From Eledone cirrhosa (Eukaryota), in the NCBI GenBank assembly GCA_964016885.1, contig OZ024742.1, forward strand, positions 177,072,001-177,136,000: a stretch of 64,000 bases of DNA, read 5' to 3'. The notes under the pieces are model-generated. The model saw only the letters and a program-made list of their open reading frames with translations, did no database searches and was not told the origin of the DNA. Shown in pieces: positions 1-64,000 of the stretch; position 1 is the stretch's first letter; each line of letters begins with the position of its first letter. The position numbers and the translations under genes are program-made.

Positions 1-874
1 TATCATTCAAAACTTTAGTATATTTACTGAAAGTCATGGATAGTTATATTAGTTTCAAAATCTTACTTCAAACTATCCTCGCATGACAGCATTGTGTGTA
101 GTGTATGAGTGGAATATGATGACGTAAAGCTTTATATATTTATTATTTCTATATTTTCTCAATGTACATGTCTGTATAGAGTGTGTAAGACATACTGTGA
201 AGGATTATAGTACTACTTATAATTATTAAAAAGAAACAAGAGAAAGACAGGGAGAGAAAAAGAAGAAATAAGATGACAGAATAAATATCAATAAGAATAA
301 GGGGAAATCAAGGAAAGTGATAAAGCATTTAAATGTTTGTTGAATACTTTCGTAATCCCGCAAAACTAAGTGGCTTTTTAAATATCAGCCTCAAGAGGTC
401 TTTTTCCACAGAAAGTTTGTTCTGTTCTATGAAATAGCAGCTGCAAAAATAGACAGATATATATTGTATATTTTCTATGTAGTGTTTAGGCATTAAGAAT
501 AAACTACATTAATAATTTCAAAATTAAAATGATTTCTTTAAACTACAAAGCACATACAAAATTTGTGAAGTGTCTAAATTTGGCTAGCATGTCGAAAAAG
601 GAAGGTGTAACATATATCTCAATCCCGGAGTCTCATTAGACCGTTGCTTATCTTAGCGCTGCGCAACTGAGACTATATGGCACCCTCAGAAGAAAACACC
701 AGTATATCACAGGTGTAAACCCTGATCTACAACTGATACTAATGTTTAGAACCACATGGAACAACATGAGATGAAGTTTTGTGATCAAGAACACAAAACA
801 ACAAAATTAGAATTCTAACATAGGGGATTGCATACATGTAATTATGGGGTTTATATCGAATAATGATAATAATC

Positions 875-1012
875 ATATTCGATTCGTTTGTAAGCAAACG
901 TCATCATTATGCTATGTTTTTTTTTTGTATGTCCATCGTCATCCGTTTGTTCAACAGTAGCATCGAAGGACATTCAACATGTTTCTTGATTATTTCCCTT
1001 CATCAGGAGTGT
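875..1012 (-). repeat. Dispersed repeat carrying a degenerate type-I hammerhead motif (972-1010), related to 43381-43858
   Basis: Minus strand reads actc-CTGATGA-agggaaataatcaa-GAAA-catg-TT-gaat. Stems I and II pair poorly. The neighbouring 'attcgattcgtttgtaagcaaac' recurs near 43674. Confidence 0.45.
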
Positions 1013-1245
1013 ATACTTCTCCAATACTCGTCTGAACAGTTGAGATTAAGAGAGAAGGAGGTTGATTTTGAACTTTATTTTGCGTATGGCTACACCCCAT
1101 CAGAATATCTCATTGGCGTCAATTGTTGAGCAGCGAGAAAAAATCCCCTAAACAACAATTCTATATAACTAAAACATATGCTCTACAGCTTGTATTGAAT
1201 CTCACTTTCTTCGTTCGTTCCCTGAAAGAAATACCTAAACATATA

Positions 1246-1345
1246 ATAATTGTTTCTACTTTAGGTACAAGGTCAGCAATTACCCAGTGCATTACTGGTA
1301 CTATATTTTATCGACCCCGTAAGGATGAAAGGCAAAGTTAACCTC
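1246..1345 (-). mobile_element. tRNA-derived SINE family A, 5'-truncated copy
   Basis: 'aattgtttctactttagg..caagg.cagcaattacccagtgcattactggtact..attttatcgaccccgtaaggatgaaaggcaaagt' recurs at 9243, 48537, 50713, 51852 and 62135. Confidence 0.8.
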
Positions 1346-1806
1346 ATATAATAATGTGTGCTTCAACGGAAAATGAAACCTGCACCATATAATCTCTTGG
1401 CTGCAGATCAATACTTTAGACAACACACGGTTTGATATTCCATTTACAATACAATATTAATTAATATAAGTTAACAGAAAGGTAGAGAAAGTATGATGTC
1501 TGGAATTATAGAATGAAATTACGCACCAAATTGAGAAAAGACAAAAACATATAACATCATCAAAACAGAGAGTATACTGACCTGCTTTCCCTACAAACTA
1601 CAATTCGTTAAGTATGATAAATTAAAAGCTATCAAACTGCGATAAAACATTCGAAGCATTACAAAAAAAGTTATTAGATTTTAATGGAAAATGTTTAGAA
1701 ACGTAATGAGAAAAATACAGAAATATTGTGCAAATGAGATTTTCGAGACAAATAATAGAAATCATTCCTGAAAACCTCGTTACACATGTGCACACGCATA
1801 CTTCAT

Positions 1807-1814
1807 AAACACAC

Positions 1815-1855
<41 letters not shown>

Positions 1856-1897
1856 CGCACACATACATATATATATATATATGTGTCTGTGTTCAGG

Positions 1898-1934
<37 letters not shown>

Positions 1935-1995
1935 ATTATAATATACTAGAAAAAAATTATAGATGTCATGACTGAGACATTGACAAACATGCGCC

Positions 1996-2071
<76 letters not shown>

Positions 2072-2191
2072 TATATATATAATACTAAAAAAAATATAGA
2101 TGTCATGTCTGAGAAATTGATAAACATTCGCCAACATATACATACATATACATATATATACATACGTTTGTGTGTGTGTGTGTGTGTGTGT
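1807..2191. repeat. (CA)n/(TA)n/(TG)n microsatellite cluster with a short local duplication
   Basis: Dinucleotide runs; 'tagatgtcatg.ctgaga.attga.aaacat.cgccaaca' occurs at about 1958 and 2096. Confidence 0.9.
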
Positions 2192-2749
2192 ACAAGCATG
2201 ATAGGAAGTGATTTAGACTTGACAACAGTTTATGTATATCCAAACATATACTAAATGATCATGGAAGTAAATATTTTTGTAGCCACACTATGAATTTTTA
2301 AAGCTGTGATTTCCTGACCAACAAAGTAAAAGCGCCCTGGCGGTACTGTTTCTGAGTTATTACCCATCGTCAAAGAGGCTTAATCCTCTTGGATACTAAG
2401 ATCATGTAATATTAAATCTGATATTTTTTATGTTTACGAACATCAACTGACGAAGCTTGTTAGCATACAGTCAAAAGCTGGTGGGCTCCTGTGCTTTAGG
2501 TTGATCTCCCTTGGTTGGTAATAATATAGCTGGAATAAATCACGACTTTTTACCCATTCATAACGAGGCTACAAAAATATATTTATATGAATATTTCGTA
2601 TATGATTCAATATACAACCCAAGTAGGGTCTTGATCACGGTATGTTCCAGCATCACTACTTCTCCTTTATTTAGAATCTATACCATTAAAGTAAATAGAA
2701 CATTAGAATGCTTGGTTAGAAGACAGAAATAAGTATCAAAAGGGTGGCT

Positions 2750-3755
2750 TTATAAACAACTCGAACGTCAGATTCATAAACCCTATGAAACATGAATTAG
2801 AACTAGTATGTTAGACAGTACATCCTTAGTCAATGGGGAAATAGTCAGCTAGTAAGTTATTGAATTAACACCATCAAACTTTAATAAAGCTAGGTTTACT
2901 AAGATTTCAAAAATGTAGTCAAAATATCAGCATGAGGTTACCTAACTTCTCTTCTAGCGAAGCTATTTTTGACAAGGCTACCCCCTATAAATAACACAAC
3001 TCTAAGTAACAACAGCTTCTCTAAGAAAATTCATTACTCTCCATATCAACACACTACATCTATCAAAAGGAAGTTCAGCCACTAGCCCATTTTCTGATTC
3101 TTACCACTATCCTCGCTCAACATTAAAAGTGATGTGGGTAAAAAATGTCTAGCACCTTTAGATTCACACTTCCCTGTTTATTACAACCACTATCAGATAT
3201 TTAATCGCAATACCATGCAATCCGCTTCTCTTATATTAAAATCATGAAATTCCGCATGACAATTAAACGCAAGCCCTTCACCCTCTTGATGCAGAAGGCC
3301 AACAATGCTAGTACACTTCACCATTCAGTTGCTCATGCAGAACGCCAACAAGGTAAGCACCCTTCACCATCTGCATACTAATGCAGAAGGCCAGCAATGC
3401 AACACTCCAGTGATGATATATAAAGGAGAAGTAACTCCAACAACCACCTTAAGAGACACCTGAACGTATGTAGATGTGTCAGAAAGCCTTTTGAAAAGTC
3501 GTTTCCTTAACCATGAGTCACTTTACACATCCAGAGAGGTGGCATGCTACTAAAATTGCGAAACACGAGTGTTACCTCAAAGAAAACGACACGGAATTCT
3601 CCATAAAATTAAGGATTGTGAGAAATTCTACACCCTATATTAACAGATCGAAAATATGTTATTTAAGTACAGAAAAGTCAAATATACTTTCACAACTGTT
3701 GCACACAACGCAGAAATTAATCTTTTTTCTGAAGAGATGGCCTAGCTCGGATTAG
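2750..3755 (+). pseudogene. Decayed Penelope-like (Naiad-type) element: post-RT region and GIY-YIG C-terminus
   Basis: Fragments ISMRLPNFSSSEAIFDKATP and HFTHPERWHATKIAKHECYLKENDTEFSIKLRIVRNSTPYINRSKICYL align by eye with the PLE ORF at 25695-26891. Many stops and frameshifts. Confidence 0.6.
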
Positions 3756-3764
3756 CATTCCATT

Positions 3765-4115
3765 TGACTCTATGATACGTGCCTATTCTCTGCACATAAG
3801 TAATCTCCATTTTCCTTTTTAGAATGCCAACCGATTCCACAGTCAAACTCACCGTGTTGTCTTCCTTTAGCCGGGACGAACAGGGAGTTTTATCGGCCTG
3901 GTGCCTAGCGAAATAGGTCATTTTGTGGACATATTTCAAGGGGCGGAAGACACGCACTTTCATTTTGAGCGAAGCTCTGCTTACCTTTTTCAGGTCTCCA
4001 TAGAAGAGAAAAATTAGGTTGGATAGGGAAGTGTTGCGTTTCAACCAGTTTCTTGAAAGATTGATGAGAGTGGCGCACTACCCGAGTGAATGGACTTGTT
4101 CAGAGTATGCGCTCG
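3765..4115 (+). mobile_element. Tx1/L1-like LINE ORF2 C-terminal fragment
   Basis: LAK*VILWTYFKGRKT...FFRSP*KRKIRLDREVLRFNQFLERLMRVA is homologous to ORF 42031-42255 and resembles Tx1-type ORF2 ends. Confidence 0.5.
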
Positions 4116-4209
4116 TAAATTGGAAGGAACGATTGGACGAGAGCATTTGTATTAGTGGTCACCGTGGCGTTTTGTGGGCTTCTTTACAAGTGGCACACAG
4201 AGGTTTTCT

Positions 4210-6211
4210 TCATATTATGCTACCAACTATAGGCCTATCACATGTCTGTCCGTAATGTGCAAATTGTTAACAAGCATTGTGTCTGAGAAAATCTACCATC
4301 ACCTCCACATAAATAACTTGTTACCGGATGAACAGAAAGGACATCGAAAGAATTCCCGTGGTACAAAAGACCAGTTATTTATTGATAAGATGGTAATGAC
4401 GAATTGCAAGAGGAGGCATACTGGTCTTGCCATGGGATGGATAGATTACAAAAAGGCATTCGACATGGTACCTCATTCTTGGATAACCCAAAGGTTACAG
4501 AGCTATCTGAAGTTGGTAGACAATATCAGACAGCTATTAAGTAAAAGTATGAAGTCCTGGGAAACAGAGATAACATGTGAATATCCTTGGGAGGCGTTAA
4601 GATCAAAAGAAGTTTCTTCCAGGGAGATAGTTTGTCCTCTTTGTAGTTTGTCCGTACCCTGATACTCCTGTCCGTCATATTGCGAAAAGTGTGAGCAAGA
4701 TACAAGCTGGGAAGAGGAGAGCTTACCATGAACCACCTCCTTTCCATGGACGATCTTAAACACTTTGGGAAGAGTGAGAAGGAGTTGGAATTATTTGTTG
4801 ACACTGTACGTATTTTCAGCAATGATATATGTAGGGTATTTTGTGTTAATAATTGTGTAGTCCTAGTGATAAAGAAGGGTAAATTGAGCAGAAGCAACGG
4901 AATCCAGGTACCAACAGGTGAGATGATAAAGGAAATTGACACTGAAGAGGGATAGAAATATTTAGGAGTTCTGGAGGCAGATGACATCAAGAACAAAAAA
5001 ATGAAGGAATTGATAAGATCTGAAGACATAAAGAGAGTAAGGAAATACTAAAGTCACATCTAAATAGTAGGAATGCTATAAGTGCAGTAAATTCCCGAGC
5101 TGTGTCTATTATTAGGTACAGTGCGGGAATTCTGAAATGGAATGTTGCTGAACAAAAAGAAATGGTTAGGAAGACTAGGAAGCTATTGACTATCTACAAC
5201 ATGTTCCACAAGAGGAGTGGTGTCGATAGATTCAACTTAGAGAGATCTGAAGGTGGGAGAGGTCTTATTAGCATAGAGGACTGTGTTCAGATGGAGAAAG
5301 AAGAGTCTGCACAAATATATGGCTGACAGTAGGGAGTCAATGCTCAAAATTGTACTGCAGGAGAAGACAATAGACCAGGGGATGTCCAAGGAGGAAATAA
5401 CAACAAGGCGGAAAAGCAACCTTCATGAACAATTCTTCATGTTTTAAGAGAACGGAATTCAGAGATCCACAGACATGGAACTGGTTAAAAAGAGGAGACC
5501 TTAAAAAAGCTACAGAAGGAATGCTAATGAGTGCGGAAGAGCAAGCCCCCAGTACGAAGTGGGTGAAACACCATATTGACAAGGAGGAGGCTAGCTCAAT
5601 GTGTAGGATCTATAGAGAGAGAGAGGAGCCTGTGGCTCACATTGTATCCGATAGTAAACACCTAGCCCAGACTCACTATAAAGACTGGAGACATGATATG
5701 ATAGGCAAGGTGATCCACTGGCATCTATGCAAAGTAAACAATTTACCACATTCTGAGAGGTAGTATTAGCATAAGCCAGAGTTGGTGATAGATAACAATC
5801 AGATGAAGGTGTTATGGGATTTTAGGATAGAAACAGACAAGAAATTAGAACACAATAGGCCTGACCTGGTGGTTTTGGACAAGGAAAAAAGATCGTGCCT
5901 GATTGTGGATGTAGCCTGCCCATTTAACACGAGAGTGCAAGAAAAGGAGAGGGAGAACATTAACCGATACCAGGATTTAAAGTGGGAGTTAAAAATGATT
6001 TGGAACTGCCATGAGATCAAGGTCATCCCGATTGACATAGGCGCACAATTACTATCTCAAAGAGTTTCCAAGGATGATTAAAGAAGATTAGTCCAGCCCC
6101 GTTTTTTGGAGCACTTCAAAAGGCATGCTTGCTGGGAACAGCAAGAACCCTCTGATACGTCCTGAATGTCTGAGGCTGCAGGTAGCGGTAAAATAACATG
6201 AATGACTCAAA

Positions 6212-6212
<1 letters not shown>
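4210..6212 (+). mobile_element. R4/Dong-clade non-LTR retrotransposon (RT + CCHC + RLE), 5'-truncated and frameshifted
   Basis: [30 protein letters not shown], decayed zinc knuckle CRIY...HIVS, RLE motif RPDLVV...IVDVACP; ends in (TAA)n. Confidence 0.9.

Positions 6213-6264
<52 letters not shown>
6213..6264. repeat. (TAA)n microsatellite between two Dong copies
   Basis: Perfect TAA run. Confidence 0.95.
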
Positions 6265-6267
<3 letters not shown>

Positions 6268-6823
6268 TGCAAAGTAAACAATCTACCACATTCTGAGAAA
6301 TGGTATGAGCATAGGCCAGAGGCGGTGATGGAGAACAGTCAGGTGAAGGTGCTGTGGGATTTTAGGATACAGACGGACAAAAAACTGGAACACAATAGAC
6401 CTGACCTGGTGGTTGTGGACAAAGAAAAAAGATCGTGCCTGATTGTGGATGTGGCCTGCCCGTTCGACACGAGAGTGCAAGAGAAGGAGAGGGAGAAAAT
6501 TAACCGATACCAGGACCTAAAGTGGGAGGTGAAAAGGATCTGGAACTGCCATGAAGTCAAAGTGATCCCGATTGTCATAGGCGCACTGGGGACTATCTCC
6601 AAAGGTTTCCAGGGATGGTTAAAGAAAATCGGCCCCTTCACGCTTTTTGGAACGCTTCAAAAGGCATGCTTGCTTGGAACAGCAAGAACCCTCCGATACG
6701 TCCTGAATATCTGAGGCTGCAGGTAGTGGCTTGATATTCAATCCAACGGACTTTCCAGTTAACCAACATCAATGACTGAGATTCAAGGAATAACAATAAC
6801 AATAATAATAATAATAATAATAA
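6265..6823 (+). mobile_element. R4/Dong 3' fragment with intact RLE domain, 3' UTR and (TAA)n end
   Basis: ORF to 6714: WDFRIQTDKKLEHNRPDLVVVD...DVACPFD...EKINRY...LQKACLLGTARTLR. Flanked by TAA tracts on both sides. Confidence 0.9.
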
Positions 6824-6824
6824 T

Positions 6825-7380
6825 GGTTTTTGTTTTTTTACATATTTAAAACAATTGTGATATAATAATTCTTGGTACAAATTAGACATAAGGCACCATC
6901 CCCACTCTTAGGAAGTGAGACACATAACACCCTGCCATATGGCTCAAATATTTGATTTTGTATTAGACATTTTATATTCAAAAAAGAAAATGGTTACAAA
7001 TGGAAGAAAACCCCTCTGTGTATACTAAATACAACAGCCACATAACGGCAAGTTCACCACCACCACCACCAATCCCAGCATAATAATAATTATTATTATT
7101 GTATCTCAAGTTTTCTCAAAATGCTTAGTTCAAATATTAAAGAAATATGTCAACATGTATGTTAAACATGGCTTCTACATAGCTACTGCTAAAACAAATA
7201 TCAAACAAACATAAGATATTGTAGTGGCTACAAAATCTAACTAGAGACAAACCAACAGCGGCAACAACGCCATCACTACAGTACCACTACCCCATCACCA
7301 CTGCCACCACTCCATCATTGCTACCTCCATCATTGCTACCTCCACTATTCCCCCACTACCTTCTGTTAAGTTAAGAAAAG
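6825..7380. repeat. Dispersed ~550-bp unclassified repeat, copy 1
   Basis: Colinear with 18737-19372, e.g. 'cattttatattcaaaaaagaaaatggtta' and 'tcaccaccaccaccac'. Confidence 0.75.
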
Positions 7381-7689
7381 TTGACATCAAATTTTCTGAG
7401 AGGGAGAGACAAGACTAGAAAGGAAGAAGCTACCAGAAGATATAAATAGACTAACTTAGTGACACTGTCAAAAGAAAATTGTGAACATCTGAACATTAAC
7501 AACTACAATAGCACTGAAGTTCCCCACCAACAATAGAACTCCCTACACCGGTATAGCCAACAACAACAGAGGCAACTTCAACAAAGGCCACATGTATATT
7601 ATATTAATAATTTCTTTATTAGCCACACAAGTGGAAGGCCTCATATTAAGGAACGACTCATAATAACAACCTTTTAAAAAAATATAAAA

Positions 7690-9110
7690 AACCCGTGACC
7701 AAGAAATACCGGGATGGCGACCCCTCTAGTCTTGGTTGACACTCGTCCATGGAGTGGTAACTCGAAATGATTACACCTTGGCGGTTAAGGATAAAACGCA
7801 ACAAAATAAATCCAATGTCAAATGATGAAAACTCATACCGGATCGGCCGTCACCCGAATCAAAAGAGGCCGCGTCCCTGAGAGGAACCAGATTGGGGTCG
7901 AAAAATCAGCTATTGGTTCAAACTTCCCCATCATTGCGAAGCTGGAGAGCTCCCATAACCGGAATACTCCTGCTGATGGCCCTCCATGCTCACCACCAAG
8001 AAATCCAAAGAAAAAGAGAGAAAAAATGGTCAAGGGAAGCCAATAAAGATGTCCTTTACGTTTTCTACACTGCCATCAAACAGATCGAATACAGAACAGG
8101 CATATATCAACTGGAAAAAGAAACATCCTGAAAACAGAGACTATACATTGACAGTAACAAACTAGCTAATATACGAAGAAACATTGTTAAGAAGTTACTA
8201 ACAGACATAGAAGTTGATCAGATCAAGCAATTAGCACAAAGTCAGCGAAGGGAAAATGAAACATGTGTCAGTGAAAATGAAGTAAATTGTAACACCTTAA
8301 ATCCCATGGTCGGAGCGGAATCACTGATAGCAGAACAAATTAAAGAAATGATCGAAAAAGTGGAAGGAGTGCATGCTCAAGATGAAACTCAAAATGAAAA
8401 CAATGGGATCAGCAATGATAAAGAAATGAATGTGAATGAACTGGCCAACTTGAAGGATGAAATTATGATCGAATGGATGAAAATGAAAGAATCTGACATG
8501 GGGGAACGAGACACTCTCCCTAAGATCCAGAACTCCAAACAAAACCAAAGGACAATACGTAAGACTAACACAACTCTCAAAGACATTATCATCACAAATA
8601 GACTAAACATTACTAATCTAAATCAACCCTAATATGCGTCGGCTAACGTCACCACTCACTTATGTGGAGTGAAAATGAAAAAACAAAGGAATGCCCGCAT
8701 TAAAATGTAGTTGGTAAGAGAACATCAATCACCAAATAAACATTCTCTGATCTGACATAGAAATTTTAGTGATATAGTTTGTAAAACAAACTGAACTCAG
8801 AAAATAAAATTGAAAAAGAAATACAATATAAAATCAACAAGTGACATAGACATGATGATGGAAACAATCAAGCAAAAAGTGTCGGCCAAAGCTGCTCGTA
8901 TAAGGCGCTTTGAAAAACGCTCTAGATTCTATAGGTACAATATTATGTTCAAAAACAACCAAAAAAACTTCTACAGAAACATTTGCAAGTCAACAATAAC
9001 TGCTAAATTAATACCACCCAAGAAGGATGTGCAAGAATTCTGGGAAAAGTTCTGGGCGGAAGAAAAAGTTTATAATATACATGCCGCGTGGATAGACAGA
9101 CGAATGAAAG
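7690..9110 (+). mobile_element. R4/Dong element 5' portion (putative 5' UTR and N-terminal ORF, disrupted)
   Basis: KKKREKWSREANKDVLYVFY, NKLANIRRNIVKK.LTDIEVDQIK and KQKVSAKAARIRRF...FKNNQKNFY...FWEKFWAEE match the R4-clade N-terminal region. Cut off by a SINE piece at about 9110. Confidence 0.75.
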
Positions 9111-9242
9111 ATGAAAGGCAAATATTTGAACTCACACCGTAAAGGGGCGTAACTCTGTATTGTAACGTATGGCTTCCGACCCTCTACAGGTATGCCAATC
9201 CACCTAATAAAAGGTGTGAATGAGGATAATAAGAGCAACATT

Positions 9243-9346
9243 AATAATTGTTTCTACTTTAGGCACAAGGCCAGCAATTACCCAGTGCATTACTGGTACT
9301 TTATTTTATCGACCCCGTAAGGATGAAAGGCAAAGTCAACCTCGGC
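9243..9346 (-). mobile_element. SINE family A copy
   Basis: Near-identical to 50713-50819; a further fragment lies at 9108-9165. Confidence 0.8.
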
Positions 9347-10341
9347 TTTTTAGAGCAACATTAACTTTTAAGAGCAACATTAATAATAATACGTCGACGA
9401 CGTCGATTACGCCGTAAATAATGAAAACATGAAATTAATTCAAAGTATTTGTAGGAGAGACAAGTTTAAAAATAAAGAACTAAGAATTATATAACCCCGT
9501 GAAATATTAGTGAGAATGACAAAACTATTTTCGTATTTTTGCGGTTGGAATATAAATCATTCACAAACCGAGACAGAAATAGACTGTGACTAACCATTTA
9601 TGAGAAAATAAAATGATAACAAAATGGCATTAAAGATTACGTTGGAAATAACAATATTTTATATTTATATATTTATTTATTTATTGTTTAGCTGAAAAGA
9701 ATTTACAAATATTAACTTCTTGCTAAATGATCTATAACAACGATGTTTAGAAAGGTAATGTTTTGTTTTGACAGTTTGTCAAATCCTACCATTTGAGAGG
9801 AACATAAAATGGCGCCCGAGTTTATTTACAAAAATGCTATTTGTATTTTTGTTTTCATTCATTCATATCTATATGATGTATCGCTACTTATTTTAGTGAT
9901 ATAGTTTGTCACACTAACTGATAGCTTCTGTTGAAATAGTAGATATAAATGCAACAACAACTACTTACATATTTCGCAATAGGATTCGAATGTGTATTTA
10001 CTATTGATTAATCACTTACTAAGTTGAATGAATACCAACGGCAAAAAAGATAAATTTTATTGAAAAATAGAAGTAGGATTTTTCAAACATCACCTATCCT
10101 TTCCACCATTATCTATATTACTACAGCTTCGATATTATTATTTCCGCAGAATTAACGTTAATATCAAATTCTTCATTCGAAGGAAAAATAAGAATTAAAA
10201 ATATAAGAAAACGAAAGACTTACCGCCAGAAAATAATGCCAACTAATATTTATGACAGTGGTTAATGTGATGACAGATATTTGTTACTTGTTCCATAACA
10301 AACACACATTTTTGAAAGTGTTTTGTGCCAGATATAGACAC

Positions 10342-10364
10342 ACAGAAACACACACACGCGCACG

Positions 10365-10424
<60 letters not shown>

Positions 10425-10434
10425 CACACACACG

Positions 10435-10491
<57 letters not shown>

Positions 10492-10550
10492 ATAGATAGA
10501 TATATATGTAAGCATTTACAAATTTTTGTATATATATATATATATATATA
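10342..10550. repeat. (CA)n + (TA)n tract, left flank of PLE palindrome 1
   Basis: Dinucleotide runs. Confidence 0.9.
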
Positions 10551-10760
10551 AATATAGTATTAGTTATACTATTTATGGTTATGTAAACACAAAACCTTAA
10601 GCAGTTGTAAGTATTTTACACACACCCTAAATAGTGGTAGGCAGTAATGTATTACTACCTTATTACCAGTAAGTTAAGTAGCTCAATGTAAAAACATCAG
10701 ATGATTTACAGAGCAGTTATATGAAATATAAGAATCAAAGAACTGTTCAAAACATTATTG

Positions 10761-10808
10761 TGCTTACAGCTGTTTCCTCCAAACCGAGGTTTGGATTCTT
10801 CGGAGCAA
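10761..10808 (-). ncRNA. Type-I minimal hammerhead ribozyme motif (left arm)
   Basis: Reverse complement of 15689-15736. Confidence 0.75.
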
Positions 10809-12250
10809 TTTATTAATGCATGGACAGTTATATGACCTCCTTTTCAGCCGAGAGACATACCAATACATATTCAAACATTGATGCATATTCAAACATTGTG
10901 GGTCAACATTCATTACAGAATTTAGAGTGGCAGTACACACTTCGAGATTACATTTATATTAATAGGTACAATCAAAAATCAAAGATATAGGTTAAAGTAC
11001 AACATGAAGATAAGTGGTTATATAGTGCAAATGTTATATGTGTGGCACGCATGTGCGTCTTGTTTATATAGTGTGGCAGAGAGATATGTGTGGTAGAGGC
11101 ACTTAGGTAGGTAAATAAGAGTGTTAGGTTGGTAGATCTGGTGGCAAAGTCTTTATATGATTGATATAGTCTGTGTGTGGAGAAATATTATAAGCATTAA
11201 AGATAGTGCAAGCATTAAAAGTGTTATAAGTATTGGAGATGCACAGCGCAGGGATGTCAAGTAATTCATGTACTTCGGCATTTTCATGGTCAAGGGAGTG
11301 TATATTTCGATTATATGCCTTTCACATAATCCACGACAATCCAGTTAGAGATCGTAGTCTGGTGTTCTTTAGTTCGATACAGGAGGTTGTTACGTTTCGA
11401 GAAACGCCATTGAATACCGGAAGTGTGTGTGTGGCTAAGGGGAGTTAATGCATGCGGGGAGGTAACTCTGGGGTTTCTATATCTAGCCATTAAAATGTGT
11501 CCCAATATAGACCCTAAATTCTATGGTGAGGTGCACCTTCCAAGAGAGACTTTTAAAGCATAAGGTGTACTAACTATAGAGTAGTTTAACTAAATTATGC
11601 TGAAGGTGATCATATTATTATTAAGGTGGATTAACCCATCTTAAGGTGCTACAAATGGAAATTATAGATGATGAGCGAGGATTCTAAATTAATGATCTCT
11701 GTGGTTGTAGTCTGCTCATATGACCAGGCGCGGTGATTGCAGGATTGCTTCAGGACCCAATGATCTCTGGTAAGATCTGGGTCATCGCTTGCTACATTGG
11801 ATGTCGAAAGATACTCGTCCCCAGGCAGGCCAAAGGTCAATCCGCAGTCCTCGCGACCCCTCTCTGACCGTCAGATCATCCATATACGTACAACCCGCAC
11901 GGCAGTTGCATTGCATTCACTCACTGCGCTCAGCAGCCCGGTCCTACTGGTCAACAGCGCTACTCGATTAAATCATTTTACATCTGTCTAAGGAAGGTGT
12001 TTCCTCTGCCCAACACCATCCAACCGATCAATTCATGCTCAAATTACCCTTAGAGCGGTGTAGTGCCGTCCAAGTGGGTGGATGTTGTCACACCTGCCGT
12101 AGAGGTATAAATGGGTATTTTCCCTGCGAAGGGTTCCAGAGGGATGTCGTTGTTTGTGTTATAATGGATCAGCTAGTGTTGGGTATGTAGTATAGGGTGT
12201 GTCTCTGGTGTTTGATGCTAGATGTGGTGTTAGGTTCCAGTCCGACATTG

Positions 12251-12715
12251 CTATATATAGGGCTTAAAGTTTTGGAAGGAATGTCTGAGGCGGTGCTGGC
12301 AAGTTGCAAACACCTCAGATTTTTTGTTAAGTAGGTTACGGTTGGAGAAGATAATATTGTGTGTCTCTAGTATACAGAGGTTACAGAATTTATTAGGTGG
12401 TTTGTACGAGGTCGCGCTGCCTATCACTTCCCATTTGAGTGTGTATGGTTTATTTTTAGATTTTAGATAGTGTATGTAGCTAGAAAGTGAGGTGGAGTTG
12501 GCTAGGCTGTGCTTTTTGAACGAGTGGATGTGCGAGTTATATCTGATTTTGAAGCAGTTAGAAGTGGAGCCTACATAGGTTTCTGAAGAGTTATTAGTCG
12601 TGACTGTGCATGAGTATGTGACATCCTTGGTTAGGCATTTTTTATCTAAAGGGCAGGTTCTATTAGCTCTACAGTTACAATTATTCTGTGCGTTAGTCCG
12701 CTGGTTATAATGCAA
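12251..12715 (-). CDS. PLE GIY-YIG endonuclease domain (partial ORF, left arm)
   Basis: CNCRANRTCPLDKKCL, VTY...YVGSTSNCFKIRYNSH, CNLCILE, LLNKKSE, CQHR. Confidence 0.85.
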   Translation of the reverse strand: MHYNQRTNAQNNCNCRANRTCPLDKKCLTKDVTYSCTVTTNNSSETYVGSTSNCFKIRYNSHIHSFKKHSLANSTSLSSYIHYLKSKNKPYTLKWEVIGSATSYKPPNKFCNLCILETHNIIFSNRNLLNKKSEVFATCQHRLRHSFQNFKPYI

Positions 12716-13664
12716 TGCGGAAGTCTGTGTGGCGGATATAGGATTTTGGGTGTTCGGGTTGACAACCCTGGTGTTATTACTTATACTAGTGTTATTTCTA
12801 TTGTTACTGCCGTTGCTATTGTTGCTTGCTACAGTGGTATTTAGAGGGTTTGCATCCCGTTGTGATTTTGTTTGTTGGAAGTAAGAACTAATTTTACTAT
12901 TATTGCTGCTAGCTATGTGGTATGCTAAGTTAGGCGTCGTAGAGTATGAGATTTTAATGGTGTTTTTGTTTAAGAGGTTGTGGTACTTGTGTCCTAGAGG
13001 GAAGTTTTAGTAGTGAGAAGAAAGCCCTAGGTATGTTGGTGGAGACATTTAGGTTGAAAGGAGGGTTGAAATGTATTATTTCTTCTTCTATTTTTGCTTT
13101 TAGTGTTTGGTGTGTTGCTTCCTCCTAAGGCCTCACAGTAGTTTCCATGGTAATGGTTACTTCCGGTGGCACCCTCCGCTTTGGTGTTCTTGTGGTTGCT
13201 ATTCCTATTATTAGATTTCCTCATGGACATGTTGTGCGAGATGATGTTGTAGCTATGTGTTTTCTTAGGTAGGAACTCAATTTCTATAATAGGAATAGCA
13301 ACCACAAGAACACCAAAGCGGAGGGTGCCACCGGAAGTAACCATTACCATGGAAACTACTGTGAGGCCTTAGGAGGAAGCAACACACCAAACACTAAAAG
13401 CAAAAATAGAAGAAGAAATAATACATTTCAACCCTCCTTTCAACCTAAATGTCTCCACCAACATACCTAGGGCTTTCTTCTCACTACTAAAACTTCCCTC
13501 TAGGACACAAGTACCACAACCTCTTAAACAAAAACACCATTAAAATCTCATACTCTACGACGCCTAACTTAGCATACCACATAGCTAGCAGCAATAATAG
13601 TAAAATTAGTTCTTACTTCCAACAAACAAAATCACAACGGGATGCAAACCCTCTAAATACCACT

Positions 13665-14246
13665 GTGGCAAGCAACAATAGCAACGGCAGTAACAATAGA
13701 AATAACACTAGTATAAGTAATAACACCAGGGTTGTCAACCCGAACACCCAAAATCCTATATCCACCACACAGACTTCCGCATTGCATTATAACCAGCGGA
13801 CTAACGCACAGAATAATTGTAACTGTAGAGCTAATAGAACCTGCCCTTTAGATAAAAAATGCCTAACCAAGGATGTCACATACTCATGCACAGTCACGAC
13901 TAATTACTCTTCAGAAACCTATGTAGGCTCCACTTCTAACTGCTTCAAAATCAGATATAACTCGCACATCCACTCGTTCAAAAAGCACAGCCTAGCCAAC
14001 ACCACCTCACTTTCTAGCTACATACACTATCTAAAATCTAAAAATAAACCATACACACTCAAATGGGAAGTGATAGGCAGCGCGACCTCGTACAAACCAC
14101 CTAATAAATTCTGTAACCTCTGTATACTAGAGACACACAATATTATCTTCTCCAACCGTAACCTACTTAACAAAAAATCTGAGGTGTTTGCAACTTGCCA
14201 GCACCGCCTCAGACATTCCTTCCAAAACTTTAAGCCCTATATATAG
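13665..14246 (+). CDS. PLE GIY-YIG endonuclease domain (partial ORF, right arm)
   Basis: Same domain as the left arm with two amino-acid differences (N/Y and S/T). Confidence 0.85.
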   Translation: MASNNSNGSNNRNNTSISNNTRVVNPNTQNPISTTQTSALHYNQRTNAQNNCNCRANRTCPLDKKCLTKDVTYSCTVTTNYSSETYVGSTSNCFKIRYNSHIHSFKKHSLANTTSLSSYIHYLKSKNKPYTLKWEVIGSATSYKPPNKFCNLCILETHNIIFSNRNLLNKKSEVFATCQHRLRHSFQNFKPYI

Positions 14247-15688
14247 CAATGTCGGACTGGAACCTAACACCACATCTAGCATCAAACACCAGAGACACAC
14301 CCTATACTACATACCCAACACTAGCTGATCCATTATAACACAAACAACGACATCCCTCTGGAACCCTTCGCAGGGAAAATACCCATTTATACCTCTACGG
14401 CAGGTGTGACAACATCCACCCACTTGGACGGCACTACACCGCTCTAAGGGTAATTTGAGCATGAATTGATCGGTTGGATGGTGTTGGGCAGAGGAAACAC
14501 CTTCCTTAGACAGATGTAAAATGATTTAATCGAGTAGCGCTGTTGACCAGTAGGACCGGGCTGCTGAGCGCAGTGAGTGAATGCAATGCAACTGCCGTGC
14601 GGGTTGTACGTATATGGATGATCTGACGGTCAGAGAGGGGTCGCGAGGACTGCGGATTGACCTTTGGCCTGCCTGGGGACGAGTATCTTTCGACATCCAA
14701 TGTAGCAAGCGATGACCCAGATCTTACCAGAGATCATTGGGTCCTGAAGCAATCCTGCAATCACCGCGCCTGGTCATATGAGCAGACTACAACCACAGAG
14801 ATCATTAATTTAGAATCCTCGCTCATCATCTATAATTTCCATTTGTAGCACCTTAAGATGGGTTAATCCACCTTAATAATAATATGATCACCTTCAGCAT
14901 AATTTAGTTAAACTACTCTATAGTTAGTACACCTTATGCTTTAAAAGTCTCTCTTGGAAGGTGCACCTCACCATAGAATTTAGGGTCTATATTGGGACAC
15001 ATTTTAATGGCTAGATATAGAAACCCCAGAGTTACCTCCCCGCATGCATTAACTCCCCTTAGCCACACACACACTTCCGGTATTCAATGGCGTTTCTCGA
15101 AACGTAACAACCTCCTGTATCGAACTAAAGAACACCAGACTACGATCTCTAACTGGATTGTCGTGGATTATGTGAAAGGCATATAATCGAAATATACACT
15201 CCCTTGACCATGAAAATGCCGAAGTACATGAATTACTTGACATCCCTGCGCTGTGCATCTCCAATACTTATAACACTTTTAATGCTTGCACTATCTTTAA
15301 TGCTTATAATATTTCTCCACACACAGACTATATCAATCATATAAAGACTTTGCCACCAGATCTACCAACCTAACACTCTTATTTACCTACCTAAGTGCCT
15401 CTACCACACATATCTCTCTGCCACACTATATAAACAAGACGCACATGCGTGCCACACATATAACATTTGCACTATATAACCACTTATCTTCATGTTGTAC
15501 TTTAACCTATATCTTTGATTTTTGATTGTACCTATTAATATAAATGTAATCTCGAAGTGTGTACTGCCACTCTAAATTCTGTAATGAATGTTGACCCACA
15601 ATGTTTGAATATGTATCAATGTTTGAATATGTATTGGTATGTCTCTCGGCTGAAAAGGAGGTCATATAACTGTCCATGCATTAATAAA

Positions 15689-15736
15689 TTGCTCCGAAGA
15701 ATCCAAACCTCGGTTTGGAGGAAACAGCTGTAAGCA
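15689..15736 (+). ncRNA. Type-I minimal hammerhead ribozyme motif (right arm)
   Basis: tgct-CCGAAGA-a[tccaaacc tc ggtttgga]g-GAAA-cagctg-TA-agca. Stems I and II pair; stem III is palindromic; cleavage triplet GUA. Confidence 0.75.
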
Positions 15737-15774
15737 CAATAATGTTTTGAACAGTTCTTTGATTCTTATATTTC

Positions 15775-15831
<57 letters not shown>

Positions 15832-15857
15832 ATTGTGTGTATGCATGTATATGCCTG

Positions 15858-15889
<32 letters not shown>

Positions 15890-16049
15890 CAAAGCGAAAC
15901 TTACAGTCAGTAGGCACCTCTAAACCAAATATACACCCCATTCCACAACCCCTACCCTATCCTCCCACTCCCACGAACACCATCCTCTCTCTGTAAAGTT
16001 GGTACCACAACATCCAGTCCAAATAAATGAGAAAATGAGATCGAGATTG

Positions 16050-16295
16050 TGTAAGTGTCACGATAAAAAACACACAGTCCACGCTGTAATGTGGCCGTGT
16101 AGGTAACACAATAAAAAGTTCCCAGTTCTACACTGTAAATGTGGTTGGTGTCAGGAAGGGCATCCAATCTGCCAGATAGTCCTATATGAACGAGACAGGG
16201 TCACCTGACCAACCTTGCCTTAAGTGGGACAACTCTCGTCTAACCCATGCTAGCGTGGAAGATGGACGTTAAACGATGATGATGATGATGATGAT
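16050..16295 (+). mobile_element. RTE 3' end fragment (or RTE-dependent SINE) with (GAT)n tail
   Basis: 'ggttggtgtcaggaagggcatcca' and 'cgtctaacccatgctagcgtggaaga' match the RTE 3' UTR at 45640-45816. Confidence 0.8.
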
Positions 16296-17221
16296 AATAT
16301 ATATATATATTGGTGCAAGCGTATTTGGCGAAAATGAAGTCATATATTTTCTTCAATGTCCTGGCTGCAGTTTTGTCAAATATGTTTGCAGCAATTTATG
16401 CACTATAGAAGTGCACCATCACTGTGAGGTTGATAAGGCTTATCAATAGGCCCCTCAAAAAGCACTGTTTCTTGACGCGTTCTTGACAAGTGAGAAATGC
16501 TCGAGAGGCGAAGTCATATGTCCTTCAATCCAGCTTTCTTCATTCACTGTGAATAAGCCGGGGAAGTTTGAGCTCGAAGAGTATCCAACTTATTAAACAT
16601 ATTGCAAATAGCAAACTTACTGCCATAGAGCCCAAGAACAAGGACAGAATATTTGAGGAAGTCATCGCAATTATTGAAGAAATTATAACCGAGTGAACAT
16701 ATTCAGTTACTGTTCAAGCACCCTGTATATCACCGTTTGTAAAGCCCTTCGAATGACTGAAGCAATTCAATAAAACCATCCCGTATCCCCCCTATAACCC
16801 GAGAAAACACACTATAATACGTCGGATAAACAATCAGCTGTGTTGGCCCTAAGAGGGCCTTGTGACGTTCATTGTTGCAAAGTGTCAATAATGGAGGCGA
16901 AGTTACATCTCCTTAATTCATTTTAATCTTTCCACGATCCGACACCGCGAAATATCGACAAAAATAAATTCTACTCTAAAATAGAGCCTGTTACAATTAA
17001 CAAGCCGGGAGTACGAATATCCGTCAACATAGGATTTGGGTTTTATTCTTCAGAAAATCTCATGGCAAGCCAAATTCCAGGTCATTGATCATCACACTTT
17101 TTTGTAACTTATCACCGATACCTGCAGTTGATCTTAATGGGACCTAAGCTTGTGCATGTGTTCCGAATCCATATCAGTGAGTATAGTATATAAATGTATA
17201 TATATATATATATATATATAT

Positions 17222-17452
17222 AGGTTTTAATATAGATGAGATTCTACAGGACTAGAACTGTTTCATTCATTAGAAATCATCAGGAATCTCAGATTTCTGA
17301 TGATTTCTAAGATTCCTGAGATTCCTGATGATTTCTAATGAATGAAACAGTTCTAGTCCTGTAGAATCTCATCTATATTAAAACCTTTATACTCTGCTAT
17401 GTATTGAGTACCTTACTTACTGTGGTTACCTCCGATTCAACCCGGAATAACG
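17222..17452. mobile_element. Miniature palindrome 2 (PLE-like by architecture): 71-bp arms 17222-17292 and 17316-17386, tail 17387-17452
   Basis: Perfect inverted arms with an HHR in each; (TA)n on both flanks; no coding sequence. Confidence 0.8.
17318..17370 (+). ncRNA. Type-I hammerhead ribozyme motif (mirror copy at 17238-17290, minus strand)
   Basis: gagattc-CTGATGA-t[ttc taat gaa]t-GAAA-cag ttctagtc ctg-TA-gaatctc. Canonical core and a 7-bp stem I. Confidence 0.85.
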
Positions 17453-17484
<32 letters not shown>

Positions 17485-18184
17485 CACGCACACAGACATT
17501 GTTTAGTCGTCATCGTCAACCAAAATTAGATTGTCGTCTGCTTTCTTTAAAATTTCTTTATATATATTTCTAATAAGTTGTTGCCTCGTTTTGGATGAGT
17601 GAGTTGTGGGAGGAGGAAGGGAATAGTGGGAGGGAGGGCTTAACATACAGTAGTAGTATGTCCACTTCCCCCTATCTCAGTGAAACGGCTTCTCTTTCTT
17701 GCTCCATTGTAAAAATGTCCCCAGGGGATCTATTATTAATTTTTTTATTGAAATCCAATTAACCAGTCCTGTTTCTGAATAGTAGCTTAACATGTGAGTA
17801 TAGATTCATCAGGATCGAATCACTCGTGTAGGCACCAACTGGCTATACACAGAGTTACACGGATACACAGACAGACACAAATTGCCATTTATATATATAA
17901 TGCCAATCATTGTAAGTTTGAATCTGACACTGCAAAAACATATATATATGAATATAGTAAGCTCAAATCATAGTAGATTCAAATATCACAGAGAGAAAGA
18001 AAGAGAGTGTGGGCGGTGAAATGAGGTGCAACAGAAACGAAATATGGATTGCAGATTAAAATATATTCTAGATAGATGAGAAACAAAACGAGGACGTAGT
18101 TTAACGGATACCCAAATGATTTAGAAGCCGACCTTAAGTAGGCGCTAGGGAAACCATTAACAAGACCACATCATTTTGTATTCA

Positions 18185-18497
18185 ATATTTTGAAAGTAGA
18201 TTTTATATGTATGCATTTTCAGTGGACTTTCGTAGCTGCTTCAGTCGAATCGTGGTAGGTACTGGAGACGGCGGAGATCCTGGTCTTGGGTTCAATCCTG
18301 GTCGAGAGGTAATTCTTTCAGATTTTATTTTACGTCCCATAGAAAAAAAATAAAAAAGGTTTACCGGGAACCATACTCCCGACCCGGATCCAATTTCAGA
18401 CCAGGATCACCACCGTCTAAGATTCCTCCAACTAGGTCGCCGAGAGAGCTACAGATGTATAATGAAAATTAATAATTATAATCCTACTTTCACAATC
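18185..18497. repeat. Degenerate inverted repeat with tRNA-like B-box arms
   Basis: 'tgaaagtag' pairs with 'ctactttca', and 'gacggcggagatcctggtct' with 'agaccaggatcaccaccgtc'. 'gggttcaatcc' is B-box-like. Confidence 0.55.
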
Positions 18498-18615
18498 AAA
18501 TTTCAAAAGATGTAGCTTTCCTAGAACTATTTGTCATATTTAGGGTCGACTTGTCAATCTTCTGGCTCCTTCGTAACAACCATTTATTTCTGCGTTTAAG
18601 TTTTAACAAAAATTG

Positions 18616-18684
<69 letters not shown>
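18616..18684. repeat. (TAA)n microsatellite
   Basis: Perfect run. Confidence 0.95.
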
Positions 18685-18685
<1 letters not shown>

Positions 18686-18736
18686 GGGAAGAAGACGCAC
18701 ATGGTGGATAGAAGGTCATGAAATCGCTCCCGTAAG

Positions 18737-19372
18737 TTTTTGATTTTTAACATATTTAAATGAATTGTGAAATAACAATTCTTAGTACAAATGATGCATA
18801 AAGCACCAGACTCAACTATCAGAAAAATTCGCAACCATAATAGTGTGTTATATCACTCAAATATTTAATTTTGTATTATACATTTTATATTCAAAAAAGA
18901 AAATGGTTATAAAAGGAAGAAAACCCCCTCTGTCTACACTATATAGAACAGCAAAATAACAGCAATTTCACCAACACCACAAACTAGATACACCACCTAT
19001 CCCATCACCTCTGTGTACACTAAATACAACAGCCAGATAACGGCAATTTCACCACCACCACCACAAATCCAAGCATAATAATAATAATTACTATTATTAT
19101 TGTCTCAAGTTTTCACAAAATGTTTAATTCCAATATTAAGGAAATATGTCAAAACATATATTAAACATATGCGACTAACCGCATAGATACGCCGATCAAA
19201 ATATCAAACAACTACAGTCTATTCAACAAAACTCAGTAACGACAACGCCACCACTATAGTCACCGCCGCCACCACTCCATCCATCATTGCTAGCACTATC
19301 CCATCACCGCCCACCACTCCTTCATTGCTACCACCGCTATTCCCCCATTACCTTCTGTTAACTTACGAAAGG
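18737..19372. repeat. Dispersed unclassified repeat, copy 2 (partial third copy at about 19600-19705)
   Basis: Colinear with 6825-7380, with an internal duplication near 18930-19060. Confidence 0.75.
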
Positions 19373-19702
19373 GGAAGGTAGCGGTATCACTAGACAATAT
19401 TAATAAACAATATTAATATTTAATTTTGGATCAGGAATGTTAGAGTCGAAAAGGAGGAAAATGGCAAAATGACTAAATGACTAAATAGCTAAATAGCTAA
19501 ATGGCTAAGTGGACGGAGAAGATAATTTCGCCACCAACACCACCACCACTACCACGCTAAAAACTCTGGTCAAGTTCCCTCAACTTCTATTTCTACTTCA
19601 ACTTCAACACCATCACTACAGTACTCCGATCACATCACCACCGCCACTGCCTCATTATCGCTACCGCCGCTATTCTCTCCCACTACCTCCTGCTAAGTAC
19701 TA

Positions 19703-22161
19703 CTAGGAAAGAGTGCAAGAATTAGGCAATACGAGAGCAGAGTCAGTCAGTATAGACAGAACCGCATGTTTGACAACAACCAGAAGATGCTGTTTGGACA
19801 GCTTGAAGGGAAATAAAGATGCAACGACTTGATCCCTGAGGCGGAACAAACTAAAACATTCTGGAGAGGAATATGGGAGCAGGTAGTTAAACATAATGAC
19901 CAGGCAGTGTGGATTGAGTCAGTACAGAAGGAGATTAGTGAACAGGCACACCAACAAACTGATTTGAGTATCACAGTTGAAACTCTTAAGGGCAGGCCAA
20001 AAAACTAACCAACTGGAAATCACCAGGCCCAGATGGTGTACAGGGGTATTGGATTAAAAATGTAACATCCCTCCACCCGAAACTGACAACCATGTTCAAT
20101 GTCTGCTTGATATCAGGTGACGTACCAGAGTGGTTGACAAAAGGTACCACGGTTCTGGTAATGAAAGACCGAATCAAGGGTAATCATGTTACCAACTATA
20201 GACCTATCACATGTCTGTCCGTAATGTGGAAACTGTTGACAAGCATTATGTCTGAGGAAATCTACCATCAGCTCCACACAAACAACTTGTTACCGGACGA
20301 ACAGAAAGGATGCCGAAAGAAATCCCGTGGTACAAAGGACCAATTACTTATTGATAAGGTGGTAATGAGGATTTGCAAGAGGAGACACACTGGTCTTGCC
20401 ATAGGATGGATAGACTACAGAAAGGCATTTGACATGGTGCCTCATTCTTGGATCACCAAAAGCCTAGAGATCTTCAAGCTGGCAGATAACATCAGACAGT
20501 TGTTGGGCAAAAGTATGAAGTCGTGGAAAACAGAGTTAACATCAGCTGGAGAATCCTTGGGAGGCGTGAAGATCGAGAGAGGTATCTTCCAGGGAGATAG
20601 TGTGTCCCTCTGTTGTTTGTCCTTGCCCTGATGCCCCTGACCATTATACTGCGAAAAGTGAGAGCAGGATACAAGTTGGGAAAGGGAGAGCTTACCATCA
20701 ATCACCTCCTCTTCATGGACGATCTTAAGCTCTTCGGGAAAAGTGAGAAGGAGTTGGATGTGCTTGTTGACACTGTCCGTATTTTCAGCAATGATATATG
20801 TATGCAATTTGGTATTAGTAAATGTGGAGTCCTTGTGATGAAGAGGGGTAAATTGAGCAGAGCAACGGAATCCAGGTACCAACGGGTGAGATGATAAAGG
20901 AAATTGACACTGAAGAACGATACAAGTATTTGGGTGTTCTGGAGGCTGATGACATCAAGAACAAAAAAGATGAAGGAATTGATAAGATCTGAATACATTC
21001 GGAGAATAAGGAGCGTATTAAAGTTACATCTGAACAGTAGGAATGCCATAAGTGCAGTAAATTCCCGAGCTGTGTCTATTATTAGGTACAGTGCGGGAAT
21101 TCTGAGATGGAATGTTGCTGAACAAAAAGAAATGGATAGGAAGACTAGGAAGCTATTGACTATCTACAACATGTTTCACAAGAGGAGTGATGTCGATAGA
21201 CTCTACTTAAGGAGATCTGAAGGTGGAACGGATCTTATCAGCATAGAGGACTGTGTTCAGATGGAGAAAAACAACCTACACAAATACGTGACTGATAGTA
21301 AGGAGCCAATGCTCAGAATTGTACTGAAGGAGAGGACAATAGACCAGGGGATATCCAAGGAGGAAATAACAACAAGGAGAAAGATCAGCCTTCATGAAAA
21401 ATCCCTTCATAGTACCTTCTTTGAGAAAACTGAATTCAGAGATCCACAGACATGGAACTGGTTGAAAAGAGGAGACCTTAAGAAGGTTACAAGAGGAATG
21501 TTAATGGCTGCGCAAGAGCAGGCTCTCAAAACGAAGTGGTTGAAACACCATATTTACAAGGAGGAGGCTAGCCCACTGTGCAGGATCTGTGGAGAGAGAG
21601 ATAGAGGAGACTGTGGCTCACATTGTATCCGAGTGTAAACACCTAGACAAGACTGACTATAAAGGCTGGAGACATGAGGTGATGGGCAGGGTGACCCACT
21701 GGCACCTATGCAAAGTAAACAATTTACCACATTCTGAGAAGTGGTATGAGCATAAGCCAGAGTCGTTGATAGAAAACGACCAGGTGAAGGTGCTGTGGGA
21801 TTTTAGGATACAGACGGAGAAGAAACTGGAACACAATAGACTTGACATGGTGGTTTTGGACAAGGAAAAAAGATCGTGCCTGATTGTGGATGTGGCCTGC
21901 CCAGTCGACACGAGAGTGCAAGAGAAGGAGAGGGCGAAAATTAACCGATACCATGACTTAAAGTGGGAGGTAATAAGGATTTGGAACTGCTATGATGTCA
22001 AAGTGATTGTCATAGGCGCACTAGGTACTTTCTCAAAAGGTTTCCAGGGATGGTTAAAGAAAATTATCCCCGCCACATGTTTTGGAACGCTTCAAAAGGC
22101 ATGCTTGCTGGGAACAGCAAGAACTCTCCGATACGTCCTGAATATCTGAGGCTGCAGGTAG
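19703..22161 (+). mobile_element. R4/Dong non-LTR retrotransposon, 5'-truncated, frameshifted, lacking most of the 3' UTR
   Basis: [49 protein letters not shown]...HIVSEC, RLE domain ending LRYVLNI. Confidence 0.92.
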
Positions 22162-22166
22162 TTTAT

Positions 22167-22853
22167 TTTGCTTTTTCCATCCACTGAATTATTTTTGTAT
22201 GAGTTCCCTGTGTCCACGCATTGCCTGGGAACTTAGCTGAGAAGAGACTTCCCTGATGATGAAAGGCCTTCTCCATGTTTTCCATTCGGAAACCATGTTT
22301 ATTCCCTTTCAGAAACTAATTAGTTAGGGTGAAATTTTAGTAAGTAAGTTAATTTTTATAATTTTCTTATTTTACGTCTTTCATATAATTGTTCTGCATC
22401 CCCTTGCATTGAACCACAAAGTTACTAAGACAAAACCTATATATTTGCTAGCAGAGGTATGCATCTGTATATATATGTTGGTAGATATACTAATTCTTTA
22501 AAATTATCTCCAAATTATTTTGTTGAGCAAAAATTTGCCAAAACTGCTACTATAGTTCATAGTAATAGTTCGGCTACTGTCTTCTTAACACCCCACTCTT
22601 CACTGATTAACCTCGATGTCACGTAATTGATTCTTTTGAATTTGCCATCGACCAAGTAGGCAGTGATTTTTTTCAATGTCTTGTAACTTAGTCCACGCTT
22701 TGCTTTATTCCATCCACTGAATTATTTTTGTATGAGTTCCCTGTGTCCACGCATTGCCTGGGAACTTAGCTGAGAAGAGACTTCCCTGATGACGAAAGGC
22801 CTTCTCCATGTTTTCCATTCGGAAACCATGTTTATTCCCTTTCAGAAACTAAT
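22167..22853. repeat. ~154-bp direct repeat pair (22167-22320 and 22699-22853)
   Basis: Nearly identical copies 532 bp apart; both contain ctgatga(t/c)gaaaggcct. Confidence 0.9.
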
Positions 22854-22860
22854 AGGTATA

Positions 22861-22901
22861 CGTTGCTGACGATAACTAATAAGCTTGAAACTAGTACAGC
22901 G
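22861..22901 (+). ncRNA. Minimal hammerhead motif, probably a PLE 3' end
   Basis: cgttg-CTGACGA-taactaataagctt-GAAA-ctag-TA-cagcg, followed about 120 nt later by (TA)n. Stem II is weak. Confidence 0.65.
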
Positions 22902-23220
22902 TTCCTTTGTCAGTGTTGAACAAACGAGCAACGATGGTTGCTAGACACTACGGCTTAATACGGGATGTTTGTTTACAAACACACCGAGCATTATAATAAA
23001 TGCTCGGTGAATCCATACGTACATATATATATATATATGTGCATGTATGTATATATATATACATACTACTGTACGTCTCTATACACATATGTATGTACGT
23101 GTGGATACTTATATTTAAATAACAGCCGTACTAAGAGTGGGAAATGAAATTTCGTCTCATTTTTTTCCGTTTATATATATATATACATATATATATATAT
23201 ACGGCGTAACAAATAATAGT

Positions 23221-23324
<104 letters not shown>

Positions 23325-23350
23325 TATACGGTATAACAAATAATAGTTAT

Positions 23351-23536
23351 ATGCACTGGTGTAGGTTGTCGGCTGCTAAAACCTGCAGTACAGGTATGTC
23401 CGACTGTGGGCTATGTGATCTAGAACTACTGTATATCCTTGAAAATGTAAAAAGGCTACTTAACAATAAGTTAGAAAGATCTATCTTCTGCAGACACAAA
23501 ATTGCCACTAAATTCATAAGCTTTAAACCTCCATGA
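23351..23536 (+). pseudogene. PLE GIY-YIG C-terminal fragment next to (TA)n
   Basis: CGLCDLELLYIL...LLNNKLERSIFCRHK matches CNLCILE...LLNKKSE..CQHR of the other PLEs. Confidence 0.7.
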
Positions 23537-23871
23537 ATCGAACCGATGCAACATAGCTTTCAACTAGGATACCCACTACTCTGTACAAAATCACCACAGA
23601 AATATAATCATTAAGTATATTCTAGCCTTCTTAGTTCTATACCACACTAATGTCTGTAAGTACCTCATCAAACAATAAACTTATCTCTTCTCAGCTGCGG
23701 TCATCACTTGATCCTAAACCCGAGAACATTTCAAAATACTACTACAACGGAACTTTATCTTCCTCTTGCTATAATTATAGTCAGCATGTTTTCTCTTTTT
23801 ATGTATGTATGTATTTGTATGAGTGTGTGTTTATATGTATGTATATGTTTGTGTGCATGTGTGTGTGTATA

Positions 23872-23904
<33 letters not shown>

Positions 23905-24522
23905 TACCTCCATAACCTCTGTATTAACTTGCCCATTATTTAGTGTTGTCTTATACATGTATTTTATTGAGGATGGAAAAGATAGACAGAACTCTCATCT
24001 AATATAGACCACACAAATTCTACTACAGTGATAAATACTTCATCGGTCCGATAAAAACCGACTATTACGGCCACCTGACCTGCATTGTTTAAAAACACCA
24101 GCCTATCTTTACACTTGATATAATACACCCTACGACAGTCTTTACATGTCAATTTTATACATCTGCATCATATCAGCTAGTTTTACACGCTAAAATCATA
24201 GATATACTATACTTCCCAACTAGATTAATGTTGTGATTATTTCAAATAATTTATTGCTAGCATTGTTGATATTGTTGTTATTGTTCTAACTGAATGCCAT
24301 TACTACTACATATAATAGCCTGTATATTCTTTCCATGCCTGTATATTCTCTTCATTCTCGCAAGCTACGATGAACTGACTGGTTATAATTTTGTATTGAC
24401 GATCAAGTAACGCGAAAATAAGCGGATGGCGATCTCTAGACCTACCAGTTCAGAGAAACAATTGTCAGCAATGTCATTAAAAACCTTTTTTGTATAGCAA
24501 ACCGTGTCACTCTTCTTTCCTG

Positions 24523-24597
<75 letters not shown>

Positions 24598-24627
24598 ATC
24601 AAAAGATGGTTAAAGGAGTTCCATATA

Positions 24628-24694
24628 TTTTATTATGCGCATTTCAAAAACAAACATCATCAAGCAATAATATTTGTGTTTTCATCAGATAAAA
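24628..24694 (-). ncRNA. Type-I hammerhead ribozyme motif (left arm)
   Basis: Reverse complement of 28354-28420. Confidence 0.85.
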
Positions 24695-25694
24695 CAGGAG
24701 AACATGATATGAAGGCTAAAAAACACTTGTGGATAGTGCAGTTTTAAATCAACATATGAAAAATGGTTTTAGATTGCTGTGTGATATTGGGAAAAATATT
24801 TTATTTAGAGAGGGGGGGGGAAGATGAAAGGGGAGGAGATGAGAGGGAGAGATGGGTGATAGAGAGAAAGAGATAGTTTTTATAACTGAGAGGAAATATA
24901 TTTTTTACATAGAGAGGTTGAAAACCGTTGGAAGATACTGTATAAATTAAAAATTTAGAAAATTAACGAAGGGAGGATATGTGCGAGGAAAAATATTTTA
25001 TTTAGGGAGGGGGGTGTGGAAAGGATGAAAAAAAGGGGGGAGGAGATGAGAGTGAAGGTGGAGAGGGAGAGATGGGTGATAGAGAGAAAGCGATAGTTTT
25101 TATAACTGAGAAAAAGATATATTGTTTTAATATAGAGAGGTTGGGAACCGTTGGAAGATAATGTATAAATTAAAGGAATTTGAAAATTAACGAAGGGAAA
25201 TTATGTATGAAGATAGAGAGAGAAAAAAAAAATAATAATGATTGTGGGTGAATATTCTAACGTCAAAAGAAGAAATGTATGTATTGTGGCAATTTCAAAA
25301 TTAGCGAAGAGAAAAATTGTTAAGGTTTGTGTGTAGAAGGATTTGAGAAAAATAATGTGAAGTTAAAGTTTGTATATGATATGTGCGAATAAAGAGTTAA
25401 TATGTATTAATAATGAGTTCGTTGATGGGGAGAAAAAAATAATAATAAATTAAGGATGAAATTGAGATTAAAAAGATTTATGATAGAGAGAAAAAATAAT
25501 AATGATTGCGGATGAATATTCAAATGACAAAAACAAATGCTATGATTTTGCGAGAAGATAGAATGAGGGTAATGAGTAAACGAGTATTATAGAGTGTATA
25601 ATGCCCTTTAAAGTAAGGTAGATGGGTATATTTTAAAGAGGTGTATGTATATGTGCCTTTGAGAAAAGATTCTAAATTGATAAAGAATTGAATA

Positions 25695-27029
25695 TTAACT
25701 GTATACTTTGTGAAAAGTTCTATGGAATTTATGCAGGCAGATAGAAAACAAATCTGAGCGTCTATTTATTATAGAATCTAGGTTAGAGATAATGGTAAAT
25801 TTTTCATTTAGGCAGAGATTACAGATTTTAGATAGAGAGCTGTTCAAGTATGAGGATGCAGAAGAAATCTTCTTCCAAAAGATGGTATATTTAATGTTTT
25901 TGTCTTTTAAGGACCATATGAGTTCTGAGAGAGCAGTGTTAGTTCTTTTAAGTTTGTATTTGAAAGATGAATGATGATTATAGAGACGAGCTTTAAAAGA
26001 GGTGGAAGTGGAGCCAAAATAGGTGAAGGAATTGGTGCTAGTTATAATTTTACATTCATAAATTAAGTTTTTATCGAGGCAATGGTTGTTGAGAGGACAT
26101 TTATTTTTAATGCGGCAGTTGCAATTAGAGAGATTATTAATGAGTGATCTAGTGTTATCTATAGAAGGAATTGGATTGGAGAAGTTGTTTGCGATAGGAA
26201 TAATAGGAATAATAGTTTCTTGATTTAGAGTTGCATTATGAACATTTAGCGAAGTTGTGTTTGACGTTGTATTTGGGTTTACAGAAGTTAGCCTAGGGTT
26301 TACAATGACGTCGGGAGTACTATTACTGTTATTATGAAATTCAATATTGGAAGGAAGAGATTTAGTATTTAATATTTTGTTGTTGTGTTTAGAGATGATG
26401 TTGGAAATATTGGAGGATGTAGAATACGAAAATTTGATGGTGTGTTTGTTAAATATTTTACTATAGATATGTGAGGGAGGGAAGCATTTATTTAAGGCAC
26501 TAAAAAATAATTTAGGAATATTGTTATTAATAGAGATGGAGAAAGGAGCATTATACCAGATTATGTTTTTGTATCTAGGTCTTTTATTAAAATTATTGGA
26601 ATGGTTATGATTAATTATTCTACTGTAAGTTTTTCTAGAATTTGTTTCTTTATTATATTTGATTTTATCTGGATAGCCGGCTTTAGAAAGTGCGTTATTA
26701 TAGTAATTGGCGTTAGCATCAGATATGTTTTTATTAGAAGATATGTTAGATATTCTATTTCCAATATTATTAACTATAGCATTCTTGATATTGGTAGGAT
26801 GGTTAGATTTAAAGTTAACATAATTAAGGTTCTCATTGTTTTTATGGTAAGGGTAATATAGGCCAGTGTCAAGATTAAGAGACACATCCAAGAAATTAGC
26901 TAGTTTGATACTATTATCAAATTCAATTTTTAGGTTATGTTGGTTAAAGAGATTACGTATATTGTTCTTAATAATATTAAGTTTAACTATATTGCAATTT
27001 AGGATAGTAAAGAGTCCATCGTCACGATA
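25695..27029 (-). CDS. PLE RT C-terminal half + GIY-YIG (5'-truncated ORF)
   Basis: YRDDGL at about 27012-27029, FLDVSLNL, SNHP, IWYNAPFS, KFSYS, CNCRIKNKCPLNNHCL, YFGSTSTSFKARLYNH, CNLCLNEK. Confidence 0.88.
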   Translation of the reverse strand, partial: YRDDGLFTILNCNIVKLNIIKNNIRNLFNQHNLKIEFDNSIKLANFLDVSLNLDTGLYYPYHKNNENLNYVNFKSNHPTNIKNAIVNNIGNRISNISSNKNISDANANYYNNALSKAGYPDKIKYNKETNSRKTYSRIINHNHSNNFNKRPRYKNIIWYNAPFSISINNNIPKLFFSALNKCFPPSHIYSKIFNKHTIKFSYSTSSNISNIISKHNNKILNTKSLPSNIEFHNNSNSTPDVIVNPRLTSVNPNTTSNTTSLNVHNATLNQETIIPIIPIANNFSNPIPSIDNTRSLINNLSNCNCRIKNKCPLNNHCLDKNLIYECKIITSTNSFTYFGSTSTSFKARLYNHHSSFKYKLKRTNTALSELIWSLKDKNIKYTIFWKKISSASSYLNSSLSKICNLCLNEKFTIISNLDSIINRRSDLFSICLHKFHRTFHKVYS

Positions 27030-28353
27030 AATCCACCGCGAAGTTGAGGAACTAGCGTGACGATGGACTCTTTACTATCCTAAATTGCAATATAGTTAAA
27101 CTTAATATTATTAAGAACAATATACGTAATCTCTTTAACCAACATAACCTAAAAATTGAATTTGATAATAGTATCAAACTAGCTAATTTCTTGGATGTGT
27201 CTCTTAATCTTGACACTGGCCTATATTACCCTTACCATAAAAACAATGAGAACCTTAATTATGTTAACATAAAAACAATGAGAACCTTAATTATGTCTCT
27301 AACCTAGATTCTATAATAAATAGACGCTCAGATTTGTTTTCTATCTGCCTGCATAAATTCCATAGAACTTTTCACAAAGTATACAGTTAATATTCAATTC
27401 TTTATCAATTTAGAATCTTTTCTCAAAGGCACATATACATACACCTCTTTAAAATATACCCATCTACCTTACTTTAAAGGGCATTATACACTCTGTAATA
27501 CTCGTTTACTCATTACCCTCATTCTATCTTCTCGTAAAATCATAGCATTTGTTTTTGTCATTTGAATATTCATCCGCAATCATTATTATTTTTTCTCTCT
27601 ATCATAAATCTTTTTAATCTCAATTTCATCCTTAATTTATTATTATTTTTTTCTCCCCATCAACGAACTCATTATTAATACATATTAACTCTTTATTCGC
27701 ACATATCATATACAAACTTTAACTTCACATTATTTTTCTCAAATCCTTCTACACACAAACCTTAACAATTTTTCTCTTCGCTAATTTTGAAATTGCCACA
27801 ATACATACATTTCTTCACCTACAATTATTATTTTTATTTTTTTTTTCTCTCTATCTTCATACATAATTTCCCTTCGTTAATTTTCAAATTCCTTTAATTT
27901 ATACATTATCTTCCAACGGTTCCCAACCTCTCTATATTAAAACAATATATCTTTTTCTCAGTTATAAAAACTATCTCTTTCTCTCTATCACCCATCTCTC
28001 CCTCCCCACCTTCACTCTCATCTCCTCCCCCCTTTTTTTCATCCTTTCCACACCCCCCTCTCTAAATAAAATATTTTTCCTCGCACATATCCTCCCTTCG
28101 TTAATTTTCAAAATTTTTAATTTATACAGTATCTTCCAACGGTTTTCAACCTCTCTATGTAAAAAATATATTTCCTCTCAGTTATAAAAACTATCTCTTT
28201 CTCTCTATCACCCATCTCTCCCTCTCATCTCCTCCCCTTTCATCCTTCCCCCCCCTCTCTAAATAAAATATTTTTCCCAATATCACACATCAATCTGCAA
28301 TTAAAACTGCACTATCCACAAGTGTTTTTTAGCCTTCATATCATGTTCTCCTG

Positions 28354-28420
28354 TTTTATCTGATGAAAACACAAATATTATTGCTTGATGATGTTTGTTT
28401 TTGAAATGCGCATAATAAAA
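28354..28420 (+). ncRNA. Type-I hammerhead ribozyme motif (right arm)
   Basis: ttttat-CTGATGA-[long stem II aaacacaaatatta...tgatgtttgttttt]-GAAA-tgcgca-TA-ataaaa. Canonical core, palindromic stem III. Confidence 0.85.
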
Positions 28421-28543
28421 TATATGGAACTCCTTTAACCATCTTTTGATCTTATATTATGCATACTCCAGTCCCACAAACTGTAGAGTGCTTCTTATCC
28501 GATATCTGCATTGCTTTATTGTACTACAATAAAACTCACCTCC

Positions 28544-29042
<499 letters not shown>

Positions 29043-29268
29043 GTGTGAAAGACCAAAGGTCATTATTGAAAGTATCTGGATTTCGCAAAATACACATTTC
29101 TTATTGGGGAAGTTAAGATATTTTTCCGCATAAATGTGATTGCGCTGTTTTGTTTGCACTTATGTATTTTTTGAAAATTGTTATTTATTCATAATAAAAA
29201 GTCAATGATAGCATTCTAGATGTATGTGAGCCCTTTTCATTTATAATTACGAAGAACAAAATCCGAAG

Positions 29269-29311
<43 letters not shown>

Positions 29312-30802
29312 AAAAGTATATATAAAATATATAAATCCATAGAACAAATATTTATAATAAGTACAGAATAAAATGTATGCCAAAATTTTGAGTGAAAGCA
29401 GAAATTCTTTTAACAGCCTAATTTTCGTTGTTTTCCTCATCGGAGACACCTTTGATAGGGAGTCTCGGACCCTCCCTTATGACTACCTATCCAGATGTCG
29501 ACATGAATATCTGTGTTCATAAAACTGACAAGATACAGGAAATCATCCAATTCCCAAATCTTCGAATCATAAAAAGCAACTATTTATTTATTTGACGCAG
29601 CATTGAGATGCTAGAAGCTTATTTTGTCAGCATTAAAAAAGAGTCCATTTGACTTATTGCAGCCTCCATGTTATGTTACACGCGTTCTGTTTCTCGGTAG
29701 GTGTTTTCAAGCAGGACTATGTCATTCGTATAAGCTGTTTCAGGTAGAGCTTCCTCTTTATGTCAGGCACTCCGTCGGCGTGTCAGCATTATTCTGTCTG
29801 ATAGTGCAATTGCATTACAGAGTGCATGGCCAAGACATATAAAAAAAGGACAGGGGGCAAATGATCTCCTTGGAGGAATGCGGTATCAAAAGAATATAGG
29901 TCTGAGAATCCCTCAGACCTAAATCATGAAGTACCCTTATACAATGCTACCAAAGTATTGTGTACCTTTTTGAACTATAGTTATCTCCCCATACCCATGG
30001 GGATTCCGTGCAAAATTAGATATATATTTTGATGTATTGCATTTGTGTGTCTGTGGTTATGTTTCTGTTGTTCACCGTATATATGAATCGTATCGTATCA
30101 GTTCTACAAAATGAAATCGACAAAGTACGTATCAGACTTGAAAAGAAACAATCTATCAAGACTTGAAAAAAAAACAAACAAACAAGTAAGAAGGTAACCT
30201 TAGTCCATCCATATTCATTTTATTATACGTATTCCGAAGAAGAATGGCTTTTGTATAACATCTGCCAAGTTCTCTTCAGATAAAACCAACAGGAGATAAA
30301 AAAAAACCGTTGATATGCCTCCGGTCACACGAGTTGTTCATTTAGGCGGCTGGCCAGCATATTCCTGGAAAGACTTCACAGTAGAACTAACAGGAGTGGG
30401 TGATACATCTTATAGTTGGCGTTGCTGTTTGTGAACTGGCCGCCATAAGTGTAATAAAACTTGATAATTCAAGAATATTTAGCAGGACTAAACCAGCCAT
30501 TTGAACAAAGACCCCCCCCCCCAATCACTGACCACTCCCGAAGAAAAACAAATAGAAGGAAAAACAAGGGAACTTTTAAGAATTTTTTTGGGTTAGAATG
30601 TCTGCCAATATATGGATTAAACCCCTTGAGGAGTTAAACTAGATTCCCACTGCTCGAATACTGGCGCTTTAGTTCTGAGCAATCTGTCGAAATAGCCGAA
30701 GCACAGGCGTTGGGTCCTGAATTTGTTCATATTACCACTCTACTACAGCAAATATCCGGTACTCTGGTGGGTTATTGTCTCGATGGATTTTACCACACCC
30801 TA

Positions 30803-30858
<56 letters not shown>

Positions 30859-30866
30859 GATATGTA

Positions 30867-30902
<36 letters not shown>

Positions 30903-30948
30903 GATATGTATCTGATATATATATATATATATATATATCTGATATGTA

Positions 30949-31000
<52 letters not shown>

Positions 31001-31076
31001 AAAAAGGGATGAAATCGAAAATGCAACTGAAGTCTTAATTTTTTTTTTTTTTTTAAATATATATATTTATTTGGTT

Positions 31077-31114
31077 CCTTTACCGGTTTCGCAGTTCTTC
31101 TGCTTTTCAAAAGG
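31077..31114 (-). ncRNA. Hammerhead-like motif with variant core (UUGAAAA)
   Basis: cctt-TTGAAAA-gcag aagaa ctgc-GAAA-ccgg-TA-aagg. Stems are intact. The right arm has lost the core by deletion (near 37288). Confidence 0.6.
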
Positions 31115-31626
31115 TGAGTTGAGATGGAGGGTCTGTGGTTTTTCTCACATCTGGTTGGTCTCTAAATGTTACTTGTTTTATATGGAAAAACTGGCTCGAA
31201 AACCAGGTTTTTCGAGAAGTAATTTGATTGGTTTGTCAATAATTATAATAAATTTCGCGCCAGTTCGCGTTACAATAGTTCTTCAAATAAGAGAGGGGGG
31301 GGGGGTTTGTCACAGGTTGTTTTTTCATATGAGTGTTTGAATTTCTTTTTACTTGAAAAAATGAGGCTCACGAAGGCTTTTTTTTGGTTGGTTATAAATG
31401 AAATTTGGCTGTCACGTGAACAAGTTTTCATTACATTTTTGCGCCCCTATTTGGAAAACTATTCTGTAGTCTTTATAGTGAATGTTATGACAATGGAGAG
31501 ATAGTGGTCAAGGGAAAAGGGATTGGGAGAAATGTTCTGGTTCAGTGAATATGGCAGCTGTCAGAGTTCAGGTGTCAGAGTTCAGATTTTCTATTGAGAC
31601 TGAAGATATGTGTTTATTTGTGTGCT

Positions 31627-31659
<33 letters not shown>

Positions 31660-32153
31660 ATGTGTGTATTGGAAGATGATTCTATTAGTAGAGATGGGGA
31701 GGGAGTTGTGTGTGTGTGTATATGGGTGTTATGTGTGTGTGTGCGAGTATGTTAGATAGAGAGAATATATATTTTTTGTGTGTGTGTATATATATATATG
31801 TGTGTAGGAAAGTGGTTCTATTAGTAGAAATGGGGAGGGTGTTGTAGGTGTGGGGTTTTTTATGTGTGTGTATGGGTGTTATGTGTGTGGGAGTATGGTT
31901 AGCATGTTAAGATGTAGAGAATATATATATATATATATATATATTGTGTGTGTGTGTATGTGTGTGTGTAGGAAAATGATTCCTTTAGTAGGAATATTTT
32001 TGAATGAACATATTTTCCTGACTTTTTCGTGTTTGCTGTTGTATTGCCAGTGCAAACGTATGTTTAAGGTTTATTTAGTTCGGGTTTTTATTTTCTAAAG
32101 TAGGTGTTATGTGTGTGTGTGTATGTCATATTGTGGTGTTGACATAATGTATA

Positions 32154-33770
32154 TTAAACCTTATTTAATGTTGGTCTATATTTTTGAATAAACATATTTT
32201 CCTTATTTATTCGCATTTGTTCTGTTGTATTGTTAGCGCAAAGGTAAAATGGGAAGACTTGGAATTTGGGTGTCTTATTACTTGCGCAAATGTCTAGATG
32301 TGCACTTCGTGGTATTTGTCTCGTGGTTGGATCTCGTAATTGTTGGCGATGAACTGTCATTCTGTTTCTGAGTGTGAGTTTAGTTTGTCCTATATAATCT
32401 TCATTGCATCCTTTACATTTAATGGCATAAATTAGATTTTTTGATGAGCAAGTGAAGTGATTTTTTACAGTAAAATTTTGTCCTGATTTAAATGTATACG
32501 TGTTGCCTTCAATGAGGTGAGTGCAGGTTCCACAATTAGAGCGACCACATTTTTTGATACTTGGTTGTGGGTTTGTGGTAGGTAATTTGGCATTGGTGAG
32601 TAATGTTTTCAGTGATTTTGGTTGTCTTTTGCTTTTGATTATTTTGTGTGTTTCAAGGGTTTTTTTCATTCTTGGGTTTTGTTTTAGTAGTGGGATGTTA
32701 TTGTGAATAGTGTTGTAAGCTTCCGCATTTCTTGGGTTGTGTGTTGAGATATATGATAGAATATTGGACGTACCTTGAATTTGTTTCTGTTTCCGTAATT
32801 CATCAATGCCTATTGCTTTAGCCCTTTCTATTCCATTATTTATTAGTAATAGTGGGTACTCTCTCTCAAGTAGAATTTCCTTTAATTCTTGAAGTCTTTT
32901 ATTTCGCGTTTCATAATTGTAGACAATTGTGCAAATTCTTCTTGCTAGGTTAAAAGGAATGTTCGTCTTCGTGTGCTTTGGATGGTTGGAGGTGAATAGC
33001 AGATATTGTTTGGAATCTGTTGGTTTGTAGTGTATGTCAGTTTCGATATGTGTGTCTTTTTTTTTTATTAAGATGTCCAGAAATGGGAGTTGATCTTGGC
33101 TGTATTCCATTGTGAATTGGATGTGGTTATTGATGCCGTTTATTAAGTTTTTGAAATCCTTCAGTTGGTCGAGTGTGTGGGACCAAAGAATGAGGCAATC
33201 ATCCAAGTAGCGTTTCCAATTCTCTGATAAATATTTGTGGAAGTATATCTGGACTTCTAAGTATGCCATGACTAAGTTGGCATAAGTTGGAGCGGCTTTT
33301 GTGCCCATCGCAGTCCCCGATATTTGCTTGTAAGTATTGCCATCGAAATCAAAAAAGTTGTTCTGTAGGATGAATTTTAATCCCTCGGTGATGAAGCTTT
33401 TTTCTATTCTGTCAGGTATCTCATTGGGATATTTCTCTAGCCAGAATCCTATTGCTTCTAGTCCGTATTGGTGTGGGATCGTTGTGTAGAGATTCACTAC
33501 ATCGAAAGACACAATAATAGTGTCGTTGTTGACATGTTTGGGGAGGTGGTTTAAGAGGTCCAGATCGTCTCTTACAAGGCTTGGTATGTGTTTCAGTATT
33601 GGTTTCAGTAGTATGTCTATAAAGTTGCTCAATCTGTGTGTTTCACGTTGTGGGCCCGCTACAATTGGTCTTAATTTAAGGTCTGTGGGGTATTGTGTGT
33701 TCACGCAGGCTGAGGTGGATTGTTTACAGGCATCGTTGATTATTTTACATTTGTGGATCTTCGGAAGTCC
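32154..33770 (-). CDS. PLE RT + GIY-YIG, 5'-truncated, stop-free (left arm)
   Basis: GLPKIHK, LRPIVAG, SFDVVNLYT, GTAMGT, RYLDD, LPFLD, CGRSNCGTC, LIYAIKC..C..YIGQT..LRNR, TLN. Confidence 0.92.
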   Translation of the reverse strand, partial: GLPKIHKCKIINDACKQSTSACVNTQYPTDLKLRPIVAGPQRETHRLSNFIDILLKPILKHIPSLVRDDLDLLNHLPKHVNNDTIIVSFDVVNLYTTIPHQYGLEAIGFWLEKYPNEIPDRIEKSFITEGLKFILQNNFFDFDGNTYKQISGTAMGTKAAPTYANLVMAYLEVQIYFHKYLSENWKRYLDDCLILWSHTLDQLKDFKNLINGINNHIQFTMEYSQDQLPFLDILIKKKDTHIETDIHYKPTDSKQYLLFTSNHPKHTKTNIPFNLARRICTIVYNYETRNKRLQELKEILLEREYPLLLINNGIERAKAIGIDELRKQKQIQGTSNILSYISTHNPRNAEAYNTIHNNIPLLKQNPRMKKTLETHKIIKSKRQPKSLKTLLTNAKLPTTNPQPSIKKCGRSNCGTCTHLIEGNTYTFKSGQNFTVKNHFTCSSKNLIYAIKCKGCNEDYIGQTKLTLRNRMTVHRQQLRDPTTRQIPRSAHLDICASNKTPKFQVFPFYLCANNTTEQMRINKENMFIQKYRPTLNKV

Positions 33771-36262
33771 CCTGCCCACACAGAGCCTGTTCCAAAACCA
33801 TAGATCCCAGCCCACACAAAGGAACCAAATCTACAACCCGGACTATCAACAAACCGAACCTCAATACGTCCGAAACTTCTATACAAGACCACACAACAAC
33901 AGGGGAAATACCATTAGATATAATAATACCAATGAAAAAACATTCCAGAAAAATCATTTTTTAGACCAAGGCTACAGGACTCACGACACCCGGTGGCACA
34001 AACCGATTTTGAAAAACCGAAAATAATTAACATTTCAAATACAAACACTCAGCCCAACAAGTAAAAATTCTCTCCAAAAGTCTGAAATTCACACCAACAC
34101 CACAATATCCTAACCCCAACGAGATAAATGACGATATCTCACACTTCTGTAGAAAATTACGTCTCACAGAGGAATTCTTTGACAAGGAGAATAACGACGA
34201 ATCAATTGTACGGAATAAAAGCAGCTACAACCCAACAAAAGGTAGAAACAGAGTTCTGGACAAATTTTGTGACCACATAGCTACCTTCCCATACCATGAA
34301 CTACCGCAACCTAAACCCAAACCCAACACAAGTCGAAGGGAATGGGAGATTATCCATGAACTAAAAATCAATCCGGACATTGTAATTAAGGAAGCGGACA
34401 AGGGAAGTACTGTTGTCATTATGGAGGCTGAAAAATATAAAAATTCTATGTTCTCTCTCTTACAAAATGCTAATGACTATGAAAGAGTAAAAAACTACCA
34501 GCAATCAAAAATAATGACCAAATTAAACACACTGATTTATCGATACCAGGAAGACCTAACTAAAAAGGAACGCGATTATTTAACAAATTTTGAATACAAA
34601 ACCAGCAACCTTTACGGACTTCCGAAGATCCACAAATGTAAAATAATCAACGATGCCTGTAAACAATCCACCTCAGCCTGCGTGAACACACAATACCCCA
34701 CAGAACTTAAATTAAGACCAATTGTAGCGGGCCCACAATGTGAAACACACAGATTGAGCAACTTTATAGACATACTACTGAAACCAATACTGAAACACAT
34801 ACCAAGCCTTGTAAGAGACGATCTGGACCTCTTAAACCACCTCCCCAAACATGTCAACAACGACACTATTATTGTGTCTTTCGATGTAGTGAATCTCTAC
34901 ACAACGATCCCACACCAATACGGACTAGAAGCAATAGGATTCTAGCTAGAGAAATATCCCAATGAGATACCTGACAGAATAGAAAAAAGCTTCATCACCG
35001 AGGGATTAAAATTCATCCTACAGAACAACTTTTTTGATTTCGATGGCAATACTTACAAGCAAATATGGGGGACTGCGATGGGCACAAAAGCCGCTCCAAC
35101 TTATGCCAACTTAGTCATGGCATACTTAGAAGTCCAGATATATGAACAGTCCAAATCAAAATACGGATTGAACTTCCACAAATATTTATCAGAGAATTGG
35201 AAACGCTACTTAGATGATTGCCTCATTCTTTGGTCCCACACACTCGACCAACTGTAGGATTTCAAAAACTTAATAAACGGCATCAATAACCACATCCAAT
35301 TCACAATGGAATACAGCCAAGATCAACTCCCATTTCTGGACATCTTAATCAAAAAAAAAGACACACATATCGAAACTGACATACACTACAAACCAACAGA
35401 TTCCAAACAATATCTGCTATTCACCTCCAACCATCCAAAGCACACGAAGACGAACATTCCTTTTAACCTAGCAAGAAGAATTTGCACAATTGTCTACAAT
35501 TATGAAACGCGAAATAAAAGACTTCAAGAATTAAAGGAAATTCTACTTGAGAGAGAGTACCCACTATTACTAATAAATAATGGAATAGAAAGGGCTAAAG
35601 CAATAGGCATTGATGAATTACGGAAACAGAAACAAATTCAAGGTACGTCCAATATTCTATCATATATCTCAACACACAACCCAAGAAATGCGGAAGCTTA
35701 CAACACTATTCACAATAACATCCCACTACTAAAACAAAACCCAAGAATGAAAAAAGCCCTTGAAACACACAAAATAATCAAAAGCAAAAGACAACCAAAA
35801 TCACTGAAAACATTACTTACCAATGCCAAATTACCTACCACAAACCCACAACCAAGTATCAAAAAATGTGGTCGCTCTAATTGTGGAACCTGCACTCACC
35901 TCATTGAAGGCAACACGTATACATTTAAATCAGGACAAAATTTTACTGTAAAAAATCACTTCACTTGCTCATCAAAAAATCTAATTTATGCCATTAAATG
36001 TAAAGGATGCAATGAAGATTATATAGGACAAACTAAACTCACACTCAGAAACAGAATGACAGTTCATCGCCAACAATTACGAGATCCAACCACGAGACAA
36101 ATACCACTAAGTGCACATCTAGACATTTGCGCAAGTAATAAGACACCCAAATTCCAAGTCTTCCCATTTTACCTTTGCGCTAACAATACAACAGAACAAA
36201 TGCGAATAAATAAGGAAAATATGTTTATTCAAAAATATAGACCAACATTAAATAAGGTTTAA
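33771..36262 (+). pseudogene. PLE ORF (N-terminal region, RT, GIY-YIG) with premature stops
   Basis: LKFTPTP, FCRKLRL.E.F and IKEADKG lie upstream of the RT. TAG stops at 34943 and 35255; YLDD at about 35207. Confidence 0.9.
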
Positions 36263-36754
36263 TATACATTATGTCAACACCACAATATGACATACACACA
36301 CACACATAACACCTACTTTAGAAAATAAAAACCCGAACTAAATAAACCTTAAACATACGTTTGCACTGGCAATACAACAGCAAACACGAAAAAGTCAGGA
36401 AAATATGTTCATTCAAAAATATTCCTACTAAAGGAATCATTTTCCTACACACACACATACACACACACACAATATATATATATATATATATATATTCTCT
36501 ACATCTTAACATGCTAACCATACTCCCACACACATAACACCCATACACACACATAAAAAACCCCACACCTACAACACCCTCCCCATTTCTACTAATAGAA
36601 CCACTTTCCTACACACATATATATATACACACACACAAAAAATATATATTCTCTCTATCTAACATACTCGCACACACACACATAACACCCATATACACAC
36701 ACACACAACTCCCTCCCCATCTCTACTAATAGAATCATCTTCCAATACACACAT

Positions 36755-36787
<33 letters not shown>

Positions 36788-37432
36788 AGCACACAAATAA
36801 ACACAAATAAACACATATCTTCAGTCTCAATAGAAAATCTGAACTCTGACACCTGAACTCTGACACTGAACCAGAACATTTCTCCCAATCCCTTTTCCCT
36901 TGACCACTATCTCTCCATTGTCATAACATTCACTATAAAGACTACAGAATAGTTTTCCAAATAATGTAATGAAAACTTGTTCACGTGACAGCCAAATTTC
37001 ATTTATAACCAACCAAAAAAAAGCCTTCGTGAGCCTCATTTTTTCAAGTAAAAAGAAATTCAAACACTCATATATGAAAAAAAAACCTGTGACAACCCCC
37101 CCCCCCCTCTCTTATTTGAAGAACTATTGTAACGCGCACTGGCGCGAAATTTATTATAATTATTGACAAACCAATCAAATTACTTCTCGAAAAACCTGGT
37201 TTTCGAGCCAGTTTTTCCATATAAAACAAGTAATATTTAGAGACCAACCAGATGTGAGAAAAACCACAGACCCTCCATCTCAACTCATCGAAACCGGTAA
37301 AGGAACCAAATAAATATATATATTTTAAAATAAATAAGACTTCAGTTGCATTTTCGATTTCATCCCTTTTTCTTTATACTTCCACTCGTGTAGGACACCT
37401 CGGTTATTTTTCATTTTGTAAAAAAAAACCTC

Positions 37433-37554
<122 letters not shown>

Positions 37555-37597
37555 CATATACACACAGATATATATATATACATACATATATACACAC

Positions 37598-37658
<61 letters not shown>

Positions 37659-37665
37659 CATATAT

Positions 37666-38221
37666 ACAATATATAAAAGAATCACATTTTTGTTTAATGC
37701 ATTTAAGAGCTAACGATCGTTTCTTCCAGACAATTGTCTGGTTAACATCGGAGCATACACAATGTTAAAACAAATAAATTCCTAATAATTAGAACATTCA
37801 TTGATATATATATACTCTTCGTATATTAATTTCAGGTATTATTCCTTGCATCTATGATATAGCTTCAAAACAGCTTCTTTTTATAATACTTCTGAATGTG
37901 TTGCTGTCTTTTCATTGTGATATTCTTTTGCTGTCATTCTTCTGTATATTGTAACTGACACTAATAATTATAATTAGTCTTCTCAAATATAATGTATCTT
38001 AATGAACGTTCTATGAATTAGGAATTTATTTGTTATAACATTGTATCTGCTCCGATGATTCCAGACATTTGTCTGGAAGAAACGATCATTAGCTAAAAAA
38101 TTTGATTGTTTTCTATGTTGTATTTCTGCTCCGTAGTATATCTAATATTTTACTTTGAGTTGATTTTGTTACTGGTAACTGGTAAATACAAAAATTACCC
38201 TTATCTTATTTACAATTGTAT
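37666..38221. mobile_element. Diverged miniature palindrome 8 (PLE-like by architecture): arms about 37666-37806 and 37995-38123, tail to about 38221
   Basis: Inverted arms with mismatches, an HHR in each, TA-rich flanks. Confidence 0.7.
38049..38093 (+). ncRNA. Hammerhead motif (mirror copy at 37709-37754, minus strand)
   Basis: gct-CCGATGA-[ttccagac attt gtctggaa]-GAAA-cgatc(a/g)-TT-agc. The left copy keeps the palindromic cgatcg. Confidence 0.65.
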
Positions 38222-38487
38222 ATAGATTATATATATAGGTATAACTATTATTGTTACTATTATTATTATTATTATATATATATATAACATATATATAGAG
38301 AATATAATTGGCTGTGTAGTTGCTAGTTAAGTTAGGCTTAAAAATAAGAATAATAATAACAAGAAATCAAGAACGGGCTGGAGGTCTCCTCTAGAGTTGT
38401 CTGCTGGGGGTCTCGGATATTTGAACGCATTAACACATACATACACACACACATAAAACACACACACACACACACACCACACACACA

Positions 38488-38529
<42 letters not shown>

Positions 38530-38709
38530 CGTTTTTTCGTTCTTTGCCAGCGAACGTTACCACGATCCAAAGTATCGTCTTCCTGTCTTCCTCCGGTTGC
38601 AATGTTTTTTGAAATATCCAGTTCTGCGTTTACAGATTGACTTTGTTAGTTTCAGAAGATTCCGTTAAGGGTGAAAGCAGCGATTCTTTGCTTAAACTTT
38701 AATCTGTTA

Positions 38710-38752
<43 letters not shown>

Positions 38753-39291
38753 AATATCTTTAACCAATCAGTTCCAACAGGTAAAAGACTAAAAGAGTAA
38801 ACGTTCATTTTGTTCACGCAGGATAATGGAATTTGTGTCTAGGGTGTTCCCCTGTGAAGCACAACCCCAGTAAATCTGTTTTGCGTAAGCATACAATCCT
38901 CACCTCTGTACATTATATGTGTTGTCCACGGGACAGGCAGACCGTATAGCGCTTGGAACCTATGAATTCGCAACTCGTGTTCACAACTTGAACAACGTGA
39001 AATAAAGAACACAACGCACCACCGGTTCATTCTAGTTCTGAAGATAGACACATGAATTCTCCGAAGCATTAATACAAAAAGTGATTAGGACAACTAATGT
39101 TTTAAACTAAGCACAAAGAATTAATAAGGGAATACCAGAAATACTTAACACAAATTATACAACACCAGAACAAGAGTATTTTGATTATAACATATTTGTG
39201 AAAAATGCTGCTCCCTAACAATGCACACACACACACACACACGCACGCGCGCACACGCACACACATACACACACACACGCACACACACATT

Positions 39292-39322
<31 letters not shown>

Positions 39323-39731
39323 ATATATATGCGTATATGTACATATATATATATGTGTGTGTGTGTCTATGGGTGGGTGTGTGTGTGTGTATGTGTGTAT
39401 GTACGTCTATGTGTGTATATAATCCCAAACAATTTTCGAATACGAATACATAGTATAGAACAATAATTTATTTCAAAGACAATGGAATATAAATTCTCTC
39501 TGTGCATGATGTTTGATCTGTTAGGCACATATTTGGTTTTTGAATTAAATCCCAGGACATTCTAGATATCTTAATGCCAATCTACAGTTTCTAAAAATTA
39601 GATTCCACTTAGTCACCAGACATTAATTTCATGTTTACCGATCAGTGCACACCTTATCTAATCAGGGGCCTACTCTAAACATCAGTAGTTCCATATAAAA
39701 CATTGGACACATACACACATACATAGTTACG

Positions 39732-39774
<43 letters not shown>

Positions 39775-39831
39775 GTATATGTGTATGTATATATATATAT
39801 ATATCTATATATATATAAATATGTATATGTG

Positions 39832-39878
<47 letters not shown>

Positions 39879-39885
39879 ATATGTG

Positions 39886-39917
<32 letters not shown>

Positions 39918-39922
39918 CATAA

Positions 39923-39987
<65 letters not shown>

Positions 39988-40458
39988 TTCGTTTCTGAAT
40001 TTGTTTAGCAAGATTCTTTATCTGAAATCGTGTGTTGAAAACGATATTGTTATACTTTGGGAGGGTCATGTTGCCAATAACAAACACACGAACCAGTTGC
40101 TTTCACTTCAATTTATTATATATTTATAAATTTACAAGTTTATAAATTTATAAATTTCTGGTTGGTTGGTTGGTTCCACAACCAGATAGTTGTTTATATA
40201 TAGTCATAGTCCTTTCGTCACACACTCTGTGACCTCTTCAGTGACCGGGGATTCCTTTCATTGTTTCTGTGCCTCTCCTTTGTTCTGTCCTACGCTATTT
40301 TGTTTCTGTGTGTGTGTTGTGTACTCAGTCTGCGCATGCGCCACATCCGGGTGTCTGTGTGTGTTTATGTTCATTTATCTATTTGTTTATTTATTTACTT
40401 ATTTACATGTTGCTGGTTGGTTGTTTGTTCTATGTGTGTGTGTGTTTTCATTTTGTCT

Positions 40459-40894
40459 TTAATTGTAAGTTGTGATGTTGCTGTTCCACTCATATTTTCT
40501 ATTTAATTTTGGTTGTAATTCTTTTATGTTTATTGCCTCTGTAATTTGTCTAAACATTGCGTCTTTTCTGTGCGTAGATTCTATATTTATTTCTATGTTC
40601 TCTAATTTACCCTTGTGTTCTATCTTAGCATGTTGGTAGAGTACATATGATTCTTTATTATCTTGAAGGTCTCGCCAGTGTTCATTTATCCGTTCCCCTA
40701 TACTACGAGCTGTCTCCCCTATGTACACTATATTTTTGTCTCTACATTTTCCTTCAGTACATCTTATGCTATACACTACATTTCTAGTTTTACAGTTAAT
40801 ATGGGGGCTTATTTCACAGGTTATACATTTCTTATCTATACATGAGGGTCTTTGGAAAGGGTATGTCTTGCTAATAAGTGTTTTTACGGAGGTA
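40459..40894 (-). CDS. PLE GIY-YIG endonuclease domain (Neptune/Nematis-like, 5'-truncated)
   Basis: CIDKKCITC, NCKTRNVVYSIRC, YIGETARSIGERINEH, RQITEAINI, PKLNRKYEW. Confidence 0.85.
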
Positions 40895-40896
40895 CC

Positions 40897-40941
40897 AGTC
40901 ACTGAAGAGGTCACAGAGTGTGTGACGAAAGGACTATGACT
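40897..40941 (+). ncRNA. Type-I minimal hammerhead motif (mirror copy at 40202-40246, minus strand)
   Basis: agtca-CTGAAGA-g[gtcac agagtgt gtgac]-GAAA-ggac-TA-tgact. Confidence 0.8.
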
Positions 40942-41187
40942 ATATATAAACAACTATCTGGTTGTGGAACCAACCAACCGACCAGAAATTTATAAATTTA
41001 TAAACTTGTAAATTTATAAATATATAATAAATTGAAGTGGAAAGCAACTGGTGCGTGTGTTTCTTATTGGCAACATGACCCTCCCAAAGTATAACAATAT
41101 ATATATTTATATATATGTATATATGTGTATATGTGTGTTTCTATATATATAGATATACGCATATATATATATAATATATATATATGT

Positions 41188-41252
<65 letters not shown>

Positions 41253-41381
41253 GATATACGCATATATATATATAATATGTATATATATGTATATATATAT
41301 ATAAACACACTTACACATACTCACACACACACATTATATATATATATGAGAGAGAGAGAAAGAGAGAAACAGAGAGAGAAC

Positions 41382-41464
<83 letters not shown>

Positions 41465-41739
41465 GAGAGGGAGAGAGACAGAGGCAGACAGACAGAGAGA
41501 TTCATGTTGTATGAAGGTATTAAATACGAAAACAGATAATTGTAGGTGAAGTCATAAAGTTTTAAAATACGAGATTCATTACGTACACAATGCTACATAC
41601 AATGTTATAGAAAGGTATGAAATCCTAGTAGGGACGATAATGTATTCACGTAGAGCAGGAAATACTTTGAAAAAACAACACTGATAACTATATTATTTTT
41701 CAAAGTATATATATATAACTTTCTTTTTATTTGCCACCA

Positions 41740-42350
41740 GGGCATCAACAAGTGGGACAAGTACAATGGAGGGAGTTTACATAAAAAGGCGTCCTCAATA
41801 AGGAGGAGGCAATAACAAGATATAAAAATAAAATAAAATATCACAAAATAAATTTAATAACAAAATCCTCAATAGGGAGGAGGCGCCTTGGGGGGTCGCA
41901 CACACCCCCGAAAAAAGTGTGCAACCCTACTCCTCAGGAGCACAGAGAGGGGGTTCTCCCTTGAACTTTCATCTATATATTTAAAACTCATCTCCCCATA
42001 AATCTTTTCATCTAATTTATTTTTTTATTTTTAATTTAAACATAGTCTGATGTAGAGTGAAGGACCATTTACACGGGCGATTCTTGCCACTTTCACCCAT
42101 CTTTCATAAGAACGGCTGGAGTGCAGCACCTCTCTCTCCATCCTGATCCTTCTTCCGAAATGATATCGGAAGAAACGGACCAGTTGTTGGCCAGAGAGAA
42201 AGGTGTCTGACCTCAGTCCTTTCAGACGCGTCCACCATACAACCTCTTTCGCCATGGCTATTACGCACAGAAAGACCGCCTATCCTTCGTTTTTGAAGAG
42301 GAGAGGCGGCTTGATCGTTACAATAGACTCGGTGGTTAACCGGATCGATC
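41740..42350 (-). mobile_element. Tx1/L1-like LINE 3' fragment
   Basis: MAKEVVWWTRLKGL...FFRYHFGRRIRMEREVL...ERWVKVA; homologous to 3765-4115. The boundary of the putative 3' UTR is uncertain. Confidence 0.55.
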
Positions 42351-42429
42351 CCTCCCTTGACAGCAGTTGTTCGACATAGCCCCACAGATCGGCAATGCCC
42401 GAGCAGTGTACCAATGCGTGTGCATATAT

Positions 42430-42940
42430 ATACTACCAAAATTAGATTAAAGATGCCATGTCTGAGAATATCAGAAGCATGTGCCATACCACCTGTGGAA
42501 TAAGCTCAAAGAAACATTTAGAGGGAAGAAATTGTAAAGAGGAGTTAACATATTAAAAAGTAACAAGAACCTTGCAATAATGAGTAATCTCCCTTGTAGA
42601 TATTCCATTGAAGAGATATATTTCGCCATTAATCGGTGAATCATAGATGTCAAATCTTGGATCATCGGCAAAGGAGAAGATTTAACTATTTATGATTACA
42701 CGCAAAAAACAAATCAGAGGATAAAAACGAAACGCAGATGTGGTTTTAAAAAAAAAACACATCGCCCCGCCGTCAAGCCAGTGGCGTGAATAGGGTTACC
42801 GACAGCTAGAATTAGCAACCGCGTCCTTTCAACATGAAAAGCTCTACTAACAGAGTTAGGAGCCTTAAATACTACAAAAATTAGATTAAAGATGCCATGT
42901 CTGAGTATAGCAGAAGCAGGCTCCATACCACCTGTGGAAT
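42430..42940. repeat. ~70-bp direct repeat pair (42430-42500 and 42869-42940)
   Basis: 'aaattagattaaagatgccatgtctgag.ata.cagaagca....ccataccacctgtggaat' occurs twice. Confidence 0.85.
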
Positions 42941-43380
42941 TACTGTTAGTAAGGTGAGAACATTTCAAGAACACATCCTCAGCTCGTAAGGAATTTAAAA
43001 CAGACAGAATATGCTTCAAAGGTTAAAGTTCTTGTTGAGGATAGTACAGGCACCAGCACATTAAATTTTAAAATAAAGAAAAACAAAGTTTAACAACCTA
43101 AATCCATTCCTTTAATTTCTACGTACGTTTCAATACAAGGGACAACATTACATGCATATATAAACAATAAGGGAATCGGAAATAGTTAATTAGAAGTTAT
43201 TTACACGAGACATAATACATATGAAAACTCGATGTCTTCATGAAATATAAGAAAGAACAAAGTTTGCCAAATTCAAATAATAAAAATAAAGATCATATCA
43301 AATATTATGCGTAAGGAAAGCATTTAAAGAAAACTATACATGAAATAGTTGTAAAGAGCACAGTTGTAAGATATTGCGAT

Positions 43381-43858
43381 TAACGTCATCCTCTTGTTCC
43401 AGCGGTAGCAGAGGGAAAAACAATCCAAAATTGTTTCGGAGTTATTGCCCCTTATCAAGACTATATTTCCCTCTTTTCTGTTGCACACTGCATCTCTTGA
43501 GAATATATAGCATTCTCTAAAGTATACATCGACTGATAAGCTTTATTTGCATACCGAGAGATTTTACGGCTGGCTTTGTCCAATATAAGAAACACATTTT
43601 TTTTACGCTCTAAAATGGCAGAAACGTAAATGCATTCGTGAGTGAATAAAAATAATATAATAATATTATCAATATTCGATTCGTTTGCAAGCAAACAGCC
43701 TCATTAAGCCTTTTCTTCTAGACGACTAACGTTATCCTTTTGTTCCAGTAGTAGCAGAGAGAAAAGCAATCTACACCTGTTTCGGAGTTATCGCCCCTTA
43801 TCAAGACTTTGCATTTCTTTATTTTCTGCTACTTCTTGAAACTACTCAGAATATATAG
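43381..43858 (-). repeat. Tandem hammerhead-bearing repeat with 346-bp period (HHR-like motifs at 43422-43462 and 43768-43808)
   Basis: Second copy, minus strand: agtc-TTGATAA-gggg cgataa ctcc-GAAA-caggtg-TA-gatt. Confidence 0.6.
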
Positions 43859-43860
43859 TA

Positions 43861-45785
43861 GACCATATAGAGGGGCCAGCAGTAAAAGTCAGTAGCAGCG
43901 TAGTAAGTAAGGCAATCAAAGATATGAAGATGGGGAAGGCAACCGGTCCATCGGGTATAGCTGCCGAGATGCTGAAGGCATCTGGGTCTGTAGGTCACAC
44001 TATAACCACACGTATCGTTAACCAGGTAATACTAGAAGGTGCCATACCAAATGATTGGTGCAGTAGCATCATTCTCAACTGCTACAAAGGTAAAGGCGAT
44101 GCACTAGATAGAGGAAACTATAGAGGTATCAAGTTGATGGACCAGGTCATGAAAGTAACAGAAAGAGTTATAGCACGGCTGATTAGGGACCGGGTGAAAA
44201 TAGACGAGATGCAATTTGGGTTTGTACCAGGAAGAGGCACCACCGATGCCCTCTTCCTTGTGAGGCAATTACAGGAAAAGTACCTAGCTAAAAGTAAGCC
44301 ACTCTACTTGGCATTTGTCAACCTTGAGAAAGCCTTTGACAGAGTTCCACGTGCTGTAATCTGGTGGGCTCTTAGAAAACTAGGAGTAGATGAATGGCTT
44401 GTGAAAGCGGTACAAGCCATGTATAGGGGAGCAGTCAGCAAAGTTAGGATTAGCAATGAGTATAGCGAGGAATTTAGCGTACAGGTTAGGGTCCACCAGG
44501 GCTCTGTTCTTAGCCCTCTCCTGTTCATCATAGTCCTGCAGGCAATAACGGAGGAGTTTAAGACCGGATGCCCATGGGAACTCCTGTATGCTGATGACCT
44601 CGCATTCATAGCTGAATCTATGGAAGAACTAGAGAATAAATTCCAAACTTGGAAGCAGGGACTAGAAAGGGTCTCAAAGTCAACATGACAAAGACTAAGG
44701 TCCTTATAAGTAGACGAGAAAACAGAAACCAGATCCCCTCAGGGAAATGGCCTTGCTCAGTATGTAGGAAAGGTGTAGGTAGGAACTCCATTCTCTGCCC
44801 CAAATGCAAACAATGGGTACACAAGAGATGTAGCGGGATCTCAGGAAGCTTAATTAAAAATGTAGGATTCACATGCAGCAGCTGTGCTGAGACAGCAAGC
44901 AGCAAACAGCCACAGGAAACAAGTACCACCAATCTCTGGGAGGGCCCTGTAGAAACAGTAGACAGCTTCTGCTACTTAGGTGACCGAATTAGCAACGGAG
45001 GTGGGTGTTCAGAAAGTACAATAACTAGGGTAAGAACGGGATGGAAGAAGTTTAGGGAACTACTACAACTGCTAGCTGCAAAAGGCTTCTCCCTCAGAAT
45101 GAAAGGCAGACTGTATGATGCGTGTATCCGAACAGCGATGTTGCATGGTAGTGAGACCTGGGCGCTGAAGGTGGAAGACTTACGTAGATTAGAGAGAAAC
45201 GAAGCCTGCATGCTCCGATGGATGTGTAACAGTAATATATGTGAACGACAAAGCATAAATGAATTGAGAGAGAGACAGAGCATAAGAGGAATCAAATGCT
45301 GTGTGCAGGAGAGGCGGTTGCGCTGGTATGGACATGTGATGCGTACGAAGGATGACAGCTGCATAAAAAGGTGCAGAGCAATAGAAGTTGAAAGAAACCG
45401 CTGAGTGGGGAGACCCAAGATGACCTGGGATGAGGTGATAAAAGCCGACCTTACCCAATTACACCTTTCAAAGACAATGACACACGACCGTGACTTCTGG
45501 CGTCACGCGGTAATACAGAGTACCCGACCTCCCATGGGTACCAGCTGAAGCATATAGACAATATGCCCCCACACACCCCACCGCAAGGTGGTCGTGGAGG
45601 TGCCACGGCAAAAAAGGACCCAGCACTCACTGTAAATGAGGTTGGTGTTAGGAAGGGCATCCAGCTGTAGAAATCAAGCCAGATCAGTTCCTATATGAGC
45701 AAGGCATGGTCAGCCGACCAGACACTGCCCACAACAGGACAACCCGTCTAACCCATGCTAGCGTGGAAGAACGGACGTAAAAGGG

Positions 45786-45816
<31 letters not shown>
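43861..45816 (+). mobile_element. RTE-clade LINE, 5'-truncated, with (GAT)n tail
   Basis: GKATGPSG, NYRGIKL, QFGFVPGRGTTDA, LEKAFDRV, QGSVLSPLLF, LLYADDL, PHD-like C/H insert, RRLRWYGHV; one frameshift near 44665. Confidence 0.93.
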
Positions 45817-46599
45817 ATACATATATTCCTATATAGTAGATTGAGTATGCAGTAATAGCCTGTATTTCTAGGCTCTACCAAATATATTCGTTTGGTGACA
45901 GAAAAAAATATATGGGTCCAAGGAAGTAAATGAAGTGAAGCAAAATCTACAAAAAGCAAGACATTATTTTCAACGTTCTTATTCGGGTAATATTCTTTGA
46001 ACTTTGGCGTGAAAGAGATATCATTCGTGGAACATTATTGTGGTGATAAACGCTCTGGTATATTTGAACACTCTATAATAAGGTATTGAGATTTAGAATA
46101 GCATTTCAGAGATACCGATCTCTAGAAATACCAAGCAGAAAAATCAGATTTGAACACAATTGAAATATACATTCGGAATAAGTTTTGTTTCGGCATTCGT
46201 TTAAAAAACAACTCTGTTTCATCTACGGGAATATATTGATGAGGTGTGTAATCTGAACGAGAAACCAACTAAAAAGCAATCAACATATAATACAGAATTT
46301 GAATATATTTGTTTAAAAGTATAGAAGTTTGGCTTATTCATGTATTACCAGTGGGTTTCCTAGACGTAAACGCGACAAACACTTCCGATGATGCGTTCAT
46401 ATGAACCGGCTTTACTAGACAGGTTTGAAAAGCTTGTAGCTTAGGGGAAACTTCGAGGTAAACAGACAATATTGATAACAAATATTGTATTGAATCTATA
46501 AACAGTTTATACATACTTTATTGAATGTATCATTCGTGTATTCTGTAGACAAACACAATAACCAATCCCCCCCCACCACCACCACACATGCACACACAC

Positions 46600-46772
46600 G
46601 TATATATATATACATACATATATATATATGTATATATACATATATATATATAGATATATATATACATATATATATATATATACATATATATATACATATA
46701 TATATATATACATATATATATACATATATATATATGTATACATGTATATATACATATATATATATGTATGTA

Positions 46773-46830
<58 letters not shown>

Positions 46831-46869
46831 CATATATATATATATATATACATACATATATATATATAA

Positions 46870-46910
<41 letters not shown>
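46600..46910. repeat. Long imperfect (TA)n microsatellite
   Basis: TA/TACA runs. Confidence 0.95.
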
Positions 46911-46913
<3 letters not shown>

Positions 46914-47331
46914 CTGTGTGTTAGTGTGTGTATTTATATACACGTTTCCGAGTGTCTATGTCTGTTTGTCGTCATACGTGTACATGTGTTATATGCGTTT
47001 TGTGAGCTTCATTAATGTAATTATTACTCCAAATAATGTTGAACGAGAAGCGACGGCGACCGTGTCTCTCCTCTGGTAAATCTGATTATGTCACGGAACC
47101 ATTTCTAGTTCACACTTTACCCATCTTCCAAACACGCTACAAAACACAAGACTAGTGGTATAAATACAGAAAGAAATATATATACACACATATATATAAA
47201 TAAATATATATATATATATTTATATATATATGTGTGTGTATATATATATGTGTGTATATATATTTATATATATATATATATATATATATAATTGTGTGTA
47301 TATATATGTGTGTATATATATACACACATAT

Positions 47332-47365
<34 letters not shown>

Positions 47366-47368
<3 letters not shown>

Positions 47369-47726
47369 AAGAAAAAGGGATGAAATCGAAAATGCAACTG
47401 AAGTCTTATTTTTTTAAAAATATATATATTTATTTGGTTCCTTTACCGGTTTCGCAGTTCTTCTGCTTTTCAAAAGGTGAGTTGAGATGGAGGGTCGGTG
47501 GTTTTTCTCACATCAGATGTGAGAAAAACCACAGACCCTCCATCTCAACTCACCTTTTGAAAAGCAGAAGAACTGCGAAACCGGTAAAGGAACCAAATAA
47601 ATATATATATTTTTAAAAAAATAAGACTTCAGTTGCATTTTCGATTTCATCCCTTTTTCTTTATACTTCCACTCGTGTAGGACACGTCGGTTATTTTTCA
47701 TTTTGTAAAAAAAACCTCACTTTCTA

Positions 47727-47727
<1 letters not shown>
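47366..47727. mobile_element. Miniature palindrome 5, same family as palindrome 4: arms 47366-47514 and 47516-47664, tail to 47727
   Basis: Near-perfect hairpin with a 1-nt spacer; sequence matches 30995-31152 and 37250-37440; (TA)n flanks. Confidence 0.92.
47553..47590 (+). ncRNA. Hammerhead-like motif with variant core (mirror copy at 47440-47477)
   Basis: cctt-TTGAAAA-gcagaagaactgc-GAAA-ccgg-TA-aagg. Confidence 0.6.
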
Positions 47728-47793
<66 letters not shown>

Positions 47794-47799
47794 TGTACA

Positions 47800-48070
47800 G
47801 GCTCGTGCTTAGTGGTAGCGTTGTTGGAGCTACGATAATAATTTCGTGTGTTCGATTACTGGACTAGTTAGTGTGTTGTGTTCTTGAGCAAAGCATTTCA
47901 TTTCACGTTGCTCCAGTATACTTACCTGAAAATAAATATCAGCAATAACTGGAACTTTAACACTATGAGTCACTGGCATCCTATCCAGAGAGGAAGTCAT
48001 GTATTCTCAGACGCTTCAAACCTCGGCAACTGGGATAAGCCCTAGTCCGAGGAAGTTCCAGACTGGAGAC
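47800..48070 (+). mobile_element. Degenerate tRNA-derived SINE (family B)
   Basis: A-box-like 'gcttagtggtag', B-box-like 'tgttcgattac', then 'ttgtgttcttgagcaaagca'. A related reversed piece lies at about 690-800. Confidence 0.5.
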
Positions 48071-48536
48071 ATATTTATATGTATATATATAATATAAAGA
48101 GTGAAATAGAGAGATAAATAGAGAAAGAAAGAGAGATGGAAACAATAAGATGATATAGAGACAGAATTTGAAAAGGAATATGCTAAAGAGCCTTGTATAC
48201 TTAGGATATAGAACTCTCCTCTATTGCAATAGATAAAACGGGCTCATATCCCATGACACCAAAGCATTGCTGCTGTATATTAGAAAACAAATTATGTTGT
48301 TACTCTTTCCTTCCTAATAAACAGAGAATGTTCAATTAGAAATGGTAATGACATGCATACTGAATTTAACAAAGAACTAGCTATTCGTGTTGCAATGTTG
48401 GTTCATCCTATTCGTTTCAATAACATGATATAATTGGGTGAAAACCAACGGTACTTATTTTGTTTAGTCATCTTCTTCGACTGATCCTACTGGGTAACAT
48501 TTGATTTGAAATTAACTGATAGTAGGATTAGAAGCA

Positions 48537-48690
48537 ATAATTGTTTCTACTTTAGGCACAAGGCCAGCAAATACCCAGTGCATTACTGGTACTTTATTTT
48601 ATAGACCCCGTAAGGATGAAAGGCAAAGTTAACCTCGGCGGGATTTGAATTCAGAATGGCAAGGGCCGTAACTCTATGCGTCAAAGCATG
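48537..48690 (-). mobile_element. SINE family A copy including the B-box region
   Basis: Minus strand 'gaattcaaatcccgccgaggttaactttgcctttcatcc'. Confidence 0.8.
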
Positions 48691-48829
48691 CAATAATATA
48701 ACATGATCTGAAACCCCCATCCAATATACAAATACAAATATGTCATCAGAAAGTAATTTACAACAGCCTGGCGAGCACGTTATCCATGGACATTTTTCGG
48801 TTTGACAGATGTGTCTTCCAGGTGGTCAA

Positions 48830-49080
48830 TCACAGAAAAGAACTGCTTGTGAAATTAGCGTGTAACTGGCTAAGCATTCTACGCACACGTGTAGCCGTCA
48901 TGTAATTTACAGTAAGATGCAGCGTGTCAGAATATGTGACAAAGGTGGCGCGTTGAATTACTGGTACAAGTCATACCACTGCCTTTTGAACACTTTCCGT
49001 CTACCCAACTTCAATCACAAATTTGATTTGACTCGGAAAGCAAATTATTGCATAGCAAACGTCTTAAACATTCAGCCATG
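48830..49080 (-). mobile_element. Degenerate SINE-like repeat (family C), similar to 60735-61005
   Basis: 'gaaattagc.t.taa.tg.ct.a.catt.ta...acacgtg' is shared with the copy at 60740. Confidence 0.45.
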
Positions 49081-49389
49081 CTGCCCTCACTGAACACATT
49101 ATATAATTAAATTATTTAATCAGAAAATCGTCTTAGTCACAATTGTTTCAATTGAATCACTTTCAATGATAGATGTAAAGAAATCACGCAGTCTATTAAA
49201 CTGTTGAACTACAATCACTCTAGATAACCTTTCTAGTAGGTGATGCATCGGATATCGTTAAAGCAATGACACCTTCTATATTTGGATAATTTTGTTTTGC
49301 GTCTTATTCATTTACATCGTTGTTGCTAACCAACAGGTCGACACTAATGAAATAGACAAGAGTTCACCAAACATTGTGCCACTCGATGA

Positions 49390-49870
49390 ATTCATCCCAC
49401 ATACATTAATTCATCTAACCCATTCAGACTTTAATTCATCTAACATTACAGTCCATCCATCCTGCAGACGTCATATCATTCAGCACACAACTTCATTATA
49501 TCCAGCCCAGACAACTCATTTTATCATGTTTTCAGCTTCAGTTCATTCAGCCCGCATATATCATTTCATCCGGGCCACCACTTTATGTCATCCAACTCGC
49601 TGACCACATATTTCACTTCATCCAGCCTCCAAGTTTATTTCATCCAGCCCCTTCAGACTGTTGATTTCATTTCTATCAGCCCATCAGACATACAGATTCA
49701 GTCCCTCCACTCCATATTATTTAGCCACAGACTTCACTTCATCCAGCCCAGCTAGTCCACAGAAAGCTTCAATTCATCCAGTCCATTTAGTCCACAGAAA
49801 TCAATCAACCTGCCTGTAGCCTCATTTCATTCAATTTCCTTCAACCAACAGCAATTATTTCATCCAAAGT
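49390..49870. repeat. Degenerate minisatellite built on a 'ttcatccagccc' core
   Basis: More than ten imperfect recurrences at roughly 20-35 bp spacing. Confidence 0.7.
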
Positions 49871-50114
49871 GCATAATTTATTGGTTTTTTTTTATTAAAC
49901 TTACCTCGGTTGAACTTACCTCGATTTCAGTAGAAAAAGTTTGTATCCTCACTTATATTTTCTTACCATGTGCTATCCACTCATCCAACCACCAAGATGT
50001 TTGCAATCGACTTTTTCGTCGGTAAACGGTGGGGGTGCGCTGGTATCTGAGAAATCATTTTTTACAAAGCTTTGCTAACGAGACTCTGTGGACGAAAATT
50101 ATTTTTCATGAACG

Positions 50115-50190
<76 letters not shown>

Positions 50191-50370
50191 ACACATATAT
50201 ATATATGCGTGCGTGTGTGTCTGTGCATGAAATTAACGTAAAGAATTATGTAACATTTTCTCTTAAAATTTACTTCATACATAGAAACAACTGACCTGGA
50301 ATGCTCTTACCTTCTTACTCCTATTTATCAGCGAGACATCGCAACGCAACTATTATGGATAAACAACAAA

Positions 50371-50530
50371 TTAATTAGTAATATATATATATATATAGTT
50401 CTTGTCTGATGACCCTATATGTATATATATATTCATTTATTAAGGCTAAATATTGAGACTTGTTACTATGGATATTCGCCTTTTTATTACATGGTCATCA
50501 GACAAGAACTATATATATTACTAATTAATT
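50371..50530. repeat. Short inverted repeat with inward-facing hammerhead motif (50459-50506, minus strand)
   Basis: Arms are 'aattaattagtaa(ta)n gttcttgtctgatgacc' and its reverse complement. Minus strand: cttgt-CTGATGA-cc...gg-cGAA-tatccatag-TA-acaag. Confidence 0.55.
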
Positions 50531-50576
50531 CTGTACATATCTGTATACAGTTATGCTTGAAGCGAAATCCCTTTTC

Positions 50577-50657
<81 letters not shown>

Positions 50658-50712
50658 GGAGGTGAGTGTTATTGTAGCACTCAACAGTTTATAGGACTGG
50701 GGTATAAATAAT

Positions 50713-50819
50713 TGTTTCCACTTTAGGCACAAGGCCAGCAATTATCCAGTGCATTACTGGTACTTTATTTTATCGACCCCGTAAGGATGAAAGGCAAAGT
50801 CAACCTCGGCGGGATTTGA
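50713..50819 (-). mobile_element. SINE family A with ~17-bp target-site duplication
   Basis: actgg(g/c)gtataaataat at 50696-50712 and 50820-50836. Confidence 0.85.
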
Positions 50820-51140
50820 ACTGGCGTATAAATAATATAAGGTCAAAAGATGGTTAAAAGCGTTTCATGTATTTTATTATGCGCATTTCAAAAACAAATA
50901 TCATCATGGGATGATATTTGCGTTCTCATCACATAAAATAGGAAGACATGATATGAAGCTTAAAAAACACTTACGAGCAGTGAAGTGTTAAATCTACATA
51001 TGAAAAATAAAATAAGATGGATATGTGAGATTGGGAAAAAAAGAAGGAAGGGGGAAGGAAAAGGTAAGGAAGAAGAAGAAAGAAAATAAAGGATGACGGA
51101 GGAGAAGTATGAGAAGGTAGGATGAGAGAAGATGAGAAAT

Positions 51141-51209
<69 letters not shown>

Positions 51210-51604
51210 TCTTTAATACTGAGAAACACTGTCTCACAGAGAGAAATTAAAAAAACGTTGTAAGATAATACATAATTTAAAAAAATCTTGAAATTAAAAG
51301 TTAATGAGGTTTATGAATGGTGATGTTTATGATTAAAGAAAAAGGAATTAAGAAAATTTAAGGAAGAAAAAATATATAACGGAAAAAAAATGTAAGGAAG
51401 AAAAAATATATAACGGCAAAAAAATATATGTTTACAAAAAAATTACTAATGGTAATATTAGTATATATTAAAATTATAGTTTGTATGGCCAAGAATATAA
51501 GGAAAATGCTATAGTTAGTAGTAATATGAGTTAAGAAGTAATTGAGAAGTAAAAGTTACAGATTAAAAATTAGAAATTAAAAATGAAAAAAGGAGAAAAG
51601 AAAT

Positions 51605-51845
51605 TGCCCTGTTAGAACTAAATGTCCTCTTAATAACCAATGTCTTGATAAAAATTTAGTGTATGAATGTAAGGTTATAACTGGTACTAATTTCTTTAGC
51701 TATTTTGGTTCCACTTCCACTTCCTTTATAGCAAGATTTTATAATCACAATTCGTATTTTAAATACCTACTTAAAAGAACTAACACGGCACTCTCAGAAC
51801 TCACATGGTCCTTAAAAGACAAGAATATTAACTACAACATATTAT
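51605..51845 (+). pseudogene. PLE GIY-YIG fragment
   Basis: KCPLNNQCLDKNLVYECKVITGTNFFSYFGSTSTSFIARFYNH is close to the palindrome-3 protein. Confidence 0.85.
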
Positions 51846-51851
51846 TACTGA

Positions 51852-51965
51852 TCTGAGTTAAAATCTCACCGAGGTTAACTTTGCCTTTCATCCTTACGGG
51901 GTCGATAAAATAAAGTACCAGTAATGTACTAGGTAATTGCTGGCCTTGTGCCTAAAATAGAAACA
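51852..51965 (+). mobile_element. SINE family A with 'attattact' target-site duplication
   Basis: Duplication at 51841-51849 and 51966-51974. Confidence 0.8.
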
Positions 51966-52680
51966 ATTATTACTAACTATAGCATTTTCCTTATATTCAT
52001 AGCCATACAAACTATATTTTTAATATATACTAATATTACCATTAGAAAATTTTGTAAACATATATTTTTTTGACGTTATATATTTTTTCTTCCGTAAATT
52101 TTCTTCTTTCTTCTCTCCTTTCGTGCTCGTATTAAACCTATTATTTACTTTTTCATATTACAATACATAGAAACAAATTTAGACCCTAACTAATTCCTCT
52201 AAGTTCATAATTCATTTAATTTCTTCTTCATTCACCTTATCTCCTTAATATTTTTATTTTAATAATACATATTAATAAATTCCCTTTCGCACATATTATT
52301 AAACCCTTCAATATATAAACCTTAAATAAATACTATTCTTAATTCCTGTATCTTTAATCATAAACATCACCATTAATTTCAATTTTTTTTAGATTATGTA
52401 TTATCTTACAATGGTTTTTTTTAATTTCTCTCTGTGAGACAGTGTTTCTCAGTATTAAAAGCTATCTCTCTCTCTCCCTCTCACTCATTTCTCCTGCTCT
52501 CCCATCCTACCTTCTCATACTCCTCCCCCGTCATCCTTTATTTTCTTTCTTCCTCTTCCTTACCTTTTAATTCCCCTTTCCTTCTTTTTTTCCCAATCTC
52601 ACATATCCATCTTAGTCTATTTTTCATTTAACACTTCACTGCTCGCAAGTGTTTTTTACGCTTCATATCATGACTCCCTA

Positions 52681-52747
52681 TTTTATCTGATGAGAACGCA
52701 AATATCATCCCATGATAATATTTGTTTTTGAAATAGGCATAATAAAA
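52681..52747 (+). ncRNA. Type-I hammerhead motif (mutated mirror copy at 50872-50938)
   Basis: ttttat-CTGATGA-gaacgcaaatatcatcccatgataatatttgttttt-GAAA-taggca-TA-ataaaa. The left copy keeps tgcgca but its core reads GTGATGA. Confidence 0.75.
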
Positions 52748-54124
52748 TACATGGAACTCTTTTAACCATCTGTTGATCTTATTCCTATATATATATATAT
52801 ATATATAGGAATAAGAATTTGAACATGAAATTTTAGTCTCTAAGAAGAATTACTTACAACGAGTTATAACTTTACTGGTTTCACTAGTTTCGTGATTTTC
52901 AAATGTTAAGTGAAATGAACAGATATGCCGCCACGTAACTTGCATCAAACTAATGTTCGAAAGTTCTTCCTGTTTTATGTAAAAAAATGTGCTTGAGATT
53001 GCTATATGTTGGAAGTACAATTTAATAGGTTGAGGAATTCGTGTGTTCAAGGGAAGTTGGAAGTGCCTTTGCTGCAATGGTAAACGTTTTTAAAAATACA
53101 GGGATTTTGCTTATGTATATCAGCGTATGTGTGTTATTTTTATTCGAATCAGATGCCAAAAAAGCTTTGTTGCACCCTGTGTCAAACTGAATATCTTTGA
53201 GACATATGGTACACGGGTCTATAGAATTATCAACGATTGCACATTTATCCATACGACCAAATTGTTTGTTTGATCAAGCAGCATGTTCGAAACCGGCGGA
53301 AGTCCCTCTCGTATTAAAATGTATTTAGCACTGGCTTCCCGTAAGGACATAGACATACAACCTGCATTTACGAATCAGCAGAAGTTGGCCAATTGTGTCA
53401 TTCCGATTAACAATATGCCTTCATTAATATAATTTCACATTGTTACAGTTGAAAACACGAAACCAATTTGAAAATAACTTTTATTCCCGGTTGTTAAATT
53501 CAGTCAATTGCACAGTATGTTAATGTAAAACTATGTATATTTCAGCTGTTACAACCAAAGGAGAGATAGCGCATTGGAAGAATTTTGAAATATTGTTAAA
53601 TAAATGTAGAAACCATAATGGTCAGTCAATTAAAAACACCTTACATTGAATCAAGTGTGTTCGTCAGTGTTAAAGGTTGCGAAAATTCGATTGTCAGAAT
53701 TAACAATTTGAAATTGGTATCTGTCAAATAATTCTCATTCCTTTCATTGAACGTCTTGTAATATTTAACAATTTATCTGGAGGGTTTAAAATATGATAAA
53801 TACCAACGAATGTAATGTCAAATCAATTTTCAACATATATTTACTTACGGCAAAATATTACGGCATATTTCATGTAAATTGAGGGTGTTGATGTAATGAA
53901 ACCTATTTTAATGACAATTTGATGCGTGTTTCAGAAATTCTTAGAAAATGTTTTCCCTACGTCTCTCAGCAATATTCTAATTTTGCAACTCGATATTTCA
54001 ATGAACATTGTCAAGGAACGTCGGCTAACTTGCCTTGTAACACTCTTCATACCAGAAATGTAATACATATCCTGATGCCATAGCACTCAGTTTAATGGTA
54101 GATATGATGTATTCTAATGGACGC

Positions 54125-54235
54125 AGACATATTTGGGTGGTTAAGAATTTAGCATTGCCATCATGAAGTCCCGAGTTCGATCCTATTATGTAGAATCTTG
54201 GGCATGTATCTTTACCTCAGCCTCGATTTGACAGA
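54125..54235 (+). mobile_element. Degenerate tRNA-derived SINE head
   Basis: 'gtggttaag...gagttcgatcc' A/B-box-like motifs. Confidence 0.4.
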
Positions 54236-55374
54236 ATACATATGTGTGAAATTGAAATTGGGGAGAAGTTAGAAGGAAAAGGTGAAGCCTGTTGGATTGA
54301 GTGTACCTATAAATCGAATGTCCAACAGCAACATTTTTTTTCATTAAAAATGAGACTCCTTTGCAGTATTCCCATTTTAAGCAGTAATTCTTAATTAATA
54401 ATTTTTGTATTTTTAAACCTCTTATATATTATTGCTAAAGTGTACCAATACCTTATGATATCCAGTATATAACTCAGACAAGATACAATATCAATACAAT
54501 ATTCTTTAATGAAAGGCTTTGACTTGTTGCTCTGTGTACATACTGGTAGGCAGAAAACACAGAGAGAGAGAGAGAGTGAGAGAGGGAGAGATTTGTATAG
54601 ATTGCCATATTAAAACAGCAGCAGCAATAAATACATGCGTTGTTTTCATGACATAATGTGTATTTCGAGGAAAATGATAACTGAAACTAGAAAAACAGTG
54701 GCAAAGCAAAAAAACTGAAATTCTGCAAACAATTTAATTTCGTAATGAATTTTAAAAAAGTAAAAGTACATATCACATACATATTTTCATAGGTATATGT
54801 TCAGAGATCAATAGAAATAACTCTCTAAAATGCATATATTCAAATAGAAACTAACGTCGCAGACTTTTATCTAATATGAGAAGAAAATAAAATGTATTTC
54901 CTAAGTGAATCTTTAGACATCTTAGCTGATTAAATCAGCCAAACATTCACTTGGACATTGCTAATGTTGAAACTTGTTTATATGCTTTCAAATAACCTTC
55001 AGCACCTATATAGAATATTTGACATATCAGCTCTTTTAAATATTTTACGAACATCACCATACAATTGTGTTATATGTAAAAGAAAATAAATTATAATCTT
55101 CAGAAATCGTCGATATATGTTCTATTTCGTAGTATATATAGGTAGGGAATTATCAGAGTCTCTAATACGTCGGGTTAAAAATGTATCTGTATTTGTTCCG
55201 GCTGACAGGGTTCTGATTTCAAATGCCTTCGAGTTCAACGTTACCTTTACACATTTGAGGGTCGATTAATCACGTATCAATCCAGTACTGGAGCCGATTT
55301 TTCTCTCTGTCAAGCTCGCTAATTTTGATTTGTTTATGAATCTTTTTTTAATTGCCGAGAGAATATGATCATGA

Positions 55375-55773
55375 AAACAAACGGTTGAAATAGAGTTCTT
55401 ACGATGGGTCATTGGAGTAACGTTACTCGATAGAGTGCGTAGCTAGGAGATAAGGGAGTCCCACCAAGTAGAATCGCTACAGCTCCAATATTACGGATAT
55501 GTCTGCGGAAAGAATCGCTGGACAACGGTTAATATACCAACCAACAATACCAACCAGCAATAGATCAGGAGAAAAATGGTTGTATAGCTGGTCTCGCTTG
55601 GGGATCCAACCGGATCAATTGAAAATAGATGCTTCAGACAGCGCCCACCGTAATGTGTATTTGAAGATACTACCCCCGTGACACTCCCATGAAGAAGAAG
55701 AAGAAGAAGAAGAAGAAGAAGAAGAAGAAGAAGAAGAAGAAGAAGAAGAAGAAGAAGAAGAAGAAGAAGAAGA
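55375..55773 (+). mobile_element. Decayed RTE-type LINE 3' end with (GAA)n tail
   Basis: VEIEFLRWVIGVTLLDRVRS*EIRES is a typical post-RT motif; GAA run at 55691-55773. Confidence 0.6.
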
Positions 55774-57010
55774 ATGAAAATTTACGAGAATTAAAAGAGA
55801 CCAATGTGGTCAGTTGAACGTTTCCTTATTATTGAATTTTTCAAAAGTAAACCTTTCACATTTACATTTCAAGTAAGTTATAGTGATCTACGTTTTCCTT
55901 TATGAATCAAGGCATTACCACAAACTATGTCACCATTCAATATCATATGGTTATACCTCTCTACTCTTCTATCACTTTCACATAGGTGCCAACACAAACA
56001 CACACACACATACAAGTGCGCATAAATATAAATATAAATGTTCGTATATATTTGTAAAGGCCAATATGAAAGCCTATATATTATGTCTATATATAATAAA
56101 CACACATATAATTTTCTATGGTATATTAAGCCATGATCATAGCCATGTCACAGAAATCTCAGTGGTTATCTAAGAAGATCAGACACCAGTGTTTCAAGAA
56201 TGTTATCCATATCTCGTAACATTTACTCATTCGGTACTAAGTTTAGGATGAGCTCTCGTTTATATATATTTACAAACGAGACATTTGCTGGTGATGGTCA
56301 TTTACATACAATGCCGGTTTCCCAAGCTAATATTAATTAGCAGTAACACTAAAATAGCGTAATTCATAATATAAGCGTACATGAAAATAAATACAATATT
56401 TATATGTACAATAAACTTACAGAAGTCATTGTATGGAAACTTAAGTTGTAATCAAGTAACCATGAGATCGACAGACCCTAGTGTTGGGAGATTCATATTC
56501 ATCTTCAGTGACGTTATACATACAGAGAGAGAGGGGGGAGGGGGAGATATAGTGAGATAGAGAGGGGGAGAGATAGCGAGATGGAGAGGGAGGGAGATAG
56601 CGAGCGAGAGAGAGAGAAAAATAGAGAAAGAGAGGAGGGTGCATACGATGCACCCCCACAAATGTACCTGATTCTCCACAAATAGAACTGAATTAAAGTA
56701 GTACGGGATACCCAGTACAGAGATTTCATTAAACGACCGAATGTCTCTAAAGGTAGTCCAACGACATATGCCAATAAATACGGTGCATACAAACACACAT
56801 TTTTTCCAATTAACATACGGTGTTAAAACGTTCATCAAGAGAAACGACAAATCTCTAGGGCATCGATAAAAGTAAAGTTAAATCTAATAAAGATAAAGAC
56901 CAGCGTGCTCGAAATCTTAATGGCCAGTTTTCACGCAAGTCAATAGATAGAGATCTGAAATAACAATGGCATTTACGTTTTCACAACTCCCCATTGTCTC
57001 TTTTTCTGTC

Positions 57011-57057
<47 letters not shown>

Positions 57058-58357
57058 AAAATATGTAGATATATATATGTGTGTGTGTGTGTGCATCTGT
57101 GTATATATATATATATATAATAAAATTCATGACGTTTGAATGATAATTCTCCACCTGAAAGTCAGAAGATTATTTGAATGTTTTTTTTCAATAGTCATTA
57201 ATTTATAATAATGACGTTTTTTGTTGTTGCTTTTTTAATTCTCTCGTGATGTCGTCATATTACTCTCCTAAAATACATTGAGATAGATATTGGTGAGGTG
57301 GCAGAATACGGGAATAATTGCCTTTGTAGTATATATTTTTGTTTTTCAACTGTCAATGTCAATGACCGTGTCAGTTTCACATGTAATGCAGTCCCTATAT
57401 GATCATTATAAGTTATATGCGATAATGAATTTCCACTGGGACAAAGCTCGTGATACTAAGAAATACGTAGTTATCATAATGGTTTGCTTATTTTAAATAT
57501 ACTTTTAATGTATGAAATCTAAAAGAAGTAGCTAATATTATTTTTACATCATAACTCGTAAATCGAAATACAAAAATCTAGTGAACATTTTATGTTGTAT
57601 TTTTGAAGTATCGTAGCCTACTGTAACTACCTCAACGCAAATCTAGCTATAAAATAATTGAATTTGGGCAGTACTACCCATTGTTCTTCTTTTTTAACGG
57701 TAATTCCTGGTAGAGGCACCGCCGTGAAAATCAGTGTTTCGCAGGCCCCTTTTTAAAACTTGCCGAAGCCAATCCAGGTCTGAACACGGCGGGTTTCTTC
57801 CAGAGTAAGAGAGGGAATTATAGAGACGAGGTGAGAAAGATATAAAGGAGGAATTAACGCCAGTACTAGATTGTTATTTTTTCAAACTCAAAAGGTAGAG
57901 TTGACATCGGTGGGATGTGAACTGAGTGCAGAGTCGGAAGGAATATGGTCAAGCATTCTAATCAACGTTTAAATGACTCTCCCAATTCTCCTTCAGATAG
58001 AGACCCCTTCAGAAGGAGAAAATGAACAGATATACCTACGGATATTGAACTCGCATCTGTTGTAAGCCGGACTGCTGTATACCATTACCGTTGATGAGAA
58101 TTCGTTTTACGGTAGCGACTTCTTTCCCATTTGTCTGTCTACAACTAGTTTCTAGTTAAACATGTCTTATAGCCGCTTACGGTAAGGTAAAATAATGTTA
58201 CAGTTTAAATTTGGTCAGAACTTTGTAAACTATAATTTTGTTTACTTCATAGTGTTGTTAGAGACAATATATATGGGTTTCCTATCATCAGTGTCTTCAG
58301 TTTCAGTAATTTATTATATTCCCTCTTGCTGTAATGCACACACACACACACACTCTA

Positions 58358-58390
<33 letters not shown>

Positions 58391-60734
58391 CTATCTCATT
58401 ATGCCAATCACACACTGATAATGTGCATTTATAGCGATAACGTTTAACATATATGGACGTATTCAACTCCGGTTCGTTGTCATTTGTCGAATCGCCCAAG
58501 TAACCTTATATAGCTGAAAACTGTATACTATTCTGATTAGTCGATGTTCTTCAATTGGTTGTCTTCACTTTAGTTCATCGAACGTTGCGAGTTCAAATTT
58601 CGCGTCCTTAGCCTTCTATTACCTCCCAGCTGCTAACACCAGTCAAACATATTATGGCATTTGGTCGAACTGTAGATAAGTGATATGAGCTAATGAAAAT
58701 TGTATTGGCTTTTCAGTTACCTTTGGTGAGATACACACAGCCAATTAAATTATTAAATATGAAGGTATCAGTCTATCAAATGTATGAATTTCTATTTTCA
58801 GAAAGTGTACTTAACCTGAGGTTTTAAGCCTCCTAATCTTTAGATTGACTTATTCTTCTGATAAATATAGAATATAGAAACGTATCCATTATATTATAGT
58901 AAGAAAATTAAATCCCTCAATATTATGTATGTATTTCGTTTTGTATATACCCTGTAATTAATATTCATACTTTATTCGAAATGTTCATAGGAAAAGAGTA
59001 AAGCTACAAAATAAAAAACACGGAATTATGCACATTTATGTCTCTCTATATTGTACTTCTCCAAACGATTAGTCAAAAGACGGCATAGAAAAATATTCAT
59101 AATATTAATTGAAGTCGGGCTTCCATAAATCCTTATTATAATGTTTAATCTGATAATTAAGACCCATTGCTATATTAACTGGATGTAAACTGTATTAAAT
59201 GTTAATGATAGTTTGTTCTGAGGAATACTTAAAAGATCACATTTTAATAACCTGCCGTTGAATAAATCCTTGTATTAATTGTCACATGACACAGCTTGTG
59301 GAAGAATTGCATTTAATTCCTAATATCAAATGCAATTTCATTCTCGCTGTTTCTTCTTTTGTAATTAAAGAAAGACAATTGATGGGCTGCACAATCCTAT
59401 TAGGTTACCTCATCCTTCATACACACACACATACACAGACACACACACACACGCGCGCGCACGCACACACACACACACACAGACAGACATACACACACAT
59501 ACACACACACACACACACAATACTGCAGTTTTTTTCATTAAGAGTCGTTTTTTTTCATTTTACTACAATCGGTATTTACTGAATAGTATTCATCCCCTTC
59601 TCTGGCGCAATTATTGCAGTTGAAATGAATAAAGCAGCTCTGAAAATGGAGTTGTCGTATTGCCTCACGATGTACAATACTATACCTCTGTCCAAAAGTT
59701 GTCCAATTCCAGTGGCTTTATTGCTCAGTAAAAATATTTCTATTCAAAAGCAATACTTCCCATTCATTCATGAAAAACAGACATGAACTAATTCAAATTG
59801 AAACCTAATTTTATTACCTGTAATGAATCGTTTCTATTGTGAATTGTGAATGAATTTCATTTGGTTGTTACTACTGCCAATGGTTTCAATACGAACGAAG
59901 CCAAAATTATATTTCCCTTGGCTCACATAATATCCAAATGGCTTCCTATTTATAATGTAAATATAGAATAATAATTTCATGTTTTAAGAAACACCTTTAT
60001 TCTGAAGAACAGGAAACAGGAACTTCTAATTGCTCTCCTTTTCACCATGACATGAGAACAGCTTTGGGTCAAACCACGTGTACTTTAACAAGATGTTTGA
60101 TCCATCGAAATAAGTCTATTTCATACAAATATTTTTTTCCACGTCTCGAGTTGCAGGTGCACCAATTTTCCACTATAAATATATAGGGTGGCCAAGTGGA
60201 AGATTATTGAGAACGCCAGATATATAGCTTCACACTTTTTGGTCTGGCTCTCTGCGCTCTGAGTTCAAATCCGAAGTCAACATTGATCTATATGTTTCCA
60301 ATGTTGATACAATAAATATCTAGTCAAGTTAGACATAATCGACTTTTCATTCCATTGTGCTACCATGTAGAAACCAAAAACATGTAACCCAGAATGTAAA
60401 TTCTCTGCAAATAGACCTAATCAACATGGCACCAGAGAAATAATAATCCATTTATGATGGAATAGCAATGTTCATGAATACACTACTAGAATCTATTTTG
60501 AAGACACTGCTCTAGCATGGTCTTCTCATGTTCTAAGGAACAACATAACTAAAGAACATATGATTCTCTGAAGTTCCGCCTTTATATAAAAGGTATTTGG
60601 GAAATAAGTGAAAATGTGACATATGGAAAACGAAAGTGGGATCAGCAATTTATTACTATCATCTGCTCCATGAAAAGCAGCACCGCTCGTTTCGAAAATG
60701 ACTGTTTAAATTTTTCGATCAATGGAATAACTTA

Positions 60735-61005
60735 CTTATGAAATTAGCATATAAATGTCTGAACATTATAGAGACACGTGATTCCTGAATGGAATTTCAT
60801 GGATATTCAGCATGATAATATCGATGTTTGGAATTATAGATACAATCCATCCGACGAATTCCCAAACTGTTTATGTCTACCTATTTTCACTCACAATGCA
60901 TGGATTGATCCATGCATACGATAAGTGACAAATACCAGAGACACCAAGCAGAGGGATCGAACCCGGGGCCTAACGATTGAGAAGCAAAGAGTTTAGCCAT
61001 TCTAC
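60735..61005 (-). mobile_element. tRNA-derived SINE (family C), degenerate
   Basis: Minus strand 'tggctaaac...cgggttcgatccc' A/B boxes. Confidence 0.5.
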
Positions 61006-61985
61006 AATCCTCTGTAACATAGGACGTGTTCTAATGACCAATAGTAGAAGAAAGGGAGGAATAAAGATCTATAGTATATATCGTGGGAATTGTCAGTAGA
61101 AATCATTCATAAAATAGTACCGACGTTTGTAAAACGGATAAAAGAAAAATAATAAATGCCAAAGGGCGAAAGACAGAACGTGTTAAGTTGTCAAAAGTAA
61201 ATTTTGGCATTGATGTTATGTCTAAAATTGAATTAGATGTTTCTGCTCTGAACTGAGGAGCTAAATATATTACAAAATAGTTATATAAATTCTGTCAAAA
61301 CCTAAAAAGGATTCTTTTTTTTTGTTCTTTTTTTTTTATTTTTTGGCTTGGCTGAATATCAATGAATATGAAATATAAATATAGTGTATAATCTAACCCT
61401 TCATATTTCAAACCTGAAACAATTTTACAAGGTTTCCTAGAAACTGTCAGACATGACAAATTGACTAAACTCAATTAGACCATTACTTAGCTAGCTAATG
61501 ATTACAATCGAACTATATTATCTCACACGATGATAAGATAAGACAAATACTTGAAATCAGTAAAAAAGAATAACTTTGTGCAGGACAGTCAATAGAAATT
61601 TTGGAAATTCTCCAATTTACATAAAACTCACCCGGTAAGTAAAATAATTCTATTGATGAATCCGAAATAGATTTTATTCTGAAAGAAAGAAAAAAAATGA
61701 ACAGTCTTACTTTACACAGAAACTGTTCATGAACATTACAAGTTAATCAACATTTGATTTAATAAGTTCCTCATCGTGGAGAGTTATCTCCCTAAAGATT
61801 CAGATTCTTTTATTGTTATTTTTTGCTTTATTTTTTCCACTTTGGAAGCTTTTCTAGTTTCTTTAGGAATAACGAACAAGATCTCAGAGAATTTGTCTAG
61901 ACGTTCCAATAAAGGTTAAGTAATGCTTTCTCCCCACTCTCTCTCTCTCACACACACACACACACAGATAGATAGATAGAGAGCG

Positions 61986-62059
<74 letters not shown>

Positions 62060-62127
62060 GATAATATTAAGAAAATAGATAGGAATAAAAAATATCGTTC
62101 AGCAAAAAACGATTATCGGCAATATAT

Positions 62128-62320
62128 AATAATAATAATTGTTTCTATTTTTGGCACAAGGCCACCAATTATCGCAGTATATTACTGGTACTTTATTTTA
62201 TTTGACCTCGTAAGGATGAAAAGCAAAGCTAACCTCGGCGGGATTTGAACTCTGACCGTAAAGGGCCGTAACTCTATGCTGCAAAGCATGACGTCCAACC
62301 CTCTACTGATACTGCCAATC
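62128..62320 (-). mobile_element. SINE family A, near full length, adjacent to (TAG)n at 62334-62399
   Basis: Minus strand 'tggcagtatcagtagag...gagttcaaatcccgccgagg' with (TTA)n end. Older copies at 57865-57960, 63140-63270 and 63300-63450. Confidence 0.8.
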
Positions 62321-62336
62321 AATAATAATAAGAGTA

Positions 62337-62399
<63 letters not shown>

Positions 62400-64000
62400 A
62401 TAATTTAGGCCCAAAACCAGCAAATTTGCGGTAAGTGCAACATTGATTAAATCGACCTTCGTACATACCAAGTACATTCTTTTTCTAGAAGAAAAACCTC
62501 TATATTCAACTCATTCAACTGCAACCAACATATGACTATCTTCGCCACAGATTCCACATGCTCATTATTTTCAGAAGAAGGCGTTGTTTCGATTTCTACA
62601 AGAGGATCGGCTAACAACAGAAGCCGTCTTGCATTGGATACAAGTTGTATCGGCATCAGTACAGAAATCAGCTACCCACAAACCCTGGATGATTGTGTGC
62701 CAGACGATTTCATCATATTGCGCGGATGTCGGAAGGGTTCAGCTACTGATAACTCCAGAACGGTCGTGCGTGTAAAGTTTATCTTGAACGAAGTCAGTAC
62801 TAGACCAGGGAGTTTTGGAAATCATCCATAATATCCGACAGGAAAGACTTCCAGAAAATACTACTAAGATTGCCTTGGCCGATACCTGAATCGCTGTGAG
62901 GCTATCAACATTCATGCCTTCATGTAATTCTCTAAAAATGCGGATATTTTCTTCTCGGCGACTATATGGTTCATCTCATAAAGAACAGTGAGTTAACCTG
63001 CCAAATGCCCTTCGATATGGTTTGCTTGATTATGCAGCACAGAAAAAGAGATAAACTGCTAAAAAGTGTGTCAAACGACGAATGTAGACAACACCTCTTC
63101 ACCATTGTCATTATCCCTATCAAACTGAACCAAGTGCGTTAGTGGTACTTTATTTTATCCAGCTTGTGAGGATGTAAGGCAAATCTAAACTCGACGAGAT
63201 TTGAACACAGGACAAAAAGGACCGAAACTATATGGCCCAAAGCATATTGTCCAACGTTCTATGATACTGCAAGCCGCCGCCCTTAATAATGGATTCTGGT
63301 TTAGTTACAAGACCAGCAAATCGTTACTGGGGATTTACTTTATCGACCCTGTAGTGTTGAAAGTCAAAGCTAACATCGGTGGGATTTGAACTCAGAAACT
63401 AATGTAACTATATGCCGCAAAAGGTTTTGTCTGACGCTCTACTGGCATAGCCAACCTCGACCGCTCATAATAATAATAATAATAGTTTCCAATTGAGTTG
63501 CATCAATAGCAACGTTTTTATGGGTGCAACAAGTTGATTAAATTGACGCGAGAACATACCGACCCTGGTACGATGGAAGGTAAATTATGTGTGTACATAA
63601 TAAATTATGCATCGAAATATTTCGCCACCTGAACGAGACAAAATATATTCTTGTAGAGAAAATGATGTATCACTGTCTGCATAAGTTATGGTGGGTGAAG
63701 AAGACTCCAATTAACCAAGACTATCCCCACAATTTTAGAGCTAAACCTCTTTTAAGTGAGTTTAGTTAATGAAAAAAACTCCCAAGGGAGAGAACTTCTA
63801 TCACCTTGGTTGATTAAGTCTTCTTCAACAAGTATATACTATGAAGAAGCAGTGGATATTCAACTAGGTGAAAACAAATGACATGCTTCTGCCTTATTAG
63901 ATCTCGCCAGCGAAGCTTATTTACATAGACAGCTGGTTAGATTAGACAGCCATATATAGATTTAGTGAAGGAGAAGTAGTGCACATAATATGAACACTTT

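Follow-up and report, generated by a model that had tools for sequence, protein, structure and literature searches.

The window analysed here, 64,000 nucleotides of contig OZ024742.1 from Eledone cirrhosa, contains eight inverted pairs of sequence. Self-BLAST of the window finds them where a first-pass annotation had placed them, with 79-99% identity between arms. All eight are Penelope-like (PLE) insertions of six families (about six had been supposed), Hydra-like and Neptune-like. Mapped to natural full-length copies, their coding strands run outward as annotated, with ORFs on the minus strand in left arms and on the plus strand in right arms, and (TA)n lies on both flanks of all eight, in degenerate form at element 5. 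The annotation had the arms truncated on their 5' sides at different points, which is half true: in elements 1, 3 and 7 the two arms end no more than about 80, 23 and 2 nt apart. It did not mention that in each of the eight pairs one arm carries a tail (its end is called T) and the other stops at a short, tail-less end (S).

Element 1 belongs to family A (Hydra-like). Its left arm (10552..13291, minus strand) ends at T, with a 161-nt tail at 10554-10717, a hammerhead-like core at 10803 and a GIY-YIG-type C-terminus at 12251-13006; the right arm (13286..15779, plus) overlaps it by 6 nt and runs past a core at 15694 to S. Element 2 (17222..17452) is a short palindrome of family B, with the S arm on the left (core at 17283, minus) and the T arm on the right (core at 17325, plus; tail of about 65 nt). 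Element 3, of family C (Hydra-like), has a left arm (24592..27051, minus) with the short end S, a core at 24688 and an ORF containing RT thumb and EN at 25695-27071, and a right arm (27053..28547, plus) with a core at 28360, a tailed end T of 90 nt and an internal deletion of about 1 kb at 27274/27277. The left arm of element 4, of family D (Neptune-like), occupies 30995..33770 (minus), with end S, a U3-A8 core at 31110 and RT and GIY-YIG at 32154-33830; the right arm (33766..37440, plus) overlaps it by 5 nt at the joint, ends at T with a tail of about 67 nt, retains RT and GIY-YIG with stops and has lost part of its core through a short deletion. Element 5 (37666..38221) is of an old family with an A-like hammerhead; an S-like arm on the left (core at 37751, minus) and a tailed arm on the right (core at 38052, plus), 86% alike, enclose a spacer at 37812-37991. 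In element 6, of family E (Neptune- or Nematis-like), the left arm (39984..40896, minus) bears the tailed end T (56 nt), a core at 40241 and GIY-YIG at 40459-40953, and the right arm (40895..41100, plus) has a core at 40902 and ends at S. Element 7 (47366..47727) is a short palindrome of family D, its left S arm reaching -148 and its right T arm -150 (template positions relative to S), with cores at 47473 (minus) and 47557 (plus). Element 8 (50654..52782), an old pair of family C whose middle is rearranged, has a tailed left arm with a nested repeat of about 115 bp at 50707-50822 and an S arm on the right, the two 79-92% alike.

A scan of the window against Rfam gave 123 matches, none at the gathering score and none to a hammerhead family, so hammerhead cores were sought with a pattern made for the purpose. 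Candidate cores with stems I and II, the minimal motif of EN+ PLEs, occur in all six families. A stricter pattern gave 12 matches against 0-1 cores in each of 20 shuffles, a comparison that leaves aside the cores of elements 1 and 5, which fit a relaxed pattern (C at position 4). Folding z-scores of the cores are weak (-0.8 to -2.8). The U3-A8 variant is already known (PMC4209133). Hammerhead-like cores, as annotated, are present in both arms of elements 1, 2, 3, 6 and 7; element 4 has one core only, and in elements 5 and 8 one near-intact core is accompanied by a degenerate one.

Pfam recognizes RVT_1 and GIY-YIG in family D and GIY-YIG in family E. The fragments of families A and C gave no Pfam match and are assigned by sequence motifs. 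Near full-length ORFs exist for families D and A and partial ones for C and E, and RT is followed by a C-terminal GIY-YIG within one ORF, as in EN+ PLEs. Partial tandems through the pseudo-LTR (pLTR) are found in family D (L113, unit 4713 bp), family A (L165, L175 and L176, unit about 4.2 kb) and family E (L183/L223), and none was seen for families B and C or element 5. Family A combines DKT, a CxCx5C linker, CxxC/CxH, the absence of CCHH and a (TA)n target, with RWR in place of RWK, which is the Hydra clade set as given in the part of PMC8557442 consulted. Family C, translated from a copy without the N-terminus, shares the linker, CxxC and CxH, and both families share the target and the hammerheads; the same source puts Hydra clade elements generally under 3 kb, against the longer unit of family A, whose placement here rests on motifs. 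Family D has GLKF, DKG, Cx4CxxC and CCHH-like residues, and family E DKSG and Cx4CxxC, motifs common to the Neptune and Nematis clades.

How general is the pairing of S with T? Exact patterns match the genome 11,632 times for family D, 25,743 for E, 7,634 for C and 2,365 for A, with 5,194 short ends for B. The insertions examined lie in the initial portion of a single contig, and their recovery by exact patterns biases them towards young copies and hides T arms under about 20 nt. In family D, all 56 divergent pairs and all 76 mapped pairs (84 entries minus five duplicates and three complex cases) join one S arm to one T arm. The same is true of 25/25 pairs in family A, 27/28 in E, 18/19 in C, where the pattern is blind to S versus T and ends were resolved by fetching the loci, and 2/2 in B, where the pattern misses tailed ends and a single locus was resolved. 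Across the five families, T lies 56-165 nt beyond S, and TA-rich motifs are found at both sites. The exceptions are L199 (T+T), L111 (a small, old S+S pair among the entries dropped), L074 (ambiguous) and L208, which is S+S yet mirrors about 4 kb of flank. TA is present on both flanks of 74 of the 76 family D pairs. Inversion had been thought the usual outcome, and in family D it is the majority: 40 loci comprise 26 inverted, 13 solo and one ambiguous, an inverted share of about 60-65%. Solo insertions occur with either end type. As the annotation also had it, inversion duplicates kilobases of coding sequence; overlap between arms reaches 4.4 kb.

The lengths of the two arms are coupled. Family D has 58 short-short pairs, 17 long-long and one mixed, where about 27 mixed would be expected (P 5e-16); family C has seven, eleven and none (P 3e-5). 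The short class reflects a fixed 5' end, with 59 of 117 family D arm ends at -144 to -152, and 6/7 solo S copies of short length begin there too (-146 to -149). Among the 64 insertions outside that class, 11 pairs tie within 20 nt, against 2.0 in permutations. Several family D ties fall at self-complementary AT-rich spots, where annealing could also yield ties. When one arm extends further 5' by more than 20 nt it may be either one (S/T/tie: D 18/13/45, A 9/7/5, E 6/6/2, C 11/1/6). Leaving out five family E entries with unreliable joints, S goes further in 44 pairs, by up to 4.5 kb and also where the two arms are 100% alike, against 27 pairs for T. Arms overlap in nearly all pairs, by no more than about 22 nt in 4/76 of family D; the T arm stops 5-22 nt beyond S in L031, L051, L132 and L146, and in L240 it halts inside the tail, so that the arms do not overlap at all. 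At least two bases are shared at 25 of 53 flush or overlapping joints (chance 15%), and filler lies at the joint in 23 of 76. A separate short, non-autonomous family within D was considered and rejected, as no site among 217 positions distinguishes the short from the long class, a comparison of low power. Hammerhead cleavage was likewise rejected as the source of the fixed 5' end: the cut in family D would fall near -77, and few arms end there.

The two arms also share a source haplotype. Non-CpG variants shared between arms are concordant rather than discordant by 73:2 in family A, 47:3 in C and 78:11 in E (198 to 16 together), counts inflated by linked sites in a few copies. Arms diverge less within than between insertions (A 0.2 versus 3.1%, C 0.7 versus 1.8%, E 1.2 versus 4.3%, D 0.8 versus 1.4%), and no insertion clearly mixes subfamilies in the sets of 20 (A), 18 (C) and 17 (E). 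The haplotypes are equally compatible with one RNA and with two RNAs transcribed from the same locus, and the pattern would also result if gene conversion acted between the arms.

The general form of these insertions, an inverted 5'-truncated copy with a one-sided tail, a hammerhead and a (TA)n target, is in print (PMC8557442, PMC3846280). The EN+ PLE unit, as in Pen2a_Av (PMC3846280; Fig. 2 of PMC8557442) and Penelope of D. virilis (PMC2377424), has the same RT with C-terminal GIY-YIG, pLTR partial tandems, pLTR hammerhead and adjacent head-to-head 5'-truncated copy, the tail often at one end. There, in the portions consulted, the tail is optional and 30-40 bp long, whereas here it measures 56-165 nt and sits on exactly one arm in all but a few pairs; those portions mention neither coupled lengths nor shared haplotypes. 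The closest biochemistry is that of PAc, the Poseidon of Anolis carolinensis (PMC11167929), which in vitro nicks and extends both strands of an AT-rich target from two internal start sites flanking the tail, and for which a dimer is predicted. In PAc the start site is reported to be alike between strands and to have no homology to the cut DNA, while here each site is used once and both are TA-rich; the accessible part of the paper gives no account of inverted units.

L1 offers another precedent. In the twin priming of Ostertag and Kazazian (2001), two DNA ends reportedly prime on one RNA and the inverted product is joined by microhomology. Its arms are said not to overlap and its second site to vary, whereas in these insertions each site is fixed and nearly all pairs have overlapping arms. 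A search of openly accessible literature found neither the coupling of arm lengths nor a model with one RNA.

I propose, with a probability of roughly 55%, that these palindromes arise by twin priming of a single RNA at its two TA-rich sites and that the arms are duplicated through strand displacement. The GIY-YIG nuclease would nick both strands of (TA)n; one 3'-OH would anneal at T and the other at S of the same pLTR copy, and both would be copied towards the RNA 5' end. The T-primed enzyme might stall near S, leaving arms that barely overlap, or displace the S cDNA, making both arms long, after which the two antisense cDNA ends would be joined by microhomology-mediated repair. When priming falls in the 5' pLTR, synthesis would run off a putative fixed 5' end of the RNA (near -150 for family D and -165 for family C) and yield palindromes of about 300 bp; a start in the 3' pLTR would produce arms of kilobases, and a solo copy would result if one of the two primings failed. 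The portions of the PLE literature consulted do not describe strand displacement by a PLE enzyme; this, and the lack of homology reported between the PAc start site and the cut DNA, count against the proposal. A more specific version falls a little short of an even bet: that the twin priming is programmed across Hydra- and Neptune-like clades, a dimer holding the two (TA)n ends on a single RNA at two fixed sites, the enzyme behind strand-displacing the cDNA ahead of it, which would yield two copies of one transcript in a palindrome, with the tail as the spacing between primers and the repeated short units at family A start sites as a record of telomerase-like realignment.

The annotation had each end primed on its own RNA. 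Both target ends do appear primed, but independent RNAs predict S+S and T+T pairs, mixed lengths and mixed haplotypes, and because all of these are nearly absent that part of the claim is disfavoured: the coupled lengths and haplotypes favour one RNA template for both arms. The idea can be rescued if the two RNAs come from the same source locus and the protein, as an asymmetric dimer, imposes S as one start and T as the other. Long duplications without strand displacement, greater length of either arm and solo copies would all follow, the T+T pair L199 would fit easily, and the dimer agrees with that predicted for PAc in the portion of PMC11167929 seen. An extra rule is then needed for the use of the same pLTR copy on both RNAs (one mixed pair in 76) and for the excess of ties; the lack of clearly mixed subfamilies weighs against it, and T arms stalling just past S are not predicted. 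I regard this reading as improbable, if deserving of attention.

The printed model for EN+ PLE inversion is self-priming on an antisense template. In a fold-back reading of this kind, one tailed cDNA, or an antisense RNA as proposed in PMC3846280 (seen in part), snaps back and is copied to S, and later central deletions make the arms unequal. Shared haplotypes, many near-perfect centres and the strict pairing of S with T would all follow, and later deletions do happen, as in element 3. Symmetric truncation, however, cannot count as proof of it in the short class, given the fixed 5' end. Unless deletions followed, the tailed arm would have to be the longer one in every pair, yet more often it is the S arm; the fixed 5' end is where solo S copies begin, L240 has no overlap, and another PLE starts at S in vitro (PMC11167929, likewise seen in part). 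Fold-back seems to me distinctly unlikely, since the longer arm may be either one, overlap is slight or absent in some pairs, and solo copies exist with each end type. The annotation would have taken a barcode shared by both arms as its sign; for the first two of these reasons, one RNA primed twice fits such sharing better. Least probable by far are assembly mirrors or later inverted duplications. L208 is a mirror (99.2% over 3.3 kb of flank), and in public reads for 12900-17700 (4 of 12 runs) the family is present and, among the pieces listed, none bridges the centre of element 1 or gives a clear empty site. A mirror would copy tail and flank alike, whereas here the ends differ by a fixed rule, the flanks differ and the arms diverge by up to 21%.

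The origin of tandem and inverted PLE structures is a named open problem (PMC8557442, section 15, in the portion seen). The rules of S with T, of coupling and of haplotype weigh against both the self-priming model in print and a pair of RNAs chosen independently. Priming at fixed sites with realignment, if it occurs, would bear on the link between PLEs and telomerase, whose enzymes are sisters. The thousands of such palindromes in this genome probably give rise to hairpin RNA and make it locally unstable.

Self-comparison of the window recovers all eight head-to-head inverted pairs of Penelope-like elements (PLEs; elements 1 to 8) where the first-pass annotation had placed them. Its claim that the arms are joined 5'-to-5' is borne out by mapping onto long natural copies in this genome: left arms lie on the minus strand, right arms on the plus strand, and the joint falls at their 5'-truncated ends. 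The predicted six or so families are present: Hydra-like A (element 1) and C (elements 3 and 8), B (element 2), Neptune-like D (elements 4 and 7), Neptune- or Nematis-like E (element 6) and an old A-like family (element 5). A Pfam search matches GIY-YIG in D and E and finds no such match in A and C, which carry Hydra-clade motifs as listed in PMC8557442. Hammerhead-like cores, also foreseen, occur in all six families. That of D is of the U3-A8 type; those of A and element 5 (putative cores at 15694, 10803 and 38052) have at position 4 a C where U is usual, and this C is conserved among family A copies and element 5. The assembly measures 3.0 Gb, and exact matches to these families run into thousands.

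The window holds other repeats. A 155-bp direct repeat (22167-22320 and 22699-22853, 98.7% identical), each copy of which contains a hammerhead-core-like motif, is possibly a retrozyme or a tandem pseudo-LTR (pLTR) of another family. A U3-A8 hammerhead-like motif at 43772-43804 (minus strand) lies just ahead of, and opposite to, a LINE-type reverse transcriptase (RT) frame at 43840-45404 (plus strand). A non-LTR retrotransposon that combines RT with a nuclease-like C-terminal region is present as two decayed copies (4156-7378 and 18736-22161), 86% alike. Seven copies of a SINE-like dispersed repeat of 100-170 bp lie at 1238-1345, 9237-9346, 48533-48690, 50704-50822, 51852-51975, 62130-62315 and 63284-63444, two of them nested in element 8.

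In all eight window pairs one arm stops at a short, tail-less end (S) and its partner extends 56-165 nt beyond, to a tailed end (T). The rule holds for 56 of 56 family D divergent pairs within 10 kb among the matches listed for the two patterns (74 of the 100 for S, those within range of the T list, against 100 for T) and for all 76 mapped D loci (84 rows less 5 duplicates and 3 complex loci, one of which, L111, contains a small old S+S pair). It holds likewise for 25/25 in family A, 2/2 in B, 27/28 in E (L199 is T+T) and 18/19 in C. In the C exception, L208, the mirrored stretch takes in about 4 kb of flank, which makes it a different kind of event. An inverted duplication, 99% identical and including this flank, is centered on a family C copy at L208, L221 and L222 (G000:C1 near 35.31-35.32 Mb); it reflects either later fold-back or a mirror made in assembly. 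In read-through copies S and T each fall within a TA-rich motif belonging to the element, which probably lets the target anneal at these sites; TA-like sequence flanks 74 of the 76 D pairs on both sides. The TA flanks of one PLE family also receive insertions of others, which gives nested clusters (L074, L120, L144, L089).

I propose, as the most likely reading, two priming events on a single RNA, at the T and S sites of one and the same pLTR copy. The enzyme behind would either stall near S or displace the cDNA ahead of it, and the two cDNA ends would be joined afterwards. If priming took place in the 5' pLTR, palindromes of about 300 bp would result; if in the 3' pLTR, palindromes of kilobases. 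Nicking, priming, displacement and transcription start are all steps that I infer. The mechanism would operate like L1 twin priming, which yields inverted parts without overlap, a feature that nearly all of these PLE pairs lack.

That inversion is the usual outcome agrees with the first 40 loci matching the D hammerhead core, classed by eye as 26 inverted, 13 solo and 1 ambiguous. An inverted unit can match with either of its arms, and my rough correction for this gives about 60% inverted. Solo D copies stop at either T or S. Six of the seven short solo S copies seen start at -146 to -149 relative to S, directly after TA-rich sequence, the same fixed end as in paired arms. This makes it likely that S serves for priming in its own right. 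Some family A copies repeat the terminal 7-10 bases, next to the TA flank, up to several times over at S ends (L165, L233, L235, L239, L240) and T ends (L176, L177, L240), which looks like realignment of the enzyme once it has started, in the manner of telomerase; such a repeat begins in about 11 of 47 tail-less family A rows, counted by eye.

The first-pass annotation had two DNA ends primed, each on its own RNA. Freely chosen RNAs are disfavored by several observations. Arms form two classes, short with a hard 5' end and long, and both arms of an insertion share a class: D has 58 short pairs, 17 long and 1 mixed, against about 27 mixed expected, and C has 7, 11 and 0 (long pairs were fetched deliberately, by total length, which would have caught mixed pairs too). 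No site distinguishing the classes was found in D. Among the 64 pairs not in the fixed-end class, 11 have arm ends no more than 20 nt apart, where permutation gives 2.0. Finally, arms agree in haplotype, the variant set of the source copy, although each family has several: concordant to discordant counts at shared non-CpG sites, linked and from few copies and so not independent, are 73:2 in A, 47:3 in C and 78:11 in E. Two transcripts from one locus, or gene conversion, would likewise yield agreeing arms, so separate RNAs stay in contention as a doubtful reading.

If instead a tailed cDNA snapped back and the second arm were copied from it, that arm would have to be contained in the first, yet the arm that extends further is S in 44 pairs and T in 27, and 58 pairs are ties (S/T/tie: D 18/13/45, A 9/7/5, E 6/6/2, C 11/1/6; the count omits L208, L210, element 8 and seven E rows, five for unreliable joints and two not scored as S+T). 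Moreover, the T arm halts 5-22 nt beyond S in four D pairs, and at L240 inside the tail, leaving arms without overlap. Unequal arms like these could also arise if a perfect hairpin later lost its center, and deletions do happen (element 3), so fold-back copying keeps a slim chance.

Joints do not separate these readings from one RNA primed twice. In D, 53 of 76 are flush or overlapping, 25 of these by at least 2 bases (chance 15%) and 9 by at least 4 (chance 2.6%), which fits microhomology-mediated joining; the other 23 contain filler, some of it copied from the arms. Multi-piece joints with several short stretches copied from the nearby arm (L105 near 3740-3800; L115 near 5752-5793) resemble the products of polymerase-theta-type repair.

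Published precedents are several. PMC8557442 describes PLEs that target microsatellites and include a 5'-truncated copy in inverted orientation, the tail often being confined to one end; PMC3846280 names head-to-head the most frequent PLE arrangement and proposes self-priming on an antisense template; PMC4209133 reports hammerhead pairs on opposite strands, 100-700 bp apart; and in PMC11167929 a Poseidon protein in vitro nicks and extends both strands, with two start sites, one on either side of the tail. The form of the insertions is therefore not new. The strict end rule, arm coupling and a twin-priming model for PLEs were not found in a search of the open-access literature. The architecture was already known; the constraints on the PLE mechanism are the new part.
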